Positions 1 through 64,000 of a DNA stretch of 64,000 nt are shown here, piece by piece. The position numbers were made by a program, and so were the translations under genes. The notes beneath the pieces are model-generated. The model did not search any database. It had not been told where the DNA came from and saw only the letters and a list, made by a program, of their open reading frames with translations. This DNA comes from Alphaproteobacteria bacterium (GTDB lineage: Bacteria; Pseudomonadota; Alphaproteobacteria; Bin95): assembly GCA_963422665.1 (NCBI GenBank), contig OY730441.1, positions 2,466,489-2,530,488 of the forward strand, read 5' to 3'. Each line of letters begins with the position of its first letter. Positions within the stretch are counted from its first letter, which is position 1.

Positions 1-134
1 GCAGGAAATGAACAAATCCGATCCAGGACCCCGGCGCCAGGACCACCGCGACCCACCACGGCAAATCGACCGTGGCATCCCCTCCATGTCGTCTTCTCCC
101 CGCCATGTCCAAGACCCTCCGCCCGCTCACGTCC

Positions 135-2081
135 TCAAGCAGCTTCAGCCAGCGACCTTTCCTTACGGACCACATAGGGATTCGGGTCCGCAAACTCCCT
201 CACCCCCTCGAGCTGCCAGTAGCGCGCATGCCTGAGGCGTATGACGTCACGGGGCATTTCCTTCGGCGACGCCACCACAAACTGATCGTCCGGACCCATG
301 GACAGGATTTCATCGGCAGGCACGAGCTGCTCCTTCACAAACGACAGCGATTCCTGGAGCGAACTCTGGCCGTCCGGGAGGAGGGCGCTGTCGCGCATTT
401 GCCCGGACCGGCTCTCACTGCGGTTCACGAAGGTGGCCGCGCCGATCGCTTTGGACAAAAGCTCAGCTCCCTCGACAGCAATTCGAGACCAGCCGAGGAT
501 CTGGACCACCTCGGCAAGCTCCATCAGCGTCTTGCGCGCATCCTGCCCCCAGGTATCGTCCAGCGCCGACACCGACTGCGCGAATGTCCAGAAGTGAACG
601 CCCTTGCCTGCAGCAAGGTTGTACCCGTCCATCACGGGCTGCAGGTGACCGAGCGCCGGCAGCTCGTCGATCACAACCAGCATGTCCCGCTGCATCGCGC
701 GCCGCGACGCCACCGCATAGGGAATCGAGACCCACAGGCGAAGCCAGCCCTTCACCAGGCTCGTCATCTCGTCCGGCACGACCACGAACACGTCGACGTC
801 GCCGTTCGCCAGGTCGAGCGGATCGAAACTCGACGAGCTCGTATGCGCGGCTATCTCCGGATAGTTCAGGAACGAGAGCTGGTTCGACACCGTCGTGAAG
901 TTCGAACCTCCTTCTTCCTTGCCGACCCGCCTGGACCGTTCCATCGCCATGTGCATCAGGCCCCCGCAGAAGCGGTCCGTGGCTTCGACCTCTGCGAAGA
1001 ATGCGTCACGTTCATCGTTGCCGAGCGATAGCATCTCGTAGAGCGTCTTCAGGTTTCTCCGGGCGGGCGGCATCTTGAACCTGACCCAGGCGAGATACCC
1101 GCTTATCAGCGACCGGGCGGACTCGTAGAAGTGCTTCGAGTTTCCGCCGTCGCTCTTCGGCCGCTCCATCAGCGCCTCGACCAGGACGCCGATGTCCCGC
1201 ACCGCCTCGTCCCCGTCCCGGATGAAATCCAGCGGGTTGTAGGTATCGCTCTGCGATACCGGCAGATGCAGCACCGCTCCCTCGCCGAAATCCGCCTCGC
1301 CGCCCTCCAGCTCCCTGTGCCTCGCGACCATGGCAAAGGGGTCCAGCAGGATCGGCCGGCGCCCGAGAGAACGCCGGCGCCGCGCCACGATCGGATAGAG
1401 CTCGCCCCGCGGGTCGATCACCACGGTCGAGCCCTGCCAGCCGCGCTCTTGCGGAGACAGGTAGTTCAACGCGATCGTCGCGCCCTTGCCGGTCCGGGGC
1501 GGCGCAAACGTCATCGCCGAGCCTTCCAGCGGATAGGAAATGAGCCCGTCCGGGCTCTGTCCAAGCAGCATTCCCTTTTTCCGGGCGAGCTCCCGGAGCC
1601 ACCGCCTCTCCAGGAACTTCGCCTTTCCGAAGAGTTCGGACTCCGCCTTCTTCCGTCCCCTTTCGCCGGCGACCCGCTTGGCCGTCGTCCTGGCGGTCAT
1701 GCTCAATATCATCACAGCCAAGAACACCCCCGCGGCCGGCAGCACATAGACGCAGACCGTCTCCCAGCTTTCCCCCAGCCTGTCCAAGGCCGCACCGCGA
1801 AGCCGGACGATGCCCGCCCACACCCAGGAATCGATCATCCAGGACCAAACGCCAGCCGCCGTGACGAACAGCATGCCGAGCCCCACGCCGAAGCTGCGCA
1901 CCTCACCGGCGCGCGAACTCCCGCACACACACCAGGCCGCCAGCCCGCCCAGGACCGCCGCAATCAGCAGCCGTGCGCTCGTTTCGGCATCCGGCCCGAT
2001 CGCCACCAGCCAGACAGCGGCGCCCAGACCGAGCAACGCGAATACCGCCGCCCCCCCGAAACCCTTCCATCTGTCGCCCAT
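135..2081 (-). CDS. traG: Type IV coupling protein (TraG/VirD4 family); real start at MGDRWKG, upstream part of ORF 135..3491 is GC artefact
   Basis: N-terminal TM helices; Walker A FAPPRTGKGATIALNYL; VVIDPRGELY motif; ~649 aa; last gene of the minus-strand cluster in the window. Confidence 0.85.
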   Translation of the reverse strand: MGDRWKGFGGAAVFALLGLGAAVWLVAIGPDAETSARLLIAAVLGGLAAWCVCGSSRAGEVRSFGVGLGMLFVTAAGVWSWMIDSWVWAGIVRLRGAALDRLGESWETVCVYVLPAAGVFLAVMILSMTARTTAKRVAGERGRKKAESELFGKAKFLERRWLRELARKKGMLLGQSPDGLISYPLEGSAMTFAPPRTGKGATIALNYLSPQERGWQGSTVVIDPRGELYPIVARRRRSLGRRPILLDPFAMVARHRELEGGEADFGEGAVLHLPVSQSDTYNPLDFIRDGDEAVRDIGVLVEALMERPKSDGGNSKHFYESARSLISGYLAWVRFKMPPARRNLKTLYEMLSLGNDERDAFFAEVEATDRFCGGLMHMAMERSRRVGKEEGGSNFTTVSNQLSFLNYPEIAAHTSSSSFDPLDLANGDVDVFVVVPDEMTSLVKGWLRLWVSIPYAVASRRAMQRDMLVVIDELPALGHLQPVMDGYNLAAGKGVHFWTFAQSVSALDDTWGQDARKTLMELAEVVQILGWSRIAVEGAELLSKAIGAATFVNRSESRSGQMRDSALLPDGQSSLQESLSFVKEQLVPADEILSMGPDDQFVVASPKEMPRDVIRLRHARYWQLEGVREFADPNPYVVRKERSLAEAA

Positions 2082-2098
2082 CGCACGCCTCCTTGCGT

Positions 2099-4288
2099 TC
2101 AATCCCCGCCGGCCCCGGCCCTGTTGCGCACCCCGGCGCCGAAGCGGCTCGGCGTGACTCCGCCGAGCCGTCCGGTGCTGCCCGTCGCCACCCCGATCAT
2201 CCGGTCCGCCTCGCTCATGCCGGAGGCGCGCCCGCCTATCCAGTTCATGACCGCATCGGGCAACATCTCGATCAGCTTCAGCGATGCATTCAGCAGCCCG
2301 TAGGCGATCATCACGTAGAGCGCCACGAACACCGCATACTGGATAATTCCAGGCCCGATCTCTCCTGCGCTCCCCTGCATCTGCGTGAGCCAGATCGCGT
2401 TGAAGAGCTCGATCGCGACGGTAAAGACCAGGTAGCCGACGATCAGCCCGAGGATCATCAGCGGCGGCCTCAAAACCACGCCCGCGAGGGTCACCAACCC
2501 GCCCGCCGTCGAGTTCGTGGTGAGCCCGTCGCCCTGGCCGCGCGCCGTCTGCGCCGCGAGCCACACGGTCATCGCAATGAACGCCTCCACCACCGCCAGG
2601 ATCCAGACCAGCAGCCCGAACAGGAACCGGATGAACGGCAGCGCCGGCGCCAGATAGGCGAGAACCGCACCGCCGATCAGCAGCGCCATCAGCAGCATCG
2701 TCACGATGCCGTCGATCACCGGCCAGGTCGCCTCGAAAAGGTCGGCCTTGAGCGAAAATCCCAAAGCCTGGGCATCGCCCAGATTGGACACCGCCGCAAC
2801 GCTCATCAGCGTGCCCGACGTCACCAGAACCGCCGTTATCAGGTTGTGCCCGATCGCCGCCAGCTCCGAGATCGGATTGTCCCCCTCCACATCGAGCACG
2901 TCCTCGAACGAGAACAGGACCGTATAGAAGACCTGGTTCAACAAGCTCCCCGCGCCCCCGCCAGCCGACCCCGTCTGCGGCGCCCGGCTGCCCAGCGGAC
3001 TTACCGGCGATCCCGCCGCCGTCGCTATGTCGTCCGCGATCTGGAGCAGCGCCTTGAAGGTCTTCCTGTCCCGGTCCTTCAGGGCGAGCATGGGCGGCGT
3101 TACCTCGGGCGCGCTCACCACCGCCCAATTGAACTCTCCGATCCGCGCCGCCACCCGGAAGAACAGGCTGCCCGCCGTCGTCCAGCTGCCGTTCGCCGCC
3201 TGCTCCGCAGTCAGCCGCTCCTGCGTCTCGATATTCTGCCGCTCTCCGGCCGCCGCCACGGCCGCATCCACCACCTGCGAATAGGCCGCCACCGCGCCTG
3301 CGATCGCACCGCTCACCGCCGACCAGTCCATCGGCTCGCCGAACCGCTGGCCGTCCTCGTAAGGCTCTGCAATCCGCTTCGCGACCGGGACCAGCACCTT
3401 GCGGGCCTCGTTCATGCCCTCGAGATGCGCCCTCGCCACCTCGCCCCGCGGCCCCTCCCGGTCCAGCCCCGCGAACCTCACCTCGCCGCAATGGCTCCTT
3501 ATGTCATAGCCGCTCGATCCCTGGGCCACGTCATAACGCCAGACCTGCCCGCCCCTTGCCGTCGTCCTCAACGGCCCCGCCGCCGCCCTCTTGCCCGCCA
3601 GCTCCCGGCAAACCTCCACGACCAGGAAGTCGACCATCATGACCTCCCGCCCCTCGGTCGACGGCTTCGGAACCGATACCCGCGAGCTTCCCAGCAGGGA
3701 GCCCGCAAAGGGCTTCCACACGGACTGCGCGAAATCCCCGCCGATCCCCGCCAGATCGAGCACGATGTGCTGCCCGCCCGAGGGACCGCCCGGAAGGGGA
3801 ACGAGCAGGGCCACGGACGTCACGATGCGCACGATTTCCCAGCCGCCGAAGCCGAGGCGGCCGGTCCGGCCGGTATCCATGACGCCGGCGGCCGTGTGGT
3901 AGATCAGCAGCGCGCCGGCGAGGACAAGCACGCCCGCGTTGAAATAGCCGACCATCTCGCCGAGCGCCGCATAGGCCGCGTTTCCGCCGCCGCGCAGCAG
4001 GTCGAACAGGTCCCGGCTCGCCTCGTCGACGATATCGAACAGGTCGGACTGGAACCCCTGGCCCCACGCAACCCCTGTGCCCAGCGCAATCCCCAGACCG
4101 ACGAGCGCCAGCCCCAGCGCGAGGCGCGCCGCCCCGATCCGCGAGCGGAACCGCCGCGCATCCGGCCGGCTCCCTTCCGGCAAATGCCACAACCCGGCAA
4201 CCGACCGGCCGATCCGGCCCGCCGAGGCTCTCGTCTCCCCGAGCGGCCGCCCGAACTCCGGATGGAAGAGCAGGCGCAAGACGCCCAT
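2099..4288 (-). CDS. Large polytopic inner-membrane protein, DotA/TraY-like (alternatively an extended VirB6/TrbL-like)
   Basis: 729 aa; one N-terminal TM, ~400 aa hydrophilic domain, then a cluster of 5-6 TM helices; start overlaps upstream stop (TGATG); sits immediately before the T4CP as traY does in R64. Confidence 0.5.
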   Translation of the reverse strand: MGVLRLLFHPEFGRPLGETRASAGRIGRSVAGLWHLPEGSRPDARRFRSRIGAARLALGLALVGLGIALGTGVAWGQGFQSDLFDIVDEASRDLFDLLRGGGNAAYAALGEMVGYFNAGVLVLAGALLIYHTAAGVMDTGRTGRLGFGGWEIVRIVTSVALLVPLPGGPSGGQHIVLDLAGIGGDFAQSVWKPFAGSLLGSSRVSVPKPSTEGREVMMVDFLVVEVCRELAGKRAAAGPLRTTARGGQVWRYDVAQGSSGYDIRSHCGEVRFAGLDREGPRGEVARAHLEGMNEARKVLVPVAKRIAEPYEDGQRFGEPMDWSAVSGAIAGAVAAYSQVVDAAVAAAGERQNIETQERLTAEQAANGSWTTAGSLFFRVAARIGEFNWAVVSAPEVTPPMLALKDRDRKTFKALLQIADDIATAAGSPVSPLGSRAPQTGSAGGGAGSLLNQVFYTVLFSFEDVLDVEGDNPISELAAIGHNLITAVLVTSGTLMSVAAVSNLGDAQALGFSLKADLFEATWPVIDGIVTMLLMALLIGGAVLAYLAPALPFIRFLFGLLVWILAVVEAFIAMTVWLAAQTARGQGDGLTTNSTAGGLVTLAGVVLRPPLMILGLIVGYLVFTVAIELFNAIWLTQMQGSAGEIGPGIIQYAVFVALYVMIAYGLLNASLKLIEMLPDAVMNWIGGRASGMSEADRMIGVATGSTGRLGGVTPSRFGAGVRNRAGAGGD

Positions 4289-5421
4289 CAGCGCTGGACC
4301 TCCAGCCAGTCCGCAAGACCGGGCAGCCGGCGCATCTCTTCCGCCGCCGCCCCAAGCCGCGCCGCCTCCATCGCGCCGCGCCTTTCGTCCATCCGGTAAC
4401 GCTCCCAGTCCAGCATCAGCGACGCGGCCTGGAGGAGCGCGAGCTCGCGCAGCAGGTTGTCCCGGTTCATCGACTGCAGGCCGACCGCCCAGGCCGGGTT
4501 CTCGAACCGCCGCGAGGTAAGGACCTCGAGCAGCTCGCGCCGGCTGAGCAAGCTCCCGTCGCCGGAAAGACCGGGCGCCAGTGTCGAGGCCCAGCCGGCC
4601 AGGTCCACCGCCGGCTCCCGCGCGCCGCGCGAGCGCGCAAACCAGTCCGAAGCGAGCGCCGCGCGCGCATCGGCTGCGCGCGCCAGCATGGCGAGCTCGC
4701 GGTCCTGGTCCGTGTCCACCGCCCGCAGCGGATACCGGTCCCAGACCAGCGGCGCCGCCAGGTTCCGCCCGAGCTCCTCGGCAGCAAGGCGTTCGTCGTC
4801 ATCCCCGAAGGTGTCCACGTCGAACAGGGACCCCGCCCTGATGTCGGCGTCGTGCCTGGACGGGTCTCCGCGACAGACATCCGCGCCGGCCTCGAGACGG
4901 TTCTCGCTGCAATGAGCTCCTGTCCAGACACCGAAACGCCGCCTGGTGTCCGCCGCCATGCCGGCCTCACCGCCGACCACGGCGCTGTCGCCGCCGATCC
5001 GCCCGGTCTCCCGGGTCCCGGCGCGCTTGCCGGTCTCCGCCGCCGCCGCGCGGCCTTCGGCAAGACCCGCCATGCCCGTGACCGTCCGGCAGCCCGAAGA
5101 GGTCGGCCGGTGCTGGAGCTTCGACTGTGTCTCGGCCTCGTCGCGCGCGATCTCCGCCTGCAACTTCATCTGCGCATCGAGCGCATCGGTCACCGACTTC
5201 GCGCCCTCGGCGATATATCCGGACAGCTGCGCCGTCTGGAGTTCCAGCGTCTCGACGATGCTGCTCTCCATCCGGTCGATCCGGGCATTGACCTTGGTAA
5301 TCACCGTTCGCGCCGCCGACCGCGACGCGCTCCAGGCGCAGCCGCAACAGTCCGCATGCGCTTCCGGCGCCGCCAGAGCCAGCAACGACACCGCAATCGC
5401 GCCCGCGGCGGTTCTCAACAT
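4288..5421 (-). CDS. Secreted coiled-coil T4SS protein (TraW/VirB5-position), signal peptide MLRTAAGAIAVSLLALAAPEAHA
   Basis: 378 aa from internal Met at 5421 that overlaps the upstream stop by 1 nt; cleavable signal peptide; heptad-like segment SIVETLELQTAQLSGYIAEG... Confidence 0.4.
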   Translation of the reverse strand: MLRTAAGAIAVSLLALAAPEAHADCCGCAWSASRSAARTVITKVNARIDRMESSIVETLELQTAQLSGYIAEGAKSVTDALDAQMKLQAEIARDEAETQSKLQHRPTSSGCRTVTGMAGLAEGRAAAAETGKRAGTRETGRIGGDSAVVGGEAGMAADTRRRFGVWTGAHCSENRLEAGADVCRGDPSRHDADIRAGSLFDVDTFGDDDERLAAEELGRNLAAPLVWDRYPLRAVDTDQDRELAMLARAADARAALASDWFARSRGAREPAVDLAGWASTLAPGLSGDGSLLSRRELLEVLTSRRFENPAWAVGLQSMNRDNLLRELALLQAASLMLDWERYRMDERRGAMEAARLGAAAEEMRRLPGLADWLEVQR

Positions 5422-6041
5422 CACGATTCTTCCTCCCCCACAATGCCGCGAAACACCCGGCCGGCATCCGGGTCCACTCCCGGAAGGCGCCGCGTCCTCG
5501 GTCGCACATCCAGCCCTGGCAGAACGTCCAGTTCGCGGTCCAGTCCATAGACCGCCCGGTCGAACGGGCGCGTCACCTTCTCGCGCCAGACCGCCTTTGC
5601 CCGGTCGCAAAGCTCCTGAAACAGGTCGGGCAGGCTCGGCAGCCGCACCAGCGCGTCCCAGCTCGGAAAGTTCAGCAGGTCGCAGGAGAGGTCGTAGATC
5701 GAGTCCGGGTCGCCGATCCCCTCGTCCGGGTGGCGGATGAAGACCTGGTCACGCTCCACACCCCGGACAGCCGAATCCTCAAGCGCCTTCGCGATCGCCG
5801 GATCGCAGTCGGCCTGACCGTCCGACTGACCGGCCGCCGGCGACGCCGCCAGCAGCAAAGCAAGTGCGCCCGCCGACGCCGTCAGCCTCCTCACGGTCCG
5901 TCCCCCGTGTAGAGGCGCGAATATGCGGGGTCCGCCTTCGCCTGCATCCGCGCCGCGCAGACCGAGCCCAGGTCTTCCTCGACCCACCGGCACGGCCCGT
6001 CGCGGATATCCACGCAGGCGTTCCGGTCCCGGCGCCCGCAT
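5421..6041 (-). CDS. Small secreted T4SS-associated protein (start uncertain: M at 6041 or GTG ~5894)
   Basis: hydrophobic signal-like segment LTASAGALALLLAASPAAGQ; stop overlaps next start; normal amino-acid composition after the signal. Confidence 0.35.
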   Translation of the reverse strand: MRAPGPERLRGYPRRAVPVGRGRPGLGLRGADAGEGGPRIFAPLHGGRTVRRLTASAGALALLLAASPAAGQSDGQADCDPAIAKALEDSAVRGVERDQVFIRHPDEGIGDPDSIYDLSCDLLNFPSWDALVRLPSLPDLFQELCDRAKAVWREKVTRPFDRAVYGLDRELDVLPGLDVRPRTRRLPGVDPDAGRVFRGIVGEEES

Positions 6042-6187
6042 TCACGGCAAATTGCATCGCCCGGCTCCGGCGGAGGAACCGGCGCCTGAAAGATCGTCTC
6101 CGCCAACGCCCTGCGCAGTTCGTGCTTTTCAGTCGGTCCCATGGCCTCTGCCCCTCGCTGCTCTCGCATCCGCACCGTTCGTCCCCC

Positions 6188-9175
6188 CTACGCCGCCGCC
6201 TGCGCGGTCGCCCGCACGGTTTCGTCGGCGAGCGCATCCAGTATCTCCGCCTCCTCGACCGAGGCCTCCATGCCCCGGCTTTCCAGCGCCCGGATCTCCG
6301 CCTCGACACGGTCCCTGGCGGAGCCCGACGGAAACATCCCCGCGAGCGCTGCCCGTCCCGCAGCCGCGCCGATCCGCGCCTGCACGCGGTTCCGCAACGC
6401 GACATCGCGCGGCGCCGTGTTGAGCGCCCAGAGCTCGACCGGTCCCACCGAGTTCACCAGGATCTGCTCGAACTGCCCGCCGGCGTCCCTGGCGACATGC
6501 AGCGCCGGCGCGCCCGTCCGCGATGGTCCCGTGAGACGGAACCGGATGGCTTCCACCGCCGCGTCCCCGAGCCCGAACATCTCGGCCAGGTGGCGCGCCT
6601 CATCTTCGGTCGTCCCGCCCGACCCCAGGATCCAGAAACCGGTCGCGAGTTCCGCCAGGTCGCCGAAATCCCCCTCGCGCTGGGACGCCAGCATCAGCCG
6701 CACGCGCTGCTTGCGCGCCTCGCGCACGTCGCGGTCGACCTGCGAGCGGACCCCGGGCGCCGCGGCCGTGCGGTGATACTCGTCGAACACGAGCCGCTTC
6801 GGCGTCTCCCTCACCTCGCGAATGCGCCGCTCATGCCAGGCCCGGTATTTCTCCGGGACCTCGCCCAGCACCTCCTCGCCGACCCACCAGTGCCGCGTCA
6901 GCACGTGACGGGCGAGCATGTACATCGCCGCCGTCTGGCGATCCGCCTCGGGACTGCCCTGTGGCGCCACCGCCGCCAGGTCGATCGCCGCCACCCGGAC
7001 ATGCCCGATATCGAAGGCGGTCGGCTCGAACATGAGCGGCCACTGGCCCGAAAGCGCGGTCATGATGCGCACCACCGCCGCCGTCACCGGCTCGCCGCCC
7101 GACCCGTAGGTCGCCTTGCCCACCAGGTCCTGGACCTCGGGCTCCCGCACCGCCGTCAGGCAATCGAGCAGCGTCGGCGCCGCATAACGCTGCGCGCGCC
7201 CGGCCGCATCCACCTCGCCGGCGTCGAACAGCAGGTCCACCGCCTCCCACCACAGGGGCGAACCCGGAAGGTGAATGGCCTGGCGCTCAAGCGCGGCATC
7301 CACTTCTACGTCGCGGCCCTTCGTGTAGGGATGCGGCTCCGCACCCGGGCGGCCGTCCTCGCGCATCCGGTAGATTTTCTCGATCATCGGCGAGATCGTC
7401 TCGGCTACCCCGTCCGGGACGCCCGCGGCGCCGGCCGGGGTCAGGATCAGCGCCAGCAGATTGGTCAGGAACGCCCGCTCCGGAGGCAGCGGAAAGCGGC
7501 AGCCGAGCTGCGTGTCGCAGGGATTGATCGCATGCGCGCGCGTCATCTGCGGCGCGAACCAGCCGACCTCGTAGCGCCGGTCCTCCGGCAGCGCCTCGCG
7601 GATCATCGAGATCATGCCCGAGGACGAAGGCCCGATATCCACCACGGCCAGCAGGGGCAAGCGCCGGCGCCCGCCCTGGAGACAGAACGCCAGCGACAGC
7701 GAGCCCAGCAGCACGCTCTTGCCCCGGCCCGGAATGCCGTAAACCAGGTCGAACCCGAAATCCCCGCTCTCCTCCAGGCTGTAGCCGAGCGGCTTGCCGT
7801 CCTCGCTCCGGAAGAGGTAGTCGGCCCGGTCCGGCCTCACTGCGGACGCCGGACGGAACAGCGGCAGCATGCCGAGCACCTTCGAAAGCGGCGCCAGCGC
7901 CGGCTCCGGCGTCCCGCCAAGCGCAAAGCCCGGCACCGTTCCCGCAAACGCCTCCAGGATGTCCCCCACGAGAGGCGAGAACTCGCACTCGCCCCAGCCC
8001 TCGCAGATCTGCTGCATTCGACCGAGACGCCGTGCCAGAGCCGGCTCGTCCTCCTCTTCCTCCACCCAGGTCAGCAACCCGATGCGCACCCGCACCACCG
8101 CCTGCTCGTCGCTGCGCACCGCCCGCAGGCCGATGAGCGCGTCCCTTACATGACGACTGTCCTCGGAGGTCACGGCCAGCACCGAGGCCGCCGCGAGAGC
8201 GACCGACGGCCCCGAACCCGCCATCCCGCCGCCTTCGATTACCATCGAGAACCGGAACGGGATATCCGCCTCCGCAAGCCTGGTCACGAGCTCCGAGAAC
8301 GGCCGTTCCAGGCGGGGCCCGAGCACCATGTCCACCGCCCCGTACAGTCTGCCCCCGATCCGGAGACCTCCCGCTTCGACCTGCGGCTCCCGAACCAGAA
8401 GCTGCGGCGCGAGCGGGGGCGGGAACGAGCCCAGCTCCGGCGGCTCCGTGAACCGGGGCCAGGCCTCGTCCCCGGGCCCGACCGGCCGCCAGTCCGGACC
8501 CGCCGCGTCCGGCCCGTTCAACAGCGCCCGCATCGACCGCACCGCCTCGTGCGCCCCCAGCTGCTCCGCCATCAGCTCCGCCTCACCGAGAAGCGACGTT
8601 ACCGTCGCCACGAACGCCTCATGGCGCGGCGGCAGGCTGTCGACGACCTGAAGGGGGCACTGCGACTCCCTCACGCCCGGACGCCACTCCTCGAGACGTT
8701 TCCTCAATTCCTTCTTCTCGCGAGCGAGCTGCGGACCGGGCACTGTTTGCGGCCGGGTCCAGCAGGCCAAAGCCCCCGTCTCGCCCGTCAACAGCTCCGC
8801 CAGCCGCCCGGACCGCTCCGCGATCACATCGTCCAGCGCCAGGCCGAGACGCTCCGACCGCCGCCGCTGGCGCGCGGCCGCGGCATCGATCGCGGCCCGC
8901 GCCGCATCCGGCGCGCGCTCCAGCATGACATGCAGCGCATGTCCCCGGTCGAGAAAGCCGCCGTTCAGGCGCCGCTGCGCCAGCGCCACGAACCGCGCGA
9001 GCTCCCGGGAACCCGTGATCGAACGCGAGCCCTCGATGCGCAGCAGCGTCACAAGCGAGCCGTCCTGGCAGAGCAGCGCGTCGCCGGCCAGCGCCACCGG
9101 CTCCATGAACGCCTCCAGCGGCTTGCGCCGCAAGGTCCACCAGTAGCGGACCGCCTCGTTCAGCTGGCGGAACAC
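6188..9175 (-). CDS. T4SS ATPase of the VirB4/TraC/DotO(IcmB) family, 995 aa (size fits DotO/TraU)
   Basis: Walker A GIPGRGKSVLLGSL; Walker B-like VFDEYH; downstream R-K-x7-A-S-Q motif typical of VirB4-family; no TM segments. Confidence 0.8.
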   Translation of the reverse strand: MFRQLNEAVRYWWTLRRKPLEAFMEPVALAGDALLCQDGSLVTLLRIEGSRSITGSRELARFVALAQRRLNGGFLDRGHALHVMLERAPDAARAAIDAAAARQRRRSERLGLALDDVIAERSGRLAELLTGETGALACWTRPQTVPGPQLAREKKELRKRLEEWRPGVRESQCPLQVVDSLPPRHEAFVATVTSLLGEAELMAEQLGAHEAVRSMRALLNGPDAAGPDWRPVGPGDEAWPRFTEPPELGSFPPPLAPQLLVREPQVEAGGLRIGGRLYGAVDMVLGPRLERPFSELVTRLAEADIPFRFSMVIEGGGMAGSGPSVALAAASVLAVTSEDSRHVRDALIGLRAVRSDEQAVVRVRIGLLTWVEEEEDEPALARRLGRMQQICEGWGECEFSPLVGDILEAFAGTVPGFALGGTPEPALAPLSKVLGMLPLFRPASAVRPDRADYLFRSEDGKPLGYSLEESGDFGFDLVYGIPGRGKSVLLGSLSLAFCLQGGRRRLPLLAVVDIGPSSSGMISMIREALPEDRRYEVGWFAPQMTRAHAINPCDTQLGCRFPLPPERAFLTNLLALILTPAGAAGVPDGVAETISPMIEKIYRMREDGRPGAEPHPYTKGRDVEVDAALERQAIHLPGSPLWWEAVDLLFDAGEVDAAGRAQRYAAPTLLDCLTAVREPEVQDLVGKATYGSGGEPVTAAVVRIMTALSGQWPLMFEPTAFDIGHVRVAAIDLAAVAPQGSPEADRQTAAMYMLARHVLTRHWWVGEEVLGEVPEKYRAWHERRIREVRETPKRLVFDEYHRTAAAPGVRSQVDRDVREARKQRVRLMLASQREGDFGDLAELATGFWILGSGGTTEDEARHLAEMFGLGDAAVEAIRFRLTGPSRTGAPALHVARDAGGQFEQILVNSVGPVELWALNTAPRDVALRNRVQARIGAAAGRAALAGMFPSGSARDRVEAEIRALESRGMEASVEEAEILDALADETVRATAQAAA

Positions 9176-9188
9176 CGGACCCGTCCGC

Positions 9189-9554
9189 CTATTGCATCCT
9201 CGGCCGGGTCAACGTGCCGCCGACCCCCAGATCGAGCGTTCCGCCCAGCATCTCGACCGCCGACGGGAAGAAGATCATCGCAACGCCGACCATCGCGGTC
9301 ACCACCGCGCCCATGAAGCTCTGCTGCTGCGGATTGTCCTGCATGCGCTTGAACTTGTACAAGCCCATCAACACCAGGAACCCGCCCACCACGTAGAACA
9401 GGATCTGCACCACCAGCGGGAACTTCTCGAGCGCACCCGCGCTCTTCTTCGCCATGTCGCCCAGGTCCTTCGCCAGCACCGGCTCCGCCGCAACCGCAAG
9501 CAGCACCAGCAAGGCAAGCAGGCCCAGGCGATCCGTCACCGTCCTCGAAGCCAT
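9189..9554 (-). CDS. Small two-TM membrane protein, conjugative-pilin-like (VirB2/TrbC-like) or IcmD/DotP-like
   Basis: 121 aa; signal-like N-terminus LGLLALLVLLAVAAEPVLA then two hydrophobic helices separated by a KFKRMQDNP loop; directly upstream of the VirB4-family ATPase. Confidence 0.45.
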   Translation of the reverse strand: MASRTVTDRLGLLALLVLLAVAAEPVLAKDLGDMAKKSAGALEKFPLVVQILFYVVGGFLVLMGLYKFKRMQDNPQQQSFMGAVVTAMVGVAMIFFPSAVEMLGGTLDLGVGGTLTRPRMQ

Positions 9555-9582
9555 CTTCCGTCTCCTTTCGGGTTCGACATCT

Positions 9583-10131
9583 TCAACCTTCCGTAATGCT
9601 GAGCGGCGCGATCCCGAGCGTGTTCTGGACCCGGTCGATCACCCACACGATGTGCCAGGCGCACACGCCGCCCACGATGTGCGCAAAGGCCCGGCCGGCC
9701 GTCGCGCCGTTGCGCCCGTCCGCCGAATCGCGCAGCACGAACACGCCCCTCAGGAACGCGAACAGGCCAACGAACTGGACGATCTTGAACACCGCCCGGA
9801 GCAACAGCCGGTAGCGCTCGCCGCGCTCGCCCTGCGCATAGGCCAGCGTCGCCGCCGTCCCCCGTTCCGCGCCGCCGAACAGCGTCTCGCCCCACACGCC
9901 CAGCCATTGCGGAAAGGTGAGGAACACGATCGCGACCAGGAAGGTGAGCGCCGTGCCCATGCCCGAAGGGCCGCGCAGCCCTTCCTCGCCCGAGCGCATG
10001 AGCCGCAGGAGCGCCTGCAGGAACACGACCCCGCCGATGACGTAGCAGGCGATCTCGACCAGCCCGATTCCGGGAACCAGCAAGGTCGCCACGAACGAAA
10101 TCAGCGAATCGCCGAGGCCCTGCCCGTTCAC
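9583..10131 (-). CDS. Polytopic membrane protein (IcmC/DotE- or TraP-position), GTG start overlapping upstream stop (GTGA)
   Basis: 182 aa, 4 predicted TM helices; Gly/Arg-rich N-terminal extension of ORF 9583..10542 rejected. Confidence 0.4.
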   Translation of the reverse strand: MNGQGLGDSLISFVATLLVPGIGLVEIACYVIGGVVFLQALLRLMRSGEEGLRGPSGMGTALTFLVAIVFLTFPQWLGVWGETLFGGAERGTAATLAYAQGERGERYRLLLRAVFKIVQFVGLFAFLRGVFVLRDSADGRNGATAGRAFAHIVGGVCAWHIVWVIDRVQNTLGIAPLSITEG

Positions 10132-11303
10132 TGCCCGTCCTCCCCATTGCCGGCAGCCTGCCGGCGCACCCGCTCGACGCGCGGAGGCGCAGGGGCAGTC
10201 ATCGAAGCCTCCGCCTGGAGAGCGGCCGACGGCCGCGCCAGCCGCTCGGCGAACATCACCGCCACTTCCGAATTGCGCGGAATCTCGACCGTCTGCCTCG
10301 ACGGGGCCTGCTGCAGCAGAACGTCGCCGACCCGCCCGGCGGCAGCCGCAAGACCGGCATCCCGGGCCTGCCGGGCGCTGCGCCCGCTCTCCTCCGTGAC
10401 AACGGTTTCCCCGCCCACAGTGACCACGCGGCGCTCCGGCTCCGCCCGCGCGATCAGATACCGCTCCACGAACCCCGTAGCCGCCGGCAGAAGCACCCGC
10501 TCCCACCAGTGGTAGGAGACATCGCCCGTCACGCCGAAACACGCGCAGTCGAGGCCGACCGCCACCGCGTCGACCGGAACCGTCTCACCGGCCACGTCCA
10601 GCGACGACAGCCGGATCACCATGCGTTCGCGCACCAGCTGGAACTCGCCGCGCGCGACCGCCCCTGCAAGCGGCGGCTGCAGCAGCTCGACCAGCACCGG
10701 CCCCGGATAGTCCGAGTTCACCGCATGCATGACGCGCGCATAGAAAGCGTCGCCGGCGCCCACGCGAGGCAGTGGCGCCGTGCGCTCCGGCACGCGCGCC
10801 CCGCCACCGTCCGGGCGCTCCGCTTCCGGCGCCCCCCAGGCGATCCTGCGAATGTCCGGAGGCCTGTTGATCGCATCGACCAGCGCCGCCACGACCGCAT
10901 CGAGATTGCCTTCATCCTCACCCGCAGGCCGGGCGTAGTCTCCGTCCGGCTCCGGCTCCCACTTCCGGCGCGGCTGCACGCGCTCCACCGGAATCGTCTC
11001 GGGCGCCCCTTCTTCCGGCTCCGCCTTTTCCTCCCGCGGCCGCGATATCACCTCCGGAGGCTTCACCGCCTCATGCCGCCTCTCGCCAACCGCCCCCGGC
11101 ACGACATCGATGTGGGACTCGCCTTTTTTCCCCGCTTCCTCCCGATCCTGCCGGTTCCTTTCATCCAGTCCCTCTTCGTAGGCCTCGTGGCCGGTCCCCT
11201 CGGCCGGGTTCAACTTCGCGCCGGGAACGACCCCGTCCAGCGCCATGGACACCGGCGCCGCGCCCAGGAACAGCACAGCCGCCAGCAACAGGCTTGCCAT
11301 CAT
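10128..11303 (-). CDS. VirB10/TrbI/DotG-like protein (N-terminal TM, Pro/Glu-rich linker, conserved C-terminal domain)
   Basis: 392 aa from MMASLLLAAVLFLGAAPVSMA; acidic proline-rich region EEKAEPEEGAPETIPVERVQP; start abuts the upstream stop. Confidence 0.5.
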   Translation of the reverse strand: MMASLLLAAVLFLGAAPVSMALDGVVPGAKLNPAEGTGHEAYEEGLDERNRQDREEAGKKGESHIDVVPGAVGERRHEAVKPPEVISRPREEKAEPEEGAPETIPVERVQPRRKWEPEPDGDYARPAGEDEGNLDAVVAALVDAINRPPDIRRIAWGAPEAERPDGGGARVPERTAPLPRVGAGDAFYARVMHAVNSDYPGPVLVELLQPPLAGAVARGEFQLVRERMVIRLSSLDVAGETVPVDAVAVGLDCACFGVTGDVSYHWWERVLLPAATGFVERYLIARAEPERRVVTVGGETVVTEESGRSARQARDAGLAAAAGRVGDVLLQQAPSRQTVEIPRNSEVAVMFAERLARPSAALQAEASMTAPAPPRVERVRRQAAGNGEDGQ

Positions 11304-12238
11304 CGCCCGCCGCCCTGCGAAGCGCCGGCCCAGATGGAGGGGCCTCCCTCGCGCACGGAAACCCGCCGCTCGCGCCCGTCGAGCGAGACCCAGAGCTCCG
11401 GCGCCGCCGGCAGCCTGTAGGCCCACCGCCCGCCCGAGCCGCGCTCCGCCGCCCAGGGCCCCGGCGACAGCACAACATGGCGGCTGAGCAGAAGCAGGTC
11501 CTCGCCCTGCCGCCAGGCCCGGTCGCCCGCGTCTCCGCCGATGAGCTCGACCCGGACCGCGCCCTCCGGGATCGCGCCCGCAAGCAGCCCCGCAAGCTCT
11601 TCGTCGCCCGCATGAAAGCTCGCCGGGCGCATCAGCGCCGCCGCATCCACGCCCGGTCCCGGCCGCGCCAGGCGCATCTCCACCCGGAAATCGCTCTCGG
11701 GTCCGCCGTTGTCCTGCAGCAGCACCACCAGAGGCTGCGCCAGGCCCCGCAGCTTCACCACCAGATTGCCGGCCAGGAAACGGCGTTTCGGCGCCAGATA
11801 AACCAGATGCCCGGCCCCGCCTTCCTCTCCGCCCCCGCCCGGCAGGAACTGCGAGTCCACCAGCACCTCCTCGACCGGCCAGGGCGAGCCCGTCGTGTCC
11901 GTCCAGGACAGAACGGTCGTGAACCCGCGCCGCACCTCGACCGCCGGCGCCGCAGCCCCGGCCCCGGGGTCGACCGCAACCCGCCTGATCCGCCCCGATG
12001 GACGGAACCCGGCACCCTCCAGCGTCGCGCGCTGCTGCTGGCGGACCAGCGCGCCCAGCAGCCGGATATCCTCCTGGGTAAACGGCATCGCCCGGCGCCC
12101 GGCCGTTGCCGCTTCCTCCTCCGGAACCGCCTTGTCGGGCCAGACATCCTCGCCCCGCGGCGCCTGCGCATCGGCCATGCCCGTCATACTTGCGAGTCCG
12201 GCCGCAACCCCGGCCGCCGCCACCCATCCGAACCTCAT
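11300..12238 (-). CDS. VirB9/TrbG/DotH-like secreted outer-membrane-complex protein
   Basis: 312 aa from MRFGWVAAAGVAAGLASMTGMADAQA (signal peptide); beta-rich; ATGA overlap with upstream gene; position immediately before the VirB10-like gene. Confidence 0.45.
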   Translation of the reverse strand: MRFGWVAAAGVAAGLASMTGMADAQAPRGEDVWPDKAVPEEEAATAGRRAMPFTQEDIRLLGALVRQQQRATLEGAGFRPSGRIRRVAVDPGAGAAAPAVEVRRGFTTVLSWTDTTGSPWPVEEVLVDSQFLPGGGGEEGGAGHLVYLAPKRRFLAGNLVVKLRGLAQPLVVLLQDNGGPESDFRVEMRLARPGPGVDAAALMRPASFHAGDEELAGLLAGAIPEGAVRVELIGGDAGDRAWRQGEDLLLLSRHVVLSPGPWAAERGSGGRWAYRLPAAPELWVSLDGRERRVSVREGGPSIWAGASQGGGR

Positions 12239-12879
12239 GTCCGCACCGCCCTGGTCACGAAAATCTGCTCGATGCCGATACCGGACGCCCGCTCGTCGAA
12301 CGGCACCCGCATCACGAGCACCTTCGTCACCATCTTCGTCGAGGACGTCTTCCGCCCGGCATGGAACGTGATCAGCATCGGGAACTCGAGCTGCCAGCCC
12401 GCGCGCCCGTCCCCGAATATCTGCGCATCCGTGATCACCGGCGCGCCCTGCGCCACCGCGCTCGCGACCTGGTAGTTGTCCCTGATCCGGTCGAGATACA
12501 GGCTCTCCTCGAGCCCCGCCACGAAGGAGTCGAAGCCCTCGTCCGTGAAATAGACCCGCACCGCCGAGAGCCGCGGCCGCCAGTCGTGATGCCCGAAGGT
12601 GAACGCCTCCGTGACCGCCGTCACCGCCCAGTTCTTCAGCGAGGCGTCCGTGCGCACCGGCTCTTCCAGCCCCTGCGCCTCGATGATCTTGCCGTCCGGC
12701 GTCGCCGCGATCGTCACATAGACCGTGTCGTGAAGGTCGATATAGCTCCAGAGCGCCACTGTCAGCAGTACGTTCATACCGAGCAGCACGAACGCGATCC
12801 GCCGCCAGCCGTGATGCGCCGAACGCTCGAAAGACAGGCTCCGCGCCGCCGCTGCGACCGCCTGGCGGAGATCGCTCAC
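12235..12879 (-). CDS. DotI/IcmL (R64 TraM)-like bitopic inner-membrane protein
   Basis: 214 aa (IcmL is ~212 aa), single TM IAFVLLGMNVLLTVALWSYI then periplasmic domain; GTG start in GTGA overlap; directly precedes DotH/DotG-like genes as in icmL-icmK-icmE. Confidence 0.5.
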   Translation of the reverse strand: MSDLRQAVAAAARSLSFERSAHHGWRRIAFVLLGMNVLLTVALWSYIDLHDTVYVTIAATPDGKIIEAQGLEEPVRTDASLKNWAVTAVTEAFTFGHHDWRPRLSAVRVYFTDEGFDSFVAGLEESLYLDRIRDNYQVASAVAQGAPVITDAQIFGDGRAGWQLEFPMLITFHAGRKTSSTKMVTKVLVMRVPFDERASGIGIEQIFVTRAVRT

Positions 12880-13244
12880 CGGACCCGCCAGGGCGCCGGA
12901 TCCATCGGGACCCGCGCCTCCGGAAACTCCGGGCCGAATACCCAGCCTGCGGTAAGGACGCAGAAACACATCGCGCAGACCGCGAACCCGACCGCGTTGC
13001 CGCGCCGCCATGCCCGCAAGGCCCGGACAGCCCGGAACGCCAGCGCCACCGCAAACGCCGCATTCAGGACCCAGCCAAAGGCTTCCTCCCCCGGCGTCCG
13101 CCGCCGCAGCAGATCCTGCGCCTTGCTCCCATACCTGTCGGCCAGTCCCCGCGCCGCGCCCCCAAAGCACAGAACCGCAAACACGGGCGCCGCTACCGAG
13201 GCCCCGGGACTCGCATCCGCCGCCCGTTTCAGCCGAACCCGCAT
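12876..13244 (-). CDS. Small integral membrane protein (IcmM/DotJ-position)
   Basis: 122 aa, 3 hydrophobic helices; 3-nt gap to upstream gene. Confidence 0.35.
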   Translation of the reverse strand: MRVRLKRAADASPGASVAAPVFAVLCFGGAARGLADRYGSKAQDLLRRRTPGEEAFGWVLNAAFAVALAFRAVRALRAWRRGNAVGFAVCAMCFCVLTAGWVFGPEFPEARVPMDPAPWRVR

Positions 13245-13247
13245 CGC

Positions 13248-13595
13248 TCAGTCCGCCGGCCATACGAGGAAGGCCAACAGCGCGAAGCCAGGTGCGCCTC
13301 CCAAAGCCCACGCCAGCACCCACAAAGTCCCGACCGCCGCCACGCTCACCGCAACACCGACGACCCCGACAGGACTTCCGGCCTCCAGACGGCATTTCAG
13401 CCTCGCCAGCAGCAGCAAGGACAACCCCGGCGCCAACACAACACATATCAACCCGGGAACCCGAAACAGCAACGGCCCCGAACGCAGCAGCAGGTCCTGC
13501 GTCATGCCCGTACAGGTCGCCGCCGGGGAGGGCGAAGCGACGCCCAACCGGGCAACCGCGGCCAAGGCCGCAACGCTCCCGGCAACCGCTCTCAT
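13248..13595 (-). CDS. Small integral membrane protein
   Basis: 115 aa from internal Met overlapping upstream stop (ATGA); 3 TM helices. Confidence 0.35.
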   Translation of the reverse strand: MRAVAGSVAALAAVARLGVASPSPAATCTGMTQDLLLRSGPLLFRVPGLICVVLAPGLSLLLLARLKCRLEAGSPVGVVGVAVSVAAVGTLWVLAWALGGAPGFALLAFLVWPAD

Positions 13596-14563
13596 TCCGC
13601 CGGCCCGTCGCCAAACCACTCCCTGAAGTCCGCTCCGACCGCCGAGGCGATCCGCCCTTCCGGCTCGCGCATCAGCGCAAAGGGCACAAACTCCGACCCC
13701 GTGCGCTCGAACAGTTTCCGGTTCAGCGCCACACCTGCCGCCGCATCCGCACTCACAACCGGCCATTCGTCCTCGCGATCGAGCGTGAACCAGGTCCGCG
13801 CCCGGTCCTCCGCACCCAGCACCAGCGCGGCCATGACCTCGGCCTCCGCGCCGCGCGCGCCTACAGGCACCACGCGCAACACGATCCCGCCGTCGAGCGC
13901 ACGGCGCGCAAGCTCCGCAACCGCCGCCCGGGAAGGAAGACAGGTCGGATCGGCGAAGATCGCGACCTGCGGACCGGACTCGCCGAGGTCGAACCCCTCC
14001 ACCGCAAACGCCGCCTCGAATATCCCTGGCGGCAACCGGTTCGCTGCCCCGGACCTGCGCCCTTGCGGCAGTCCTTCCGGTACCGCCGCAACCCTGGACT
14101 TCTCCGCCAGCAGCCCCCGATACGATGACCCGACACCGCCCGCCTGCGCCCGTGGCGCAATCCGCGAAGCCCGGGCTCGCGGCTCCACCTTCGATACGGA
14201 AGTCCCGGACCGCTTCCCGATATCGCCGGGCGGTCGCCCGGCCGCCTCCCTGACGGACGCCACCTGGCTGTCCGTCAGCTCCCGGCCGTCAGGCCCGAAC
14301 AGCAGCCCCATCACCCCGTGGCCGCTCTCGTCCACATAAAGCGTGTAAGGAGACTTGCCGCGAGGCGTGACCAGCCACCCCTCGAGCGCTCCCCTGCGAC
14401 CGAGCGGCATCACCTCCGCTCCGTTCGTGCGAAGACCGGCCACAAGCGCGCCGCCCGCCTCCTGGCCCGATGCCGTCTTCATATCCACCGACCACCCGAT
14501 CGTCACGGCGCCCACCAATGCTGAAACCGCCCAGGCGCACGTCTTCTTCGCGCGCAACTCCAT
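13592..14563 (-). CDS. Periplasmic thioredoxin-fold protein, DsbC/TrbB-like (CxxS variant)
   Basis: signal peptide MELRAKKTCAWAVSALVGAVTIGW; C-terminal IFADPTCLPSRAAVAELAR resembles the thiol-disulfide isomerase motif with a single Cys; first gene after a ~800 bp non-coding-looking gap. Confidence 0.45.
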   Translation of the reverse strand: MELRAKKTCAWAVSALVGAVTIGWSVDMKTASGQEAGGALVAGLRTNGAEVMPLGRRGALEGWLVTPRGKSPYTLYVDESGHGVMGLLFGPDGRELTDSQVASVREAAGRPPGDIGKRSGTSVSKVEPRARASRIAPRAQAGGVGSSYRGLLAEKSRVAAVPEGLPQGRRSGAANRLPPGIFEAAFAVEGFDLGESGPQVAIFADPTCLPSRAAVAELARRALDGGIVLRVVPVGARGAEAEVMAALVLGAEDRARTWFTLDREDEWPVVSADAAAGVALNRKLFERTGSEFVPFALMREPEGRIASAVGADFREWFGDGPAE

Positions 14564-15355
14564 CAACCGCCTCCCCCGAGACAGGCTTGGCGCCGCTCGC
14601 GCCGTTCCTGCCTCCACTCCGTCCAGTCCCGTCCGAACGGAATTGTCTGGCCGAAACGCGCCCCGATTCTCGATTGCGCCGAGCCCGCCCACAGGCCATC
14701 TGTCAGGCCCGAAACGATCCCGAGCCAAACGGCCGCCGCGGCCAACAGCGGAAGCCATGGCTTGTCCCATCCCGATACCGACTCATATGTCGCCGCCAGA
14801 CTCTTGGCGGGCGCTGCGCCAACCCGGTTACCCATAGCTCCATCGCAGCCCAAACCCTCAACACCGCGCTTGGGGACACGACCGAAAGCTACATGTGAGA
14901 GATTTTCGATTGCCAAAAATGCGCAATTTTCGGCTGCCATTGACATCGGCAGCAGCCCAACGAGGAGCAACAATCCCGGCCGGGCATCGTCCCACGCAAC
15001 AAACCGCGCAACGAACCCTTCCGCGCGGCGAGCCTCGCCGCGCTGCACCCGACCCCCAACCCTCCAGCCAAGCCAGAACGCCCCACCGCAGGCTCCGACG
15101 ACCCGGAGTCCGGGGAAACCCGGCAATGACGTGGCCAACGCCACCGGCAACGCCACCAGACTCCTCTTGAACGAGTGCTGCAGGTGACCGCGCTCGAACG
15201 CGCCGATCGCCACAAGCCGGTCCGCATTCATGCCCATGCCACAACTCCTGGAAACAGCACCGTCCCGGCCACGACCGCCAGGCCCATCAGCCGCGAGTCC
15301 GCGAGCCTCCGAACCGCCCTCACCGTCCTTTCCTTCATCTGCTCCGCTTCCCGCA
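14564..15355. promoter_or_regulatory. Probable non-coding break between two operons of the cluster, with repeated GATTYTCGATTGC-like motifs
   Basis: lower GC; GATTCTCGATTGCGCC at ~14665-14680, GATTTTCGATTGCC at ~14901-14914, ATTTTCGGCTGCC at ~14925-14938, TTTTTCCGATCGAC at ~15463; the only long ORF here (14563..15603) has a W/R-rich implausible N-terminus. Confidence 0.3.
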
Positions 15356-15599
15356 CTACGGTGCCGCGTCCACCCGGAAATCCCCACGGTCCGGTCCGAC
15401 TCCCCTTTCCTCCCGGCCCGGAACCTCTCCCGCCTCCGAAACCCCCGGCGCCTCTTCCACGTTTTTCCGATCGACAGGCGCCAGATCCCGGGGGACAGCC
15501 AATGACGGCGGCGCCAGCATCGACCCCCGCCGCTCTTCCACCCTGTCCGAATATTGCTCCCGGAGCGGCTCTTCCCCGGACGGCAAAACGAACTCTCCG

Positions 15600-16175
15600 T
15601 CATCGCTCCCCGACTCCCGTCGCCCTCACATGCTTCATCGCCATGGAGGCGCCGTCCTCCGACAGCCTCCCCGCCGGCGCGTCCGGAACCCCGCCCAGCG
15701 CGGCGAACAGCAGCGCCGAGGCCTCTTCGAATGTCCGACCCCGGAAAACCCTTCCGTCATGAACCCGGTAATGGCGGTCCGTCCGCCAGACGACCTCGAC
15801 GCCCGCGCGCGCCCCCCAGCGCGACATGACCGAACGCAGCGTCTCTTCCGCCCACACCCGCCAGTCCGAAGCGCCGGCGCGCGCCGCCGCGAACTCGACC
15901 TCGCTCTCGCGGATGCCGGCCGGCCGGACATGCAGCTCGTCCCCGAAGCGCCGCCATGCCAGGCCCGCATCGAACAGCAGCGAGCGCCAGTCGCCGTAGA
16001 CCCGATCAACGGGCCTGCCGGCCTCCACCCGCCGGTCCCAGCGGAGCTTGACCCCGGCCGGTCCGAGCCTCGCCGCCGTCTCCGCAAGCGACGTCGCATC
16101 CGGCGCATGCAGCAGCATGCCCTCCCGCAGCCCCGGCTCGAAATCGAAACCGGCATCGGCCGGCAGCCAACCCAT
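15600..16175 (-). CDS. Hypothetical protein in T4SS cluster (start uncertain; possible lipobox LSALC if it starts upstream within the IcmT-like gene)
   Basis: 191 aa from Met at 16175, 5 nt after the upstream stop; ordinary composition. Confidence 0.3.
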   Translation of the reverse strand: MGWLPADAGFDFEPGLREGMLLHAPDATSLAETAARLGPAGVKLRWDRRVEAGRPVDRVYGDWRSLLFDAGLAWRRFGDELHVRPAGIRESEVEFAAARAGASDWRVWAEETLRSVMSRWGARAGVEVVWRTDRHYRVHDGRVFRGRTFEEASALLFAALGGVPDAPAGRLSEDGASMAMKHVRATGVGER

Positions 16176-16180
16176 CGCGC

Positions 16181-16453
16181 CTAGAGCCAGTGCAAGTCCG
16201 CAAAGCGCCGATAGCGGTCGAGGAAAAGCGCCCGCCGGCCCCGGCAGCTCGCCGCGCGCACCCGCCTTATCGCCGCCCGCAGCCGGTAGCCCCGCTTCTC
16301 CGCAATCCGGAACGCCACGAACGCCAGCAGCAAGAGGACCGTCGTCGCAATGTTGGGCCAGAACAGCCAGGCGAACATCATCAGCGCCAGGCGCGCGTCG
16401 AACCCCCAGATCCTTACCGCGCGCGCACTGTCGCGCCACACAAGACCGTCCAT
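16181..16453 (-). CDS. IcmT/TraK-like small membrane protein
   Basis: 90 aa, single TM FAWLFWPNIATTVLLLLAFVAF, basic C-terminus; immediately downstream of the DotB-like ATPase as traK follows traJ in R64. Confidence 0.45.
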   Translation of the reverse strand: MDGLVWRDSARAVRIWGFDARLALMMFAWLFWPNIATTVLLLLAFVAFRIAEKRGYRLRAAIRRVRAASCRGRRALFLDRYRRFADLHWL

Positions 16454-16468
16454 TCCTGCCTCCCGCCA

Positions 16469-17596
16469 TCACGACGCCTCGCTCCCCGCCATGCCGTGCG
16501 AGGCGCGAATGCGCGCGAGGTCCCGCGCCCCGATCCGCCCTTCGGCAAACACCGCCTCCGCCTGCACCGCCAGTCCGTGGCCCGTCTCCCCCAAGGCTTC
16601 CGCGATCCGCTGCGGCCAGAACCGCCTCTGCATATCCAGCAGCTCCGCCTTCAGGGCCGCATCGAAGACGAGCCATTCCCGCACCGCCGTCCGCCCGCCC
16701 CCGGGGTTCGGCAGCAGCGCCTGCGTCACCACCAGGTTCAGCATGTCGATCAGCGCCGCGCCGCGCTCGCCGCGCTCGTCCTCCGGAAACTCGCTCAGCA
16801 TCCGGCGGATCGTGTTCGCCACCCCGATCGTGTGCGTCGTGCTGTAGACCGCGATCCCGAAGTCCGCCGCGTTGATCGCGGCCTCCACCGTCTCCCTGTC
16901 CCGCGCCTCGCCCACGATCACCGCCGCCGGGCGCCGACGAAGGCTCGCCCGCAGCCCATCGGCGAAATCCACGAAATGGCGCGGGATCTCCGAGCTCGAC
17001 ATCAGGCTCGCGCCGCCCGTCTCCACACCGTCGAAGACGAACTCGATCGGGGCCTCGTAGCTCTGGATGCGGCCCGCCCCCATCTCCAGAAGCCGCCTGG
17101 TTCCCGCAGCCAGCAGCGTGCTCTTGCCGCTGCCGGGAACGCCCGTGACGAGGTTCAGCCCCGTGCAGGCCTCCAGCGCCCGAACGATCTCATCCTCAAT
17201 GCTCAACTCTTCCAACGTCGGCGGATCGCCGGGCAGGAGCCGCATGGTGATGTTGATCCCGAAGCCGTGCCGCACCTGCACCGGCGAGAGATTGCAGCGG
17301 AACCGGATATCCCGCCCGCGCTCCAGCCCCACCGCATGCCCGCAGTCCACCGCACGGCCCGACCGCAACACGCCGTCCGCGGTCTCCCGCCCGATCTCGC
17401 GCGCGATCCGCTCGACGGTCGTGTTGTCCAGCAAGGCCCGCGTCGCCTGCCTCACCCGGCCATCCACCTCGATCAGCGCCGGCGCCTGCGTCTGGAACGA
17501 CACGTCAGACGCCCGCTCCTCCCAGGCCCACCGGAGGAAATCGTCCAGTTGCTCGACCGGAAACACGTAATCGCCGGGCGCCCAGAGACCGGTCAT
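16469..17596 (-). CDS. DotB/TraJ-like secretion ATPase (PilT/VirB11 family)
   Basis: Walker A GVPGSGKSTLLAAG; Walker B-like VIVGEARD; ~375 aa from MTGLWAPGD; ATGA overlap with upstream gene. Confidence 0.8.
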   Translation of the reverse strand: MTGLWAPGDYVFPVEQLDDFLRWAWEERASDVSFQTQAPALIEVDGRVRQATRALLDNTTVERIAREIGRETADGVLRSGRAVDCGHAVGLERGRDIRFRCNLSPVQVRHGFGINITMRLLPGDPPTLEELSIEDEIVRALEACTGLNLVTGVPGSGKSTLLAAGTRRLLEMGAGRIQSYEAPIEFVFDGVETGGASLMSSSEIPRHFVDFADGLRASLRRRPAAVIVGEARDRETVEAAINAADFGIAVYSTTHTIGVANTIRRMLSEFPEDERGERGAALIDMLNLVVTQALLPNPGGGRTAVREWLVFDAALKAELLDMQRRFWPQRIAEALGETGHGLAVQAEAVFAEGRIGARDLARIRASHGMAGSEAS

Positions 17597-18198
17597 CGCA
17601 CCCGCCTCCTCTGCGGCGGCCGCGCAAGGAGAAGCCGGAACGCCTTTGCCAACGAACATTCGCGTCGGCGCGAAACCGCCGCCAGCGCCCGGTAATCCGC
17701 GGATGCCGCTACAATCGCTCCGATCGCAAGAACCCCACCGACCGGCACGCAGTCTTCCGCCGATCCGAAGAAGCCCCCGCCAAATCCAAAAACAACGAGA
17801 GTCGACCGACAGTCTATAAACCCCGTATCCTCGTCGTCATATCCACCCAACTTCCAGCCCGGAAACCACAGTACGCCAATCCCAAACGCACAGGCACTCG
17901 TGAAAAAACCCAACCGCGACCACAAGCCTCCGCCTTTCAATCCGCACAAAACCAGGGCGACCGGCATCAACAAGGTCAAATAAACCGAACCCTCGTAGTC
18001 CTGCCCATGCTTATCGCGGACCCTTCCTTCCTCTACCGACTCCGTAACGGCCCTGGCGTCGTCATTGCCATCTGCACAGCGCCTTTGCTTCCTTGTTCCT
18101 GCATGCCTGTCCGCACCGCTCAGCTTCGCTGGCTCAGAAGCAAGCGCTTCCGGATATTCATGGTGCTCGTACCCGGCCTCGTGCTCATGGCTCCTCAT
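17593..18198 (-). CDS. Hypothetical membrane protein with His/acidic N-terminus (spans a low-GC patch)
   Basis: MRSHEHEAGYEHHEYPE... then Gly-rich hydrophobic segments; start uncertain. Confidence 0.25.
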   Translation of the reverse strand: MRSHEHEAGYEHHEYPEALASEPAKLSGADRHAGTRKQRRCADGNDDARAVTESVEEGRVRDKHGQDYEGSVYLTLLMPVALVLCGLKGGGLWSRLGFFTSACAFGIGVLWFPGWKLGGYDDEDTGFIDCRSTLVVFGFGGGFFGSAEDCVPVGGVLAIGAIVAASADYRALAAVSRRRECSLAKAFRLLLARPPQRRRVR

Positions 18199-18299
18199 CG
18201 GCTCGACGTCGGCCTGCCCGTCCTTGGCCGGTTCTGAACCTTCGTCGTAGCGCCCGCGGCCCGCCCCCACCGGCATGCCCCTGTCCCTTTCCGCGCCAC

Positions 18300-19163
18300 T
18301 CACGGCCCCGCCTCCGCCCAAACCGGAAGCGCGGCCCCCGCCGCCCCGTCGTCGTTGCGAAAGACGAACCCACGCCACTGGCGCGAACGAAGCTGAAGCT
18401 CCGCAGGACGCCCGAGCCTCACCAGCGTCTCGCCGACCCGCATCACCCGGCCGTCACCGGCCGTCGCCGAACGGCTGACCTCAACCTTCGGAGCGCCCAC
18501 CATGCGGGCGCCGTGGAGCGTGTTCCAACGCGCGATCCCCTCCAGAAGCGCATTCAGACGATCCAGGTCCGCCGCAAAAATCGCGTCCGCCTGCTTCACC
18601 CCCTCCTGCCAGCCGCGCGCGATCCACCGCGCCCAATCCGACTTCTCCGCGTCGTCGCGGGGGAACAGCACCGATACCGGCGGCTCCGGAACCCGCCAGC
18701 GGCGGAGCAGGAAGTCCCGCCAGTGAGGCGGCGCCGTCGCCAGACGCTCGGATTCCATGATCCGCACCACGCGCGCCGCCGAGGCCGCGCGCCGGCCGTC
18801 GCGCCCCAGCCGCACCGCCTGGCGTGTCTCGCCCACCACCGGCGGCACCAGCACGAACCCGTGCCGGCTCTCCATCAACCGCCTGAACCCGTAGAGCCGG
18901 TCGAGGCTCGCCTCGTGCTTCCCCACGACATCCCGCGCGATCTCCCAGGATCGCCACGCGAGACCTCCCTGCGCCCCATAGGCCAGAGCCGTAGCGCGCA
19001 TCGCCTCCCGGCGCTTCTCCTCGCCGAACTCCACACCCAGGTCGCTGCCCGGCCTTGCCTCCAGCAGTGCCGAAAGGTCCGGCGGCGCTGAGTCCTCCGC
19101 CGCTGCCCACAACGGGACCAGAAGCACGGCCAGGGCCGGAAGGAGGAAGCGCGCGAGCCGCAT
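18300..19163 (-). CDS. Secreted periplasmic protein (DotC-position, no lipobox)
   Basis: 287 aa from MRLARFLLPALAVLLVPLWAAA (signal peptide); Met overlaps upstream stop by 1 nt. Confidence 0.4.
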   Translation of the reverse strand: MRLARFLLPALAVLLVPLWAAAEDSAPPDLSALLEARPGSDLGVEFGEEKRREAMRATALAYGAQGGLAWRSWEIARDVVGKHEASLDRLYGFRRLMESRHGFVLVPPVVGETRQAVRLGRDGRRAASAARVVRIMESERLATAPPHWRDFLLRRWRVPEPPVSVLFPRDDAEKSDWARWIARGWQEGVKQADAIFAADLDRLNALLEGIARWNTLHGARMVGAPKVEVSRSATAGDGRVMRVGETLVRLGRPAELQLRSRQWRGFVFRNDDGAAGAALPVWAEAGP

Positions 19164-19687
19164 CAACCGCCGGTTCCCTGCGCGCGCGGTTCCGCCTCGA
19201 ACCAGTCGAGGCGCACAGTCATGCGGCCGGCGTCCACCGTCAGAAGCGCGCGGTCCGCCGCCTGCATGCCGGCATCCCTGAAGATGTGGATGAGCGGCGC
19301 GTCCTTCGCCTCGATCTCGACCAGCACGGGCGCCGGCGGCGGACGGCCCGCCGTCACCAGCGCATAGCCTGCGCCCGCCGCCAGCTGCCGCGCCAGCTCC
19401 TCCAGCGGCCCGATGTAATCCATCGACACGCGCAGCAAGAGTTCGGGCGGGGTATTCCTCGGTATGTCGGGAGCACTGAGGTCCGCTCCCGCCGAGCGCG
19501 ACTCCGCGAGCTTCGACAGCGCCCGCTCCGCGCGCAACGCCGCTTCCGCAAGACGCGCTTCTGCAGGATCCACGATCGAGCCGTTGCCTTCCTTCGGCGC
19601 CGGGTCCCGGCCGAAATCCAGCGTCTGGCAGCCGCCAAGCGCCAGCGCGCCCACCATGAACGCTCCCGCGGCTGCGCCGATGCTCAT
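19163..19687 (-). CDS. Lipoprotein, DotD/TraH-like by size and position
   Basis: MSIGAAAGAFMVGALALGGC lipobox; ~175 aa; followed by a ~290-aa secreted protein and the DotB-like ATPase (dotD-dotC-dotB order). Confidence 0.45.
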   Translation of the reverse strand: MSIGAAAGAFMVGALALGGCQTLDFGRDPAPKEGNGSIVDPAEARLAEAALRAERALSKLAESRSAGADLSAPDIPRNTPPELLLRVSMDYIGPLEELARQLAAGAGYALVTAGRPPPAPVLVEIEAKDAPLIHIFRDAGMQAADRALLTVDAGRMTVRLDWFEAEPRAQGTGG

Positions 19688-20595
19688 TGCCCTGCGCTCC
19701 CGAGGTCGCGCACCACCAGCCACTTGTTGGGATAAGCCGTTGCCGTGAGCGTCCTGCGCATCGGCGAAACTGCCAGCAGGGCGTCGGCTGCCGCCAGGAA
19801 CCCGGCCTCCTCTGTCTCCCCGGCAGGAAACGCCGCCGCCGCCCCCACCTTGAACCGGCGCTCGCTCTCCCAGGCCAGCTGCCAGCCGGCACGCGCGGCC
19901 CAGGCGCGCAACACGCCCTCGACCGTGCCGTGCGCTTCCGGATCTACTTGCCATGCTGCCGATCCCGCCTGTTCCGCTTCCACCGCCGCAGCAGCATCGG
20001 GATCCACCGGCCTTCCTCCCGGCTCCAACTCCCCCGGAACGCCATCCTCCACACGCCCCTGCGCAGCCTCTCCTTCAGCATCGCCGTCCTCCTCGTCCGT
20101 AAGGGCGGCAAGAACGCCCACCTCGACCCCGCCCGGCATCCGCTCGGGGCGCCGCTGCTCGATATCGCCGTAGCGGTAGAAGACGAGCTGGTCGTCTTCC
20201 CAGCCCCGGTCGTAGCCCGAGAGCCTGGCGAGCTCGTCCAGGACCTCGGGAACCGTCCCGCGCATCGAAAGACCGAACGGCACCGCCGGCTCCAGAACGA
20301 CATCGCCGTCCACGACGCGGCCCGGGCGGTCCTGAAGCACTGCCTTCACCCCGGCCAGGTCCGCAACCAGGCCCGCCAGCTCCCGGAACGGCAGGGGGGC
20401 CAGCTGCTTCACCTCGATCTCGCGCGCCGCAATCTCCGCAGGCAGGTCCTTCGACGGCGCCACGACCGTCACCGTCGCCGCGATCGGCGCCGCCGCCCAG
20501 GGTTTCCGCTGGGCGTCCTGCGCTACTGCCAGCGAAACACTCGCCAGCAGCACGGCAAGCAGCAGGACAAGCAACAGCGCCATTTCCCTCGACAT
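19684..20595 (-). CDS. Secreted protein with C-terminal PilL/TcpQ-like segment (uncertain)
   Basis: signal peptide MSREMALLLVLLLAVLLASVSLAVAQ; acidic middle; C-terminal ...TLTATAYPNKWLVVRDL. Confidence 0.35.
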   Translation of the reverse strand: MSREMALLLVLLLAVLLASVSLAVAQDAQRKPWAAAPIAATVTVVAPSKDLPAEIAAREIEVKQLAPLPFRELAGLVADLAGVKAVLQDRPGRVVDGDVVLEPAVPFGLSMRGTVPEVLDELARLSGYDRGWEDDQLVFYRYGDIEQRRPERMPGGVEVGVLAALTDEEDGDAEGEAAQGRVEDGVPGELEPGGRPVDPDAAAAVEAEQAGSAAWQVDPEAHGTVEGVLRAWAARAGWQLAWESERRFKVGAAAAFPAGETEEAGFLAAADALLAVSPMRRTLTATAYPNKWLVVRDLGSAGQ

Positions 20596-20626
20596 GTCGA
20601 AGATCCGCCGGCGACGCCGGCCTTTG

Positions 20627-21610
20627 CTATCGCTCCGCACCGAACGCCCCCAGGATTCCGTTCCGTTCGAAGACGCCGGCGACTTCGGCCCTGTCGGGTC
20701 CCAGGAACCCGCCCCTTATCCGGTTGCCGGCGACGCCCGCGTCGAACGCCATACTCGCGGTCACGTCGACATCGGGCTTAGTGCCGGGGGGCAGCGGACC
20801 CTCCGTCTCGACCACCGTTCTCGTCACATCGAGCAGGCTGACCGGCACATTCCCGAACCTCGCATCCGGAAAGGACGCTCCGGTCGAGACGCTTGCAATG
20901 TCCGTGAAGGCCGCATCGATCCGTCCGACGACATCGCCGTCTTCGGCATCGTCGCCCAGCGCCACGACCGACCGGTAGGTCAGCACCGCAACGCCCTGCA
21001 GGCACCCCTCTGAAAACCCGCCGGCCTCCGTTACCCCGACCATCCGGCCCCGCCACGTGGCCCTGATATCCTGACCCTCGGCGACCTCCGTCAACCCGCC
21101 GAGCGCCAGCCCGTAGCGGAACTCCCGAAGACCGGCGCCCGAGCCCTCGCGCTCCAGCAGAACGCCGAAACCGCCATGGCGCATCCAGCCGCCCCGGCTC
21201 TGCGCATCGAGGTCCGACGCCCAAACCACGTCGATGCCGCCAATCCGCTCGACAACGCCGGTGCTGGCGAGCGGTCCGGCATTGCCGATGCCGATCCCTC
21301 CTCCGCCCGACCCCGAGCAGCTCAGGCCCGAACATCCGGTGTCATCGAACGCACCGTCGCCGTACCCGCTTTCCTCGCGGGCGCTCGTCGCGAAGAGAAC
21401 ATCCGCACCTCCCAGAGCCGCAGCCGCCCACACGGACGCCGGGCCCCTTTCCATGCCGGGAGCCCCGACCGGCGGTGCTCCCGGCTCCGGTCCCGCCTCT
21501 CCAATCCTCGATCCGGGTCGCGACGGTCCCTCGTCACCCCCGCAGGCCGACAGAACCGCGGCGCAAACCAATAAGGCCACAAACGGACGCCCGTATCTCC
21601 AACACCGCAT
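20627..21610 (-). CDS. Surface lipoprotein with TbpB/fHbp-like C-terminal beta-barrel (paralogue 1)
   Basis: lipobox VALLVCAAVLSAC; C-terminus FDAGVAGNRIRGGFLGPDRAEVAGVFERNGILGAFGAER matches the G-x-F-x-G...E-x-x-G-x-F...GAFGA(K/R) barrel end of TbpB-like lipoproteins. Confidence 0.5.
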   Translation of the reverse strand: MRCWRYGRPFVALLVCAAVLSACGGDEGPSRPGSRIGEAGPEPGAPPVGAPGMERGPASVWAAAALGGADVLFATSAREESGYGDGAFDDTGCSGLSCSGSGGGGIGIGNAGPLASTGVVERIGGIDVVWASDLDAQSRGGWMRHGGFGVLLEREGSGAGLREFRYGLALGGLTEVAEGQDIRATWRGRMVGVTEAGGFSEGCLQGVAVLTYRSVVALGDDAEDGDVVGRIDAAFTDIASVSTGASFPDARFGNVPVSLLDVTRTVVETEGPLPPGTKPDVDVTASMAFDAGVAGNRIRGGFLGPDRAEVAGVFERNGILGAFGAER

Positions 21611-21612
21611 CC

Positions 21613-22623
21613 CTACCTGCCCTCCTGCCTCAGCGCGCCGAAGGATCCGACAATGCCGAGCTGCTCCATCACCCCCGCGATCTCCGGATGACCCGGCCCG
21701 TATAAGCCGCCGGCAATACGGTTCCCCGCAACGCCCGCATCGAACGTCCCGTCCAGGCGAACCGGCACATTGTCGAACCGCAGCCGGGACACGCTGTGCG
21801 GGCGCCGGCCCGCCAGGTCGTAAATGTCGGAGAACACCGCATCCAGCGAACGGTCGCCGGTGTCCCAGGTCAGCACCGCATCGCCCTGCAGCGGCAGATA
21901 GCCATGCGCCGAACTGCAGATCATCACGCCCCGCCAGACGAGATCGAAATCCCGCAGCGGACCTGGCCGCATTCCGGACAGGTCCCCGCCCGCAAGCCCG
22001 TAACGCCACTGCGCCTCCCAGCCGTCATCGACGGACAGCGCATGGCTGAAGACGAACCCGCTACGGTCCGTCCAGGCGCCCAGGCTGCGCATGTCCGGCG
22101 TGTCCGGTACCGCCTCGCGCACGTCCGCCTGCGCTTCCAGCAGCGTGATCCCGTGCCGGGCGGGCCAGGCGCTGGAGGCCCGCGTCACCCAGTTGAGGTC
22201 GTCCCTCGCGAACCCGTCCGGCACCCCGCCCGCATCGCCTGCCGCCGCCAGCGTGCAGGACGCACCCCCGCATGTCGCATCGAACTGGAAGTCCTGCCGT
22301 TCGAGCTCCCGCGCCGGCGCCAGCGGGTCGGGCAGCACCGCCACCTCCGGCGGCAGCTCGGGGCGCTGCCCATGGACGCGCGTCGCCAGAAGCGAGTCCG
22401 TCCGGAACAGGATTTCGGCCATCCGCGCCGCCTGCTCGCCGCCCGTCTCCAGAGGATCGCCTGAAACGGGCGCCGGGCCGGGAGGAGACGGAAGGTGGGG
22501 CTCGTCGCCGGTACCGCATGCCGACAGGAAAAGCCCGACCGCCAGCGCTGTCATTACCGGAACCCGGCAGGACCGCATCGCCGGGCGTCTTTCCCGGAGC
22601 TTCAGGACCATCCCTCCGCTCAT
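21613..22623 (-). CDS. Surface lipoprotein with TbpB/fHbp-like C-terminal beta-barrel (paralogue 2)
   Basis: lipobox ALAVGLFLSAC; C-terminus FDAGVAGNRIAGGLYGPGHPEIAGVMEQLGIVGSFGALRQ, clearly paralogous to 20627..21610. Confidence 0.5.
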   Translation of the reverse strand: MSGGMVLKLRERRPAMRSCRVPVMTALAVGLFLSACGTGDEPHLPSPPGPAPVSGDPLETGGEQAARMAEILFRTDSLLATRVHGQRPELPPEVAVLPDPLAPARELERQDFQFDATCGGASCTLAAAGDAGGVPDGFARDDLNWVTRASSAWPARHGITLLEAQADVREAVPDTPDMRSLGAWTDRSGFVFSHALSVDDGWEAQWRYGLAGGDLSGMRPGPLRDFDLVWRGVMICSSAHGYLPLQGDAVLTWDTGDRSLDAVFSDIYDLAGRRPHSVSRLRFDNVPVRLDGTFDAGVAGNRIAGGLYGPGHPEIAGVMEQLGIVGSFGALRQEGR

Positions 22624-23129
22624 CGCGCAAAGTCCTGCGAAATGGAGGCGGGCCAGGCCGCTGCCCTGGCTTCGCGCCACATTCGACCGACCGTCCGAAC
22701 CGCTCCCGCAAATCCGGTCTGCTGTCCGGCTGCGACGGCCGCCAGCCAGCCCCCGGCCGACAGCCCCAGCACAGACATCGCCCAAAGCGGCATCGTCAGT
22801 GCGACGAAACCCAGCTCCACGATCCCGCTCATCAGGGCGCTCGCAGCAGCCAGAACCAGCACGGCCGCCAGCTCCGGCTGGCCCCAGGGCCCGCGGGGCG
22901 GGCGCCCCCGACCCCGAAGCACCCGGCAAACCCGCAGACCGACCGGGTAACCCAGCCCTACTGTGCCCGCATAAACCGCCAGAGCCACCGGAACCGCGGC
23001 AGCAGCCCAGAGACGCAAGTCCAGCACAACGAAGAACGCAGCCAGTTCCACGCCCGCCAGCAGCGCGGCCGCAGCACACATCGCCAGCCCGAGCCCTGCC
23101 TGCTCGATAGCGGCGAGCGCCGGGCTCAC
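22620..23129 (-). CDS. Integral membrane protein, GTG start (GTGA overlap)
   Basis: 170 aa, 4 TM helices. Confidence 0.35.
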   Translation of the reverse strand: MSPALAAIEQAGLGLAMCAAAALLAGVELAAFFVVLDLRLWAAAAVPVALAVYAGTVGLGYPVGLRVCRVLRGRGRPPRGPWGQPELAAVLVLAAASALMSGIVELGFVALTMPLWAMSVLGLSAGGWLAAVAAGQQTGFAGAVRTVGRMWREARAAAWPASISQDFAR

Positions 23130-23809
23130 CGCCGCTCCTCCCGGGCCCAGGCGCGGGACGCCATTTCCCGGCCCATCGACATCACTGCACGGATCGCCTG
23201 CGACAGGCTCAGCCGGCGACGGGTCGCCACCACCGCCAGACCGCCGCCGATCGACGCCCCGCACACCAGCAACGCCGTCTGGCCGAGCCAGAACGCCATC
23301 TTCTGCAGAACGACATCGCCCGAGAACAGGAGAAACCAGGCTGCCAGCGCCAGTGCGAGCCCGGCCTCGCCGAGACGCGGCGGCGCACCGAGCCATCGCC
23401 CCCAACAGCTATAGGCCAAGTAGAACAGTCCCGCCACGAACGGGTATCCTGCAAGCACGATCACGGCTCGCAGAACGCCCCTCTCCGGTGGAAAGAGCAG
23501 GACCGCGGCCATCGCCACGCTGACGGCCGCCGCGCTCGCGACCATACCGTGACCGCCATGATAGACCCCGACTGGCTCAGGACCTGCATCGCCGGTACTC
23601 TTGCCCTGTTCGGGCTCTCTTTCGGATGCGGCCTGATCGGCTATTCCTTCTTCTGGATCGCCGGACTTGCGAACGCGGTCGGCGCCACGATCCCCGCCGT
23701 TATTACCGGCGCCTTCGGGCTCGTTCTCGGCGTCATGTCCGTGTTCCTGCTGATCAGGGCCTTCGCCGCCGTCGACAACTGCATCATGCGAGCCGGTCAT
23801 CGCCTTCAT
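23126..23809 (-). CDS. Integral membrane protein with acidic N-terminal tail
   Basis: N-terminal D/E/G-rich ~85 aa then 4 TM helices. Confidence 0.35.
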   Translation of the reverse strand: MKAMTGSHDAVVDGGEGPDQQEHGHDAENEPEGAGNNGGDRGADRVRKSGDPEEGIADQAASEREPEQGKSTGDAGPEPVGVYHGGHGMVASAAAVSVAMAAVLLFPPERGVLRAVIVLAGYPFVAGLFYLAYSCWGRWLGAPPRLGEAGLALALAAWFLLFSGDVVLQKMAFWLGQTALLVCGASIGGGLAVVATRRRLSLSQAIRAVMSMGREMASRAWAREERR

Positions 23810-23813
23810 CTCC

Positions 23814-24404
23814 TCACCCGAGCCCGATATCGGCGAGACCCGCAGCCGTCACCGCGAGAACGAGGCCCGCGCCCACGGCCATGCCGGGCCCGAGCGGCAC
23901 ATGGCCCCGGAGCCACGACCGGCCCCGCCGGCGCTGGACCCAGGCATGGCGGCCGAGCGCACAAGCCGAGCCGACCGAAAGCGCCCAGAGAAGGCCGAAG
24001 GGCCCGAGCAGCCATCCCAGCGCCGCGAACAGCAACACGTCGCCCGGATAGAACGGCCAGCGCCGGCCGAGAGCCTCTGCAACCGTCAGCGGCACGGCCC
24101 CGATCAGCAATCCGGCACCGGCGCCCGCCATCGCCCGCAACAGGCCGTCGGCCGCATCCGGGCCGACCGTCTGCGCCTGCCAGAGCGCGCCCGCGCCCAG
24201 GAGCAGGAACAGCCACCAAGGGTCTATGCGGAAACGCTGCCCGTCGATGCTGCCGATCCGCCATAGCGCGCCGCAGGCCCAGGCGAGCACCACCAGCGAG
24301 AGCGTCGCCGACCGAGGGGCGCCGGCCAATATCGCCATGCCTCCGAACAGGAACACGATGACGGCGAAAACCGGCGCCGCGTCGCGGGACTTGATCGAGG
24401 TCAT
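23814..24404 (-). CDS. Prepilin peptidase (A24 family; TadV/CpaA/PilU-like)
   Basis: polytopic; motif WPFYPGDVLLFAALG matching the GGDVKL-type catalytic-Asp loop; ~195 aa from MTSIKSRD. Confidence 0.65.
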   Translation of the reverse strand: MTSIKSRDAAPVFAVIVFLFGGMAILAGAPRSATLSLVVLAWACGALWRIGSIDGQRFRIDPWWLFLLLGAGALWQAQTVGPDAADGLLRAMAGAGAGLLIGAVPLTVAEALGRRWPFYPGDVLLFAALGWLLGPFGLLWALSVGSACALGRHAWVQRRRGRSWLRGHVPLGPGMAVGAGLVLAVTAAGLADIGLG

Positions 24405-24802
24405 CGCAGATCGTCCTCCCACACGCCGAACGTCGCCGGCAGGAGGCGGCACCAGCGCTCCAGCTCCTCTTCGCCGCAGATCTCCGGGCGCAGCGTCCTC
24501 ACCGCCGAGCCGACTTCGGCCCGCTCCCGGTTCCATGCCTCGAGTTCCTTCTGGACGGCCAGGAGACGGCGCATCCCGGCAACCTCGCGCGCCAGCGCCT
24601 CGCGGACCTTCAGACCCTCGAGACGCGTCGCCGCCCAGCCGCCCGGAGCCGGCGGCGCACCCTGCTTCGTGGCGCTGTCCTGTGCGGGAGCCTCGTTCTC
24701 TGCCGGGACCGCGTCCTGCGTCTGGGCCGCACCAGGCAACGGCATCGCCCCCGCCAGAACGAGCAGGACCGCGAGACCCGAAATCCGCGCCGCCATCAGC
24801 AT
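24401..24802 (-). CDS. Small secreted periplasmic protein
   Basis: signal peptide MAARISGLAVLLVLAGAMPLPGAAQ; 130 aa. Confidence 0.35.
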   Translation of the reverse strand: MLMAARISGLAVLLVLAGAMPLPGAAQTQDAVPAENEAPAQDSATKQGAPPAPGGWAATRLEGLKVREALAREVAGMRRLLAVQKELEAWNRERAEVGSAVRTLRPEICGEEELERWCRLLPATFGVWEDDLR

Positions 24803-25872
24803 CCCGAGCAGCTCCCGACCGTGAGCGACCCGAACGAGCCCGTGCCGGTGACCGTGACAGACCCGTTCACATTGGCGCCCGCGGCCGTGAGGTTGGCGCC
24901 GGCCTCGATGTTCGCGGCCTCGACGTCGCCTGCGATATCGGCGCTCGCCGCCTCCAGTGCGCCCGTCGCTTCCACCGCGTCCGCATTGACAATGCCCGTG
25001 AACGCCGCGTCGCCCCGGAACACCAGGCCGTCCGGCACCGTGAAACTCCCCATGACCTCGACCGAGCCCGCCGTCGTCGCCGTGCCCACGGTGAGCGCCC
25101 GGTCGATCCGGAACTCGCCGGCCCGCATCACCCGGTGCACCTGAAGCTCCTCGGCCGTCAGCACCCGCACGCCCACCAGGTCGTTGCCGTTCATGTCGAG
25201 GTCGGTCTCCATGCGCGCGGAGTCCGGACAGCCGGCCCTGACCCGCCGGAACACGGCGTCACCGCACACGCTCTCCCGGTCGAGCTGCCGGTAGACGGCC
25301 AGCGCCCGCGCGCGCGGATGGCCGCCGGCAGCCGCCCGGAACGCCGTCAGGTCCTCCTGCACGGTCGGCCCCAGCAACACGCCCGACCCGTCCACCACGC
25401 CCAGCGCCTGCCGGCCGCGCGCCTCGAACACCGCATTCGCCGGAAAGCGCGTGTCATTGGCGTCGGCCAGCTGCATCGACAAGAGCCGCACATCGCCCCC
25501 GCCGAGCGAGACCGCCCAGGCCTGGAGCGGGCGCTTCATCGCGTCGCCCGCCTCGTCGAAGCCCTGCGGCAACAGCCTGTCGGTCCTGAGGGCGCCGATA
25601 TCGATCCGCCGCGCCGTCCCGGCCGCCAGGCCTGCATAGGTTCCGTATGCCGAGCGCACATGGCTCTCGACCGCCTGAGCCAGCACCACGAGCTTCCGCG
25701 CCGCGCCAACCGCGTTCGAGGCCGCGATGCGGCCCTGCAGCCAGATCGCGAAGCCGAGCGCGATCACCACCAGCACGATCACCGCCACCAGCGCGCCCAC
25801 CGGCGTCATGCCCCGCCAGCGCCCGATCCATAGGCGCCGCGCGAACCCCGGTCTGCGCATGGGTCCCCTCAT
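24796..25872 (-). CDS. PilV-like minor pilin/adhesin paralogue 1 (prepilin-type leader)
   Basis: basic 21-aa leader ending RG then hydrophobic MTPVGALVAVIVLVVIALGFAIW; shared ARMETD motif and Cys-containing C-terminus LTVGSCSGC; ATGA overlap with paralogue 2. Confidence 0.45.
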   Translation of the reverse strand: MRGPMRRPGFARRLWIGRWRGMTPVGALVAVIVLVVIALGFAIWLQGRIAASNAVGAARKLVVLAQAVESHVRSAYGTYAGLAAGTARRIDIGALRTDRLLPQGFDEAGDAMKRPLQAWAVSLGGGDVRLLSMQLADANDTRFPANAVFEARGRQALGVVDGSGVLLGPTVQEDLTAFRAAAGGHPRARALAVYRQLDRESVCGDAVFRRVRAGCPDSARMETDLDMNGNDLVGVRVLTAEELQVHRVMRAGEFRIDRALTVGTATTAGSVEVMGSFTVPDGLVFRGDAAFTGIVNADAVEATGALEAASADIAGDVEAANIEAGANLTAAGANVNGSVTVTGTGSFGSLTVGSCSGC

Positions 25873-27113
25873 CGCACCACCGGCTCGCAGCCGGTGCAGT
25901 CGCCCGTCGTGACGACGCCCGTGAACGATCCCGTATTCGCGCCGAGACCGCCGTCGATCCGAAGCCTCCGCGCCCGGGCATTGCCCGAGGCCTCGAGCCC
26001 GCCGCCGCCGTCCAGGCGCCCGGCCACCTCCAGACTGCCCGCGCCCACTTCGCCCGCCACCGCGAGCGCCGTGTCCGTGGCGGTGAGCCCGGTGCCGACC
26101 GACAGCAGCTGCGGGATGTTGAACGCCTGCGCCGGCGCGCCCGTATGGCCGAACCGGAACCCGCCATCGGCCCGAAACCTCGTCGCCGGAATGTCGCCCC
26201 CGAACGCCATGCTGCCGGGCTGGCCGGTCCGGCCCACCGTCACATTGCCCGCGATCTCCGCCGGTGCCCCGCCCGTCCCCGCAAAGCGCCCCTCCCGGTT
26301 GGTGCCGACATCGACCCCTTCGACATTGCCGGCGTTCCGAACCTCGTAACAGCGCCGGTCGTTCGCCAGCGCCGCATTGCGGCAGTCCTCGCCGACGACG
26401 ACCGCGACCGGGCTCTCGATCTCGCCCGCCGGCAGCAGCGCCTGGCCGACGGCGCCCGCATTCGGGCCGAACACGAAATCCGTCTCCATGCGCGCAAGCT
26501 CCGGACGCCCGCCCACGGCGCGCCGGTGGAGCCGGTCCCCGTCATGCTCCACCGCATGGTCCGCCGTCGCGAACAGCGAGCCCGCCGGCAAGGCCCCGAG
26601 CACCGCGCGCACCGCCGGCAGCCGGCCGTGCATCGCCGTCGCATCGCCGCCAACCGCGCCCACAAGGTCGAGGCCGCCCATCACTGCGCCCGCGCGCAAT
26701 GCCGGCGCCCGGAACGAAAGCTCCGGGCCCGAAAGCGAGCACGCCGCCATCGGAACCCCGTCAACCATGACAGCGCCATAGGCAGCCGTCGCCACCGTGC
26801 CCCCGGCGCGACCGACCGTGCCGAGGCCGGCCGGGAGGAGGGACCAGCCCCTTAGCTGCGCCGGCGTCACGACACCCGCCGCCGTCACCCGGCCCGACTG
26901 GACCGCCCGGTGGACCGCCGTGCAGGTCATCGCCCAGATGCGCCCACGCTCGCGGTCGATCTCCGCCAGACGCAGCGCCTCCTGCTGGCGCTCCCAGGCC
27001 GCCAGCACGAACACCACCGTCGCGGCCAGGAACAGCGCGCCCACAGGCAGCGCCGCGCCGCGGCCCGCGCCCCGGCGCAGCCGACCGACCAGCGATGATC
27101 GCAGGCGCGCCAC
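25869..27113 (-). CDS. PilV-like minor pilin/adhesin paralogue 2
   Basis: leader ...RLRRGAGRG then ALPVGALFLAATVVFVLAAW; ARMETD motif; C-terminus TTGDCTGCEPVVR. Confidence 0.45.
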   Translation of the reverse strand: MARLRSSLVGRLRRGAGRGAALPVGALFLAATVVFVLAAWERQQEALRLAEIDRERGRIWAMTCTAVHRAVQSGRVTAAGVVTPAQLRGWSLLPAGLGTVGRAGGTVATAAYGAVMVDGVPMAACSLSGPELSFRAPALRAGAVMGGLDLVGAVGGDATAMHGRLPAVRAVLGALPAGSLFATADHAVEHDGDRLHRRAVGGRPELARMETDFVFGPNAGAVGQALLPAGEIESPVAVVVGEDCRNAALANDRRCYEVRNAGNVEGVDVGTNREGRFAGTGGAPAEIAGNVTVGRTGQPGSMAFGGDIPATRFRADGGFRFGHTGAPAQAFNIPQLLSVGTGLTATDTALAVAGEVGAGSLEVAGRLDGGGGLEASGNARARRLRIDGGLGANTGSFTGVVTTGDCTGCEPVVR

Positions 27114-27116
27114 CGG

Positions 27117-27656
27117 TCACCCGAACACGAACGTCAGCGCGTTGCCCGCCGTGCCTTTATTGCAATTGGTGTTGAGCCAACCGATGGTGCGCACCGTGGG
27201 CGCGGTGGTCGGCACGGTCGTTGGCGCCGTCGCGGCCACATTCATGATCACGATGCCCGAGCCCGCCCGCGTCCGGCCCGCATAGGCTTGGCCCAGGTCC
27301 TTGCACGTCTCGTTGTCCAGATCGTCAAACGTGATCGCGAAACGACCGCTGTTCCCACGGATCGTCACCGCACCGCCGAAGGCATGCTGGATCGTCTCCG
27401 AGCCGGCAGAGCCAACCTTCGCGCCGTCCGGGATCTTCCCGAACCCGCGAACGATCGGCACGAGGTCCGCGTTCGCGCTAGGGCCATAGCTGGCCTGGCC
27501 CGAATAGATCCGCTCGACGCTCGCGCGCAGCTGGTTCAGCAGCTTGATCGACTCGCCCTCCTTCAGGCTCGCCGTGATCCCGTTGTAGATCCCGACGACC
27601 GCGACGATCGCCACAAGGCCCGCGATTACCGACAGCAAGACTCCGACCGGGTTCAT
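27117..27656 (-). CDS. Major pilin candidate (type IVB/PilS-like), no obvious leader
   Basis: 179 aa; N-terminus MNPVGVLLSVIAGLVAIVAVVGIYNGITAS shares the xPVGxL start with the two PilV-like proteins; Thr/Pro-rich C-terminal region; directly downstream of the platform gene. Confidence 0.5.
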   Translation of the reverse strand: MNPVGVLLSVIAGLVAIVAVVGIYNGITASLKEGESIKLLNQLRASVERIYSGQASYGPSANADLVPIVRGFGKIPDGAKVGSAGSETIQHAFGGAVTIRGNSGRFAITFDDLDNETCKDLGQAYAGRTRAGSGIVIMNVAATAPTTVPTTAPTVRTIGWLNTNCNKGTAGNALTFVFG

Positions 27657-27668
27657 GTCCCTCTCATC

Positions 27669-28727
27669 TCAGTAGCTTCGTTCCACCTGGGTCGAGATGT
27701 CGAAACTCACCCACATGATCAGGATCATCTGCGCCGTCCCGACACCCATCAGCACCGTGTTCAGCACGGCGGCCCGCATCCGCATCAACGCCTCCGAGCG
27801 CTCCACCCAGCGATCCACGAACCCGGCAAGCGTCTCTTCCCAGTCCGCGCGCCCGTCCATCGCGCCCGCAACCGCCACCAGCGTCTCGTCCGGGAACCCC
27901 TGGCGCGCCGCCGAGAGCGCCGAGCCGAAGCCCAGCCCCTCGTTCAGCATCAGCTCCCGCACACGGCGCATGCGGCTCCGCACATAGGGCGACGCGCCGC
28001 GCTCGAACTGGACGAACGTGTCCCGGTTCAGGTCCACGCCCATGCGCAGGAACTCCACGCACACGAACAGGAACCCGCTCCCCGACAGCGTCCGGTAAAG
28101 CGAAAAGGGCGGGATCCGGTCCGCAAACACCCGCCCCCGTCCCGTCCAGCGCAGCACAACCAGCCGGAAGGCCGCCAGGAACAGCACGAACGCGATCCCG
28201 ATCTCGACGTCGTTCCCGTAGAAACCCTCCGAGACCCAGGCGAGCGAGCGCGACCAGATATCCCAGCGCGACCGGTCGCTCACCTCCAGCATCGCCGGAA
28301 TGACCTCGTAGCCCATGAACCACGTCATCCCCACGCAGCCAACGAAGATCACCAAAGGCATGAACATCGCGTTCGCCACCGCGCGCACCTGCTTCGAGCG
28401 CATCTCCGCCACCCGCGCCGCCGCCAGGAACAGCACCTCCGCACGCGCCCGGCCCAGCCCGTAGAAGACCATCGCCTCCGACGCCGGAACCCAGCGCGAG
28501 AGTTCCACCGCGAAATCGTCGCCGCCCGACGCCAGCGCCGCCTGCCAGTCCCGCAGCATCCGCACCCGGATCGTCTCGCGCGACTTCGCCTGCATCACCA
28601 CGCCGAGCGCGTCCCGCAGCCCGAGGCCGCCCTGGAGCAGGTCGTGCAGCAGATACCAGATGTCGATCCGCGCCTCGGTCCGGGCCGCCAGGAGCCGGCG
28701 CAGGAACAACCACCGGAAACCCCTCAT
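27669..28727 (-). CDS. Pilus platform protein, GspF/PilC/PilR(R64) family
   Basis: 352 aa from MRGFRWLFLRR (ATGA overlap with ATPase gene); two T2SS-F-like repeats, each with a cytoplasmic helical domain and TM helices. Confidence 0.6.
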   Translation of the reverse strand: MRGFRWLFLRRLLAARTEARIDIWYLLHDLLQGGLGLRDALGVVMQAKSRETIRVRMLRDWQAALASGGDDFAVELSRWVPASEAMVFYGLGRARAEVLFLAAARVAEMRSKQVRAVANAMFMPLVIFVGCVGMTWFMGYEVIPAMLEVSDRSRWDIWSRSLAWVSEGFYGNDVEIGIAFVLFLAAFRLVVLRWTGRGRVFADRIPPFSLYRTLSGSGFLFVCVEFLRMGVDLNRDTFVQFERGASPYVRSRMRRVRELMLNEGLGFGSALSAARQGFPDETLVAVAGAMDGRADWEETLAGFVDRWVERSEALMRMRAAVLNTVLMGVGTAQMILIMWVSFDISTQVERSY

Positions 28728-30409
28728 TCCACCGCCTCCGCGCCCGCGACCAGCATCGGCTTGCCCGGAAGGGCGGCGCCCGGAACCCGCAGGTCCCCGC
28801 CCCGGCGTTCCTTGGCAGCCCCGAACACCGCCTTCGCCCCGGCGATCTCCGCGCCCTTCAGCATCGCGTCCGCCGGATCGACCCGGCCCTCGCCGACCGC
28901 GCGCCAGATCTTCCGCCCGATCGGAACCCCGCCCATCGCGCCTACCCAGTGGTTCCACGCGCCGACCGCATCCCGCCCCTGCACATGCCTCAGATAGCCG
29001 TCGTCCGGGACGATCCACTCCGCAACCGCAAGCGGGCGCACATAGCCCGCCCACGCCGCCAGCGAGAGCGCCGACTGGCCCGCCTTGCGGCAACTGGCGC
29101 AGCCCTCCGGATTGCGGTAGCGGACCCCCGGGCCCAGAAGCGACACCAACTCCTCCGGGAGGTCCCGGCCCTCCGGCAGCGCCGGCTGCGCGCATTCCGG
29201 ACAGAGCAGCGGCACAAGCGTCTGCTTCATCAGCAGGCGCACATTGCCGGGCTTCGTCACCTCCGACACCTCGACGCCGAGGTCCATCAGACGGAACAGG
29301 ATGCCGTTCGCCGTGTGCACGTGGATCGTCGTCCACACCTGGTGGCCGCTATCGATGAACTGCAGCACCTGCTGCGCGCCCATCTTGTCCCGGATCTCGC
29401 CCACCATCCCCGAGGCCGGATGCACCCGCACGAAATGCATCAGCGCCGCCGCAAACCCCAGACCCCGCTCCTCGCCAACGCCCCGGGTCGGAACCGCAAT
29501 CTGCACCGCCCCCGGTATGTCGTATTCGACCGGGTCCTCCAGCGTGATCATGTTGAGCCGACGCCCGTGCTCGCGCATCTGCAGGTTCAGATTCACCGCA
29601 AGCGTCGTCGACTTGCCGTCACCCGTCGTGCCGCCGATGAAGATGCCGCCGTATTTCGACATTCGGATCTCCCGGAACAGGCCCGCCACCTCCGCCGTGA
29701 ACCCAAGGTCCTCCAGAGACTTCCGGCCCCCGACCTGATCGCGGTAGAAGAGGCGCATGTAGAGGTGGTGGCCCTCCGGCTCGTGCGGACCCGCCTCGCA
29801 GCGCAACGCCGCGATCTCCTCCGGCAAGGGAAAGGTCTCCGAACGCCTCACGCTGAAACCCTGGAAGCTCGCACGCTGCAGCGAGGTCTGCCGCGAGCCC
29901 TCGTCCTTCACGAAGAACAGGAACCCGAACACCTGCTCGGCCTCCCGCACCGTCATCGCCGAACCCAGGGGCAGCTTCCGGTCGTTCACGATCGCGAACA
30001 CCCGGCAGTCGTCCGGACCCTTCTCCAGCACCACGTCCGAAGCCCGGGCCCTCGCCGCCTCCGTGAAGATCGCGACAAGCCCCTCCACGATCCGGGGGTT
30101 CACATCCAGGCTCTCGTCACGGACCCGGTTGCCGCGCCAGACCTCCGCAACCTCCTGGAGCGAGGCCGTCTCCTCCCGGAACTGGCCCCGAACCGCGCCC
30201 GTGCGCTGGAGCTCCACCAGCAGCGCGCGCAGCTCGACATCGTTCGCATAGCCGTCCGCGATCAGCACACGCCCGTCCGACCAGACCGCGCAGCGCTCCC
30301 GAAAGCGATCGTCCATCCGCTCCCAGCGCACCAGGCCCGACGGCATCACCTCCGGCGGCTTCTCCCTGAACAGCAGACGGCCCCACCATGTGTCCCGCCG
30401 GCTCGTCAT
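28724..30409 (-). CDS. Pilus assembly ATPase, GspE/PilB/PilQ(R64) family
   Basis: Walker A GGTTGDGKSTTLAVN; Walker B LEDPVEYD..; His-box region; tetracysteine-like CPECA...CASC; 561 aa. Confidence 0.8.
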   Translation of the reverse strand: MTSRRDTWWGRLLFREKPPEVMPSGLVRWERMDDRFRERCAVWSDGRVLIADGYANDVELRALLVELQRTGAVRGQFREETASLQEVAEVWRGNRVRDESLDVNPRIVEGLVAIFTEAARARASDVVLEKGPDDCRVFAIVNDRKLPLGSAMTVREAEQVFGFLFFVKDEGSRQTSLQRASFQGFSVRRSETFPLPEEIAALRCEAGPHEPEGHHLYMRLFYRDQVGGRKSLEDLGFTAEVAGLFREIRMSKYGGIFIGGTTGDGKSTTLAVNLNLQMREHGRRLNMITLEDPVEYDIPGAVQIAVPTRGVGEERGLGFAAALMHFVRVHPASGMVGEIRDKMGAQQVLQFIDSGHQVWTTIHVHTANGILFRLMDLGVEVSEVTKPGNVRLLMKQTLVPLLCPECAQPALPEGRDLPEELVSLLGPGVRYRNPEGCASCRKAGQSALSLAAWAGYVRPLAVAEWIVPDDGYLRHVQGRDAVGAWNHWVGAMGGVPIGRKIWRAVGEGRVDPADAMLKGAEIAGAKAVFGAAKERRGGDLRVPGAALPGKPMLVAGAEAVE

Positions 30410-31365
30410 CGCCCGGACCTCGACCGGTAGGGCAGGCGCCCGCTCGTCCAGCCCTTCACGCGCACGCCCGGAGGACGAGCCTCGACCGAAACCACCCTCA
30501 CGCCGCCCGGCAACCGGTCGCCCGCCTCCACCCGCCAGACGCTCTCGCCGTCCGTCACCGCCGCGCGCAGCGCCTCGCCCGATCCCATCACCGCGAACCA
30601 GCCATAAGCGCGGGGCGGCTCGGGCGGAGGCGCCTTCTTCTCCTTCCGCGCCGTCCTGGCCGCCTCGGCAGCCGCTTTCGCCTGCGCCTCCCGCGCGATC
30701 TCCGCACGGGCCGCCTCCAGAATCGCCGCATGCGCCCCGCGAACCCGCGCATCCGCCTCGCGGCGCACCGTCTCAAGCTTCAGAGCCTCCGCCGCCCTCG
30801 CGGCCGCAGACTTGTTCAGCGCCGCCGCAAGCTCGATCTCGGAGCCCACAAGCTCCTTCAGGATCGCCTGGCGGTCCCGGCACAGAACCAGCACCTCGCG
30901 CTCAAGCTCCAGAGCCTCGCTGAACTGCCCCTCGTTCACCGCGCTCGACAGCATCCGCACGATCGCCTCGCGCGGGCACTCGAAGGTCCGCAATATCGCG
31001 GGCTCATAAGCGATAACCGGAGGACCGGGAGGAGAAGCCGGGGCGGCAGCGGGAGGATCGGACTGCCGCCCCGGCAGACCGGCAGCGGACGGTGCGGCCT
31101 CATTATCCGCCGCCGCCGGTGCAGGCTGAGGATCGGCACCCGCGCCGGATAGCGCCGACGGAGGCTTGTATTCCGGAGGCAGGATATCGAACGACGATCC
31201 GCCGGGACCCTGCGCCGGGGCGATCGTCGCGGGCGCCGCCTCCCCGGGGCTCTGCGCCGAGGCCTCGCCGAACGACAGCACCGCCACCGACAGCGCGAGC
31301 GCCGACAGCAGGAGACCGCGACGGATGCCGGGCCCGACGGCCGCGTTTGCCCGACACGCCGAAAC
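30406..31365 (-). CDS. PilP-like pilus assembly protein (signal peptide, Pro/Ala-rich linker, coiled coil, C-terminal beta domain)
   Basis: C-terminal YGWFAVMGSGEALRAAVTDGESVWRVEAGDRLPGGVRVVSVEARPPGVRVKG resembles the secretin-binding PilP domain; N-terminal 185 aa of ORF 30406..31965 rejected (Ser/Ala-rich antisense of plus-strand genes); start probably GTG ~31365. Confidence 0.45.
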   Translation of the reverse strand, partial: VSACRANAAVGPGIRRGLLLSALALSVAVLSFGEASAQSPGEAAPATIAPAQGPGGSSFDILPPEYKPPSALSGAGADPQPAPAAADNEAAPSAAGLPGRQSDPPAAAPASPPGPPVIAYEPAILRTFECPREAIVRMLSSAVNEGQFSEALELEREVLVLCRDRQAILKELVGSEIELAAALNKSAAARAAEALKLETVRREADARVRGAHAAILEAARAEIAREAQAKAAAEAARTARKEKKAPPPEPPRAYGWFAVMGSGEALRAAVTDGESVWRVEAGDRLPGGVRVVSVEARPPGVRVKGWTSGRLPYRSRSGR

Positions 31366-31411
31366 CGGGGCCGACTTGACGTGGCCCCAAGCCTCGATAC
31401 AGGATGCGGTC

Positions 31412-31654
31412 ATGGCCTCATCCTTCGATACGCTTGCCGCCTCCGAGGCGATCGAAAATGCCGGTGCAGACTCCAGGCTCGCCAAGGTCATCGCCTCGCA
31501 GCTGCGGGTCGCCTCCGACGCCGGCGAACCCGTTACGCGCGCCGAACTCGACGCTGCACTGGCGGCGCTGGAAGCTCGCCTCACATGGCGTCTTATCGGC
31601 GCCATGGTCGCGCTTGCCGGCGTCATCATCGCCGCAGTCAAGCTGATCCCCTGA
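31412..31654 (+). CDS. Small tail-anchored protein (helical N-domain plus C-terminal TM ...VIIAAVKLIP), paralogue A
   Basis: 80 aa; balanced composition; ends in hydrophobic LIGAMVALAGVIIAAVKLIP; opposite strand to surrounding cluster. Confidence 0.5.
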   Translation: MASSFDTLAASEAIENAGADSRLAKVIASQLRVASDAGEPVTRAELDAALAALEARLTWRLIGAMVALAGVIIAAVKLIP

Positions 31655-31669
31655 TCCTCGTCTGAAACC

Positions 31670-31900
31670 ATGCCCGGCGGTCTTGATACCGCCGCCGTAG
31701 TCCGGGACCTGGAAGCTGCGGACATGGACCGCCGACAGGCCGAAGCCGTCGCCGCCGCGTGCCACAGGGCAGCAACTGCCGCACAGCCCATAACTCTCGA
31801 CCGGCTCGACGCCGCCCTCGCAAAACTGGAAGCGCGCATGATCCACTGGATGCTCGTTATCGCCGGAGCGGTCGTGGCCGCGGTCAAGCTGATCCCCTGA
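31670..31900 (+). CDS. Small tail-anchored protein, paralogue B
   Basis: 76 aa; same LDAALA.LEAR..W.L.I.A.V.AAVKLIP C-terminal pattern as 31412..31654. Confidence 0.5.
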   Translation: MPGGLDTAAVVRDLEAADMDRRQAEAVAAACHRAATAAQPITLDRLDAALAKLEARMIHWMLVIAGAVVAAVKLIP

Positions 31901-31978
31901 CAGAACAAGCCCGGCCCGGCAGAAGCAGGGGCCGCAAAAGGAAGAAGACGAAAAGCGCGCGACATCGCCCGGCAAGCC

Positions 31979-33301
31979 TCAGTCGATCTTGTCCGGCGTG
32001 TGCTGCGTCCACACCGCCGGTCTCATCCCGAGCTGATGCGCGAGCGTACGCCAGTGGACGCGTCTAGAACCCGCCGGGTCGTTCCTGACGGTCATCTCCA
32101 GAGTGCCCCGCGTCCAGCGCCAGACGCCGGCGAAATGCGGGCCCTCGACCAGGTTTCCGGCCTCGTCCACCACCGAGAACTTGCCCTTCGGATGGAACAC
32201 GAAACGCTTGTCCGCATAAGCCTCGCCCATGAAGGCCAACTCGCGCGGATACGGGCGCGCCAGAAACTCGTCCGTCAGCTGGAACGCCGCATGGCGATGG
32301 CCGGTGGGCCTGAACGGAAACGGGTAACCGACCATGTAAACCACTTCCCGACCGCCGATTCGGGCCGTGATCTTGTCTCCGCCCTGCGAACGTACCGGAA
32401 GAACGAACTCCTCTTCGGCGCCGTCCTCTCCGGCCGCCCAGAACTCTCCGATACCTTCCGTCCTGGCATAAACGAAACCGTTCCCTGCAGGCGATTTCAG
32501 GATGTTGCCCTCCTGGGCGGCTAGGTAGGCCTCAACCTCTTCCGCTGTGGTTGTCGGCGCCCCTCGCGACGCGCCAAGACCGGTCGTGCCGGGCGCCCTC
32601 AGATGCGAGCCCGGGAAATTCCGGATCGGTGCATCCGGGTCCTGACGGCGCAACTCCTCCATCTGGAGCGAGGTCTGCTTTTCGTTGATGGCCATGCCGA
32701 CAGGCAGGTCTAACCCGGGACAGGCGTCCGCCAAGGCGCGAGGCCAGGTATCTTGGACATGCCCTCTTTCTGAGCGAATCCAATAATCCTTGCCGCCTTT
32801 TCGGTGTCGGACGACTTCGCCCGCTAGGAAGCCTGTCGAGGGATCGTAGAAAAGCGGAAGATGCCGTGGCCTCCGGCCGTCGTTATACGAATTTCTGACA
32901 ACGGCTCCGATCAGCTTGGCCTGCTGGAGCACTTCCCACTTTACGTCCCTCTGGGCCAACCAAAGCGGGTCGCCATTTCTCTTCTTGTAGGCAAGGCAGC
33001 CGATACGTGATCCGTCTTTTGAGAAAATAAATCCTCGCACGATATTGCGGTAATTCGGATGATGGACGCCTTCGAATATCCACGCGCGACCGGACAACAG
33101 ACTGTCATAGAAGGCCTTGTCGTAGGGAATGAAATTCGGATGGGTGTCAATTGCGATATCCCTGACTGTCCCATGCGCCATGCAGGACGACAGCACGGCT
33201 CCCGCCAGAAGCAGCGCCAGCGCTCTTCCTGTCCCTTGTTTCAGCGTCGTCATTCTGTGATCTCCATTCGGTGTCTCTCGATCACAATGATTATCCGGCA
33301 T
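31979..33301 (-). CDS. Lipoprotein of unknown function, markedly lower GC than surroundings
   Basis: lipobox ALALLLAGAVLSSC; ~440 aa rich in K/N/F/Y; AT-rich stretches e.g. ~32990-33060. Confidence 0.5.
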   Translation of the reverse strand: MPDNHCDRETPNGDHRMTTLKQGTGRALALLLAGAVLSSCMAHGTVRDIAIDTHPNFIPYDKAFYDSLLSGRAWIFEGVHHPNYRNIVRGFIFSKDGSRIGCLAYKKRNGDPLWLAQRDVKWEVLQQAKLIGAVVRNSYNDGRRPRHLPLFYDPSTGFLAGEVVRHRKGGKDYWIRSERGHVQDTWPRALADACPGLDLPVGMAINEKQTSLQMEELRRQDPDAPIRNFPGSHLRAPGTTGLGASRGAPTTTAEEVEAYLAAQEGNILKSPAGNGFVYARTEGIGEFWAAGEDGAEEEFVLPVRSQGGDKITARIGGREVVYMVGYPFPFRPTGHRHAAFQLTDEFLARPYPRELAFMGEAYADKRFVFHPKGKFSVVDEAGNLVEGPHFAGVWRWTRGTLEMTVRNDPAGSRRVHWRTLAHQLGMRPAVWTQHTPDKID

Positions 33302-34229
33302 GCCGACCGGCCATGCCGGGCTTGCGCGCGAAAAAGCGTTGGACCCCGAACGCCCCTGCAAACCAGGCCCGAGTCAGCCGGCCGAACCGTTCCATCCACA
33401 CCAGCCTGTCCGCCGACAGCGTTCCGCTCCGCGCGGCCTCCGTCATCCGGCTCTCCTGGGCAGCCAGGATCCGGGCGTTCGGCAGACAGCGCGCCGACAG
33501 GTCCATGATCCCCAAGGCCTCAAGGCCCGCTGCCCGCAGCTTGTCGACATAGCCGGCCGGGCTCTCCAGATCGACCATCGACCAAGACTCGCAGATCGGT
33601 TGGATATACTCGCGGTATTCCTCCGGCGTGAGCGCCTGAGCCGGCATCCAGTCACTCCCCGCCAGACGCCCCCCGGGCCGGAGAATGCGCGCGCATTCCT
33701 TCAGGAGCCGCGCGCGGTCGGCCATGTGGCAGGCCCCGTCGATACTGACCACAACATCGACCGAACTGTCGGGCAGGCGGATTTCCTCCGAACAGTCCGA
33801 GAAGCGGAACTCGACCAGATGCTCCAACCCGTCGCTCTTCGCCAGTTCGCCGGCGGCTTCCAGCTGTTTCTCGCTGATATTCAGCCCGATGACCCTGCAG
33901 CCGAGCGTTCCGGCCAGGTGAAGCGCCGTTCCGCCGACCCCGCAGGCCGCATCGGCCACCACGTCTCCGGTGCCGATCCGCGCAGGACCGACCACTTCGC
34001 CGATCATCCTGACCACCGCCCTGTCGAGCAGGTCCCTGTCAAGCCGTCCCGCATCCGGGCCGTCCAGAACAAACGGCTCCTCACCGGGATCGAAGAGCCC
34101 GAAATGGAGATGGCGCGGATGCCAGCCGGACAGGTAATAGTCGCCGCCGTCGTAATGAGCGGCGACAGCCCTGGCCTGCCGTGACAGCGGAGCCTGATAG
34201 CTGTCCGGAGCTAACGCCTGTGCCTCCAT
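33291..34229 (-). CDS. Class I SAM-dependent methyltransferase of the cyclopropane-fatty-acid-synthase/mycolate-MT family
   Basis: AHYDGGDYYLSGW (HYDxxNxFY-type) motif; motif I VADAACGVGGTALHLA; 312 aa; 10 nt from the polyprenyl synthase gene. Confidence 0.7.
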   Translation of the reverse strand: MEAQALAPDSYQAPLSRQARAVAAHYDGGDYYLSGWHPRHLHFGLFDPGEEPFVLDGPDAGRLDRDLLDRAVVRMIGEVVGPARIGTGDVVADAACGVGGTALHLAGTLGCRVIGLNISEKQLEAAGELAKSDGLEHLVEFRFSDCSEEIRLPDSSVDVVVSIDGACHMADRARLLKECARILRPGGRLAGSDWMPAQALTPEEYREYIQPICESWSMVDLESPAGYVDKLRAAGLEALGIMDLSARCLPNARILAAQESRMTEAARSGTLSADRLVWMERFGRLTRAWFAGAFGVQRFFARKPGMAGRHAG

Positions 34230-34239
34230 CCTCTTGCTC

Positions 34240-35256
34240 CTAGTGACGGCGCTCGACGCAGAACGCCGCGAAGTCGTGCAGCGCCTCGCGCACCGGGCCG
34301 TCCGGAAAGAGAGCGAGAGCCTGCGCAGTGTCTTCCGCCCGGGCGCGGGCCTCGGCCAGCGTGTCCGCCAGCGCATCCCGCCGGTCCAGCAGCGCCAGCG
34401 CCCGCTCGAAGTCGCCGGGCCGCCGGTCGCCATCCTCGAAGGTTCGGCGCCAGAAGGCCCGTTCCTGCGCATCGCCGCGTTCGAATGCCAGAATGACCGG
34501 CAGCGTCGCCTTGCCCTCGGCAAAGTCGCCCCCGACCGCCTTCCCCAGTTCCGCCTGCCGGCCCGACCAGTCCAGGACGTCGTCGGCGAGCTGGAACGCG
34601 ATCCCCAGGTTCCGACCATAGGCCCCGAGAGCCGTTTCCGCTTCGCGCCCGGCGCCGGCGGCGACGGCCCCCAGCCGGCAGGCGGCGGCAAACAGGGCGG
34701 CAGTCTTGTCCTCGATGGCCTCCAGACAGGCCTCCACCCCCGCTCCGGGGCGGCCGGCATCCTGCATCTGGCGCAACTCGCCCTCGGCCATCGCCGACGT
34801 TGCCTCGACGAACAGCTCGAGCACCCCCGTCGGTCCGGCCTCTATCATCAACTGGAACGCGCGCCCGATAAGCCAGTCCCCGACCAGCACGCTTGCGCGG
34901 TTCCCCCAAAGCGCGTTGGCGCTGGCGACCCCGCGCCGCAAGGAACTCGCGTCCACGACATCGTCATGCAGCAGCGTGGCCATGTGGAAGACCTCGACGC
35001 TCGCCGCGAGCGTGACGGGCCGGCCCCCGGCCGCCCCGCAGAGGCGCGCGCATGTCAGGGTCAGGATCGGACGCAGGCGCTTGCCGCCCGCACGCGCGAT
35101 GTGGCCGCCCAGGCGCGGTATGAGCGTCGCCCCGGCTTCCATCCGCTCGGCGATCAGCGCCTCGACCCGATCCAGGTCAGTGCCCGCAAGAGACCGCAGC
35201 CCGGCAAGCGCGGACTGTGGCGCCAAAGGCGGCAGGGGAAACGCGGCGTCAGCCAT
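34240..35256 (-). CDS. ispB: trans-Polyprenyl diphosphate synthase (IspB/IspA family)
   Basis: FARM LLHDDVVD and SARM QLADDVLD aspartate-rich motifs; 338 aa from MADAAFPLPPL; 4 nt after the upstream secreted-protein gene. Confidence 0.8.
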   Translation of the reverse strand: MADAAFPLPPLAPQSALAGLRSLAGTDLDRVEALIAERMEAGATLIPRLGGHIARAGGKRLRPILTLTCARLCGAAGGRPVTLAASVEVFHMATLLHDDVVDASSLRRGVASANALWGNRASVLVGDWLIGRAFQLMIEAGPTGVLELFVEATSAMAEGELRQMQDAGRPGAGVEACLEAIEDKTAALFAAACRLGAVAAGAGREAETALGAYGRNLGIAFQLADDVLDWSGRQAELGKAVGGDFAEGKATLPVILAFERGDAQERAFWRRTFEDGDRRPGDFERALALLDRRDALADTLAEARARAEDTAQALALFPDGPVREALHDFAAFCVERRH

Positions 35257-35260
35257 CCCG

Positions 35261-36784
35261 CTACTCCCCGGCCTTTTCAACCAGCCAGCGGTCGTGAAGC
35301 CGATGGACCGCCCCGGCCATGATTTCGAAGGCCAGATCGTTCTCGCCCCTGCGGAACGCCGAGGCCGATGCGTCGATCTTCGCTTCCAGCCAGGCCCAAT
35401 CGGGGTGATCTTTCGGGATTGCCGCCACAATGGCGGGGGCTACCCGATAGTAGCCATCAACCATCGTACGCCGCTCGGGTGTAGCCTGCATGTAGGTGTC
35501 CCGGAACCGGCGCATCGCCGTCAGCGTCGGACCTTGGTTCGCTTCACCGCGCATCTCGACCACGGCGGTTGTCAAGAAGCAGGACCCACCATCACCGCCA
35601 CTATTCCCGACATCCATATCCTCTGGTTTACCCGTGGCATCGACGGTATCCATCGTTTCCTCGGCGGTACTGGTCGTCTCCTCTCCACCGCCACCGCCAT
35701 CACCATCACCATCACCGTCGCCGTCGCCGTCGCCGCTGGGGATGGGCGCGCAGTCCTCCTCCCTGCGCACCAGCAGCTTGGCACCGTTCACCCGGGCGAC
35801 CCGTCGGGTCGTGACGACCGGAGCCCTTGGGCGCACCCGGAAGTCGCGATATTCCGTGTTCTGCTCGTAATGCAGCGTGCAGCTTCCCGTCTCACCGGAA
35901 GGGCAGCTGCAGGAGCCCGTGGTCCGATGGACAGGGGCCGTCCTCCAGGCGATCACCGGGTCCGGGATCGGCGCGGGCGGCAGCGCCTGCGCATACTGGA
36001 AGGGACAGAGCCCCTCGGCATGACGCCATGGGCTGCACTCAGCCCGCGAGCCCAGCCCCGCCCGGAGGCTACAGTCGCGCGGCCAGAGATGCGCCGCACC
36101 CGGTGCCGTCGCCGAAAGATCCCGGCCTTGCGTTTCGCCCGCACCCAGAACGCCCGTCACCTGGATCGGAACCTGGCGCGCCTCGCGGAAGGTATCCGCC
36201 GGCGAGCCCGGACAGGCGACGTCCCGCGTCTCCGTCTCCCAGCGTATGCCCGTCACCGTACGGATCGGATCGGCGACCGCGCCCACCAGGCCCACACGGT
36301 CATCGCCCGTCGAGGGAACGCCTATGCAGGTGGGCAGCGCCGTGTCGTCGCGTCCATGCGCCCCCCGCGCGATGCGCGTGTTCGCCAGGATCACATGCAG
36401 GCCCGTCCGGCCGCCGCCATAGCGCACGGGCGCGACCTGGACCTCCCTGTGGCCCCGGCCCAGGCCCTTCAGCTCGTCCTGTGCCGCATAGACAGCCAGC
36501 ACCCCCTGGCAGTAGCGCGCCGTCAGGCCCCGCTCCGTCCAGGACGAAAGCCACCAGGACCCGGAAGGGGGCGCGGCGAGCCCGATCCATTCATCTTCCC
36601 AGAGATTCGCGGTGTCCGTCACCCGGATGCGAGCCTCCACGCTCTGCCAGGCGCTCTGGATCGCAACCGCATACGCCAGCGCCTCCTGCTGGCGCGTCCG
36701 GTCCGGATCGCCCGTCTGGGCCGCCGCGCCCGACGCGATCCCCACAAATGCCAGCGCCAGAAGCGCCGACCCCGTCCGTTTCAT
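35261..36784 (-). CDS. Secreted Cys-rich protein containing a (Gly-Asp)n tract
   Basis: signal peptide MKRTGSALLALAFVGIASGAAAQ; GDGDGDGDGDGDGGGGGEE encoded by a hexanucleotide repeat; ATGA overlap with upstream gene. Confidence 0.5.
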   Translation of the reverse strand: MKRTGSALLALAFVGIASGAAAQTGDPDRTRQQEALAYAVAIQSAWQSVEARIRVTDTANLWEDEWIGLAAPPSGSWWLSSWTERGLTARYCQGVLAVYAAQDELKGLGRGHREVQVAPVRYGGGRTGLHVILANTRIARGAHGRDDTALPTCIGVPSTGDDRVGLVGAVADPIRTVTGIRWETETRDVACPGSPADTFREARQVPIQVTGVLGAGETQGRDLSATAPGAAHLWPRDCSLRAGLGSRAECSPWRHAEGLCPFQYAQALPPAPIPDPVIAWRTAPVHRTTGSCSCPSGETGSCTLHYEQNTEYRDFRVRPRAPVVTTRRVARVNGAKLLVRREEDCAPIPSGDGDGDGDGDGDGGGGGEETTSTAEETMDTVDATGKPEDMDVGNSGGDGGSCFLTTAVVEMRGEANQGPTLTAMRRFRDTYMQATPERRTMVDGYYRVAPAIVAAIPKDHPDWAWLEAKIDASASAFRRGENDLAFEIMAGAVHRLHDRWLVEKAGE

Positions 36785-38085
36785 CCCGAACTCCCCGTTG
36801 TGCGATCCGCCGCCGCGTCTGCCGCGCCCGCCTGCGTCAGCGCGTCGAACTCGCTCTCCAGCATGGTGAACGGCCGTGTCCGCCTGACCCCGAACCGCCA
36901 GCCACCCTCTTCGCTCCAGGAGACCGAGGCGACCTCGACGCCCTCCATGGCGGACAGCATCGCCACCGCTTCCCTGAGCGGCCTGCCGGTGCCAAGCACC
37001 GCTTCCGCGTCCGCGCCGAACTCCGTGTATTCGATATCGAAGCCGCGAAGCGCCAGCGTCCGGTCCAGAAGGTCACGGAACTGCGTCGGCTCCAGCCAGC
37101 GGCCGGCCTTCGGGTCGTGCCGCTCGAGCACCGAAGGCAGAGGGCTCAACGCGATCGACGCACCCTTGTCGTCGATATCCGCCACCGGCCATCCGGCCAG
37201 CATGTCCTTCGCCATCGGGCCGTAGACGCGCGGATCGAGGCCCTCCCTGAGCGCCCAGCGGACCTCCAGCACGGGCCGACCCATCAGGCCGCCATACGAA
37301 ATCCCCGTCTCGCTCCCGGCAAACCTCGGATGGCAGACCACGGCCCGCCGGTCGAACCCCGCCATGCGCACCCTGAGGCCGTCCCAACCCGCCTGACACG
37401 ACCGCAGGAACGCCGGCGTCACCACGACCGCCTCGACCGTCGGCGGCTCCTCCGGTTCCGGCTTCCCGTACCCGGCCCACTCCCGAAGGTCTTCATAGTG
37501 GAACAAGCCCGCATATGCCGCGCCCCCGGCAACCAGCAACAGCACCGCCGCCCAGGCCCCGACCCGCGACAGGCTCCCCTTCGGGGCCTCGGCCAGGACC
37601 GGCAGGTCCTTCGCAGCCGCCGCGATACTCGATGCTTCCACGGTCGTCGCCTCCTCGAACAGCCCCGCCAGACCCGGCGTGGCGAGGATGCGGACACCTT
37701 GGGTGGCGCCCGTCCCGAGCGCCCTCTGCGCCTCCGCAGCCGCCTGAAACACGCCGTCGCCCCCGGGAAGGATCCCGCCGCCCGAACTGCGCACGACCCC
37801 GACCCGCTTCGGCCCATCGTCCTCGCCGTCCTCCTCGATGAACGCCGTCCAGGGCGACCTGCCCTCCGGGCGCTTGCGCATGAACTCCACCAGCGCGCCC
37901 GCAAGGGGCGGGAGACCGCCCGGATTCTCGATACCGCCCAGGAACCCCGTCTGCCCGCCGAGCTCGACCGTCCAGCGATGGCCCCGGTCGCGCGCCGCCT
38001 TCGCCGCCTTGCCCCCGCGCAGGACTTCCCGCTCCCAGTCGAGACTGGCCGCGAAACGGTGACCGCCGACCACAAGCACGCTCAT
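36781..38085 (-). CDS. Bitopic pilus biogenesis protein, PilO(R64)/BfpC-like
   Basis: ~434 aa from MSVLVVGGHRFAASLDWE; cytoplasmic N-domain, single TM VGAWAAVLLLVAGGAAYAGLF, periplasmic C-domain; between secretin and the rest of the pil genes. Confidence 0.4.
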   Translation of the reverse strand: MSVLVVGGHRFAASLDWEREVLRGGKAAKAARDRGHRWTVELGGQTGFLGGIENPGGLPPLAGALVEFMRKRPEGRSPWTAFIEEDGEDDGPKRVGVVRSSGGGILPGGDGVFQAAAEAQRALGTGATQGVRILATPGLAGLFEEATTVEASSIAAAAKDLPVLAEAPKGSLSRVGAWAAVLLLVAGGAAYAGLFHYEDLREWAGYGKPEPEEPPTVEAVVVTPAFLRSCQAGWDGLRVRMAGFDRRAVVCHPRFAGSETGISYGGLMGRPVLEVRWALREGLDPRVYGPMAKDMLAGWPVADIDDKGASIALSPLPSVLERHDPKAGRWLEPTQFRDLLDRTLALRGFDIEYTEFGADAEAVLGTGRPLREAVAMLSAMEGVEVASVSWSEEGGWRFGVRRTRPFTMLESEFDALTQAGAADAAADRTTGSSG

Positions 38086-39899
38086 CCGCCAGCCTCCCGG
38101 GCCGCGCCGGCTGCCGCCGGAGAGACCGCATCCCGGAGGGCCGGGTGCGCCGGGGCCGCATTGCCGCTCTCGACCTTCGCGACAGGCCCGCCGGCCGGGA
38201 ACCCGGCGCCGAGCCTCCGCTCCGATATGCCGAGCGGCGTCCCGATATCGGCCGTCACCAGCAGCGCCGTCTCGACCCGCGCGATATCCGTGTCCGCGCC
38301 GCCCTCCGGCAGCGGCACCGCCGGATGGAACGTGCCCGACCGCTCGCCCGACGACGACCGGTCGCGGAAGCCCGTGAGGAGAAGCGTCTCGCCCCTCGCG
38401 ATACGCTGCGTCACCACGATCGCGCGCCGACCGCCCGACGGAAGCTGGATCCGGTTGCCCGCAGCCCCGAAGGCCGCGAACTCCGGACGGTCCTGAATGG
38501 TGGCCGTAATACGAGCCAGGACCTCGTCCGGCGCCACGATCCGTGCGACGAAACTCAGCCCGAAGCCGGACGACACCGTTCCCGGCGTCAGCTCCACCGC
38601 CCACACGCCGTCCTCGATCGTGGTGCTGACCTTCTGCAGATACGCCTGGTCGAACAGGTCGTAGAACTGCGCCGGGCGCCCGTTCAGGGTCGGCACATCC
38701 ACCGACAGCACCCGCGAGGCCGTGCCGACCTTGCGGAGCGCATTCACTGTCGCGCGCAGGCTCGAGGCCCCGACCGATGTCGGCTTCACCACGGAAATCG
38801 TGCCGCCGTCGAAGCCGACCACGAAGTTGGACCCGAACGCCTCCGGCAGGATGCCCGTCAGCCCCACTTCGTAGTCCGAGCCCTTGTCGAAGCGCACCGA
38901 GTAGAGATGCACCGAGAGCGTCACCGGGCGCAGCACATGCCGGTTCACATGCTCCAGATAGGCCCGCACCCGCTCGACCGCACGCGGCAGGCCGGTCGCC
39001 GTCACCGTCGCGGACGCCGCCGAAACCGAGACCGTCCCTTCCGGGCCCGCCGCCGCAACCGCCTGCGGGCCGATCTCCTGCCAGGGGTCGTAGGTCATCT
39101 CCGAGGAGATCGACTGCGACGAGGATCCGGCCGTCGCTTCGCCGCCCGCGCCGACCGTCGTCGTGGTCACATTGTATTTCTGGCTGCCGAGCAGGGCATG
39201 GACGGCGAAGATGCGCGTCTCGGAGCGCACGACCTCGACGGTCGCGGTCCCGTCATCGTATTGCCACCGGTAGCCCCCAGCCTGCGTCCAAGCGTCCAGC
39301 AATCGGTCGAGCGGACCCGACCACACGCCGGCCTCGCCCGCCAGCTCGTCGGACCAGGACGAGAGCCAGCCCGAGACGAAGCCGCTTCTGTTGAACGCGG
39401 CTCGAACGCGTGCGTCACCCGACGCTTCCCCCGCCTGCGCCCCGCTCTGGACTTCGATGCCCGCCTCGACGCCGGCCAGGCTCTCGCCCGTGCCCAGCCA
39501 TTCGGCCCCGACCAGCCGGACTTCGATCCCGGCTGCATCCGATATCCGCCGCGCCAGCACCTCGTCGCCCGGCTCGTCGCCCAGCGTGACCACGATCCCG
39601 GTCTCCGAGCGCAGGTCCTCGGGCAGGAGAGAGCGATCCTCCGCCACCGGCCGCAGCGCCAGATAGGGGTCCCTGGATTGCGTGAGAGAGCGGAAGCCGG
39701 GCCTGTCCGGCTCCAGCGAGCCGACCGAACCCAGACGGGCCTCTACGGACGCTGCGTCCCGCGCGACCTCAGCCTGGTCGAACCAGCCGCAGCCGCCAAG
39801 CAGGACAGCACCCAGCGACAGCGAAAGCAGCATGCTTCCGACACGCGCCGATGACGGCCTGTTGACAACATGCGGCGAATCCAACAGCTTCCCTCCCAT
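38082..39899 (-). CDS. Lipoprotein secretin (PilN of R64/BfpB-like)
   Basis: lipobox LSLGAVLLGGC; C-terminal secretin domain ...VPTLNGRPAQFYDLFDQAY...ETALLVTADIGTPLG; first gene of the minus-strand cluster. Confidence 0.65.
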   Translation of the reverse strand: MGGKLLDSPHVVNRPSSARVGSMLLSLSLGAVLLGGCGWFDQAEVARDAASVEARLGSVGSLEPDRPGFRSLTQSRDPYLALRPVAEDRSLLPEDLRSETGIVVTLGDEPGDEVLARRISDAAGIEVRLVGAEWLGTGESLAGVEAGIEVQSGAQAGEASGDARVRAAFNRSGFVSGWLSSWSDELAGEAGVWSGPLDRLLDAWTQAGGYRWQYDDGTATVEVVRSETRIFAVHALLGSQKYNVTTTTVGAGGEATAGSSSQSISSEMTYDPWQEIGPQAVAAAGPEGTVSVSAASATVTATGLPRAVERVRAYLEHVNRHVLRPVTLSVHLYSVRFDKGSDYEVGLTGILPEAFGSNFVVGFDGGTISVVKPTSVGASSLRATVNALRKVGTASRVLSVDVPTLNGRPAQFYDLFDQAYLQKVSTTIEDGVWAVELTPGTVSSGFGLSFVARIVAPDEVLARITATIQDRPEFAAFGAAGNRIQLPSGGRRAIVVTQRIARGETLLLTGFRDRSSSGERSGTFHPAVPLPEGGADTDIARVETALLVTADIGTPLGISERRLGAGFPAGGPVAKVESGNAAPAHPALRDAVSPAAAGAAREAGG

Positions 39900-39939
39900 G
39901 CGTTCCTGCTGGGAAAACTGTGGTGGTAGGAAAACGCTG

Positions 39940-40536
39940 GGCGACCCGCCCGACTACGAACCGCCGGCGGAGCGCAGCATCGCCGGGCTGGCCGGCGGCG
40001 GCGATCCGCGCGCGGCGCTCCTCGACGCCATGCTGGCCGACGGGGGCCGGGCGCTGATCTACTTCCCGCTGCTCGGCTATGCCGACGGCGATTTCGAGAT
40101 GCTGCGCACGGTGCTGGAGCATCCGTTGTCCATGCTCAGCCTCTCGGACGGCGGCGCCCATTGCGGGCTTATCTGCGACGCCAGTTCGCCCACCTACATG
40201 CTGAGCTACTGGGCGCGCGACCGGCAGCGGGGGCCGCAACTGGCGCTCGAACACGCCGTCAGGCTCCAGACGAGGGGCACGGCGGAGGCCTACGGGCTGA
40301 ACGACCGCGGCCTCCTGCGCGCGGGCTTCAAGGCCGACCTCAACCTGATCGACTTCGACGCGCTCCACCTGCATGCGCCCGTCATGGTGCGCGACCTGCC
40401 GGCCGGCGGACGGCGCCTGGTGCAGCGCGCCGACGGCTATGTCGCCACCTTCGTCTCGGGCGAGGCGGCCTGGGAGCGGGGCGAGGCGACGGGCGCCATG
40501 CCGGGCCGCCTGCTGCGCGGCCCACAGGCGGCGTGA
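39940..40536 (+). pseudogene. 3-prime remnant (~200 aa) of an N-acyl-D-amino-acid deacylase (D-aminoacylase) gene truncated by the island
   Basis: C-terminal amidohydrolase-3 region ...GFKADLNLIDFDALHLHAPVMVRD...; N-terminal ~280 aa absent, frame runs straight into the secretin gene. Confidence 0.55.
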
Positions 40537-40558
40537 CGGCGCGGGGAATGCTGCGGTC

Positions 40559-41164
40559 ATGATCAGGGCAGCCGATCTCGATCATTTCGTCCGTGCGCTC
40601 GGCCGCGCCGTGCGGGAGGCGGCGGCGCCGGGCGGGCCGGAGGCCGCGCTGGCGGCGCGCATATTCGAGGCGCTGGAAACGCCCGGCAGACCGCCGCCCG
40701 CCGGTGTGCGCCCGCGCCGCCCGGTCCCGGCAGCCGCGCTGGACGCCGCCTTCGCGCTTGCCGCCAGGGGGCCGGAGCCGGTGCAGCATGTGGCGGGCGC
40801 GCTCCGGGCGATGGACCCCCGGCTCGCCTGGGGTCCGCGGCTCGGCAGCGAGGACGGCGACCCCGCCTTTCGGGACGCCCACGCCAATGCTGTGGTGGCG
40901 GGCGCGGACGGGCTGGAACGGCGCGAGGACGTGCGCATCGGGGTGAGCCTCGTCGCGCCGCATACCGACTATGTGAAGCACAACCATCCGCCGGAGGAGC
41001 TCTATTTCGTGCTCGCGCCCGGCGACTGGTGGCGCGAGGACCTGGGCTGGCGGGCGCGGCCGGCGGGCGGCATCCAGCACAACCCGCCCCATGCGTGGCA
41101 CGCCATGCGCACGGACGAAACGCCGCTGCTCGCCGTCTGGTGCCTGTGGACGGCGGGCGCCTGA
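40559..41164 (+). CDS. Cupin-fold protein (DMSP-lyase-like cupin?)
   Basis: HTDYVKHNHPPEELYFVLAPGDWW ... HNPPHAWHAMRTDETPLLAVWCLW; 201 aa. Confidence 0.45.
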   Translation: MIRAADLDHFVRALGRAVREAAAPGGPEAALAARIFEALETPGRPPPAGVRPRRPVPAAALDAAFALAARGPEPVQHVAGALRAMDPRLAWGPRLGSEDGDPAFRDAHANAVVAGADGLERREDVRIGVSLVAPHTDYVKHNHPPEELYFVLAPGDWWREDLGWRARPAGGIQHNPPHAWHAMRTDETPLLAVWCLWTAGA

Positions 41165-41193
41165 CGTCCGGGCCAGGAGGGAACGGGGGAATC

Positions 41194-42783
41194 GTGGCGG
41201 AGCAATTCGACGCCATCGTGGTTGGCGCGGGGTTCGCCGGCATGTACATGCTGCACCGGCTGCGCGGACTCGGCATGCGGACGGTCGTGCTGGAGGCCGG
41301 CGGCGATGTCGGCGGCACTTGGTACTGGAACCGTTATCCGGGCGCGCGCTGCGATGTGGAGAGCGTCCAGTATTCCTACCAGTTCGACGCCAGGCTGCAG
41401 CAGGAATGGACCTGGACCGAGCGCTACGCGGCGCAGCCGGAAATCCTGGCCTATGCCAACCATGTCGCGGACCGCTTCGACCTGCGCCGCGACATTCGCT
41501 TCGACACGCGGGTCGCAGCCGCCGTTTTCGACGAGGCGGAAACCCGCTGGGAGCTGGAGACCGAGGCGGGCGAATGGCTCCGGGCGCGCTGGTGCGTCAT
41601 GGCGCTCGGCTGCCTTTCGGCCGCCAACCTCCCCGACTTCGAGGGCCGCGAGAGCTTCCAGGGGCCGACTTACCACACCGGCCATTGGCCGCATGAAGGC
41701 GTCGATCTGGCCGGGAAGCGCGTGGCGGTGATCGGCACGGGCTCATCCGCGATCCAGTCGATCCCCATTCTGGCCGGCGAGGCCCGGCGGCTGACCGTGT
41801 TTCAGCGCACGGCCAACTATTCCATCCCGGCGCATAACCGCCCGCTCCCGCCAGACTTCGTGGCGGAGGTGAAGGCGCACTATCCGGAGCTCCGCGCCCG
41901 CGCGCGCTCGATGCCGTCCGGGATCGACCTCGACTACCGGCCGCTGCCCGCGCTCGGGACCCCGGAAGAGGAGCGCGAAGCCGAATTCGAGCGGCGCTGG
42001 GCGCATGGCGGGCTGTCCTTCCTCGGCTGCTTCGCCGACCTCCTGTTCAAGGAGGAGGCCAACCGCATAGCGGCCGATTTCGTGCGCGCAAAGATCGCCG
42101 ACATCGTGGACGACCCCGAGACTGCCCGGCTGCTCGCGCCGACGAACATCATCGGCTGCAAGCGGCTCTGCGTGGATACCGGCTATTACGAGACCTTCAA
42201 TCGGGCGAATGTCGAACTCGTCGATGTTTCCGAGCATCCTGTCGAGGCGGTCACGCCGGGCGGCGTGCGGGCGCACGGGCGGGAGTGGCCGGCGGACGCC
42301 ATCGTGTTCGCCACCGGCTTCGACGCCATGACGGGCGCGCTGGAGCGCATCGACATTCGCGGCGCGGGCGGGCGCCGGCTGCGCGACGCCTGGGAAGAGG
42401 GGCCGCGCAGCTATCTCGGCCTCACGGTTGCCGGCTTCCCCAACCTCTTCACCGTGACCGGCCCCGGCAGCCCCTCGGTGCTGACCAACATGCTGCCCTC
42501 CATCGAGCAGCATGTGGACTGGATCGCCGACTGCCTTGCCGCGATGAAGGACCGGGGCGCCCGGCGGATGGAGGCGGAGCCGGAGGCCCAGGACGCCTGG
42601 GTGAAGCATGCCGGAGAGGCCGCTTCGCTCTCGCTGCGCTCCACCTGTTCGAGCTGGTATGTCGGCGCCAATGTGCCCGAAAAGCCGCGCGTCTTCATGC
42701 CCTATATCGGCGGCCTGCCGGCCTATATCGAGAAATGCGACGCGGTCGCCGCCGCCGGCTATGAGGGCTTCCGGATCGAATAG
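41194..42783 (+). CDS. Baeyer-Villiger monooxygenase (flavin-dependent, cyclohexanone-monooxygenase family)
   Basis: FAD fingerprint [14 protein letters not shown]; BVMO motif [15 protein letters not shown]; second Rossmann [10 protein letters not shown]; probable GTG start after AGGAGG. Confidence 0.85.
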
Positions 42784-42830
42784 CCCGCCAGCGCTTGACC
42801 CACGGCGCCGGCGAGGCCAGTCTGCCGGAC

Positions 42831-43226
42831 ATGGCGCGCGCGCTCGGACCGGCCCTCGGCAACGGCATCCGCCGGCGTTGCCCCGCTTGCGGCCGGGGCG
42901 CGCTGTTTGCCGGCTATCTGCGCCCCGTGGCGGCCTGCGGCGGCTGCGGCGAGGCACTCGGCCATATCCGCGCCGACGACTTTCCGCCCTATATCGCCAT
43001 TCTGGTTGCAGGCCATGTCGTCGTCCCGCTCATCCTGTTCGCCGAGCAGACCTGGGCGCCGGCGCTCTGGCTGCAGATGCTGGTCTGGCCCACGCTGGCG
43101 CTGGCGCTCATCGCCCTGCTGCTGCCGGCGGCGAAGGGCGGCGTGCTGGCGGCGATGTGGGCGCTCGGCATCGCCGGGGACGAACGCCAGGAGGATCCCG
43201 GCGGCCGGGGCGGGCGGCGGCCGTGA
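42831..43226 (+). CDS. DUF983 zinc-ribbon membrane protein
   Basis: [10 protein letters not shown]...CGGCGE then 2 TM helices. Confidence 0.55.
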
Positions 43227-43663
43227 CCTTCTGGCGCGAGAAGCGACTCGACGAGATGACGGCGGAGGAGTGGGAGTCGCTTTGCGACGGCTGCGGCAAA
43301 TGCTGCCTGCTCAAGATCGAGTGGGCGGATACGGGCGAGATCGAGCCGACCTGCGTCGCCTGCCGGCTGCTCGACCCGGAGAGCTGCCGCTGCACCGACT
43401 ATCCCGGCCGCAAGGCCCGCGTGCCGGACTGCATCCAGCTCTCGCCCGGCAATATTGCGGAGATCGCCTGGATGCCGTCGAACTGCGCCTACCGCCTGCT
43501 GCATGAGGGCAAGGACCTCTACTGGTGGCATCCGCTGGTCTCCGGAGACCCGCAGACCGTCCATCTCGCCCAGATGTCGGTGCGCGGCAAGGTGATTTCC
43601 GAGGACGAAGCCGGGACCGAACAGGAAGACCTGGAACGCCATATTGTCGACTGGGCGCTATAG
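43223..43663 (+). CDS. ycgN: YcgN family (UPF0260) Fe-S protein
   Basis: [28 protein letters not shown]...[16 protein letters not shown] matches E. coli YcgN nearly motif for motif; GTG start in GTGA overlap. Confidence 0.8.
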
Positions 43664-44354
43664 AGAAGTCAGGGTCGGCGGGCGCGAGGTCCGGGTCGCC
43701 GTCCGGCGCAACCCGCGCGCGCGGCGCATCTCGCTCAGCATCCGGGGCGGCGAAGTCCGGCTGACGCTGCCGCCGGGCGCCAGCGAGGCGACGGGCCTCG
43801 CGTTCCTCCGGAGCCGCGGAGACTGGGTCGCGGGCCGGTTGCGGGAAGCGCCGGCCCCGGTGCCTTTCGAACCCGGCGAGACCGTGCCATTTCGGGGCAA
43901 GCCGCGCCGACTCCGGCTCGACCCGTCGCTGCGGGACTCGCTCAGGCTTGAAGAAGACCGCATCCTGCTGGCGAGCCCGGTCGGGTGCTCCCGGCTGGTG
44001 GAAGGCTGGCTGCGGCATGAAGCGCGGCGCGCCTTCGCGGAAGCCGTTGGCCGCCATGCCGCCGCCCTGGGCGTCGAGCCGCGCGGCATTTCCATCCGGG
44101 ACCAGAAGACGCGCTGGGGCAGCGCCAGCGCCGCCGGGCGGCTCAACTTCTCCTGGCGCGCGGTCATGGCCCCGCCCTTCGTGCTGGACTATCTCGCCGC
44201 GCATGAGGTCGCCCACCTCCGCGAGATGAACCACGGCCCCCGCTTCTGGAGCCTCTGCCGCCGCCTCTGCCCGGAAACCGACGCCGCCGAACGCTGGCTC
44301 AAGACCGAAGGCCGCGGGCTGCACCGCTACGGGCGCGGACCGGCGGCCCGGTGA
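43644..44354 (+). CDS. ygjP: YgjP-like M48 family metal-dependent hydrolase (DUF45)
   Basis: [11 protein letters not shown] zinc motif; 236 aa. Confidence 0.75.
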
Positions 44355-44836
44355 GCGCACAGCGCCGCGACCCTTCTTCCTGCCCCCGCTTGCGCCCCTC
44401 AAACCCTCGAAGCCCGCCTCCCCCGATTCGGGGAAGCGCGGAACCCGGCCGGACCTTGCTCCGGACCGGCTGCAAATAAGGGACCGGCGCCGAAGCACCG
44501 GCCCGGATGCGGGAGGGAGGAAGAGGCGACAGAACGCCTGGAACGGGCTCCTGTCCACATCCGCAAGCGCCTCGCCGCCGTCGGAACCGGATGCCGGTGT
44601 CTGCGGCGGCGGCGGTCGCGGTCCTGTGCTGGATGGTTGCTGCAAAGTTGCCCCGAGCCTCGCCAGGGTTTCCTGTCTGTCTCCAGGGCATCTGGGCCGT
44701 ATGCAGCCGAGAGGCGGCCGCTCCGGTTGTGAAAGCAGCGCCAATATACGGGATGCCGGGTCCGATGGTGAGGTCGCCACCCGTTACTTGGCCCGGATTG
44801 CGGACAGCGGTGGCGGTCTCGGTCTGCGCCCGGGCG

Positions 44837-45154
44837 TCAGGCGGCCCTGGAAGGCGGATCGCCGGGCGGCGGCTCCGGCAGGGGCGTCAGGTCGCGGCGC
44901 ATGAACACCGCCTCGAGCAGCCCCTCGATACGCGCCACCCGGTCCCGCAACTCGTTCATCTCGCCGCGCAACCCGCTTATTTCGTTGCGTATTTCTTCGC
45001 GCAACCCGTTCATCTCGCCGCGCATTTCTTCGCGCAACCCGCTTATCTCGTCGCGCATCTCACTGCGTAGTGCGCGTATGTCCTGCCGCAACCATGCGAA
45101 CAGACCCAGGATAAGCGCCCCGAGTGCGACGAAACCGGCGAGATTAGCCTCCAT
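44837..45154 (-). CDS. Small membrane-anchored coiled-coil protein with 11-residue tandem repeats
   Basis: N-terminal TM AGFVALGALILGLFAWL then RSEMRDEISGL-REEMRGEMNGL-REEIRNEISGL-RGEMNELRDRV encoded by ~33-nt DNA tandem repeats. Confidence 0.5.
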   Translation of the reverse strand: MEANLAGFVALGALILGLFAWLRQDIRALRSEMRDEISGLREEMRGEMNGLREEIRNEISGLRGEMNELRDRVARIEGLLEAVFMRRDLTPLPEPPPGDPPSRAA

Positions 45155-45629
45155 CCGTCAACCCTAACGCCGATGCGCCGCCCTGTCCACGCCCTCATCC
45201 GCTACCCCGGTCTCCGGGATGGGACGGGGAAACGGGGAGCCAGAATATTCACTTTTTGTTTCGTTCGGGGCTTGACTGGAGAGAAAATGTGCTGGAATAG
45301 TCCTGAGAGTCGATGCTTCCGGGGCCGCGTCTCTCGCTTCCGAAAACTCTGTCCGAAACGCGCGCTCACGCCCGCCCACGCCCGCGATACGCGCGAAACA
45401 GGCTCGCCCCCGAGCAGGGCGGCAACGAAACCAGGGAGATGACGCCCCATGCCCGATGCGACCGCCGAACGCCCCGCCCGCCAGACCGCCTGCGCGCCGC
45501 CGGACCATGACAGAACATGACACTTCATGACACTTCGCGGGAGGTGTCTCCAGCAAGGCCGGGCCGGGACAGCCTCCCGCCCCGACCCCCCGCCTCCACC
45601 GCCGCGGCGAAGACGCCCGAATGGCGCCG

Positions 45630-46337
45630 TCAGGGATTCGGCGCCGGCCTGCCTTCCGGATCGAGCCGGACCAGCATGTCCGCATGGTCCCGGAGCGCGG
45701 CGCCCCCTTTTGGCGTCAGGGCATAGATGCCGGAAGAAGCGCCGTCGGGCCGCTCGAACCATCCATAGTGGTCGGCATACATGATGGCCCTGGCGCGGGG
45801 CACGCCCGCGGCCCTGGCGACCGCCGCCGCCTTCGTCGGGCCGTTCCGCTGCAGGCAGGCGGCGCAACGCAGCGCGTCCTGCCGGTATGCCGTCATCAGT
45901 GCGCGCCGGGTGGAGCCGCCCGCATTCGGGTCGCCGACGCGCCGCTGGAACTCCCGCAGCAGCCGCCCCGCCGCGCGCTTTCTGAGGCGCGGGCGATAGG
46001 GGGCGGGATCCAGCAGCGCCTCCACCGCCGGTTCGGATCCCGGCCGCACCGCGAGCAGCCCCAGGCCGAGCCGGCGGCAGAGCGCCAGCGCATCGCGCCG
46101 CCGCGGCGTGCGGCCGGAGAACGGCGGCACGGCGAGATAGACACGGTCGGAAAGATCCTGCCGCGCAATGCCCTGAAGAACCAGCGGCAGCGAGAACCGC
46201 GTCTTCATCTCGACGATGACGGGCGGCTCGTCCCCGCGCACTGCCGCAATGTCGCACCCCTCGACCTCGCCCTTGACCGCGTAGCCCTGCGCTTCGAGAA
46301 ACGCCTTCAAGGGCGGATACAGCGCGGTCTCGCGCAT
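45630..46337 (-). CDS. DUF2161-like conserved alphaproteobacterial protein
   Basis: MRETALYPPLKAFLEAQGYAVKGEVEGCDIAAVRGDEPPVIVEMKT...; longer ORF 45202..46503 is its antisense. Confidence 0.5.
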   Translation of the reverse strand: MRETALYPPLKAFLEAQGYAVKGEVEGCDIAAVRGDEPPVIVEMKTRFSLPLVLQGIARQDLSDRVYLAVPPFSGRTPRRRDALALCRRLGLGLLAVRPGSEPAVEALLDPAPYRPRLRKRAAGRLLREFQRRVGDPNAGGSTRRALMTAYRQDALRCAACLQRNGPTKAAAVARAAGVPRARAIMYADHYGWFERPDGASSGIYALTPKGGAALRDHADMLVRLDPEGRPAPNP

Positions 46338-46364
46338 GCCCCGGTCCCGGGCGCGGCCGCCCCG

Positions 46365-47333
46365 CTAGAGCGACGCGCCATCCTCTTCCGCCGGCGCCGT
46401 CGCGCCCGTTTGCGCGGTGATGACGGCGTAGTGCTCCGGGCGGCGGTGGGCGGCGAAGTCGAAGATCGTCTCCTTGTTGAAACGGCCTTCCTCCAGGTCG
46501 CATTCACAGGCGATCACCTCATCCCCCAGCGTGTGCGCCTGGGCCACGATCTCCCCCGAGGGCGCGACAATGCAGCTGCCGCCCATCAGGTCGCAGCCTT
46601 CCTCATGGCCGGCCTTGGCGGCGCCGACCACCCAGCAGCCGTTCTGGTAGGCCCCGGCCTGCATGCTGAGATGGTTGTGCAGCATCCGCACATGGTGCGG
46701 CTCCGGCCCGAGCGCATTCGCGGCCGGCGTGTTGTAGCCGAGCATCACCAGCTCGACGCCCTTCATGCCCATCACCCGGAAGGTCTCCGGCCAGCGGCGG
46801 TCGTTGCAGAGCGCCATGCCCATCACGCCGCCCATCGTCCGCCAGACCGGGAAGCCGAGGTCGCCGACCTCGAAATAGCGTTTCTCCAGATGCTGCCAGG
46901 GCCGCGCCGGGTCGTATTCGCTGTGGCCGGGCAGATGCACCTTGCGGTATTTGCCGACGAGGCGCCCCTGCCGGTCCACGAGCACGGATGTATTGAAACG
47001 CCGTTCGCGCCCGTCTTCGCGGATGAGCTCCGCATAGCCGAGATAGAAGCCGACGCCCAGTTCGGCCGCGGCGTCGAACAGCGGCCGCGTCTCCGGCCCC
47101 GGCATCTCCGCTTCGTAGAAGGCGTCCAGCTCCGCGCGGTCCTCCATGAACCAGCGCGGGAAAAAAGTGGTGAGCGCGAGCTCGGGAAACACGACCAGCC
47201 GCGCGCCGCGCCCCTGCGCCTCGCGCATCATCCCGACGAGGCGCCCGACAACCCGCGAGCGCGGCTCGCTGCGGGCGACGGGACCCATCTGCGCGGCGGC
47301 GACGGTGAGTCTGCGCGGGGCGGCGTTCGGCAT
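46365..47333 (-). CDS. N-carbamoyl-D-amino-acid amidohydrolase (D-carbamoylase, CN-hydrolase family)
   Basis: near motif-for-motif match to Agrobacterium DCase: VFPELALTTFFPRW, EMPGP, FNTSVLVD, GKYRKVHLPGH, HLEKRYFE, CNDRRWPE, SMQAGAYQNG, CIVAPSGEIVA. Confidence 0.85.
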   Translation of the reverse strand: MPNAAPRRLTVAAAQMGPVARSEPRSRVVGRLVGMMREAQGRGARLVVFPELALTTFFPRWFMEDRAELDAFYEAEMPGPETRPLFDAAAELGVGFYLGYAELIREDGRERRFNTSVLVDRQGRLVGKYRKVHLPGHSEYDPARPWQHLEKRYFEVGDLGFPVWRTMGGVMGMALCNDRRWPETFRVMGMKGVELVMLGYNTPAANALGPEPHHVRMLHNHLSMQAGAYQNGCWVVGAAKAGHEEGCDLMGGSCIVAPSGEIVAQAHTLGDEVIACECDLEEGRFNKETIFDFAAHRRPEHYAVITAQTGATAPAEEDGASL

Positions 47334-47400
47334 GGGGCAGGGCTCCTTTCGGTGCTATAACCTCGCGCCGTCGCGAGGCCTCGGGAGGGCAAGTTCCCCC

Positions 47401-48600
47401 ATGTCGATCATTGCGCCCAGGATGCGCCGCTTCAAGGCCTCCGCCAGCCAGAACGCCGCGATGCGCGCCCGCGCCATGGCCGCGGACGGTATCGATATCA
47501 TCAACCTCACCATCGGCCAGCCCGATTTCCCGCCCCCGGACCATGTGCGCGCGGCGGCCGAGAAGGCGATGGCGGCGGGCGTCGTCGGCTATACCAACCG
47601 CGACGGCATCCCCGCGCTCAAGGAGGCGGTCCGGCGCAAGTTCAGCCGCGAGAACGGCCTCGACTACGCGGCCGACGAGGTGCTGGCGACAACGGGCGCC
47701 AAGGCGGCGATCTCCTGCGCCTTCCTGGCGACGCTTGCGCCCGGCGACGAAGTGATCCTGCCCACGCCCTTCTGGGGCGCCTACGAGGACCTTGTGCGGC
47801 TTGCCGGCGGCGCGCCGGTGCCGGTTTCCTGCCCGCAGCAGAACGGCTTCCGCCTGCTACCCGAGGACCTGGAAGCCGCCATCGGCCCCCGGACGAAATG
47901 GCTCTCGCTCAACTCGCCCTCCAACCCCTCCGGCGCCGCCTATTCGGCGGCGGACCTGCGCGCGCTTGCCGCCGTGCTGGCGCGCCACGGCCATGTCCAT
48001 GTGATGGCGGACGACATCTATGAGCACCTGCTCTACACGGGCGAGCCGCTGGCCACGATGGCCAATGCGGCCCCGGAGCTGTTCTCGCGCACGCTGACGA
48101 TCAACGGCGTCTCCAAGGCCTATTCGATGACCGGCTTCCGCGTCGGCTTCGCCGGCGGCCCGCGCGACATCGTCCGGGAAATGGGGAAGCTCCAGGGCCA
48201 GCTCGTCTCCTGCCCCAATACGGTCGGGCAATATGCGGCGCTGGCGGCGCTCGACGGGCCGAAGGACATCGTCGAGGAGCGCCGGCAGGTCATGCGCGCG
48301 CGCCGCGACCTCATGGTCGCCGCGCTGAACGAGGCGGGCCTGCCCTGCCACGCGCCGGAGGGGGCGATGTATGTCTATCCCTCGGTCGCCCCGGCGATCG
48401 GCTGCCGTACGCCCGCGGGCCGGCGGCTCGACGACGACACCGCGGTCACCGACTATCTGGTCGAGGAGGCGCATGTCGCCGTGGTGCAGGGCGCCTCCTA
48501 CGGCCTCTCGCCGCATGTCCGGGTGAGCTATGCGGCCCCGCTCGACCGGCTGGAAGAGGCCGGCCGGCGCATCGCCGGCGCGATGGCGAAGCTCGCCTGA
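47401..48600 (+). CDS. PLP-dependent aminotransferase, class I (aspartate aminotransferase-like)
   Basis: INGVSKAYSMTGFRVGF PLP-lysine region; 399 aa. Confidence 0.85.
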   Translation: MSIIAPRMRRFKASASQNAAMRARAMAADGIDIINLTIGQPDFPPPDHVRAAAEKAMAAGVVGYTNRDGIPALKEAVRRKFSRENGLDYAADEVLATTGAKAAISCAFLATLAPGDEVILPTPFWGAYEDLVRLAGGAPVPVSCPQQNGFRLLPEDLEAAIGPRTKWLSLNSPSNPSGAAYSAADLRALAAVLARHGHVHVMADDIYEHLLYTGEPLATMANAAPELFSRTLTINGVSKAYSMTGFRVGFAGGPRDIVREMGKLQGQLVSCPNTVGQYAALAALDGPKDIVEERRQVMRARRDLMVAALNEAGLPCHAPEGAMYVYPSVAPAIGCRTPAGRRLDDDTAVTDYLVEEAHVAVVQGASYGLSPHVRVSYAAPLDRLEEAGRRIAGAMAKLA

Positions 48601-48640
48601 AGCCCGCCGCCCGTGTCCGCATCCCCGCCGGCGCGTCGCC

Positions 48641-49375
48641 ATGGCGCTTGACGGCGCCGCACTCGCCTTCCTGCTGGCGGGAGCGCTGGCCGGCGGCTTC
48701 GTCACAGGCCTCGCCGGCTTCGGCACGGGCCTGGCGGCGGCCGGCGTCTGGTTCCATGCGCTGGAGCCGGGGACGGTGCCACCGCTGGTGGCGCTGGTGT
48801 CGGTGGGCGGGCAACTGGTGGCGAGCCTGTTCGTGCGCCATGCCTTCGACCGGCGCCGGGCCGGGCCGTATCTGGCGGGCGGCGTCCTGGGCGTGCCGCT
48901 CGGCGTGGCGGCGCTCGCCGTCGCTTCGCCGGACACGCTCAAGCTCGCCGTCGGGCTGTTGCTGGTGGCTTACACCCTGCTCTCGATGGCGGCGCGGCTG
49001 CCCAGGCCTCCGCCCTCGCGCGCGGCCGACGCTGCGGTCGGGCTCGGCGGCGGCGTGCTCGGCGGCTTTGCGGGCCTCTCGGGGCCGCTGCCGGTGATCT
49101 GGCTGCGGCTCCGGGGCGGCGGCGCGGATGCCCAGCGCGCCGTCTATCAGCCCTTCAACCTCGTGGTGCTGGCGCTCGCCGCCGCCGCGATGGCCGTGTC
49201 GGGCGCAATGGACATGGCCGCGCTCGAAGCCGCCGCGCTCTGCCTCCCCGTCGCGCTCGCCGCCGCCGGGGCCGGCGCCCGCCTCTACCGCCGCATCGAC
49301 GCCCTGCTGTTCCAGCGCATCGTCACCGCCCTCCTCTGCCTCTCCGGCCTCGTGCTGATCGCGGAGGCGGTATAG
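48641..49375 (+). CDS. TauE/SafE (DUF81) family anion exporter
   Basis: 244 aa, ~7 TM, internally repeated GFVTGLAGFGTG / GGFAGLSG motifs. Confidence 0.7.
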   Translation: MALDGAALAFLLAGALAGGFVTGLAGFGTGLAAAGVWFHALEPGTVPPLVALVSVGGQLVASLFVRHAFDRRRAGPYLAGGVLGVPLGVAALAVASPDTLKLAVGLLLVAYTLLSMAARLPRPPPSRAADAAVGLGGGVLGGFAGLSGPLPVIWLRLRGGGADAQRAVYQPFNLVVLALAAAAMAVSGAMDMAALEAAALCLPVALAAAGAGARLYRRIDALLFQRIVTALLCLSGLVLIAEAV

Positions 49376-49389
49376 GGGGCTGGCATTTC

Positions 49390-49687
49390 TATCGAGAGAA
49401 TGGGAGATCGACGCCTCGTCGCATAGACGTTGCGTCGATGGCCGATCCTCAGCACAAGAATCGTCATGCTGTCGTCGTCAATCTCGACGACGATGCGGTA
49501 ATTGCCCGTGCGATATCTCCAATAACCTCCGAGCCTTGCGCCTCTCAAAGCGGCTCCGGTGCTTCGCGGGTTGTCGAGCGCCGTTAGGCAACGGTGCAGA
49601 AATAAGGAGGATACGGCGCGCTGTCTGTGGATCGAGTCTGTCGAGGTCGCATTCCGCCGCGCTGTCGAGCTCAATCCTCCAGTCCAT
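49390..49687 (-). pseudogene. parE: parE/relE-family toxin, frameshifted
   Basis: N-terminus MDWRIELDSAAECDLDRLDPQTARRIL in one frame (ORF 49478..49687), C-terminal GAALRGARLGGYWRYRTGNYRIVVEIDDDSMTILVLRIGHRRNVY in another (ORF 49285..49815). Confidence 0.55.
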
Positions 49688-49895
49688 ACCGCCTCATCAC
49701 GTCCTCCAGCGGGACGGACTGCGACCGGCCGGTCCTGTTGTCGGCCAAACGCTGCTCGGCGATGCGAAGGTCTTCCATATCGTCGAGATATTCGAGGATG
49801 GCGTCGCGGGCGCAAGCGGCTTTTGTGCGGCCAACGGCCTTTGCCAAAGCGTCAAGGCGGGCTTCCGCGTCCGGAGGCAGCTCAATTGCCAGCAC
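49671..49895 (-). CDS. parD: ParD/RelB-type (RHH) antitoxin
   Basis: 74 aa; ...RTGRSQSVPLEDVMRRYGLED; overlaps toxin start by 17 nt. Confidence 0.65.
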   Translation of the reverse strand: MLAIELPPDAEARLDALAKAVGRTKAACARDAILEYLDDMEDLRIAEQRLADNRTGRSQSVPLEDVMRRYGLED

Positions 49896-50021
49896 GGGTC
49901 GATCCTCCAGTCTTTCAGTGCTCGCGACTATAGCGCAAACGGTCCCTCCGTTTCACCGCCTGCGCGCGACGATTGTGGAGGATGCGCCGGTGCTTCATCC
50001 TGCCGCGCGGGGTTTGCCCGG

Positions 50022-50804
50022 TCAGAGGATGGCGGCGAGTTCCTCTTCGAGGTCGGCCATCTCGGCGCCGCCCGCCATCAGCCGGCGGATGTCCTCGCCG
50101 CCGAGTTCGTCCGCCACGCCGCTCCCGATGACCCGACCGAGGCTGAGGAACGTGTAGCGGTCGGCCACGAGCTGCGCATGGATCTCGTTGTGGGTGATGA
50201 GGATGATTGCGATGTCGCCGCGTCGCCGCACCCTCCTGATGGTCTTCAGCACCTCAAGCTGCTGCTTCTGTCCCAGAGCGGAGGTCGGCTCGTCCAGGAT
50301 CAATACGCGGGCCCCGAAATAGATGGCGCGGGCGATGGCGAGAGTCTGCTTCTGGCCGCCGGACATCGTGCCGACCGCCTGCTCGGGGTCGGCGATGTCG
50401 ATGCCGATCCTGGCCATCTCCTCGCGCGTGATCCGGTTCATGTCCCCCGTCTGCATAATGCCGAACGGCCGCGCTCCCCTGGTGATCTCGCGGCCCATGA
50501 AGAAGTTGCGGGTCGCCGAGGCAAGCGCATTGAGTGCGAGATCCTGGTACACGGTGCCGATCCCCGCATCCGACGCCGCCAGCGGATTGCGGAAGGAGAC
50601 GGGCGCCCCGTCGACATAGATGCGGCCCGAGGTCGGCTGGTGTACGCCGGCGAGAATCTTGATGAGGGTCGATTTGCCGGCCCCGTTGTCGCCGAGGAGG
50701 GCATGCACCTCCCCGGGATAGGCCTCCATGGAGACGCCGTCCAGAGCGGTGAAATTTCCGAAACGCTTGACGATGTCCTCGAGGCGGATGAGCGGCTGGA
50801 TCAT
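50022..50804 (-). CDS. Sugar ABC transporter ATP-binding protein
   Basis: Walker A GDNGAGKST; signature MSGGQKQ; Walker B ILILDEPTSAL. Confidence 0.85.
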   Translation of the reverse strand: MIQPLIRLEDIVKRFGNFTALDGVSMEAYPGEVHALLGDNGAGKSTLIKILAGVHQPTSGRIYVDGAPVSFRNPLAASDAGIGTVYQDLALNALASATRNFFMGREITRGARPFGIMQTGDMNRITREEMARIGIDIADPEQAVGTMSGGQKQTLAIARAIYFGARVLILDEPTSALGQKQQLEVLKTIRRVRRRGDIAIILITHNEIHAQLVADRYTFLSLGRVIGSGVADELGGEDIRRLMAGGAEMADLEEELAAIL

Positions 50805-50805
50805 G

Positions 50806-51966
50806 TCATATCCCTCCGGTGAACCGCTTTCGGATCGTCTCGTTGCTGAGGGCGGCGATGAGCAGCACCGTTCCGAGGAACGTCCGGTAGTACGAGCCGT
50901 CGATCCACGAGATGTAGAATACGGAGTTCTGCACGAGCCCGAAGATGACGGCTCCGAACACGACGCCGACAATGGACCCGAAGCCGCCGGACAGGATCAC
51001 GCCGCCCACCACGGAGGCGGCGATCGCCTCGAGTTCCTTGAGATTCCCCTTTGCGGCGTCCGCCGTATTTGTGTCGAACACTTGGGTGGCGGCGAAAATC
51101 GTGGCGCAGAACGCGGTGAACATGAACAGCGACACCTTCACCTTGTCGGTCGGAACGCCGTTCGCCCTGGCCGCTTCCTCGTTCCCGCCGGTCGCATAGA
51201 TCCAGTTCCCGGCCTGGGTGCGAGAGAGTACGAACCACGCGACGCCGGCGATTGCGATCCACCACGCCACCTTGGCGTCGAAGCCGGTCACCCACTGGTC
51301 TCCTGCGCGGTTGTAGTTGAGGCCGAGCCAGAAGAGCACATCGTAGAACCACTGGAACGCCTCGCCCCCGAAGAGGGCGGCGACCGGGTCGGTCTGCTTG
51401 AAGTCCGCAAGACCCGAAACCTGCGTGGAGCCGTTGAAGGTCCGGAAGCACACCTCCGTCGCCCCGCGCAGGATGAACAGGAACGACAGGGTGACGATGA
51501 AGGAGGAGAGCCGGGTCCTCACGACGATGATCCCGATAAGCCAGCCGATCGAGAGAGTGATGCAAAGGGTGATGAGAAGCGTGGCGAGCGGCGACGCCGG
51601 CCCGAGCCCGAACGGCAGCCCCCACTTCAACATGATCGCCATGGACATGCCGGCGAAGCCGATCATCGAGCCGATCGAGAGGTCGAATTCCCCCGCGATC
51701 ATGAGCATGCACGCTCCGGTGGCGATGATCCCGAGCTGGGCGATGATGGAGAGGTTGTTCTTGATTCCCAGCGGGTTGTACACGACGTCGCCCGCCACGA
51801 CGGCGAGGAAGACGAGCAGCGCGACCATGCCCGAGAACGCCCCGATCTCGGGACGGTGGACCAGACGGGAGAACCGCCCGGCGTGCTTCAGGCGATCCGC
51901 TTCCTGTCGCTGGCTCGTGCTCGCGTCTTCGGTCGCGGCGGGTTCCATCCCGAGGTCTCCCTCCAA
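50806..51966 (-). CDS. Sugar ABC transporter permease (RbsC/branched-chain family)
   Basis: ~10 TM; stop overlaps ATPase start. Confidence 0.8.
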   Translation of the reverse strand: MEGDLGMEPAATEDASTSQRQEADRLKHAGRFSRLVHRPEIGAFSGMVALLVFLAVVAGDVVYNPLGIKNNLSIIAQLGIIATGACMLMIAGEFDLSIGSMIGFAGMSMAIMLKWGLPFGLGPASPLATLLITLCITLSIGWLIGIIVVRTRLSSFIVTLSFLFILRGATEVCFRTFNGSTQVSGLADFKQTDPVAALFGGEAFQWFYDVLFWLGLNYNRAGDQWVTGFDAKVAWWIAIAGVAWFVLSRTQAGNWIYATGGNEEAARANGVPTDKVKVSLFMFTAFCATIFAATQVFDTNTADAAKGNLKELEAIAASVVGGVILSGGFGSIVGVVFGAVIFGLVQNSVFYISWIDGSYYRTFLGTVLLIAALSNETIRKRFTGGI

Positions 51967-52060
51967 AGCCGTTTGTCGATGCCGCCGCGGACCGGCCCGT
52001 ATCCGGGCAGGGCCGGTCCGCGGTTCTTGACTTCGGGAGCGAGCTGTCGAACGCCCGCGA

Positions 52061-52981
52061 TCAGCGGTTCACGCCAGCCTGAGCCGCGACTCCGGCGGCG
52101 TTGGAGGCATCGACGAAGCCGGGGCCCGACGGGATGTTCGCGCCCGGGAGCAGCCCCGCATTCTGATTGTAGAGGTGCAGCACGACGATCGGCATGTAGC
52201 CCTGCAGCCGCTGCTGCTGGTCGACGGTGAACGCGACCTCTCCCGCCTGGATGAGATTGATCACTTCGGGCGACAGGTCGAAGCAGGAGAGGTGAACTTT
52301 CGCGCCGACTTCCTTCACCGCCGCCGCGGCCGCTACGCAGACATGCGGCCCCACCGCAAGCAGCGCATCGATTTCCCCATCCGTCTGGAGGGCCGCTGCC
52401 GTGCGAGTCTTGATCTGCGCGACGTCGTTCGACACGTCGATCATGTTGAGTTCCATCCCCATCGACTCGAAATACCCGGCGCAGCGGTCGACGAGCGCGG
52501 TGTTGAAAGACTCCTGGTTGAGGCAAAGCCCCTTGGTCGCACCTTCCGCCCTGGCCCGCTCGCCGGCCCTCTCACCGGCAAGCCGCTCCGGCTGCCCGAC
52601 ATGCATGAGGGCCCCGACTGCGGCGGACGACTCCAGCCCCGAGTTCATGGTGACAACCGGGATTCCCGAGTCCGCCGCAGCCTTGATGGCGCCGCCCAGC
52701 GCGTCCGCGTCCGGCAGGGAAACCACGATACCGTCCGGCTGGGTCGCCGCGGCGGCTTCGATGAGTCGAGCCATATCGGCCATGTCCCCGGACGGCGCGA
52801 AATTGTATTCGAACTCCGCCCCTACCGCCTTTGCGGCGTCTTCTCCGCCCTTCTGGACAACGGGCCAGAAGGGATCGGTGCCCTGGGTATGGGTGATCAT
52901 GACAAACCGCTCGGCGCTCGTCGCGCCGGCCGCGAGCACGGCCGCAATCGATGCCGCTGCGAATACGACTGCCTTCTTCAT
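52061..52981 (-). CDS. Periplasmic sugar-binding protein (RbsB-like)
   Basis: signal peptide MKKAVVFAAASIAAVLAAGATSA; type I periplasmic-binding fold features. Confidence 0.8.
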   Translation of the reverse strand: MKKAVVFAAASIAAVLAAGATSAERFVMITHTQGTDPFWPVVQKGGEDAAKAVGAEFEYNFAPSGDMADMARLIEAAAATQPDGIVVSLPDADALGGAIKAAADSGIPVVTMNSGLESSAAVGALMHVGQPERLAGERAGERARAEGATKGLCLNQESFNTALVDRCAGYFESMGMELNMIDVSNDVAQIKTRTAAALQTDGEIDALLAVGPHVCVAAAAAVKEVGAKVHLSCFDLSPEVINLIQAGEVAFTVDQQQRLQGYMPIVVLHLYNQNAGLLPGANIPSGPGFVDASNAAGVAAQAGVNR

Positions 52982-53195
52982 GGTTTTGTCTCCTCGACAA
53001 CTGCTTGTGGGGTGCTGCGCCGCCAAACCGCCGGAGTTGACCTGAAACGGACGCGCGGATGCAACCCCCCAATTCCGTTACTATGGCAGGCAGGGATGCG
53101 CAACGCCCCCCGGGGGGCGATCTCCCGCCGCGGTCTCGTCCAGCGCCTCTTGCTGCGGCAACTCGGGATGTTGGGCCGGTAGCGCCGGCCTCTTC

Positions 53196-53768
53196 TCACT
53201 GCTTGCGCGCCACCACATGGAAGATGTGCCAGTGTTTCATCCTGCCGCGCGGGGTTTCGGCGTCGTCTTCCTCTTCGTCGAAGCGTTCGATCTCGAAGGG
53301 GGCGAGGAGGGTGCGCAGTTCGTCTTCCGGAATGTGGGTGATGCCCGGGTTGCCGGCCCAGCCGTCGCGGGGGCCGAGGAAATGGCCGGCAAAGCGCCCG
53401 CCGGGAAGGACGGCCGCCACGATACGGCTCCAGAAGGCGGGGAAGGCGTCCGGGCGGCAGAAGGGCAGGCAGAAGCTCGCATTCACGAGGTCGGCGTCGG
53501 GCAGTCCGGCGGTCTCGAACGGCTCCAGCCGGACCTCCAGCCGGGGATGGCGCGGCAGCGCCAGCACCGCCGGCTCCCTGTCGATGCCGACCACCCGCCA
53601 GCCCCGCGCCAGCAGCGCCGCCGCATCGCGCCCGCCGCCGATGCCGAGATCGACGGCGAGCCCCGTCCGCCCGCCGAAGCGCGCCAGCGCGTCGAGCAAG
53701 GTCGGGCGCGGCGGCCGGCCGCGGGTCTTCGCGTAGTAGTCGCTCCAGCTCATCCCGCCTTCGGCCAT
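53196..53768 (-). CDS. Small class I SAM-dependent methyltransferase
   Basis: motif I LAVDLGIGGGRDAAALLARG; 190 aa. Confidence 0.65.
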   Translation of the reverse strand: MAEGGMSWSDYYAKTRGRPPRPTLLDALARFGGRTGLAVDLGIGGGRDAAALLARGWRVVGIDREPAVLALPRHPRLEVRLEPFETAGLPDADLVNASFCLPFCRPDAFPAFWSRIVAAVLPGGRFAGHFLGPRDGWAGNPGITHIPEDELRTLLAPFEIERFDEEEDDAETPRGRMKHWHIFHVVARKQ

Positions 53769-53812
53769 GGCCCCGCTTCCGCTCCCCGCCGCCCGCTTCT
53801 ATACTCCATCCC

Positions 53813-54352
53813 ATGCTTTACATGGTGGAATGCGGCTTCAGGGACCCCGCGCGCGAGGCGGCCTGGTCGGAATGGTACAGCGGGCCGAAACTCGCTTCGC
53901 TGCTGGCGCTTCCCGGATTCGAGGCCTCGCAGCGTTTCCGCGCCCTGGACGACAGGCCCGCGCCCTGGCTGGCGGCGCATACCGTGCCCGGGGCGGAATT
54001 CTTCGACCGAACGAGCTATCGCGGCGCGGGCGGCGGCGGCTTCGGGGCGTGGCAGGCGGACATAATCGACTGGTCGCGCAATTTGTTCGACGGCCTCGAC
54101 ACGTTGCCGGAAGTGCCGGAGGACGATTATTTACTCACAGTCGATTCGGCGGACGGGCCGTTGGACTGCCCCGGTTTCGAGCTCTCCTGGCTCCGCAGCA
54201 CCAGCCTCGACCGCACTGTCGCCTGGCGCGGCTGGGCCATTGCCGGGGCGCCCGACCGGCCGCCCGGCGGGCGCGCCTGGCGCCCGGTAACGCCGCGCCT
54301 CGCCGGGGCCCGAGCCGCCAGCGGAAGGAAAGACCCATGGGCAAGATGCTGA
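53813..54352 (+). CDS. Hypothetical protein
   Basis: 179 aa ORF divergent from the methyltransferase; ordinary composition. Confidence 0.3.
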   Translation: MLYMVECGFRDPAREAAWSEWYSGPKLASLLALPGFEASQRFRALDDRPAPWLAAHTVPGAEFFDRTSYRGAGGGGFGAWQADIIDWSRNLFDGLDTLPEVPEDDYLLTVDSADGPLDCPGFELSWLRSTSLDRTVAWRGWAIAGAPDRPPGGRAWRPVTPRLAGARAASGRKDPWARC

Positions 54353-55170
54353 CCGAGGCCCAGACGGACGCCTATGCGCGCGATGGCTACCTGTCGCCGC
54401 TCAGCGCCTTCTCCGCCGCCGAGGCGCGCCGATACCGCGACGCGCTGGAGGCCTATGAGGCCGGAACGGGCGATGCCATCAACTCCAACATGCGCCACAA
54501 GGTCCACCTGCTGTTCCGCTGGGCGGACGAGATCGTCCACCACCCGCGCATCCTGGATGCCGTGGAGGACCTGCTGGGGCCGGATCTGCTTTGCTGGACG
54601 ACCAATTTCTTCATCAAGGAGGCGCGCGACCCGGCCTTCGTTTCCTGGCACCAGGACTCGACCTATTGGGGACTCGATCCCCACGATGTCGCCACCGCTT
54701 GGGTGGCGCTCTCCGACGCGCCGTTGGAGAGCGGCCCGATGCGCTTCCTGCCGGGCTCGCACAAGCTGGACCAGATCGCCCATCGCGACAGCTTCGCCGA
54801 GGATAATCTGCTGACCCGCGGGCAGGAGATCGAGATGGAGGTGGACGAGGCGCTGGCCGTCGATGCGCCGCTCCGGGCGGGCGAGTTCTCGCTGCACCAT
54901 ATCCGCCTGGTCCACGGCTCGAAGCCGAACAGGCTGCCGGACCGGCGCATCGGCCTCGCGGTCCGCTATATCCCGACCTGTGTGCGCCAGGTGAAACTGG
55001 ACGACTCCGCGACCCTGGTGCGCGGCGAGGACCGCTACGGGCATTTCGAGCTCGAACCCCGGCCCGCGGCCGACCTCGACGCCGGAGCCTGTGCAGCCCA
55101 TGCAGCGGCGATGCAGCGCATGCTGGGGGCAGTCTATTCCGGCACGGATGCGACCGAGGCGAGGCGGTGA
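54337..55170 (+). CDS. Phytanoyl-CoA dioxygenase (PhyH) family Fe(II)/2-oxoglutarate oxygenase
   Basis: WHQDSTYWGLDP ... AWVALSDA ... HHIRLVHGSKPN; GGAAGGAAAG RBS before ATG. Confidence 0.8.
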   Translation: MGKMLTEAQTDAYARDGYLSPLSAFSAAEARRYRDALEAYEAGTGDAINSNMRHKVHLLFRWADEIVHHPRILDAVEDLLGPDLLCWTTNFFIKEARDPAFVSWHQDSTYWGLDPHDVATAWVALSDAPLESGPMRFLPGSHKLDQIAHRDSFAEDNLLTRGQEIEMEVDEALAVDAPLRAGEFSLHHIRLVHGSKPNRLPDRRIGLAVRYIPTCVRQVKLDDSATLVRGEDRYGHFELEPRPAADLDAGACAAHAAAMQRMLGAVYSGTDATEARR

Positions 55171-55976
55171 GCGCGGCCGAGATCGTCGTTTCGCACTGCC
55201 GTCCGACCGAGGGAGGCGTCGCCGTCCGCACCCATCTCTGGCGGCCGGCGGCATGGCGGCCATCGGATCCGGTGCTCATCGTGCTGCACGGCTACCGGCG
55301 CAATGCCGCCGACTACCGCGATGTGTGGGCGGAGCATGCCGAACGCCACCGCGTGCTCGTCGCCGCGCCGGAGTTCGACCGCAATCAGTTCCCCGGCCCG
55401 CGCGAATACGAGGTGTGCAATATGCGCACGCCCGACCGGCGCGCCTTCCTGCCGCAAGCGGACTGGAGCTTCGCCGTCGTCGAGAGCGTGTTCGACGCCA
55501 CCTGCGCCTGGAGCGGCGCCGAGGCCGAACGCTACTACCTTTACGGCCATTCCGCCGGTGGGCAGTTCGTCCACCGCATGGCGCTGTTCCAGCCGGACGC
55601 GCGCATCCGGGTCGCCGTCGCCGCCAATGCCGGCGCCTACACCGTGCCGCGCGAGGAGGAGCGCTATCCATACGGCCTCTCGGGCTTCCGGATGGGCGAC
55701 GAGGCGCTCGCCGCCGCCTTCTCCGTCCGGCTTACGGTGCTGCTCGGCGAGAACGACACGGTGACGGACGCGCCGGTGCTGCTGAAGTCGCCCGAAGCGA
55801 TGGCGCAGGGGCCGCACCGCCTGGCGCGCGGCCGGTATTTCCATGCGGCGGGGCAGGACATGGCGCGCCTGCTGCCGGCGCCCTTCGCCTGGGAGATGCA
55901 CACCGCCCCCGGCGTCGGCCACGACAATGCGGGCATGGCTCGGCGCGCGGCCGAATTGCTGTTCGGGACGCCATGA
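55167..55976 (+). CDS. Alpha/beta hydrolase (esterase)
   Basis: nucleophile elbow GHSAGG; GTGA overlap with PhyH gene. Confidence 0.7.
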   Translation: MSAAEIVVSHCRPTEGGVAVRTHLWRPAAWRPSDPVLIVLHGYRRNAADYRDVWAEHAERHRVLVAAPEFDRNQFPGPREYEVCNMRTPDRRAFLPQADWSFAVVESVFDATCAWSGAEAERYYLYGHSAGGQFVHRMALFQPDARIRVAVAANAGAYTVPREEERYPYGLSGFRMGDEALAAAFSVRLTVLLGENDTVTDAPVLLKSPEAMAQGPHRLARGRYFHAAGQDMARLLPAPFAWEMHTAPGVGHDNAGMARRAAELLFGTP

Positions 55977-57001
55977 CGACGCGCGCCGACTGCCTCGCGC
56001 TCGATGCCGGCGACCCGCTGGCCTGTCTGCGCGAGGAGTTCCTGCTGCCTGCCGGGACGCTTCGCTTCGACAGCGACCGCCTCGGGCCGCTCACGCGCGG
56101 GGTCCGGTCGCGGCTCGACGGCTTCCTGCGCGTCGAATGGGGCGCCGATTTCTCGGATGGCGGGCATCTGTCAGAGGCAACGGCCGGGAAACTGGCGCCG
56201 CTGCTGGGAACCCGGCCCGGCTCGCTGGGCTTTGCCGCCACCGCGGGCGCTGCAATCGAAACGCTGGCCGACGCGGCCTGCGCTTCCGGCCGCAATCGCG
56301 TTGTTGTCGCGCCCGGGGAATACGCTGCCCTGCCGGCCCGGTTCGCGGCGAAGGGCCTGACCGTCACAGTGACCGAGGCCCCCGAGACGCAGCTCGACCG
56401 GGATGCGCTGCTGGTGCTGCGCCATCTCGATCCGGCGACGGGCGCGCTTCGGGACATGGCAGCCCTCGCCGCAGGGGCGCGCGAAGCCGGCGCTCTTGCA
56501 GCCTTCGACTTCTCCGAAACGGCGGGCGCATTGCCGGCCGCGCTGGAGTCGTCCGGCGTCGAAGCGGCGGTCGGGCGCGGCTGCGGTTTTCTTTGCGGCG
56601 GACCCGGCGCGCCCGCATGGATTCACGCGACCGGTGAATTCGGCAAGGCCTTGGAAACGATGCCGGCGCCTTCCGCGCTTTCACTCGCTGCGCTGAACGG
56701 CGCGCTCGACATGTTCGCAGGCGTCGATATCGCAGCGGCAGGCTGGAAGGCGCGCACGCTTGCCGCGCTCTTCCTGGGCGCGCTCGGCCAAGCCGACCCG
56801 TTGCCGCCCGCCCGGCGCGGCGCGCATGTCGTGCTGGAGCGCCCGGGCGCGGAGGGCCTGGCGGCAGCGCTGGCAGCGGACGGCGTCCTTGCGCACGCGC
56901 TCCCGCCCGCCCTGATTTCCTTCGCCTTCTGCCCGTTCACGCTGCGCCATGTCGATGCCTGGGACGCGGCGGAGGCCGTCAAGGCCCGTCAGGACGGCTG
57001 A
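55973..57001 (+). CDS. Kynureninase-like / class V aminotransferase-fold protein (divergent)
   Basis: N-terminus CLALDAGDPLACLREEFLLPAGTLRFDSDRLGP resembles the kynureninase N-terminus; ATGA overlap with the hydrolase gene. Confidence 0.45.
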   Translation: MTTRADCLALDAGDPLACLREEFLLPAGTLRFDSDRLGPLTRGVRSRLDGFLRVEWGADFSDGGHLSEATAGKLAPLLGTRPGSLGFAATAGAAIETLADAACASGRNRVVVAPGEYAALPARFAAKGLTVTVTEAPETQLDRDALLVLRHLDPATGALRDMAALAAGAREAGALAAFDFSETAGALPAALESSGVEAAVGRGCGFLCGGPGAPAWIHATGEFGKALETMPAPSALSLAALNGALDMFAGVDIAAAGWKARTLAALFLGALGQADPLPPARRGAHVVLERPGAEGLAAALAADGVLAHALPPALISFAFCPFTLRHVDAWDAAEAVKARQDG

Positions 57002-58212
57002 CGGCAGCCCTGTCCCAGTCCGGCCCCGGCTATCGCCCGGTCCAGGTCGCGGATGAGATCGTCCGGATGTTCGAGGCCGACCGACAGGCGAATCATGTCC
57101 TCGCCGATGCCGACCGCGGCGCGCCCTTCCGGGCCGATCCGGTGGTGGGTCGTCGATGCCGGATGGGTCACGAGGCTCTTGGCGTCGCCCAGATTGTTGG
57201 AGATCGGAACCAGCCTGAGCCCGTTCAACAGGCTGAAAGCCTGCTGCCGGCCGCCGTCTATCGTGAAGGTGACGACCGTTCCGCCGTCCTTCATCTGGCG
57301 GCGCGCCAGCGCTGTCCGGGGGTGGGAGTCGAGGAAGGGATAGATGACCCGCGTCACGCCTGCGCGCCCTTCCAGCCAGCGTGCGACCTCCCTTGCCGTC
57401 CGGCACTGGCGCTCGACCCGGATCGCGAGCGTTTCCAGGCCCTTCAGCAGCACCCAGGCGTTGAAGGGGCTCATGCTGGGGCCGGTATGGCGGATGAAGG
57501 GCTGGAGGTCCCCGTCGCAGAATTTCCGGGTCCCGAGAATCGCGCCGCCGAGGCAGCGCCCCTGCCCGTCGATATGCTTGGTGGCGGAATAGACGACGAC
57601 ATCGGCGCCGAGTTCGAGCGGCCGCTGCAGCAGCGGCGTGGCGAAGACATTGTCGATCACGACCTGCGCGCCGGCGGCGTGCGCCAGTTCCGAGACCGCC
57701 TGCAGGTCGATGATGTCGAGCTGCGGATTTGTCGGCGTCTCCAGAAACACCGCCTTCGCCGGCCTGGACAGCGCCCGCTCCCAGGCCGCGAGGTCGTTGC
57801 CGTCGATCAGCTCCGTCTCGACGCCGTAGCGCGGCAGGATATGGGTGCAGACATGGGCGCAGGAGCCGAACAGCGCGCGCGAGCCGACCAGCCGGTCGCC
57901 CTTGCGCAGCAGGCCGAGCAGCGCGGTGAACACGGCCGACATGCCGCTCGCCGTCGCCGCGCCGGCCTCCGCGCCCTCAATGGCGCAGAGCCGGTCGATG
58001 AACATCTGCACCGTGGGATTGCCGTAGCGGCTGTAGATGTAGCGGTCCCGCTCACCGTCGAAGGCTTCGGCGGCCTCCTCGGCCGAGCCGTAGACATAGC
58101 CCGAGGTGAGATAGAGCGCCTCGGCGGTTTCCTCGAACTGGCTGCGCTGGATGCCGCCATGGACGGCGGTCGTGTCCGCGTGGAGCGGATCGGGCGATCG
58201 GGACATGGCCAT
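56989..58212 (-). CDS. metZ: O-succinylhomoserine sulfhydrylase / cystathionine gamma-synthase family (PLP)
   Basis: ...VYSATKHIDGQGRCLGG (PLP-Lys); TPTNPQLDIIDL; ~407 aa. Confidence 0.85.
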   Translation of the reverse strand: MAMSRSPDPLHADTTAVHGGIQRSQFEETAEALYLTSGYVYGSAEEAAEAFDGERDRYIYSRYGNPTVQMFIDRLCAIEGAEAGAATASGMSAVFTALLGLLRKGDRLVGSRALFGSCAHVCTHILPRYGVETELIDGNDLAAWERALSRPAKAVFLETPTNPQLDIIDLQAVSELAHAAGAQVVIDNVFATPLLQRPLELGADVVVYSATKHIDGQGRCLGGAILGTRKFCDGDLQPFIRHTGPSMSPFNAWVLLKGLETLAIRVERQCRTAREVARWLEGRAGVTRVIYPFLDSHPRTALARRQMKDGGTVVTFTIDGGRQQAFSLLNGLRLVPISNNLGDAKSLVTHPASTTHHRIGPEGRAAVGIGEDMIRLSVGLEHPDDLIRDLDRAIAGAGLGQGCRQPS

Positions 58213-58386
58213 CTGCCTGGGTTGCCGGTTGGCGGGCCCACGGAAATGCTTCCCGTGGCGCTTTAGCACTTGGTGACGCGGCTGCAAGCTGCCCGATCAA
58301 ATCCCGCGGAGCCGGCTCGAGCCGGCATCGGCGCTCTTATGGAACAGGGCCGTGCTTCCGTCAAGCGGAGACTCGCCCCCCATCCG

Positions 58387-59544
58387 CTACAGCCCGCTTA
58401 TCGCGGGCAGCGCCTCCTCGGAGAACAGGGTGAGGTTGGCGACCGTGTCCTCGTGGCCGAGGCAGCCGCCCTGCCCCATCATCAGCAGATGCTCGAAACC
58501 GCCGACGGCGGAGGCGAACGCCTGGACCTGCTCGACGACCTGGGCCGGGGCGCCGGCGAAGGCGACGCCGGCGGCCATATAGTCCTCGACCGCGCCGTCC
58601 TGCATCCGGGAATCGGAGCCGTCGCGGCGCTGGACCCGGAGTTCGGAACTGCTGCGGATGAGCCCCGCCATCCGCTGGGCCGGCGAATAGCCCGGCGGAT
58701 AGAAGAACTGCGGCTGAACGCGCGGCGTCGTCCGGCTGTAGTCGAGAATCTCGTGGCGCGCCGCTTTCCCTCGGCCCCCGTCTCGCCGACGCCGACAATG
58801 CAGAGATAGGCGAAACGGTCCGGCCCGGCGGCGATGCCGGCTTCTGCTGCGCTCTCCCGGTAGGCGCCATAGACCGCGGGCGTTTGGACATAGCCGGTGT
58901 TGAGCGCTGCGATGACGTAGCCCTTGCGGGCAATGCGCGCGGCCGACCCGGGGCTCGCCACCGTCATCCAGATCGGCGGGTGCGGCTGCTGCCAGGGGCG
59001 CGGCCAGACATTGACCTCCCGGTAGTGGTAGTGCCGGCCTTCCCAGTTGAACGGGCCGTCATGGGTCGTCATCGCCTTCACGATCGGGTCGTGCGCCTCC
59101 CAGAAACGCTCCTCCAGCTCCGCCGGACTGGAATTGGCGGGGTTGATCTCGAAGGGCGCGCCCTTCACGAACCCGATCTCGACGCGCCCCCCGGCTGATG
59201 ACGTCCAGCATGGCGTATTCCTCCGCAACGCGGCCTGCGTCCATGCGGTTGCCGATCGGCATGCCGAGGCAGAGCAACCGGGCGTTGCGCGTCTCGCGCG
59301 CCGGAATTGCCATCGTAATGGTGCAGAGCGATGTGGTGCAGGTCGCCGTCGCATGGTGCTCGTTCACCATGATGTTGAGGCCGAGCCGGCCGCAGAGCGC
59401 CCATTTGTCGAGATAGCGGCGATAGAGGTCGGCGCCGGTTTCGGGATCGTAAACCCGGCTCGGGATCACATTGCGCAGGCCCTCGTGCAGCGCCTCCCAG
59501 CCCGGGCGGCAGGCCATTTCGCTGAAATGCCGGACCTGCATCAT
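58387..59544 (-). pseudogene. Luciferase-like (LLM class) flavin monooxygenase split over three frames
   Basis: N-terminal part in ORF 59059..60285 (MMQVRHF...IMVNEHH), middle in 58482..59354, C-terminal in 58387..58671. Confidence 0.55.
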
Positions 59545-59837
59545 GCGCTCTCCAGAAAGGCCTCGACCGCCGCGGCAGTCGCGCCGGCCTGTTCGATATG
59601 GGGATAGTGGCCGGCGGCCGGGATCGTCCGGAACCGGGCGTCCGGCAGCCGGGCCGCCAGCCGGCGCCCGTATTCCGGCGCGGCGAAGCCGTCGCTTTCG
59701 CCCCGGAGCAGGAGCGGCGGCGCGGTGCAGCCACTTCGCCAGCAGGGGGTTGTGCATATAGGGCTTCCAGCCGTACCAGGCCGCCCACTGGCACTCCAGC
59801 GCGAGCGCCTCAACCGCCGCCTCGTCGAGCGCGGCAT
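59541..59837 (-). pseudogene. C-terminal fragment of an alpha/beta hydrolase
   Basis: ...LLLRGESDGFAAPEYGRRLAARLPDARFRTIPAAGHYPHIEQ; N-terminal region displaced by a transposase fragment. Confidence 0.4.
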
Positions 59838-59989
59838 GGTCGGGCGCCCAGCGGGCGGGATCGTGGAAGAGCGTGAGGGCCGCCTCGGCCTCCTGCATGA
59901 AGGGGAGGTCGGCGAAGTCCCGTTCCTCGCGCCCCGAGAGCTTGATGCCGACCGGGGCCATCAGCGCCATCCGTCCTGTGCGCGAGCGG

Positions 59990-60285
59990 GCGCGCACCGC
60001 CATTTCGAGCGCCTCCACGAAGCGCCCCAGGCAGGCCGCAAACGCCTCCGGGTCCGGAAAACGGAATACACCGCTGAAGGCGTCATGGCTCGGCAAGCCG
60101 GTCTCAAGACTCGGAAACTCACGCAGAAGACCCTCCCGATCCCCGGCGAAATCCGCAAAGTCCACGCAACTGTCGCAGCCGCACACCGACCCCACCAACG
60201 CAATCGTCAAAATGTCCACAAGATCGTGGCGACGCGCATTCCCAAGCCGCGGGTCGGGAACATCCCGTAAAATCCACACAATCAA
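59990..60285 (-). mobile_element. ISAs1-family transposase N-terminal fragment (remnant)
   Basis: VPDPRLGNARRHDLVDILTIALVGSVCGCDSCVDFADFAGDREGLLREF...GLPSHDAFSGVFRF matches the ISAs1 H-repeat N-terminus, then the frame diverges. Confidence 0.45.
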
Positions 60286-60470
60286 TGCTATCCGATCCTA
60301 CCCCCTTGAAACCATCCAGACCCCCCTCAAATCCCCGATCTGCACACTTGGTCCCAAATGCGATTCCCCTGCGAAACCGGGGCCAAGTCGTGCGTTTTCC
60401 TCCGATGCCACCTTGCCCGGCCGGTAAACCGGATGCACGGCCTCTTCCTGACGCGGATCTCGCTTCCCAG

Positions 60471-61082
60471 TTATGGCAAGACACCCGCCGGGACCAGAGG
60501 GACGGCGGGGACGCCGCGTCCCTGCCTCAGGACGTTGAGCGGGTCGCGCTCATAGTATGGCGCGCCACTCGACATCTCCCTTTCGAGGTCCTTCATGGGG
60601 AGAATTGCGATCCCCACGTCGATTATGCCCGAGACATACAAGCTCAGGCGCTTCACGAACAGGTCATGCGCCACGAAGGCATACTTGCCGAACTGGACCT
60701 CGACGGCGACTCGTCCTTTCACGAAGTCGGTCCGGTTGTAAGACATGATCGGCTTATGCTCGGCCGCCTCGATAGCGGCCTTCTGTTCGTCAGCGGGCAG
60801 CCCATAGATGCCGCGCAACAGCCGTTCGTCCTCCGTTACCCAGAAGGTGTTGCGGCGCTCTTCCCGGTCCAGGGCTTTCAGTCCGCTCTTGAATGCGGCG
60901 TTCATATCCGGGGGTGAATAGAGCATCCGGCCGCGTATCGCCTTCTCTCTGTACACTTTCGCCTTGCAGGCTTGCGCGTCCACGCCGGCGATAACGGCCT
61001 GAACCTCGCGCCAGAGTTTCCGCCGGTGAACCAGCAGATATTCTTCGTCGTTCAGGTGGGAGTATTTGGCCCCGATCCGCAT
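60471..61082 (-). CDS. Putative type II restriction endonuclease (low GC)
   Basis: 203 aa from MRIGAKYSH, ATGA overlap with the upstream DNA methyltransferase; lower GC than flanks. Confidence 0.45.
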   Translation of the reverse strand: MRIGAKYSHLNDEEYLLVHRRKLWREVQAVIAGVDAQACKAKVYREKAIRGRMLYSPPDMNAAFKSGLKALDREERRNTFWVTEDERLLRGIYGLPADEQKAAIEAAEHKPIMSYNRTDFVKGRVAVEVQFGKYAFVAHDLFVKRLSLYVSGIIDVGIAILPMKDLEREMSSGAPYYERDPLNVLRQGRGVPAVPLVPAGVLP

Positions 61083-61921
61083 CAATGCCCACCGTTGGGC
61101 AATGCCGGATCGTAGATCGGTTTGCCCATCGGGCGCGTTCTCAGCGTTCCTTCCTGCAATCGGTCGATCCGGTCGCGTGCGATCTCGATATACCGGCGCA
61201 CGGCGTCGCAGCCCCAGGCCGACCGCCCGTGCCTGAGCGCTGCGACGGCGGACGAGCCGACGCCGAGATAGGGGTCGAACACTGCGTCCCCCTTGTCCGT
61301 CATGGACAGGACCAGCCGTTCCACGAGCTCGACGGGGAACTGGCGCGGGTGGACGGTCTTCTCCGGGTGGTTGTTCTCCACATTCGGGAACTGCCACACA
61401 TCGGACGGGTTCTTGCCCTTCGGATTGCCCGACAATTCCCCGGCGCGCGGCCCCTTGAAGTGCCGCTTGCCGGGATATTTCGACGGCATTCGAATCGGGT
61501 CCAGATTCCAGGTGCAGCTGTCGCCTTTCGTCCACCAGTTGACAGTCTCGTAACGCCCGGACAGGCGCTTCGAGCAATGCAGCCCGTGCCCGAAATGCCA
61601 GACGATGCGATTGCGCAGCTTCAGCCCCTGCTCGACGAAAACCGGGTAGAGGATCGAGTCGAGCGGGAAGATTTCGCCATTGACGACACTGTTGCCGACC
61701 TGCCAGCAGAGCGAGCCGCCGTCATGCAGCAGCCGGACGCATTCCCCGATCACGCGCCGCTGGCTCTCGACCCAGGCGTCCAGGGACAGCCGCGCGCGCT
61801 CATACGACTTGCCGAGATTGTAGGGCGGCGAAGTGACGATCGGCTTGAACGCGCCGTCCTCGATGCCTTCCATGAAGTCGAGATTGTCCGCACACTCGAT
61901 GACGGCCCGCACGCCTGTCAT
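61082..61921 (-). CDS. DNA methyltransferase, beta-class N4-cytosine/N6-adenine (SPPY)
   Basis: motif IV TSPPYNL near N-terminus, motif I FDPYLGVGSSAVAA near C-terminus; 279 aa. Confidence 0.8.
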   Translation of the reverse strand: MTGVRAVIECADNLDFMEGIEDGAFKPIVTSPPYNLGKSYERARLSLDAWVESQRRVIGECVRLLHDGGSLCWQVGNSVVNGEIFPLDSILYPVFVEQGLKLRNRIVWHFGHGLHCSKRLSGRYETVNWWTKGDSCTWNLDPIRMPSKYPGKRHFKGPRAGELSGNPKGKNPSDVWQFPNVENNHPEKTVHPRQFPVELVERLVLSMTDKGDAVFDPYLGVGSSAVAALRHGRSAWGCDAVRRYIEIARDRIDRLQEGTLRTRPMGKPIYDPALPNGGH

Positions 61922-62172
61922 GCGCTTCGCGCTCCCGACCCCGGACCGTTGTCGGCGACAGGCTCGCGACAGCCGCCATGCCCGCCCGTGCGCATCGCGG
62001 TTCCCTCCCCTGCACGATCATGAATGAACGATTGCAGGGTTTCGCCTTCCGTGGGAGCGACAAGCTGTGCATGAATGCGGTTTGCCGCGCGATTGCCGAT
62101 GCCCGCAACCGCTGTTCTCCCCGCGGCTCCCCGGCCCGCAAGCTCGCGCCTCCCCGTCCCGGGCATGGCGCC

Positions 62173-62424
62173 CTACCGCCGCCCGGCCTTCCGTTTGCGG
62201 TAGAGGCGGGCGAGGCGGCGGTCGCGGTCCATGCCGTGGCGTTTCAGGAAACGCTGCACCGCGGTCGCGTGGAACGCCGGCCCCTCGGCGGCGAGCGCGT
62301 CGCGCAGCCCTTGCATGGAAATCGCCGGTCGCGCCGCCAGGATGCGGAAAATGCGCTCCCGTTCCGGCTCGATCCGCGAGTCGCTGCCGCCGGACATCGG
62401 GTCCGGATCGTCGCCTCTCTTCAA
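62173..62424 (-). mobile_element. IS630-family transposase N-terminal HTH fragment (remnant)
   Basis: ...IEPERERIFRILAARPAISMQGLRDALAAEGPAFHATAVQRFLKRHGMD; only 83 aa, no DDE domain follows. Confidence 0.45.
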
Positions 62425-62442
62425 TACAGGCCGGCAGCGCGT

Positions 62443-63636
62443 TCAGATCACTCCCTGCTCCCGCAGCCGCGCCGCGGTCCGGGCATCGACGCCGCAATGT
62501 TCGGCCAGCACCTCGTCCGTGTGCTCGCTCAGCGTGGGCGGGCGGCGGATTTCGGCGGGCGAGTCGGAGAGCTTGATCGGGCAGCCGACTGTCTTGTAGG
62601 CGCCGCGGCCGGGGTAATCGACATCGACGATCATGTTCCGCTCGCTCAGATGCGGGTCGGCCAGCACTTCGCCGGTATCCTGGCAGGCCCCGCAGGGTAC
62701 GCCGGCGGCGCCAAGCAGTTTCATCACCTCGAACTTGCCCCGCCGACGGGTCCAGCTTTCGACCAGCGCATTGTATTCCTCGCGGTGTTCCCAGCGGCCT
62801 GCCGGCGTCTCGAAACGCGCATCGTCGAGCTCCGGCATGTCCAGCACGCGCCGGAAGCCCTCGTACATCTGCGGCTGGCAGAAGATATAGACATAGTCGT
62901 TCGGCCCGCCCGGCGCGCAGGCGAAGGTGGAGCCGGGCACGGTCTGGCCGAGCTGGTTGCCGCGCCGTGGCTGCACCATGCCCTGTCGCTGGTGGTCGCG
63001 CAGGCTGACCCGCAGGATGTTGACCACTGCCTCCTGCATCGCGACCTCGACCTTCTGGCCCCGGCCCGTCGCATGGCGCTGCTGCAGCGCGGCGAGCAGG
63101 CCGACGGCGAGATGCATGCCGGTGCCGGAATCGCCGATGGCCGGCCAGGTGTAGGTCGGCGGGTTCTCCGGGAAGCCGGTGACGCTCATCGCCCCGCCCA
63201 TGGCCTGCGCGATGGGCTCGAACGCCTTGTAGCCGGAGTTGGGGCCATAGCTGCCGAAGCCCTTGATGGCGCCGTAGATGAGGCGCGGATTGATCGCCGC
63301 AAGCACCTCGTAGCCGAGGCCCAGCCGGTCGAGCGCGCCCGGCGAAAAGTTCTCGACCAGCATGTCCACCTCGGCGACCAGCTTCCTGAACAGCGCCTTG
63401 CCTTCCCCGGTCTTGAGGTTGAGCGTCAGGCTCTTCTTGTTGGCGTTCAGCACAAGGAAGAACAGCCCGTCCTGGCCCGGGATATCGGGCATCGCCCGGC
63501 GCGCAGCCTCGCCCTTGCCCGGCTCCTCCAGCTTGATGACCTCCGCGCCCAGCCAGGCCAGCACCTGCGTACAGGCCGGGCCCGCCTGGTTGTGGGTCAT
63601 GTCGATAATTCTGACGCCGTTCAGGGCCGCGCTCAT
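62443..63636 (-). CDS. frc: Formyl-CoA transferase (CoA-transferase family III)
   Basis: GVRIIDMTHNQAGPACTQVLAWLGAEVIKLE ... VENFSPGALDRLG ... GDSGTGMHLAVGLLAAL ... GRGQKVEVAMQEAV ... LGEHTDEVL closely tracks Oxalobacter Frc. Confidence 0.85.
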   Translation of the reverse strand: MSAALNGVRIIDMTHNQAGPACTQVLAWLGAEVIKLEEPGKGEAARRAMPDIPGQDGLFFLVLNANKKSLTLNLKTGEGKALFRKLVAEVDMLVENFSPGALDRLGLGYEVLAAINPRLIYGAIKGFGSYGPNSGYKAFEPIAQAMGGAMSVTGFPENPPTYTWPAIGDSGTGMHLAVGLLAALQQRHATGRGQKVEVAMQEAVVNILRVSLRDHQRQGMVQPRRGNQLGQTVPGSTFACAPGGPNDYVYIFCQPQMYEGFRRVLDMPELDDARFETPAGRWEHREEYNALVESWTRRRGKFEVMKLLGAAGVPCGACQDTGEVLADPHLSERNMIVDVDYPGRGAYKTVGCPIKLSDSPAEIRRPPTLSEHTDEVLAEHCGVDARTAARLREQGVI

Positions 63637-63674
63637 CGGGGGCCGCTCCTCCTTGTCCTCATTGCCGCGCCGGC

Positions 63675-64000
63675 TATGCTCGCCGCCATGACGCAGCAAA
63701 TCACGGACCCGGTCAACGGGGCCGCCTTCGCGGTCGGCGGCTGGGAGATAGACATCCTCGTCACCGGCTTCCCCGGCAAATCGGTTCGCCACGGTTCGCT
63801 CGGCTGGAGCACCGTCGCGCCGATCCGTCACGGGGACCGGCTGGCGCTGGTGGATTGAGGCGCGTTCGGCCACCGCAAACTGCTCGCGGCCGAACTGGAA
63901 CGGCGCGGCCTCAAGCCTTCGGACATCACCGACCTGCTGCTGACCCACACGCATTACGACCACGCGGTCAACTGGGTGCTGTTCCCGAAGGCGCGGGTGG
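63675..64000 (+). pseudogene. MBL-fold metallo-hydrolase, partial at window edge, with in-frame TGA
   Basis: ...GDRLALVD-TGA-GAFG...LLLTHTHYDHAVNW; stop at ~63856 sits exactly where MBL proteins have the LxDTG motif. Confidence 0.4.

Follow-up and report, generated by a model that had tools for sequence, protein, structure and literature searches.

The window, i.e., the whole 64,000-nt stretch analysed here, probably holds the right-hand ~39.9 kb of a conjugative element that has inserted into the chromosome of an uncultured alphaproteobacterium. Judged by its gene content, this ~40-kb chromosomal mobile element probably has a machine for DNA transfer of the IncI/R64 type (type IVB, Dot/Icm-like), together with a thin type IV pilus and a VirD4/TraG-type coupling protein (T4CP). 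It is uncommon for MPF_I to occur with a thin pilus and a coupling protein of the VirD4 type; every part is already known. The source contig OY730441.1 comprises 4,588,027 bp (4.59 Mb), and the element has a GC content of 70%. A first-pass annotation of the same DNA had confined the system to positions 135-20595. While type IVB/MPF_I secretion genes indeed occupy 135-20640 of the minus strand (Pfam and NCBIfam profiles), the transcription unit and the element run on past 20640 as far as about 39,920, taking in a type IVb pilus cluster. That is, the element is about twice as long as proposed, chromosomal and ICE-like.

Genes were called with a codon-usage model, assigned to families via Pfam and NCBIfam profiles (scans covering gene calls of 70 aa or more) and compared with R64 by BLASTP. 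The element's 30-odd genes in the window all show intact open frames and, under the codon-usage model, host-like codon usage. Eleven T4BSS/MPF_I components have profile matches (DotD/TraH, DotC/TraI, DotB/TraJ, IcmT/TraK, DotI/TraM, DotH/TraN, DotG/TraO, TraQ-like, TraU/DotO, TraW-like and DotA/TraY), which is far beyond chance. Both gene strings described by the first-pass annotation exist on the minus strand with essentially the coordinates it gave, and its central claim of a Dot/Icm-like (type IVB) conjugative system is borne out by strong profile matches of DotB, DotI, IcmT, DotD, DotH, DotC and DotA. In the following, all features are on the minus strand unless noted otherwise; L numbers denote the contigs compared.

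In the second of these strings, the T4CP gene described below is followed to the right by DotA/TraY (729 aa, 2099..4288; TIGR04346 with 234 bits at a cutoff of 100, R64 TraY 2.7e-13) and a TraW-like secreted protein (378 aa, 4288..5424), which is weakly matched by NF033888 conj_TraW (5.8e-5) and R64 TraW (3e-6) and whose orthologues in relatives match PF28212 TraW-like. The TraV/TraX position is taken by a 157-aa secreted protein (5421..5894) with a signal-peptide-like N-terminus, 81-90% conserved in relatives and matched by no NCBIfam profile. Downstream of TraU, a small 83-aa ORF (5891..6142) is called on the identical contig L007 and has equivalents in L003 and L004; the profile scan gave no family match for it. 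The TraU/DotO (IcmB) VirB4-family ATPase itself (995 aa, 6188..9175; Walker A GIPGRGKS) shares 28% identity over 931 aa with R64 TraU (6e-91). Its Roseomonas mucosa plasmid homologue (37% identity) is annotated as IcmB in one record and its Gluconobacter homologue (34%) as IcmB/DotO; one member of its protein cluster is named IcmB by NCBI. Two membrane proteins come next, i.e., a small DUF6750-like one in the TraR/TraQ position (9189..9554; PF20535 0.0015, gene call of 121 aa on L007) and a TraQ-like one (182 aa, 9583..10131), which NF033883 conj_TraQ_IncI1 matches over its full length but under the cutoff (3.3e-9; DUF6750 1e-5). They are followed by the VirB10-like DotG/IcmE/TraO (391 aa, 10128..11303; NF033900 6.5e-16, NF033884 TraO 1.6e-11, weak TrbI, R64 TraO 3e-5), DotH/IcmK/TraN (312 aa, 11300..12238; PF12293 3.3e-36, R64 TraN 1.8e-18) and DotI/IcmL/TraM (214 aa, 12235..12879; PF11393 8.6e-36, NF038072 1.1e-33). 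Two small proteins of 122 aa and 85 aa (12876..13505, i.e., 12876-13244 and 13248-13505) are placed in the TraL position by location and by 46-70% identity kept in relatives, with no Pfam or NCBIfam match.

Between the two strings, 13592..14692 encodes a protein with a DsbG/DsbC-like C-terminal domain (NF008657 DsbG 5.7e-9, residues 243-354), possibly an analogue of R64 TrbB, and 14563..15237 a divergent conserved gene (tblastn with the 211-aa protein of L002 finds 31% identity at 14614-15198). A TcpQ-domain protein (191 aa, 15600..16175; PF10671 3.6e-8), which directly follows IcmT in L010, L011 and L012 as well, lies there too. The first string comprises IcmT/TraK (90 aa, 16181..16453; NF038220 with 47.7 bits at a cutoff of 40), the PilT-like ATPase DotB/TraJ with its Walker A motif (375 aa, 16469..17596; TIGR02524 254 bits, TIGR02525 TraJ 231 bits, R64 TraJ 34% at 2.7e-46), DotC/TraI (288 aa, 18300..19166; PF16932 1.4e-56, R64 TraI 4e-29) and the DotD/TraH lipoprotein (174 aa, 19163..19687; PF16816 5e-27, NF033882 8e-21, lipobox LGGC). 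A variable gene of lower GC (17593..18321, 0.62) separates traI from traJ; its L002 counterpart is 32-35% identical, and L003 lacks it. The string is completed by a PilL-like secreted protein of 318 aa (19684..20640), whose C-terminal domain is TcpQ (PF10671 1.4e-8); it lies upstream of DotD, the same place as in L010-L012.

The gene directly after traY encodes a 648-aa T4CP of the VirD4/TraG type (135..2081; PF02534 4e-40, TraG-D_C 1e-17), such that the substrate-recruitment module, as judged from its sequence, differs from the IncI one. This protein matches the NCBIfam TraG/VirD4 models as well as Cag5/VirD4 and TrwB in the PDB, and its motifs APPRTGKG and VVIDELP are kept in relatives. The TrbC_conju model (NF041447) gives 1043 bits for R64 TrbC and 274 bits for the T4CP of the Roseomonas T4BSS, the two controls, but does not recognise the window T4CP, for which BLAST finds no match to R64 TrbC either; the protein is thus of the VirD4/TraG and not of the TrbC/DotL type, as the first-pass annotation had stated. 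Its nearest plasmid homologues (~29% identity) are on alphaproteobacterial plasmids, and both of the 2 examined are typed MPF_T.

Beyond the T4CP, the 5' part of an Mrr-like gene (1..106) leaves the window at its left edge. Contig L007, of which 12,081 nt are identical to the window, reaches 215 nt further left; its Mrr-like product matches the Mrr_cat protein of L003 over residues 4-57 at 57% identity. This frame stops at 70 codons, with an assembly break another 108 nt on, and therefore the DNA-processing end of the window copy may be disrupted. In L003 and L011, the T4CP is followed by an Mrr_cat gene and then by a TrwC (MOB_F) relaxase, while in L004, with 87-98% protein identity across shared genes, the 3.9 kb that follow the T4CP contain no relaxase. 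L018 carries genes for tyrosine recombinases on the far side of its relaxase. Within the 64-kb window there is no relaxase, oriT, integrase, att site or tRNA gene, and neither a prepilin peptidase nor a lytic transglycosylase was recognised among its genes by profile scans and R64 BLASTP.

The remaining half of the element is formed by seven unassigned genes between the tra and pil blocks, which code for membrane proteins and, in one case, a lipoprotein (20627..24802; gene calls, no Pfam or NCBIfam match) and by the pilus cluster. The latter starts with two paralogous PilV-like minor pilins of 337 aa and 414 aa (24796..27113; weak Shufflon_N, R64 PilV 8e-7 and 1.6e-4); no shufflon repeats or recombinase were found. 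A PilS-type pilin (179 aa, 27117..27656; PF08805 6.8e-8, R64 PilS 1.6e-5), the PilR platform protein (352 aa, 27669..28727; R64 PilR 1.4e-15 over 296 aa) and the PilQ assembly ATPase (561 aa, 28724..30409; T2SSE 2.7e-42, R64 PilQ 1e-30) follow. The 195-aa protein at 30406..30993 (69-81% in L014 and L015) owes the name PilP solely to its position; the 424-aa lipoprotein at 31979..33253 has a lipobox and is 48-55% identical in the same relatives. A cargo cassette encoding a SAM methyltransferase together with a polyprenyl synthetase (33291..35226; Methyltransf_11 3e-21, polyprenyl_synt 1.7e-65) is missing from this place in L015, and L014 has an acetyltransferase gene and a radical-SAM gene in its stead. 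The stretch 35261..38085 encodes a secreted protein of 507 aa and, in the position of PilO, one of 434 aa, both kept in L014 and L015; the 434-aa protein has no significant sequence match and is assigned to PilO by position and size (R64 PilO2 has 431 aa). The first gene of the element encodes the PilN secretin lipoprotein (583 aa, 38082..39833; R64 PilN 28% over 407 aa at 6.8e-23, weak Secretin, lipobox LLGGC).

Aligning the window with L013, L014 and L015 reveals that the element end, together with the region upstream of pilN (39857..39925), is conserved and contains the motif GATTCG-N11-TTGTCAACA. Homology with the relatives ends sharply at about 39,920, beside a truncated chromosomal amidohydrolase on the plus strand (39898..40536), of which a C-terminal fragment is left (Amidohydro_3 profile positions 359-469 of 472, frame of at most 290 codons). 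In L013, L014 and L015, pilN is likewise the first element gene and adjoins unrelated chromosomal genes, e.g., leuS and lptE in L013. Since pilN adjoins different chromosomal genes in the relatives and the source contig spans 4.59 Mb, we read the locus as an integrated, ICE-like IncI-like element. The six relatives, all from metagenome assemblies, share the architecture, with TraY followed by a VirD4-type T4CP in 6/6. Between genomes the element is found at different chromosomal sites, with several copies per contig, and it is often struck by IS elements, which inactivate several relatives (TraU in L004, T4CP in L002, PilO in L013); many copies are decaying. For PilQ and PilR, identity to the proteins of another genome is 99-100%, compared to 55-84% for neighbouring genes, which indicates recent exchange between elements.

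This mobile-element pattern also bears on what the machinery is for. In Legionella and Coxiella, Dot/Icm systems inject proteins into a eukaryotic host, and the core machinery found here is homologous, chromosomal and without a relaxase within the window. Furthermore, according to the literature, chromosomal MPF_I systems were essentially the dot/icm loci of these two genera (PMC3158045). Effector translocation by a symbiont or pathogen in place of conjugation is nevertheless very improbable: DotL, DotM, DotN, IcmS, IcmW and DotF are all unmatched by Pfam and NCBIfam among gene calls of 70 aa or more, in relatives the VirD4-type T4CP is a neighbour of a TrwC relaxase, the element also encodes an IncI-like thin mating pilus, and varied sites, multiple copies and IS hits are the pattern of a selfish mobile element. 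The chance that a VirB/Trb (MPF_T) or ICEHin1056-type (MPF_G) system was misread as type IVB is close to nil. The T4CP is of a kind known from MPF_T plasmids, but the only VirB-type signals are the weak TrbI/VirB10 match, which is common to DotG, and a TrbE score of 14.6 bits against a cutoff of 1020. The profiles refute such a misreading, with VirB2, 3, 5, 6, 8 and 9 unmatched and strong, specific matches for DotD, DotC, DotH, DotI, IcmT, DotB and DotA; signature matches to MPF_T or MPF_G, named by the first-pass annotation as what would speak against its view, are absent for either class.

Integration and activity of the element are the other points at issue. Alphaproteobacteria have Mb-size secondary replicons, one relative lies on a 2.2-Mb record titled 'chromosome: 3', and the window lacks an integrase and a tRNA gene, all of which would suit a conjugative plasmid backbone on a megaplasmid or chromid. 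Given the size of the source contig, a relative on a 5.6-Mb record titled 'chromosome: 1', leuS/lptE next to the element in L013, the differing flanks and the sharp end of homology, we deem this improbable. A decaying, non-transferable remnant, in which the MPF genes are intact by chance and the DNA-processing end is lost, is unlikely but deserves real weight. The truncated Mrr-like gene and the assembly break just left of the window, L004 with its 3.9 kb past the T4CP free of a relaxase, the IS insertions in relatives and the cargo cassette inside the pil operon fit such decay, while the open, host-like window genes, the intact ATPase motifs and the recent PilQ/PilR exchange argue against it.

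For the integrated conjugative element, we infer that it is active and that the window copy would be served by a relaxase and an integrase. The relaxase would nick oriT (neither is seen in the window), and the VirD4-type ATPase would dock the relaxase-ssDNA complex onto the Dot/Icm-like MPF_I channel. Therein, DotC/TraI, DotD/TraH, DotH/TraN and DotG/TraO would form the outer-membrane core, DotI/TraM, IcmT/TraK, the TraQ-like proteins and DotA/TraY the inner-membrane parts, and TraU/DotO and DotB/TraJ would be the ATPases. The ssDNA would pass into a recipient captured by the thin pilus, which by analogy with R64 would join cells in liquid.

Among known systems, the MPF_I archetype IncI1 R64/ColIb-P9 has the same two-part design of Dot/Icm-like T4SS and type IVb thin pilus. 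Gene order is alike (pilN..Q-R-S-V, traH-I-J-K, traM-N-O-(P/Q/R)-U-(V)-W-Y), with one-to-one BLAST matches for 15 genes at merely 24-34% identity and pilN-Q-R-S-V, traI-J, traM-N-O and traU-W-Y collinear by BLASTP. The first-pass annotation had described the order as matching both traH-I-J-K...traM-N-O...traU-traY of R64 and Legionella; the former stands, whereas the layout of Legionella is presumably more distant than that of R64. In particular, IcmT and dotDCB lie side by side, an arrangement shared with IncI and presumably not with Legionella. R64 differs in its T4CP (TrbC/DotL), its relaxase (NikB/MOB_P versus TrwC/MOB_F in the relatives) and its plasmid location. The element has no shufflon or Rci, and BLASTP with R64 proteins detected no homologues of sog, excA, traE-G or pilL/M/T/U.

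The Dot/Icm systems found in Legionella pneumophila and Coxiella share homologous DotA, B, C, D, G, H, I, O and IcmT and the chromosomal location. They differ in that neither their DotL-DotM-DotN-IcmS/W coupling complex nor DotF is detected in the window, which in turn has a thin pilus, a mobile-element context and, in relatives, a relaxase. PAPI-1/ICEclc-type islands are likewise integrated, and their VirD4-type T4CP comes together with an R64-like cluster of type IV pilus genes (PMC12857230; PMC3548315), but their transfer system is MPF_G, in contrast to the full MPF_I gene set found here. Plasmid unnamed4 of Roseomonas mucosa AD1 (NZ_CP025192) comes from the same class of host and carries the ATPase closest in PLSDB (36-37%) together with DotA, DotI, DotH, DotG, DotO, DotD, DotC, DotB and IcmT. 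On this plasmid the gene order is different, as DotI-H-G...DotO come first and DotD-C-B-IcmT second, and DotA is encoded on the opposite strand; its T4CP is TrbC/DotL-like (274 bits), the location is a plasmid, and no thin-pilus cluster is visible in its 43-kb stretch.

Dot/Icm-like genes in an alphaproteobacterium are not new in themselves because they are already on many plasmids of this class, including those of Roseomonas, Gluconobacter, Bosea and Beijerinckia. Of the earlier suggestion of a new lineage or hybrid, the hybrid part is further supported by a TrwC/MOB_F relaxase adjoining the T4CP in two relatives, while the alphaproteobacterial occurrence is no novelty. What is distinctive is that a lineage at most 37% identical to any PLSDB plasmid combines MPF_I with both MOB_F and a coupling protein of the VirD4 type, and does so in an integrated form; MPF_I ICEs are extremely rare according to the literature.

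At the GC content of the window (about 70%), raw ORF lists are full of spurious frames. Genes were called from a codon-position GC plot in combination with a codon-usage model trained on the clearest genes. These calls resolve a single long and dense gene string on the minus strand, which runs from 39,833 down to 135 with 4-bp stop/start overlaps between many of its genes; right of about 39,900, ordinary metabolic genes are found on both strands. Since its pil genes are collinear with those of plasmid R64, the system reaches well past position 20595, where the first-pass annotation had placed its right edge, i.e., it includes a thin-pilus cluster at 24,796-39,833.

The gene strings which that annotation had listed for a Dot/Icm-like system are all present and backed by profile matches, all on the minus strand. 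From right to left, they comprise DotD/TraH with an LGGC lipobox (19163-19687; PF16816, 5e-27), DotC/TraI (18300-19166; PF16932, 1.4e-56), DotB/TraJ (16469-17596; TIGR02524 with 254 bits and TIGR02525 with 231 bits) and the 90-aa IcmT/TraK (16181-16453; NF038220, 47.7 bits at a cutoff of 40). Further left follow the 214-aa DotI/IcmL/TraM (12235-12879; PF11393, 8.6e-36), DotH/IcmK/TraN (11300-12238; PF12293, 3.3e-36), DotG/TraO (10128-11303; NF033900, 6.5e-16), TraQ-like/DUF6750 membrane proteins with weak matches (9583-10131 and 9189-9554), a 995-aa TraU/DotO-type ATPase (6188-9175), a TraW-like protein, again with weak matches (4288-5424), DotA/TraY (2099-4288; TIGR04346, 234 bits at a cutoff of 100) and the coupling protein (T4CP, 135-2081; PF02534, 4e-40). 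For the 995-aa ATPase, neither a curated profile nor a PDB sequence search returned a match. It contains a Walker A motif, shows 28% identity to R64 TraU over 931 aa (BLASTP, 6e-91) and also aligns with plasmid proteins annotated as IcmB/DotO, i.e., a TraU-type VirB4-family ATPase is present.

According to the typing rule of Guglielmini 2011 (PMC3158045), an MPF_I system shows at least four of TraI, K, L, M, N, P, Q, R, W and Y. Using Pfam and NCBIfam models in place of the CONJScan profiles, we find TraI, TraK, TraM, TraN and TraY above curated cutoffs and TraQ, TraW and TraR weakly. The MPF_I-typical DotB/TraJ ATPase as well as the DotD/TraH lipoprotein adjoining DotC/TraI are also in place. 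With regard to the other MPF classes, the Pfam/NCBIfam searches gave no match for the MPF_T genes VirB3, 6, 8 and 9 (TrbE scored 14.6 bits against a cutoff of 1020) and none for the MPF_G genes p31, p35, p41, p44, p51 and p52 of ICEHin1056. That is, an assignment to MPF_T or MPF_G lacking DotB, DotI and IcmT, which the first-pass annotation had named as the outcome speaking against its reading, did not occur. On the basis of these profile and alignment matches, the MPF part of the locus is best classified as a clear but distant member of MPF_I.

We compared every gene of the window with the tra, trb, pil and nik proteins of R64 (NC_005014) by BLASTP. Strict collinearity at 24-34% identity is observed for pilN, pilQ, pilR, pilS, pilV, traI, traJ, traM, traN, traO, traR/Q, traU, traW and traY, where pilV of R64 is matched by two genes of the window. 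This qualifies the Legionella-like gene order proposed beforehand: the gene strings stand, but the contiguous DotD-DotC-DotB-IcmT block corresponds to traH-I-J-K, i.e., to the IncI arrangement, since icmT of Legionella is located in a different region from dotDCB. The block is bracketed by two proteins with a TcpQ domain (15600-16175 and 19684-20640), which is known as the secretin-partner domain of type IVb pili. Both are kept across the lineage, and R64 has no counterpart at either position; the only indication of one is that the first of the two weakly matches the PilL C-terminus (E = 0.029). Between traI and traJ, the gene at 17593-18321 shows a lower GC content (0.62) and evolves fast, with 32-35% identity in the tra-region relative L002 and no counterpart in L003, another such relative.

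As in the IncI1 backbone, the element carries a type IVb thin-pilus cluster (pilN, O, Q, R, S and V at 24,796-39,833), in which PilO and PilP are assigned by position only. Unlike the IncI1 backbone, it shows no shufflon with Rci at pilV: the 35 genes called within 135-39,833 with a length of 70 aa or more had no Phage_integrase match in Pfam scans, and a search for shufflon-like repeats revealed weak inverted repeats at chance level only. The DotL-DotM-DotN-IcmS/IcmW coupling complex, a feature of Legionella-type Dot/Icm effector systems, had no Pfam/NCBIfam match among the called genes of at least 70 aa, a search that very divergent homologues could escape.

Within the thin-pilus operon, a SAM methyltransferase and a polyprenyl synthetase (33291-35226) are placed between conserved pil-region genes of 507 aa and 424 aa, and the GC content drops to 0.66. 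At the same spot, L014, a pilN-region relative, encodes an acetyltransferase and a radical-SAM enzyme (14903-16314), and L015, a further one, contains nothing (14462-14493). The site is either a cargo hot spot or holds variable enzymes that modify the pilus or lipoproteins. The identities between L014 and the window are mosaic in the pil region (PilR 100%, PilQ 99%, PilN 81%, PilO 84%, 424-aa lipoprotein 55%), which suggests recent recombination between element copies of different genomes.

The first-pass annotation had also assigned the T4CP to the TraG/VirD4 type and not to DotL/TrbC. A test of the NCBIfam TrbC model (NF041447, TrbC_conju) with positive controls agrees with this assignment: R64 TrbC reached 1043 bits and the T4CP of L001, the Dot/Icm-like plasmid locus of Roseomonas mucosa, 274 bits, while the window T4CP gave no match at E <= 0.05. 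It matches TraG/VirD4 models, best PRK13822 with 111 bits, shows no BLAST similarity to either R64 TrbC or the Roseomonas T4CP, and hits Cag5/VirD4 and TrwB in the PDB. Its nearest plasmid homologues (about 29% identity) are found on alphaproteobacterial plasmids. Two of these were examined, namely a Sphingomonas plasmid and pSF45436e of Sinorhizobium fredii, both typed as MPF_T and the latter also with a Ti-type TraA relaxase. Conserved among the relatives are the motifs APPRTGKG and VVIDELP, which we take to be the Walker A and B motifs in their TraG/VirD4 form. For T4CPs associated with MPF_I, a nearly monophyletic clade has been described (PMC3548315). Judged by the above comparisons, the window T4CP would fall outside this TrbC/DotL clade.

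A scan of the genome collection located three loci, all in MAGs with the title 'Alphaproteobacteria bacterium' and on records of 2.2-5.6 Mb. The protein database contains 255 TraU homologues at E <= 1e-20, and identity to the window TraU is 56% or higher throughout the best 120 cluster representatives. Metagenome assemblies are the source of nearly all these representatives, many of which lie on contigs of Mb size; the few named ones are MAG proteins of Alphaproteobacteria or Rhodospirillales. Among 72,556 PLSDB plasmids, the best TraU match shows 37% identity, where both values (at least 56% for the lineage, at most 37% for plasmids) refer to the matches listed and do not delimit a clean identity gap. 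A megablast of 135-20595 against the PLSDB plasmids found nothing, i.e., no close plasmid relative is present there. That is, the lineage is populous, uncharacterised and metagenome-derived.

We inspected six tra-region relatives (L002, L003, L004, L010, L011, L012), whose TraU proteins are 58% to 97% identical to that of the window. In the five that reach far enough, the order TcpQ-domain protein, DotD, TraI, TraJ, IcmT, TcpQ-domain protein, ..., DotI, DotH, TraO, ..., TraU, ..., TraW, TraY, VirD4-type T4CP is kept; L004 starts just upstream of DotI and shows the same order from there on. In both L003 and L011, the T4CP is followed by an Mrr_cat protein and a 996-aa TrwC relaxase (MOB_F; PF08751, 7.8e-69). 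Given the conserved order and the position of TrwC after a VirD4-type T4CP in these two relatives, the combination of MPF_I, VirD4 and MOB_F is a property of the lineage rather than an accident of a single locus. The IncI1 backbone, in contrast, encodes the MOB_P relaxase NikB together with NikA and oriT. The relaxase of the relatives is MOB_F and not MOB_P, and the element is integrated.

Some TraU homologues of the lineage (P0015-P0018, P0022, P0050; about 1210-1260 aa) are fused to an SSB domain (PF00436); in L012, a separate SSB gene (13127-13615) directly follows TraU. Another relaxase context, L017 on a contig of 1,450,831 bp, shows a 1270-aa TrwC relaxase that is 79% identical to that of L003 and has no T4CP upstream. 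It adjoins an IS and precedes an Eco57I-like enzyme and a large helicase. Since the same contig also has PilN and PilQ homologues, parts of the element may be scattered.

For the window itself, which does not include the left end of the element, a tblastn search with the L003 relaxase found no relaxase, nor was an integrase found, i.e., among the parts of an ICE, T4CP and MPF are present in the window and the relaxase is seen only in the relatives L003 and L011. A Logan contig of 18.9 kb (L007) matches the window without any difference over 12,081 nt and reaches 215 nt further left. Here, the reading frame of an Mrr-like gene left of the T4CP closes after 70 codons, and the assembly itself breaks off 108 nt beyond. 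The DNA-processing end of the window copy may thus be broken. In L004, the closest relative of the window, no relaxase is found within 3.9 kb of the T4CP. Furthermore, no gene of the window was recognised as encoding a prepilin peptidase or a lytic transglycosylase. A function in active conjugation would be in line with the gene content and the intact reading frames and motifs of the window locus. Other copies are visibly damaged: the same three-gene insertion (HTH_23 protein, 491-aa rve-type transposase, 277-aa AAA_22 ATPase) breaks TraU in L004 (5662-10001) and PilO in the pilN-region relative L013 (12302-16265), and L002 carries a Mutator-family IS within the T4CP gene (17501-18950). Inactivation thus affects many copies of the element.

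The exact TraU, T4CP and PilQ sequences are located on a contig of 4,588,027 bp. To delimit the element, we used the contexts from the PilN homologue search. In all three that were read (L013, L014, L015), the conserved block starts with pilN (38082-39833 in the window) and is preceded by a different chromosomal sequence each time, namely leuS, lptE, monooxygenases and a short (220-aa) CoA-transferase gene adjoining the element in L013, a TRAP transporter and a kinase in L014, and nicX and a dehydratase in L015. In the alignment, similarity between the window and these contexts ends about 90 nt upstream of pilN, at about 39,920. A conserved stretch upstream of pilN (39857-39925 in the window, about 10013 in L013, about 9918-9968 in L015) contains GATTCG-N11-TTGTCAACA, and L015 shows a second, degenerate copy about 200 nt further out. 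The stretch may act as promoter or operator, or may belong to the recombination site.

Abutting the element end, the plus-strand gene at 39898-40536 encodes the C-terminal quarter only of an amidohydrolase (profile positions 359-469 of 472). Given this fragment and the short CoA-transferase gene in L013, the element may insert inside genes. One contig holds three PilN copies (P0162, P0174, P0219), and L018, a further relaxase context, encodes two tyrosine recombinases on the far side of the relaxase. The chromosomal location, the sharp boundary and the differing insertion sites across genomes are those of an ICE. Flanks, boundary, PilN copies, IS hits and the recombinases of L018 together fit an ICE-like element with loose target choice. 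Since a scan of the window found no tRNA gene, we do not invoke integration at a tRNA gene. The chromosomal flank contains a gene of the DMSP-lyase family (40559-41164; PF16867, 1.9e-35), which may point to a marine host, and a DDE_Tnp_1_assoc transposase gene (59059-60285).

In IncI plasmids, a Dot/Icm-like T4SS occurs together with a type IV pilus (PMC12857230). MPF_I systems are described as few in number and mostly plasmid-borne, with the chromosomal ones being essentially the dot/icm loci of Legionella and Coxiella (PMC3158045), and MPF_I ICEs are described as 'extremely rare' and are absent from a delimited ICE set (PMC5587801). The window locus is an IncI-like MPF_I system with thin pilus on a chromosomally integrated element, with a T4CP of VirD4/TraG type and, in relatives, a relaxase of MOB_F type. 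It does not represent a new kind of machine, as every part comes from a known family. Beyond this, the balance tips slightly towards a wider reading, i.e., that uncultured Alphaproteobacteria, Rhodospirillales-like MAGs among them, harbour a large and so far undescribed family of IncI-like conjugative MPF_I elements in their chromosomes, of which the window is one member. In this reading, the ancestral TrbC/DotL T4CP and MOB_P relaxase were swapped for a VirD4/TraG-type T4CP and TrwC/MOB_F, and the family uses many insertion sites, sometimes intragenic, with several recombining copies per genome.

If such a family exists, it would fill the reported near-absence of MPF_I ICEs and would show a Dot/Icm-type channel to be open to docking by a VirD4-type T4CP. 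The locus bears on the modularity of T4SS coupling as well as on the supposed rarity of MPF_I ICEs. With regard to the latter, the locus and its relatives (at least 120 cluster representatives with at least 56% TraU identity, many on Mb-size contigs) depart from surveys of complete genomes and indicate a sizeable environmental reservoir of integrated IncI-like elements. With regard to the former, these elements pair a Dot/Icm-type channel with a VirD4/TraG-type T4CP, and with a MOB_F relaxase in two relatives, such that tools which derive the MOB or T4CP type from the MPF type would misjudge them. A concrete and testable question of T4SS modularity is the way in which a T4CP docks onto a type IVB channel if the DotL-DotM-DotN complex is absent.

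The initial view that Alphaproteobacteria are barely known for such systems proved too strong, as many alphaproteobacterial PLSDB plasmids carry DotO homologues. The Roseomonas plasmid encodes a full Dot/Icm-like gene set, but in a different order and with a TrbC-type T4CP. The best PLSDB matches of TraU, found on Rhizobium leguminosarum pRlX5 (L008) and the megaplasmid of Methylorubrum extorquens AM1 (L009), were rejected as T4BSS relatives since they share the ATPase only and have a different gene set. Their ATPases (37% identity) are 'orphan' DotO-like proteins: within 20 kb, no further T4BSS gene occurs. The ATPase of L009 is part of a same-strand string (13455-33240) that also encodes an A24 prepilin peptidase, a RecD2-like helicase, an RNase T-like exonuclease, a UvrD helicase, RecJ and a 1438-aa Prim-Pol protein, and the gene calls of L008 show a string of similar sizes.

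What the first reader, a model, noticed from the sequence alone, without database searches (positions are those of the whole stretch)
20627..22623. Tandem TbpB/fHbp-like beta-barrel surface lipoproteins inside the T4SS cluster
Two paralogous lipoproteins end in the hallmark C-terminal barrel strand pattern FDAGVAGNRI.GG..GP...E.AGV.E..GI.G.FGA. This pattern is typical of Slam-translocated surface lipoproteins (TbpB, HpuA, fHbp). Their placement between Dot/Icm-like genes and the pilus genes, with coupled starts, suggests a role in mating-pair surface interactions or exclusion rather than nutrient capture.
Basis: partly seen in the sequence, partly recalled or inferred. Interest (0 to 1): 0.6.

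Follow-up and report, generated by a model that had tools for sequence, protein, structure and literature searches.

The report
TbpB-fold lipoprotein pair in conjugation island
Two neighbouring genes in a chromosomal conjugation island of an uncultured alphaproteobacterium encode outer-membrane lipoproteins with the same fold as the transferrin-binding and factor-H-binding surface proteins of Neisseria, and the pair is a conserved part of the island's mating-pilus gene block, a setting in which this protein family has not been described.

Summary
Window 21610-20627 (LipoA, 327 aa) and 22623-21613 (LipoB, 336 aa), both on the minus strand, are paralogues (30% identity, E 4e-20). Each has an L-S-A-C lipobox and the quoted C-terminal motif.

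Profile searches and two confident AlphaFold models place both in the TbpB-like family: a handle domain plus an eight-stranded barrel. Every significant PDB fold match belongs to this family (TbpB/LbpB lobes, hemophilin/HphA, fHbp, NHBA, PmSLP).

The B-then-A pair sits between the type IVb pilus genes (PilS, PilV x2, a likely PilU) and TcpQ-DotD-DotC-DotB. This holds in the window and in the four related loci that extend that far. Four shorter metagenome contigs carry the pair or LipoB next to pil genes. Identity and dS values show the pair is inherited with the pilus block, with a recombination break just after LipoA. Both genes are under purifying selection.

No Slam gene lies in the window or the related loci. 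Slam does occur beside distant relatives and in the chromosome of a close relative of the host.

So the fold and placement are shown, while surface display and a mating role are inferred. This is a new variant of a known kind, of moderate interest.

The parts
20627..21610 (-). LipoA: 327-aa lipoprotein. Signal peptide and lipobox LSAC (residues 1-23, Cys23), Pro/Gly-rich disordered tether (about 24-56), beta-rich handle with a conserved Cys93/Cys98 pair (about 57-179), eight-stranded TbpB-type barrel (about 180-327) with a clade-specific long hairpin insertion (about 255-292).
   Evidence: invariant L20, C23, C93, C98; AF2 pLDDT 81.3, pTM 0.79; Foldseek: TbpB C-lobe 5kkx_B, E 1.7e-4, prob 1.0; dN/dS 0.37
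21613..22623 (-). LipoB: 336-aa lipoprotein (321 aa if started at 22578). Lipobox LSAC, short tether, helix plus beta-rich handle with a conserved Cys pair (C103/C108 in 321-aa numbering), eight-stranded barrel (about residues 210-317 in 321-aa numbering, roughly window 21951-21616).
   Evidence: P0181 is the public gene call; AF2 pLDDT 87.2, pTM 0.83; Foldseek: hemophilin 7re4_A E 1.6e-6; TbpB C-lobe; fHbp; NHBA; PmSLP; dN/dS 0.30
20630..20746 (-). C-terminal motif of LipoA, FDAGVAGNRIRGGFLGPDRAEVAGVFERNGILGAFGAER (the last barrel strands). It is the most conserved segment of the family.
   Evidence: aligned to TbpB ...GGFYGP.A.E.aG.F...GaFGAKRQ; 81% mean pairwise identity against 63-67% for the rest
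21628..21744 (-). C-terminal motif of LipoB, FDAGVAGNRIAGGLYGPGHPEIAGVMEQLGIVGSFGALR.
19684..20595 (-). TcpQ-domain protein, 31 nt downstream of LipoA. It is the first gene of the Dot/Icm-like block. The recombination break lies in the spacer before it.
   Evidence: PF10671, 1.4e-8; dS 0.72 against 0.39 for LipoA
19163..19651 (-). DotD/TraH-type lipoprotein.
   Evidence: PF16816, 1.5e-26
18300..19190 (-). DotC/TraI-type T4BSS outer-membrane protein.
   Evidence: PF16932, 1.4e-56
22620..23809 (-). Two overlapping ORFs for multi-pass membrane proteins directly upstream of LipoB (23126-23809 and 22620-23405). This slot is hypervariable between related islands.
23814..24404 (-). Polytopic membrane protein in the PilU position. 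I read it as a prepilin-peptidase-like protein from its sequence motifs only; no profile hit.
   Evidence: no Pfam or NCBIfam hit; conserved 46-88% in related loci
24796..27113 (-). Two PilV-like minor pilin genes (24796-25872 and 25869-27113).
   Evidence: Shufflon_N PF04917, E 1.6e-4 and 1.9e-3, both below the Pfam cut-off
27117..27656 (-). PilS-type type IVb prepilin.
   Evidence: PF08805, 6.8e-8

Best explanation
LipoA and LipoB are outer-membrane lipoproteins, each built like one lobe of TbpB. From the N-terminus they have a Sec/lipobox signal, a flexible Pro/Gly-rich tether, a beta-rich handle braced by a disulphide, and a C-terminal eight-stranded barrel. They are fixed accessory genes of the type IVb thin-pilus block of a chromosomally integrated Dot/Icm-type (MPF-I) conjugative element found in uncultured Alphaproteobacteria.

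Most likely route and role:
1. They are lipidated at Cys23 (A) and at the equivalent Cys in B. With Gly at position +2, the Lol pathway sends them to the outer membrane.
2. Their barrel is then recognised by a host-encoded Slam translocon, which displays them on the donor surface beside the pilus secretin and the T4SS outer-membrane complex.
3. There the conserved handle domains bind a conserved partner, either the pilus or minor pilin or an envelope component of the mating partner, and so help form or stabilise mating pairs.

Shown: gene structure, paralogy, lipobox, fold family, conserved position, co-inheritance with the pil genes, purifying selection.
Inferred: Slam-mediated surface exposure and the mating function.
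For: Fold and family:
- Pfam TbpB_B_D is the only family hit, and 18 of 31 family members match it.
- The family profile hits PDB TbpB chains at E 6e-5.
- AF2 models have pLDDT 81 and 87.
- The high-probability Foldseek hits are TbpB, LbpB, hemophilin/HphA, fHbp, NHBA and PmSLP. PmSLP is released as 'a Slam-dependent surface lipoprotein'.
- The handle plus eight-stranded barrel is the stated hallmark of Slam-dependent surface lipoproteins (PMC5449769).

Lipoprotein features: L20 and C23 are invariant in 21 sequences. Residues 24-56 are disordered in the model.

Conserved module:
- A B-like gene then an A-like gene lies directly upstream of TcpQ-DotD-DotC-DotB in L001, L007, L008 and L009.
- The pair or LipoB lies next to pil genes in L013, L014 and L016.
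- A and B orthologues share 15 contig lengths.

Linked to pil rather than tra:
- In L001, pil genes are 77-93% identical and Lipo 78-81%, but Dot genes only 45-58%.
- In L008 and L009, Lipo genes are 50-53% identical, L008's PilU 46%, and Dot genes 67-86%.
- dS is 0.19-0.39 for pil and Lipo genes, against 0.72-0.84 for TcpQ and DotB.
- The closest plasmid T4BSS (Roseomonas), which has no pil genes upstream of DotD, also has no Lipo genes there.

Selection: dN/dS is 0.30-0.37. The handle is conserved to about the same degree as the barrel, which argues for a conserved partner.

Slam plausibility:
- The distant relative P0037 lies directly after a Slam gene (PF04575). L032 has Slam 5 kb away.
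- A Slam gene is chromosomal on a 5.38-Mb contig. A contig of that same length carries a housekeeping protein at least 90% identical to the window's.
Against: - No Slam homologue lies in the 64-kb window or within 10 kb of the pair in the related T4SS loci. This was tested with tblastn and with an HMM built from 120 Slam sequences, which recovered the positive controls. A mobile element that needs a host translocon would be constrained in host range.
- The host genome outside the window could not be searched. The top 120 of 2350 Slam hits include none from contigs that carry the pair.
- There is no experimental or co-variation evidence for any binding partner.
- Other T4BSS/thin-pilus systems lack these proteins: tblastn of LipoA against 72,556 plasmids found nothing. 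They are therefore not a general requirement for conjugation.
- AF2 and Foldseek TM-scores are modest (0.3-0.5 full length, up to 0.69 for the barrel alone).
Confidence: 0.45

Rival explanations
1. The proteins face the periplasm. Tethered to the inner leaflet of the outer membrane, they act as structural or pilotin-like accessories of the PilN secretin or of the DotC/DotD/DotH outer-membrane complex, much as DotK or the TcpQ-type proteins encoded next to them do. No Slam is needed.
For: No Slam lies in the island or in related islands. The immediate neighbours are outer-membrane assembly factors: TcpQ domain, DotD, DotC. The handle is as conserved as the barrel and both genes are under purifying selection, as expected for a fixed machine contact. 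Translational coupling suggests stoichiometric co-production.
Against: The PDB matches that are documented Slam substrates are surface-displayed or secreted, and none of the matches is described as periplasmic (PMC5449769). The most conserved part is the C-terminal barrel motif shared with those proteins. Family members occur next to Slam. T4BSS and thin-pilus systems work without such proteins elsewhere.
Confidence: 0.25
2. They are surface-exclusion or self-recognition determinants. Like TraT of F, a surface lipoprotein on cells carrying the element blocks unproductive mating with cells that already carry it. They might act together with the variable membrane proteins encoded just upstream.
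For: The predicted fold is that of surface lipoproteins. The pair sits beside a hypervariable slot of small membrane proteins, which is typical of exclusion or immunity loci. It also lies at the junction of two modules where accessory genes accumulate: SNase-barrel, ExbD.
Against: The lipoproteins themselves are not hypervariable. They are 50-83% identical across islands, with the handle no more variable than the barrel and dN/dS 0.30-0.37. Exclusion specificity determinants usually diverge sharply. L008 keeps the pair but lacks the membrane ORFs.
Confidence: 0.15
3. They are cargo: hemophore-like or nutrient-binding surface lipoproteins carried by the element for the host's benefit, unrelated to DNA transfer.
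For: The best fold match of LipoB is the haem-binding hemophilin (7re4_A, E 1.6e-6). The wider family consists mostly of chromosomal stand-alone genes with no T4SS nearby. One related island has an ExbD gene right after the LipoA orthologue.
Against: The pair is wedged between pil and tra genes with overlapping or 2-nt junctions and no promoter or terminator. It keeps this exact position in every related island examined down to 50% identity. None of the roughly 50 window ORFs scanned with Pfam matched a TonB-dependent receptor family or Slam. The element's ordinary cargo region is elsewhere.
Confidence: 0.1

Closest known systems
TbpB / LbpB lobes (Pfam PF01298 TbpB_B_D), Neisseriaceae and Pasteurellaceae
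   Same: [quoted passage not shown] The C-terminal motif G-G-F-Y/F-G-P-x-A/H-x-E-x-A/G-G-x-F ... G-A-F-G-A-x-R aligns residue for residue. Fold matches have probability 1.0.
   Different: One lobe here, not two. Sequence identity is only 10-16%. There is no adjacent TonB-dependent receptor or Slam. The genes sit in a conjugation and pilus gene block of a free-living-type alphaproteobacterium rather than in an iron-uptake operon of a host-restricted pathogen. No sign of the strong handle hypervariability typical of TbpB.
Hemophilin / HphA (Slam-dependent hemophores; 7re4, 6om5, 8glo)
   Same: Single handle plus barrel of about the same size. This is the best structural match to LipoB (E 1.6e-6, TM 0.41/0.51).
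   Different: Hemophilins are secreted soluble proteins, are not lipidated, and are encoded with Slam and a haem receptor. Haem-binding residues were not examined here.
fHbp, NHBA C-domain, PmSLP (single-barrel Slam-type surface lipoproteins)
   Same: Lipoprotein with one C-terminal eight-stranded barrel. fHbp, like these genes, is not encoded next to its Slam (my knowledge of Neisseria). Fold matches: NHBA TM up to 0.69 on the barrel, PmSLP 9b3e.
   Different: Those bind host complement regulators or heparin. There is no link to DNA transfer.
TraT of F-like plasmids
   Same: A plasmid-encoded, surface-exposed outer-membrane lipoprotein inside a transfer region that acts at the mating-pair stage (established knowledge).
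   Different: Unrelated fold and sequence. This is only a functional analogy for the exclusion rival.
IncI1 R64 thin-pilus and Dot/Icm-like transfer region (pilI-V, traE-K)
   Same: Same overall layout: a type IVb pilus operon ending in pilS/pilU/pilV, followed by traH (DotD), traI (DotC) and traJ (DotB) (gene order from my knowledge; DotC homologues in 3662 plasmids).
   Different: No LipoA homologue in 72,556 plasmids. The lipoprotein pair and the TcpQ-domain gene fill the junction in this alphaproteobacterial lineage only.

Membership tests
TbpB-like (Slam-type) surface lipoproteins | N-terminal signal peptide with lipobox cysteine | tested here: met
   L-S-A-C in both. L20 and C23 are invariant in 21 aligned sequences, with Gly at +2. 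A weak NCBIfam hit to a lipoprotein signal model covers the same segment.
TbpB-like (Slam-type) surface lipoproteins | C-terminal eight-stranded beta-barrel homologous to PF01298 / the fHbp barrel | tested here: met
   Pfam TbpB_B_D: A scores 19.7 bits (below the cut-off of 26), B has no hit alone, but 18 of 31 family members match, best 4.2e-7. The L001 orthologue scores 33.2 bits, above the cut-off. Profile against PDB TbpB gives E 6e-5. AF2 plus Foldseek.
TbpB-like (Slam-type) surface lipoproteins | Beta-rich handle domain preceding the barrel | tested here: met
   AF2 strands 71-177 (A) and 62-198 (B) at pLDDT mostly above 85. Full-length alignments to TbpB lobes and hemophilin.
TbpB-like (Slam-type) surface lipoproteins | A Slam (DUF560, PF04575) translocon encoded next to the gene | tested here: not met
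   No hit in six-frame ORFs of the window or of L001, L007-L009 and L013-L016 with an HMM of 120 Slam sequences (E threshold 10 for the window and L001-L012; 1e-5 for L013-L052). Positive controls L005, L011, L012 and L032 were recovered at E<1e-190. tblastn best E 0.54. Adjacency is not universal in the family: only 2 of about 40 distant relatives examined have Slam nearby.
TbpB-like (Slam-type) surface lipoproteins | A Slam translocon somewhere in the same genome | not testable with these tools
   The host's 4.59-Mb contig is not readable here. The top 120 of 2350 Slam hits contain no contig carrying the pair. Indirect support: a 5,378,753-bp contig carries Slam, and a contig of that same length carries a housekeeping protein at least 90% identical to the window's.
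TbpB-like (Slam-type) surface lipoproteins | Exposure on the cell surface | not testable with these tools
   Needs protease shaving, flow cytometry or a heterologous Slam co-expression assay.
Bipartite TonB-dependent receptor systems (TbpA/TbpB type) | Partner TonB-dependent transporter encoded alongside | tested here: not met
   None of the roughly 50 window ORFs scanned with Pfam returned a TonB-dependent receptor or Plug family. Only an ExbD gene, in one related island, L007.
Known T4BSS (Dot/Icm, IncI Tra) or type IVb pilus components | Sequence homology to a named Dot/Icm/Tra/Pil family | tested here: not met
   No Pfam or NCBIfam T4SS or pilus family hits either protein. Absent from all PLSDB plasmids and from the closest plasmid T4BSS.

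The most novel reading that the evidence does not exclude
Slam-type (TbpB-fold) surface lipoproteins have been recruited as dedicated parts of a conjugative mating apparatus. In this reading the pair is displayed on the donor surface and works with the type IVb thin pilus to recognise or hold recipient cells. In sister islands the same barrel also carries a nuclease domain to the surface. That would give this lipoprotein family a first role in DNA transfer. It would also define a new accessory component class for Dot/Icm-type conjugation systems, and it would mean that a mobile element relies on, or bypasses, the host's Slam translocon.
Probability: 0.3. Interest if true: 0.75.

Novelty: new variant of a known kind. 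Interest (0 to 1): 0.55.

Why it matters
TbpB-like surface lipoproteins are known almost entirely as nutrient-capture or immune-evasion factors of host-restricted pathogens, usually studied with their Slam translocon and a TonB-dependent receptor. This pair has the same fold but is a conserved, translationally coupled part of the pilus block of a conjugative element in environmental Alphaproteobacteria. Relatives of the element attach a nuclease to the same barrel.

If the pair acts in mating, three things follow:
- The functional range of the family widens.
- There is a tractable candidate for how thin-pilus, Dot/Icm-type elements make surface contacts.
- It becomes a question whether a mobile element's host range is set by the recipient's Slam.

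The exhaustive profile search also shows the family is large (2155 representative clusters) and almost entirely unannotated.

Tried and rejected
- megablast of window 12-32 kb and tblastn of LipoA against PLSDB plasmids: no match.
- I tried to show Slam in the same genome by matching contig lengths in a Slam homologue search. Only 120 of 2350 hits are listed and none is from a contig carrying the pair, so this is inconclusive.
- A shared contig length of 8198 between a Slam hit and a LipoA-cluster member suggested co-location. L011 has no LipoA/LipoB homologue by tblastn, so I dropped it.
- NCBIfam on ten neighbours gave no names except a weak PilP hit.
- The search for related loci with the broad alignment A2 failed for lack of conserved columns. 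I repeated it with A3.
- Three literature searches found no paper linking TbpB-like lipoproteins to T4SS or thin pili.
- I rejected the idea that the C-terminal motif is a generic hairpin. It aligns specifically to TbpB chains, and the whole predicted fold matches the family.
- I rejected spurious ORFs in a high-GC sequence: both have conserved orthologues with dN/dS of 0.30-0.37.
Full report
**What is there.** The window is about 70% G+C, and from 1 to about 40 kb nearly all genes are on the minus strand. Inside the given coordinates lie two minus-strand genes.
- LipoA runs 21610..20627 (327 aa) and starts MRCWRYGRPFVALLVCAAVLSAC|GGDEG.
- LipoB runs 22623..21613 (336 aa). This is the public gene call P0181. 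In-frame ATGs at 22611, 22578 and 22554 are alternatives. Its lipobox reads ...LAVGLFLSAC|GTGDE.
- The LipoB start at 22623 overlaps the stop of the upstream ORF (ATGA). The LipoA start follows the LipoB stop after 2 nt. The next gene starts 31 nt after the LipoA stop.
- No promoter-like site occurs in 15-28 kb, and terminator-like sites are at chance level.
- The two proteins are paralogues: 30% identity over their full length, E 4e-20. Both carry the quoted C-terminal motif.

**Fold and family.**
- Pfam gives a single sub-threshold hit for LipoA: TbpB_B_D PF01298, E 1.3e-3, 19.7 bits against a cut-off of 26, covering the last 33 residues. LipoB has no hit alone.
- At family level the signal is clear. 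18 of 31 aligned relatives hit PF01298 and nothing else, best E 4.2e-7.
- A profile of 21 relatives hits TbpB chains of the PDB at E 6e-5, aligning GGFfGPgraEvaGvfE...GaFGAkr to TbpB's GGFYGPkAeEmaGkF...GaVFGAKRQ.
- AlphaFold2 models are confident: A has pLDDT 81.3 and pTM 0.79; B has pLDDT 87.2 and pTM 0.83. Each shows a disordered N-terminal segment after the lipid-bearing Cys, a beta-rich handle, and a C-terminal barrel.
- Foldseek against the PDB gave, at probability about 1, members of one structural family: TbpB C- and N-lobes, LbpB, hemophilin/HphA, fHbp, the NHBA C-domain and PmSLP. The best values were E 1.7e-4 for A and 1.6e-6 for B. TM-scores were 0.3-0.5 for the whole chain and up to 0.69 on the barrel alone.
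[quoted passage not shown] They proposed that the barrel carries the translocation signal (PMC5449769).

The fold assignment stands.

**Size of the family.** A word-index search found only 37 (A) and 32 (B) relatives. The exhaustive profile search found 2155 representative clusters at E<=1e-3 and 426 at E<=1e-30. Most are proteins of about 300 aa, and some contain several tandem copies. None of the hits carries a source name, and most have no precomputed Pfam domain. The family is essentially unannotated.

**Context in the window.** Pfam on neighbouring ORFs gives the following, in transcription order on the minus strand:
- a weak secretin match (38082-39899)
- a PilQ-type ATPase (28724-30409)
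- PilS prepilin (27117-27656)
- two PilV-like proteins (25869-27113 and 24796-25872)
- a small secreted ORF
- a polytopic protein in the PilU position (23814-24404, no profile hit)
- two membrane ORFs (23126-23809 and 22620-23405)
- LipoB, then LipoA
- a TcpQ-domain protein (19684-20595)
- DotD (19163-19651)
- DotC/TraI (18300-19190)
- a DotB-type ATPase (16469-17659)
- a second TcpQ-domain protein
- DotI/IcmL (12235-13614)
- a TrbI/DotG-like protein

Beyond about 40 kb the genes are ordinary metabolism. No tRNA gene is present. So this is a chromosomally integrated MPF-I (Dot/Icm-like, IncI-like) conjugative element with a type IVb thin pilus. Housekeeping proteins of the window cluster at 90% identity or more with proteins named only 'Alphaproteobacteria bacterium' MAG.

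**Is the placement conserved?** Yes.
- In a MAG contig (L001) and three metagenome contigs (L007, L008, L009), a B-like gene and then an A-like gene lie directly upstream of TcpQ-DotD-DotC-DotB-IcmT.
- Four further metagenome contigs (L013-L016) carry the pair or LipoB, three of them next to pil genes.
- A and B orthologues turn up on contigs of 15 identical lengths.

Relatives below about 40% identity are different.
- 36 of the 40 metagenome loci, plus L003, L004 and L006, are stand-alone chromosomal genes with no T4SS genes nearby.
- The T4SS-embedded pair is therefore a distinct clade recruited from a larger chromosomal family. LipoB is the more typical member. LipoA carries a clade-specific insertion of about 30 residues in the barrel.

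**Which module do they belong to?** Percent identity to the window proteins splits sharply at the LipoA|TcpQ junction.
- L001: PilS 77, PilV 89 and 93, PilU 81-88, LipoB 81, LipoA 78. But TcpQ 58, DotD 54, DotC 45, DotB 53.
- L008: the reverse. PilU 46 and Lipo 53 against Dot genes 70-86.
- L009: Lipo 50-51 against Dot genes 61-81.
- Synonymous divergence, window versus L001: 0.19-0.39 for pil and Lipo genes, 0.72-0.84 for TcpQ and DotB.

The pair is thus inherited with the pilus block, and a recombination break falls in the 31-nt spacer after LipoA. In line with this, the nearest plasmid T4BSS (Roseomonas mucosa, DotC 39%) has neither pil nor Lipo genes upstream of DotD. LipoA has no tblastn match in 72,556 plasmids.

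**Selection.** dN/dS is 0.37 (A) and 0.30 (B), within the range of neighbouring pil genes (0.19-0.41). Among orthologues the handle (63% for A, 76% for B) is about as conserved as the barrel (67%, 78%). The last strands are the most conserved (81%, 85%). This does not look like an antigenically variable or specificity-determining protein. It suggests a conserved binding partner.

**Slam.**
- tblastn with an alphaproteobacterial Slam found nothing in the window. Nor did an HMM built from 120 Slam homologues, in the window or in the T4SS-type loci. The HMM scored the positive controls at E<1e-190.
- Family members can be Slam-linked. P0037 lies immediately after a Slam gene together with a 760-aa lipoprotein (L005). 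L032 has Slam 5 kb away.
- Most family members, however, are Slam orphans.
- Slam is abundant in this lineage: 2350 hits, one of them named Rhodospirillales. One copy lies on a 5,378,753-bp contig (L012). A contig of that same length carries a protein at least 90% identical to the window's carbamoyl-amino-acid hydrolase.
- Whether the window's own genome has Slam could not be tested.

**How it most likely works.**
- Shown: two co-transcribed, translationally coupled lipoproteins with a tether, a handle and a TbpB-type barrel; fixed at the distal end of the thin-pilus block; under purifying selection.
- Inferred: Lol-dependent delivery to the outer membrane (Gly at +2), recognition of the barrel by a host Slam, and display on the donor surface. 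There the handles would bind a conserved partner (a pilus component or recipient envelope) to help form or stabilise mating pairs. I put this at about 0.45.
- Rivals: a periplasm-facing structural or pilotin-like role at the secretin or T4SS outer-membrane complex (0.25); TraT-like surface exclusion, perhaps with the hypervariable membrane ORFs upstream (0.15); hemophore-like cargo unrelated to transfer (0.10).

**Known or new?** The fold family is well known. I found no description of such proteins in T4SS or thin-pilus loci in three full-text searches or in a 2025 T4SS review. They match no named Dot/Icm, Tra or Pil family. I rate this a new variant of a known kind, of moderate interest.

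**Side observation that bears on mechanism.** Sister islands carry a third member in which a staphylococcal-nuclease domain replaces the handle in front of the same barrel. It occurs either as a separate lipoprotein (P0183) or fused to the C-terminus of the LipoA orthologue (L001 641 aa, P0186 639 aa, P0041 630 aa). This modularity fits the idea that the barrel is an export or anchoring module and the N-terminal domain is the functional payload.

Noticed in passing
window 22620-23809 (- strand); L001 8224-9452; L007 7095-8975; L009 3-572: The slot between the PilU-position gene and LipoB holds 0-3 small multi-pass membrane proteins that are hypervariable. Flanking genes are 75-88% identical between islands, but these ORFs share at most about 51% identity or none detectable, and they fall into at least two weakly related families. 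L008 has none. The two window ORFs are weak paralogues of each other (38% over 60 aa). This could be an exclusion or immunity-type slot.
   Followed up: partly
L001 10487-12412; proteins P0183, P0186, P0041, P0028: A staphylococcal-nuclease (PF00565) domain joined to a TbpB-type barrel. It occurs as a stand-alone lipoprotein (358 aa) or fused behind the LipoA orthologue (630-641 aa) in several independent contigs, so the fusion is not an assembly error. It is absent from the window.
   Followed up: partly
L007 10986-11459: An ExbD/TolR-family gene (PF02472, E 1.2e-11) lies directly after the LipoA orthologue in one related island, followed by an unannotated 213-aa ORF. This hints at a TonB-type energy link, but it is seen in one locus only.
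   Followed up: no
window 20596-20626 (spacer between LipoA and TcpQ): The 31-nt spacer contains a perfect GC-rich palindrome (GCCGGCG-n-CGCCGGC, 20607-20621). It coincides with the recombination break: dS doubles across it.
   Followed up: partly
window 33291-34760 (- strand): A class I SAM-dependent methyltransferase domain (PF08241, 7e-21) is encoded inside the pilus gene region, where local G+C falls to 0.63. It looks like an insertion into the pil operon.
   Followed up: no
window 24796-27113 (- strand): Two tandem PilV-like genes, with only weak Shufflon_N matches. I did not search for shufflon repeats or an rci recombinase, so two fixed PilV variants may replace a shufflon here.
   Followed up: no
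window 15600-16676 and 19684-20595 (- strand): Two separate TcpQ-domain (PF10671) proteins lie within the Dot/Icm-like block, one on each side of DotD-DotC-DotB. Both are conserved in related islands.
   Followed up: partly
L011 557-8196: A Slam gene followed by two lipoproteins with TbpB-like C-terminal motifs sits next to a repressor, an excisionase-like HTH protein and F-type TraL/TraE genes. This is a second, unrelated case of Slam-type lipoproteins beside conjugation genes.
   Followed up: no
L003/L004 11933-13216; L006 9915-11408: In two unrelated chromosomal contexts, a distant LipoB-like lipoprotein lies close to a PLP-dependent decarboxylase (PF00282). In L006 the two are adjacent. 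In L003 and L004 one minus-strand ORF lies between them.
   Followed up: no
protein P0038 (4105 aa), P0180 (4685 aa), P0053, P0109: The representative library contains giant predicted proteins with up to 14 tandem copies of this lipoprotein family. I did not determine whether they are real or merged gene calls.
   Followed up: no
window 59059-60297 (- strand): An ORF with a DDE_Tnp_1-associated domain (PF13808, 4e-20) lies in a low-GC patch (0.63) of the flanking chromosome.
   Followed up: no

Follow-up and report, generated by a model that had tools for sequence, protein, structure and literature searches.

What kind of pilus is encoded at positions 23814-39899 (minus strand) of the window, the whole 64,000-nucleotide stretch analysed from an uncultured alphaproteobacterium of ~70% GC, and what are four unrelated genes doing in its midst? 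We read the cluster, with a probability of roughly 0.85, as the pilus-encoding half of a conjugative transfer region of IncI-like (MPF_I) type that lies on a chromosome-integrated element. An IncI/R64-like type IVb pilus with an adjoining IncI/Dot-Icm-type type IV secretion system (T4SS) is the ordinary arrangement; the unusual feature is the four genes mid-cluster, whose products are a secreted protein, a synthase of lipid chains, a methyltransferase and a lipoprotein of lipid-binding type.

The preliminary description had listed genes running from a lipoprotein secretin to a prepilin peptidase. Every gene type in that list was found, on the minus strand at 23814-39899 and in the same order, with tight or overlapping gene junctions. 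They are given here (the secreted protein follows further below) together with two additional genes, for a 133-aa and a polytopic protein:

38082..39899, minus strand: PilN-family lipoprotein secretin, lipobox LLGG/C; alternative start 39833
36781..38085, minus strand: PilO/PilO2-family bitopic assembly protein, 434 aa, one mid-protein transmembrane (TM) segment; start overlaps the secretin stop (ATGA)
30406..31413, minus strand: PilP-like protein, 335 aa; signal peptide, coiled coil, C-terminal PilP domain
28724..30409, minus strand: PilQ-like assembly ATPase (GspE-family), 561 aa
27669..28727, minus strand: PilR-like platform protein, single gene, 352 aa; start overlaps the ATPase stop
27117..27656, minus strand: PilS-type major pilin, 179 aa, leader MNPVG
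25869..27113, minus strand: PilV-like minor pilin 1, 414 aa, leader ending in ALPVG
24796..25872, minus strand: PilV-like minor pilin 2, 358 aa, leader ending in MTPVG
24401..24802, minus strand: conserved periplasmic protein, 133 aa, signal peptide
23814..24404, minus strand: PilU-like A24 prepilin peptidase, 196 aa, lacking the methyltransferase domain
23126..23809, minus strand: polytopic membrane protein, 227 aa, accompanying the cluster in some relatives (L011, L049)

Six components matched their IncI counterparts in family-HMM searches, with E-values that refer to a small reference set of 33 sequences: PilN (1e-28), PilQ (4e-37), PilR (3e-20), PilS (8e-6) and the two PilV-like proteins (1.4e-6 for the first and 8.6e-12 for the second). 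The proposed secretin is indeed one, and a lipoprotein as its lipobox LLGGC indicates; it matched TIGR02520 (PilN family) with E 1.2e-41 and 142.9 bits, not reaching the equivalog cut-off of 287 bits, and Pfam Secretin with only 16.4 bits. Its homologues number more than 270, some of which bear PF07655/PF00263. The ATPase matched PF00437 (E 2.7e-42), and the platform protein matched TIGR02120 (GspF) with only E 1e-3.

The likeness to IncI extends, through family members, to PilO, PilP and the peptidase. The PilO-like protein had no direct Pfam match; 10 of its 27 full-length homologues matched PF06864 (PAP_PilO; best E 7e-9), no other family was found, and the family profile matched the PDB 'type IV pilus biosynthesis protein' entries 4bz0/4byz (3.4e-8), a likeness to the PilO2/BfpC class of bitopic actin-like assembly proteins. 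TIGR03021 matched the PilP-like protein (E 1.4e-4) and five of seven members of its family (best 1e-5). For the peptidase, PF01478 gave E 0.013 in the window and was matched in 5/5 family members (best 1.3e-4), which share two invariant aspartates, D54 and D122. Several HMM matches (PilN, PilP, PilV, A24) are under curated cut-offs. Such a gene set lies far outside what chance would assemble; it is colinear and kept in at least 8 related loci.

The major pilin matched PF08805 (PilS) with E 6.8e-8 and 33 bits, exceeding the cut-off of 22. Shufflon_N scores for the PilV-like proteins were under the cut-off (18.3 bits for the first, 21.7 for the second), and the two share 27% identity across their C-terminal halves. 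Long leaders ending in Gly had been described for the pilins; this applies to the PilV-like pair (about 25 aa), but the leader of the major pilin counts 5 aa, its ATG being preceded at 4 codons' distance by a stop codon, and its N-terminus is kept in 7 loci. Glu5 is absent from all three pilins, and a type IV pilin that assembles without Glu5 is unusual.

The pilus locus had also been described as joined to a T4SS. This is so: an IncI/Dot-Icm-type T4SS adjoins it at 135..20640 on the minus strand. The coordinates below are those of maximal ORFs, within which the true starts may lie:

19684-20640, minus strand: TcpQ-domain protein
19163-19954, minus strand: DotD/TraH
18300-19892, minus strand: DotC/TraI
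16469-17659, minus strand: DotB/TraJ
15600-16676, minus strand: second TcpQ-domain protein
12235-13614, minus strand: DotI/TraM
11300-13063, minus strand: DotH/TraN
10128-12227, minus strand: DotG/TraO
6188-9175, minus strand: TraU
4288-5610, minus strand: TraW-like protein
2099-4288, minus strand: DotA/TraY
135-3491, minus strand: coupling protein, TraG/VirD4-like

Besides Pfam families, NCBIfam models for DotA_TraY (234 bits, cut-off exceeded) and DotB (254 bits) were matched, as were, by tblastn with IncI proteins, TraI (1.7e-27), TraJ (2.5e-43), TraU (5e-77), TraM, TraN, TraW and TraY, all colinear. Judged by its sequence, this T4SS is type IVB and IncI-like, colinear with IncI traH-traY, so the 'fusion' of pilus and T4SS corresponds to the canonical IncI layout of pil genes followed by traE-traY (reference LT985289.1, loci L006/L047). 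Homologues of DotA, DotB, DotC, DotD, DotG, DotH and DotI are shared with Legionella Dot/Icm; however, gene order and best matches track IncI Tra, and the window differs in its conjugative-type pilus linkage and its TraG/VirD4-like coupling protein. Since positions 43.6-64 kb hold ordinary metabolism genes, the element is integrated in the chromosome. Neither a relaxase nor an oriT nor an integrase was found within the window, and we therefore infer a probable conjugative function from the T4SS type and from the multi-copy distribution of the element.

Compared with IncI1/IncI-gamma plasmids (R64, ColIb-P9 type), the window has homologues of PilN, O, P, Q, R, S, U and V, the order N-O-P-Q-R-S, and a pil block that continues, without change of strand, into traH(DotD)-traI(DotC)-traJ(DotB)...traM-traN-traO...traU...traW...traY, although identity is only about 22-35%. 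The peptidase gene lies 3' of the pilV genes, whereas the R64 order is S-T-U-V. PilT, PilM and PilI-K went undetected, and PilL is represented solely by the two TcpQ-domain proteins, sited outside the pilus cluster. An rci-type recombinase and shufflon repeats, proposed earlier as things to look for beyond the window, were not found within it, where two fixed, tandem pilV paralogues stand instead. Further departures from IncI are the 5-aa pilin leader without Glu5, the four extra genes and two antisense ORFs at pilO-pilP, and an integrated position in an alphaproteobacterial chromosome, each genome having several copies. Among annotated clusters of the plasmid collection, the nearest relative is the alphaproteobacterial type IVb cluster of Bosea sp. 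RAC05 pBSY19_1 (NZ_CP016463.1), with matches to the secretin (4e-32), T4bP ATPase (1e-53), GspF-family platform protein (1e-33) and PilO2 (2.6e-4), and a TcpQ-family protein. Unlike the window, it carries a second (PilT-like) ATPase gene and a TcpQ gene just 5' of the secretin, and lacks the CFI-box, synthase, methyltransferase and lipoprotein genes.

Judging from the homologous R64 and TP114 systems, the A24 peptidase would cut the PilS-like major and two PilV-like minor pilins after a conserved P-x-G. Polymerisation by the PilQ-like ATPase would follow on the PilR-like platform, PilO and PilP taking part, and the pilus would be extruded via the PilN lipoprotein secretin. It could tether donor to recipient for DNA transfer in liquid through the adjoining Dot/Icm-like T4SS, with recipient choice presumably resting on the two built-in PilV variants and not on a shufflon. 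Thin pili of IncI plasmids make mating pairs more stable, both in broth and in the gut, and their adhesin is PilV (PMC9045228).

The gap of ~4 kb between pilO and pilP holds a secreted protein, a synthase, a methyltransferase and a lipoprotein, then two small antisense genes. The preliminary description had included the first of these; the other three, the two plus-strand ORFs and the 133-aa ORF at 24401-24802 were missing from it.

35261..36784, minus strand: secreted Cys-rich protein, 507 aa; signal peptide, conserved N-domain, (GD)n acidic linker, C-terminal CFI-box domain
34240..35256, minus strand: long-chain trans-polyprenyl diphosphate synthase (IspB/DdsA-like), 338 aa; PF00348 E 3e-65
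33291..34229, minus strand: class I SAM-dependent methyltransferase, RebM/MitM-like, 312 aa; Methyltransf_11 E 7e-21
31979..33253, minus strand: hypervariable lipoprotein of lipocalin-like beta-barrels, 424 aa, lipobox LSS/C
31670..31900, plus strand: small antisense ORF, 76 aa, C-terminal TM segment ...AAVKLIP
31412..31654, plus strand: small antisense ORF, paralogue of the preceding, 80 aa

The secreted protein matched NF041770 (CFI_box_CTERM) with E 1.1e-10 and 41.2 bits (cut-off 40), and its N-domain had no homologue among 72,556 plasmids. The synthase retains both Asp-rich motifs (DDVVD and DDVLD) and matched the PDB octaprenyl and decaprenyl synthases 4jxn and 3mzv (1e-84 and 1e-82); with the octaprenyl synthase model NF008140 it scored 255 bits, not reaching the cut-off. 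The methyltransferase is nearer to the RebM/MitM type (PDB 6uv6, MitM and RebM, 1e-25 to 1e-22) than to UbiE/MenG or the prenyl-diphosphate C-methyltransferases (PDB C6-FPP methyltransferase 1.5e-8, GPP C-methyltransferase 1.3e-7). Polyprenyl synthase and methyltransferase pairs occur in quinone and methyl-isoprenoid pathways (Bacillus hepS-menH-hepT; longestin Lon22/Lon23). An IspB-like trans-prenyl synthase beside a class I SAM methyltransferase resembles them, but here it lies in the pilus operon of a mobile element, and neither a UbiA-type prenyltransferase nor a terpene cyclase accompanies it. The lipoprotein has no sequence similarity to bacterial lipocalin-fold lipoproteins and periplasmic barrels (Blc, YedD, Tp17, ToxS/VtrC, potempins), and differs in being multi-barrel, much larger, and marked by its own invariant motif set INEKQTS...GHRH. 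The synthase and methyltransferase look cytoplasmic; the secreted protein and lipoprotein are exported.

Together, the four genes make up a cassette that is portable. They occur within pilus operons in the window and three relatives (L004, L048, L049), and free-standing in L017 (IS-flanked) and L021 (by a coupling protein and primase). Synthase-methyltransferase adjacency holds even at 44% methyltransferase identity (L018). The CFI-box is found in 6/6 loci with the pair and in one of four pilus operons without it; CFI-box domains elsewhere were linked to such enzymes in 0/25 loci. The cassette is not part of core pilus assembly. Our best guess is that it may make or handle a long-chain isoprenoid lipid bound by the lipoprotein; if so, its role could lie at the envelope or the mating interface, or it could be no more than cargo. 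Weighing against the guess are the lack of a prenyltransferase, the split between two cytoplasmic-looking enzymes and two exported proteins, the 0/25 result for CFI-box domains elsewhere, and the related pilus operons, half of them, that manage without the enzymes.

That the four genes are unrelated cargo (a 'moron') at a permissive operon site, with no role in pilus or mating, is a serious contender to which we give a little under even odds. Consistent with it are the free-standing copies beyond pilus operons, the absence of the two enzymes from half of the related operons (the pair is in 4/8), and the GC content of the lipoprotein (0.61) and methyltransferase (0.67) genes, both under that of their surroundings. 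Against this, each of the eight related pilus operons examined has the secreted protein's N-domain and the lipoprotein between pilO and pilP, and the inserted genes are spaced by 4-37 nt with Shine-Dalgarno-like sequences, which together argue for co-expression and retention.

An unlikely reading of the whole cluster is a colonisation/secretion type IVb pilus (Tcp/Bfp/Cof-like) that attaches to a host or particle and exports the operon-encoded secreted protein, instead of stabilising mating pairs. TcpF and CofJ are secreted proteins exported by their pilus systems, and the secreted protein here has no R64 counterpart. The shufflon is absent, the relatives resemble symbiont MAGs (we take their names to point to such a habitat), and the secretin's only solved relative is BfpB of the EPEC bundle-forming pilus (PDB 9u5s, 4.9e-21). 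Yet Bfp is a virulence pilus without T4SS linkage whose remaining gene set is not mirrored in the window, whereas a complete IncI-like T4SS is contiguous and co-directional in every relative extending far enough, and PilV, PilS and PilN match IncI families best. Colonisation/secretion and mating roles do not exclude each other.

A PAPI-1/ICEclc-type pil2 cluster of a GI-type (MPF_G) element is very improbable: the cluster is ICE-borne, its PilV genes are fixed and a shufflon is lacking, all of which recalls PAPI-1, but the adjacent T4SS, with DotA/TraY, DotB, DotC, DotD, DotG, DotH, DotI and TraU, is type IVB/MPF_I and contradicts MPF_G. A Tad/Flp (type IVc) pilus, type IVa pilus or type II secretion system has next to no probability, since beyond the shared GspE/GspF superfamilies of ATPase and platform the component families contradict it: the top secretin model is PilN IVB, not CpaC, PilQ or GspD, one platform gene (27669-28727, as first described) replaces TadB and TadC, a PilS-type pilin stands in place of Flp, the PilO2 and PilV families occur, PilMNOP and pseudopilin sets are absent, and, in agreement with the preliminary description, Tad/Cpa/Flp families are the top match for no component.

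The IncI-like pilus cluster is kept in related alphaproteobacterial MAG loci, in several copies per genome. Neither the 133-aa periplasmic protein nor the polytopic protein matched a family in HMM searches; the former is kept in L008-L011, L048 and L049. The antisense ORF at 31670..31900 has 89% identity in L005 and its paralogue at 31412..31654 is kept in L004, L008, L009 and L011, in each case on the strand opposite to the pil genes.

The preliminary description had read positions 23814 to 39899 as an R64-type thin-pilus locus physically fused to a type IV secretion system (T4SS); that finding is real, and its interpretation is right in outline. With a GC content of ~70%, the window gives mechanical ORF lists crowded with shadow ORFs, and gene calls were settled by codon-position GC, family searches and conservation in relatives. 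All relevant genes of 23814-39899 lie on the minus strand except two small ORFs, and are laid out as follows.

39899-38082, minus strand, secretin (first in operon order)
38085-36781, minus strand, PilO-like protein
36784-35261, minus strand, secreted CFI-box protein
35256-34240, minus strand, polyprenyl synthase
34229-33291, minus strand, methyltransferase
33253-31979, minus strand, lipoprotein
31412-31654 and 31670-31900, plus strand, two paralogous small ORFs (80 and 76 aa)
31413-30406, minus strand, PilP-like protein
30409-28724, minus strand, ATPase
28727-27669, minus strand, platform protein
27656-27117, minus strand, pilin
27113-25869, minus strand, first PilV-like protein
25872-24796, minus strand, second PilV-like protein
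24802-24401, minus strand, periplasmic ORF (133 aa)
24404-23814, minus strand, peptidase
23809-23126, minus strand, membrane protein

Several gene junctions overlap by 4 nt (ATGA), the remainder being spaced by 4-37 nt. The genes named in the preliminary description were correctly identified, but the synthase, methyltransferase, lipoprotein, small ORFs and 133-aa ORF had been omitted. Two provisional calls were discarded, namely ‘orf185’ (31418-31975, minus strand), where the conserved coding signal is that of the two plus-strand small ORFs, and a 519-aa PilP ORF starting at 31965, for which the ATG at 31413 was preferred. The small ORFs, antisense between the lipoprotein gene and pilP, encode a C-terminal transmembrane segment ending in AAVKLIP; they are kept on the opposite strand in the related loci L004, L005, L008, L009 and L011, are absent from L048 and L049, and divide the cluster into two predicted transcription units. 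Promoter and terminator scans gave only chance-level, uninformative output.

The secretin had been described as a lipoprotein secretin, and family matches bear this out. It scores best with TIGR02520, the model for type IVB secretins of the PilN family (E 1.2e-41, 142.9 bits, below the equivalog cut-off of 287.65), it carries a lipobox, and among solved structures its sole relative is BfpB, the lipoprotein secretin of Bfp (4.9e-21); with the generic Pfam Secretin model it reached only 16 bits. A tblastn search of 72,556 plasmids with the secretin returned 2608 records, overwhelmingly IncI-type and enterobacterial, annotated as PilN and at ~26% identity, some 2300 of them from Escherichia, Salmonella or Shigella. 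Furthermore, family HMMs built from the window and up to seven related loci matched, with E-values calculated against a small set of 33 reference sequences, IncI PilN (1e-28), PilQ (4e-37), PilR (3e-20), PilS (8e-6) and, for the two PilV-like proteins, PilV (8.6e-12 and 1.4e-6), together with TraI (1e-29) and TraH (1e-5).

Most of the remaining components are consistent with the same class. The PilO-like protein, whose gene adjoins that of the secretin, had no direct Pfam match in the window; however, an exhaustive search found 54 relatives, and PF06864 (PAP_PilO) was detected in 10 of 27 full-length homologues (best E 7e-9), with no other family seen. The PilO family profile also matched, at 3.4e-8, the PDB entries 4bz0/4byz, named ‘type IV pilus biosynthesis protein’. 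The PilP-like protein, whose gene immediately precedes that of the ATPase as expected for PilP, gave TIGR03021 at E 1.4e-4, under the cut-off, and five of seven family members match this model (best 1e-5). The ATPase matches PF00437 (2.7e-42), and the pilin encoded at 27117-27656 carries the PilS globular domain (PF08805, 33 bits; cut-off 22). Matches of the PilV-like proteins to PF04917 (Shufflon_N; 21.7 and 18.3 bits) fall under the cut-off of 27.5. PF01478 is present in 5/5 members of the peptidase family (best 1.3e-4), the window protein itself scoring 0.013, under the cut-off, and residues D54 and D122 are invariant in the family. Alignment by hhalign of shallow family alignments with single IncI PilO, PilP, PilU, PilM, PilL, PilT, PilK and PilI sequences gave only a weak, colinear match to PilO. 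Taken over PilN, PilO, PilP, PilQ/PilR, PilV and PilU, the R64/IncI-type reading of the pilus holds. Tad/Flp and type IVa pili and a type II secretion system were rejected on family matches, no Tad, Cpa or Flp model being the best match for any component and CpaC, TadB plus TadC, and Flp being absent for every ORF; the ATPase matches the TadA family at only 1.8e-5 as against 1e-38 for GspE. A single platform gene is found in the cluster.

The locus nevertheless departs from R64 in several respects. Whereas in R64/IncI a shufflon and the Rci recombinase diversify PilV, the window has two fixed, tandem pilV paralogues, 27% identical over their C-terminal halves. No shufflon or rci gene was found within the window, which contains no Rci homologue at E<0.05 and no 19-bp-type repeated inverted repeats or sfx-like set around the pilV genes. 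A P-x-G cleavage motif is common to the three pilins, none of which, unlike IncI PilS and PilV, has Glu at mature position 5; the preliminary description of long leaders fails for the major pilin, with a leader of only five residues (predicted cleavage after MNPVG) and Val at mature position 5. These atypical N-termini are kept in seven loci. In contrast to R64, the peptidase gene follows the pilV genes, and PilM, the transglycosylase PilT and PilI-K gave no significant tblastn, HMM or hhalign match within the window. At most, PilL has counterparts in two TcpQ-domain proteins of the T4SS segment, where only its TcpQ-like C-terminus aligns, weakly, with the ORF at 15600-16676 (pairwise E 0.001).

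Downstream on the same strand lies a T4SS of type IVB (Dot/Icm-IncI, MPF_I), encoding DotD, T4SS_TraI (DotC), DotB/TraJ ATPase, DotI/IcmL, DotH/IcmK, DotG/TraO, DotA/TraY and a TraG/VirD4-like coupling protein. DotA/TraY scored 234 bits with TIGR04346 (cut-off 100) and DotB 254 bits, with further Pfam matches to PF16932 (1.4e-56), PF16816 (1.5e-26), PF12293 (3.3e-36) and PF11393 (8.6e-36). Moreover, when Tra proteins from an IncI-gamma plasmid served as tblastn queries, colinear matches were obtained for TraI, TraJ (2.5e-43), TraM, TraN, TraU (5e-77, 28% identity over 931 aa), TraW and TraY; the 995-aa ORF named TraU by this search has no Pfam, NCBIfam or PDB match. The assignment of pilus and T4SS is thus well supported. 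In IncI plasmids the pil genes likewise precede rci and traE-traY, so the ‘fusion’ first described is the canonical layout of an IncI transfer region. By homology to R64 and TP114, from which the mechanism is taken, the system would act, alongside its T4SS, as a thin conjugative pilus, a class of pilus needed for mating in liquid and not on surfaces (PMC9045228).

Several other features were seen within the transfer region. Two paralogous lipoproteins (20627-~21610 and 21613-~22590, both minus strand) lie between the pilus and T4SS genes; they share the motif ...FDAGVAGNRI.GG..GP...E.AGV.E..GI.G.FGA, and towards the C-terminus both are similar to the TbpB/surface-lipoprotein barrel, with a weak match to PF01298 (E 1e-3). 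The ORF at 13592-14770 (minus strand), within the T4SS segment, has a DsbG/DsbC-like thiol:disulfide interchange domain (E 7e-9) and may correspond to IncI TrbB, which in the reference plasmid LT985289.1 is annotated as a protein-disulfide isomerase. In the coupling-protein ORF (135-3491, minus strand, 1118 aa), TraG/VirD4 domains are confined to residues ~740-1100; the N-terminal part of ~700 aa has no family match, and some of it may belong to another gene upstream or be a shadow ORF.

The region from 43.6 to 64 kb holds ordinary metabolism genes, which puts the pilus operon at one border of an integrated element or close to it. No tRNA gene that might mark an integration site was found in the window, and megablast against plasmids gave no close DNA relative. 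Adjoining the secretin gene on its upstream side, 39937-42780 (plus strand) contains amidohydrolase, DMSP-lyase-like and flavin-monooxygenase (FMO) genes that share 90-95% protein and 91% DNA identity with the flank of the related locus L005 and are absent from the L002 and L004 flanks; these could mark an insertion site common to the two loci or be cargo at the end of the element. In the chromosomal flank, an ORF at 59059-60297 (minus strand) has a DDE_Tnp_1-associated domain (E 4e-20).

Homologues of the secretin number more than 270 (272 at E <= 0.001), nearly all unnamed proteins of metagenome-assembled genomes labelled Alphaproteobacteria, several of which share the same megabase contigs. 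Likewise, the 100%-identical entry for the lipoprotein is on a 4.59 Mb contig with two further paralogues. Eight related pilus operons were read (L002/L003, L004, L005, L008 plus L009, L010, L011, L048 and L049), and the core gene order is kept wherever a locus extends far enough. In L049 the secretin, synthase and methyltransferase are 89%, 92% and 87% identical to those of the window, as against only 36-57% for PilO, ATPase, platform and pilin; this module-level mosaicism implies that parts of the pilus operon have recombined. A single 5.38 Mb genome contains both L049 and L005 as different element copies, of which L049 has the enzyme pair and L005 lacks it.

Systems combining a thin pilus with a Dot/Icm-like T4SS are known nearly all from enterobacterial plasmids, and their occurrence on multi-copy integrated elements of uncultured, high-GC Alphaproteobacteria widens the host range of this architecture and reveals its variants, with hard-wired PilV pairs in place of a shufflon, pilins lacking Glu5 and recombination of modules. 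The interest lies mainly in this taxonomic setting, the atypical pilins and the four-gene cassette between pilO and pilP (secreted protein, synthase, methyltransferase, lipoprotein), the last being a concrete and testable case of biosynthetic genes carried inside a pilus operon.

The secreted protein matches the CFI-box-CTERM model NF041770 (41.2 bits against a cut-off of 40), and its motif CFLTTAV...LR.FRD...YY..AP, invariant in five sequences, fits the domain start C-F-[IL]-x-T-A. An AF2 model of the domain made without an alignment was helical, with a pLDDT of 62.8, too poor for a fold search. Ahead of the CFI-box is an acidic (Gly-Asp)n linker whose length varies widely (window 35400-35560, minus strand), with ~6 repeats in the window and ~30 in L017 (8300-8620), a cassette outside pilus operons, while L004 has a Pro-Pro-Lys-Asp repeat instead. 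The synthase matches PF00348 (3e-65) and, in the PDB, octaprenyl (1e-84) and decaprenyl (1e-82) enzymes, its NCBIfam score falling below the equivalog cut-off. Both Asp-rich motifs are present (...HMATLLHDDVVD... and ...DDVLD), the sequence before the first is IspB-like, and a small residue occupies position -5; the protein is thus predicted to be a long-chain trans-prenyl diphosphate synthase of the IspB/DdsA type. The methyltransferase is nearest to natural-product enzymes of the RebM/MitM type (1e-25) and more distant from prenyl-diphosphate C-methyltransferases (1e-7 to 1e-8) and UbiE. The lipoprotein belongs to a large, unnamed family of more than 140 clusters with a confident lipocalin-like predicted structure, and diverges much faster than its neighbours (36.5% as against 75-98% identity in L005).

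The N-domain of the secreted protein and the lipoprotein lie between pilO and pilP in every covering operon (L002-L005, L009, L011, L048 and L049). The two enzymes are present in the window, L004, L048 and L049 and missing from L002, L005, L009 and L011, and the whole cassette recurs, in the same order and free-standing, in L017, with IS21 and IS66 on its flanks, and in L021, adjoining a coupling protein and a primase. A CFI-box is found on the secreted protein at 6/6 loci with the enzymes and 1/4 without, in a small sample of phylogenetically non-independent loci. A general association of CFI-box, prenyl synthase and methyltransferase was rejected, no synthase, methyltransferase or lipoprotein partner lying within 6 kb of the CFI-box domains of 25 other metagenome loci (0/25); the link is confined to this lineage.

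Together, the synthase, methyltransferase, lipocalin-fold lipoprotein and secreted protein suggest that a hydrophobic isoprenoid is made and handled at the envelope, and the fast divergence of the lipoprotein among co-resident element copies would fit a role in specificity or exclusion. That the cassette is plain cargo is nearly as likely. In the fullest form of the envelope reading, the two enzymes, the synthase being IspB-like, would produce a polyprenyl lipid that is long-chained and possibly methylated. This lipid would pass to the outer-membrane lipoprotein with its lipocalin fold and/or become attached to the Cys conserved in the CFI-box of the secreted protein, and the fast-evolving lipoprotein would be the specificity or exclusion determinant of a multi-copy conjugative element family. 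We give this reading, of the cassette as a unit that modifies or loads lipid at the mating interface, about one chance in ten; if true, a conjugative type IVb pilus would have an accessory layer that depends on isoprenoids, something so far undescribed. A literature search on the CFI-box and on links between pili and polyprenyls found nothing relevant.

Synthase and methyltransferase genes are still neighbours at L018, where the context is unrelated and the methyltransferase is 44% identical. At a further locus (L020, 10001-20300), a 55%-identical methyltransferase occurs without a synthase, in natural-product-like surroundings that include two ABC exporters, of which one has a C39 peptidase domain, as well as a 2OG-Fe(II) oxygenase and a P450.
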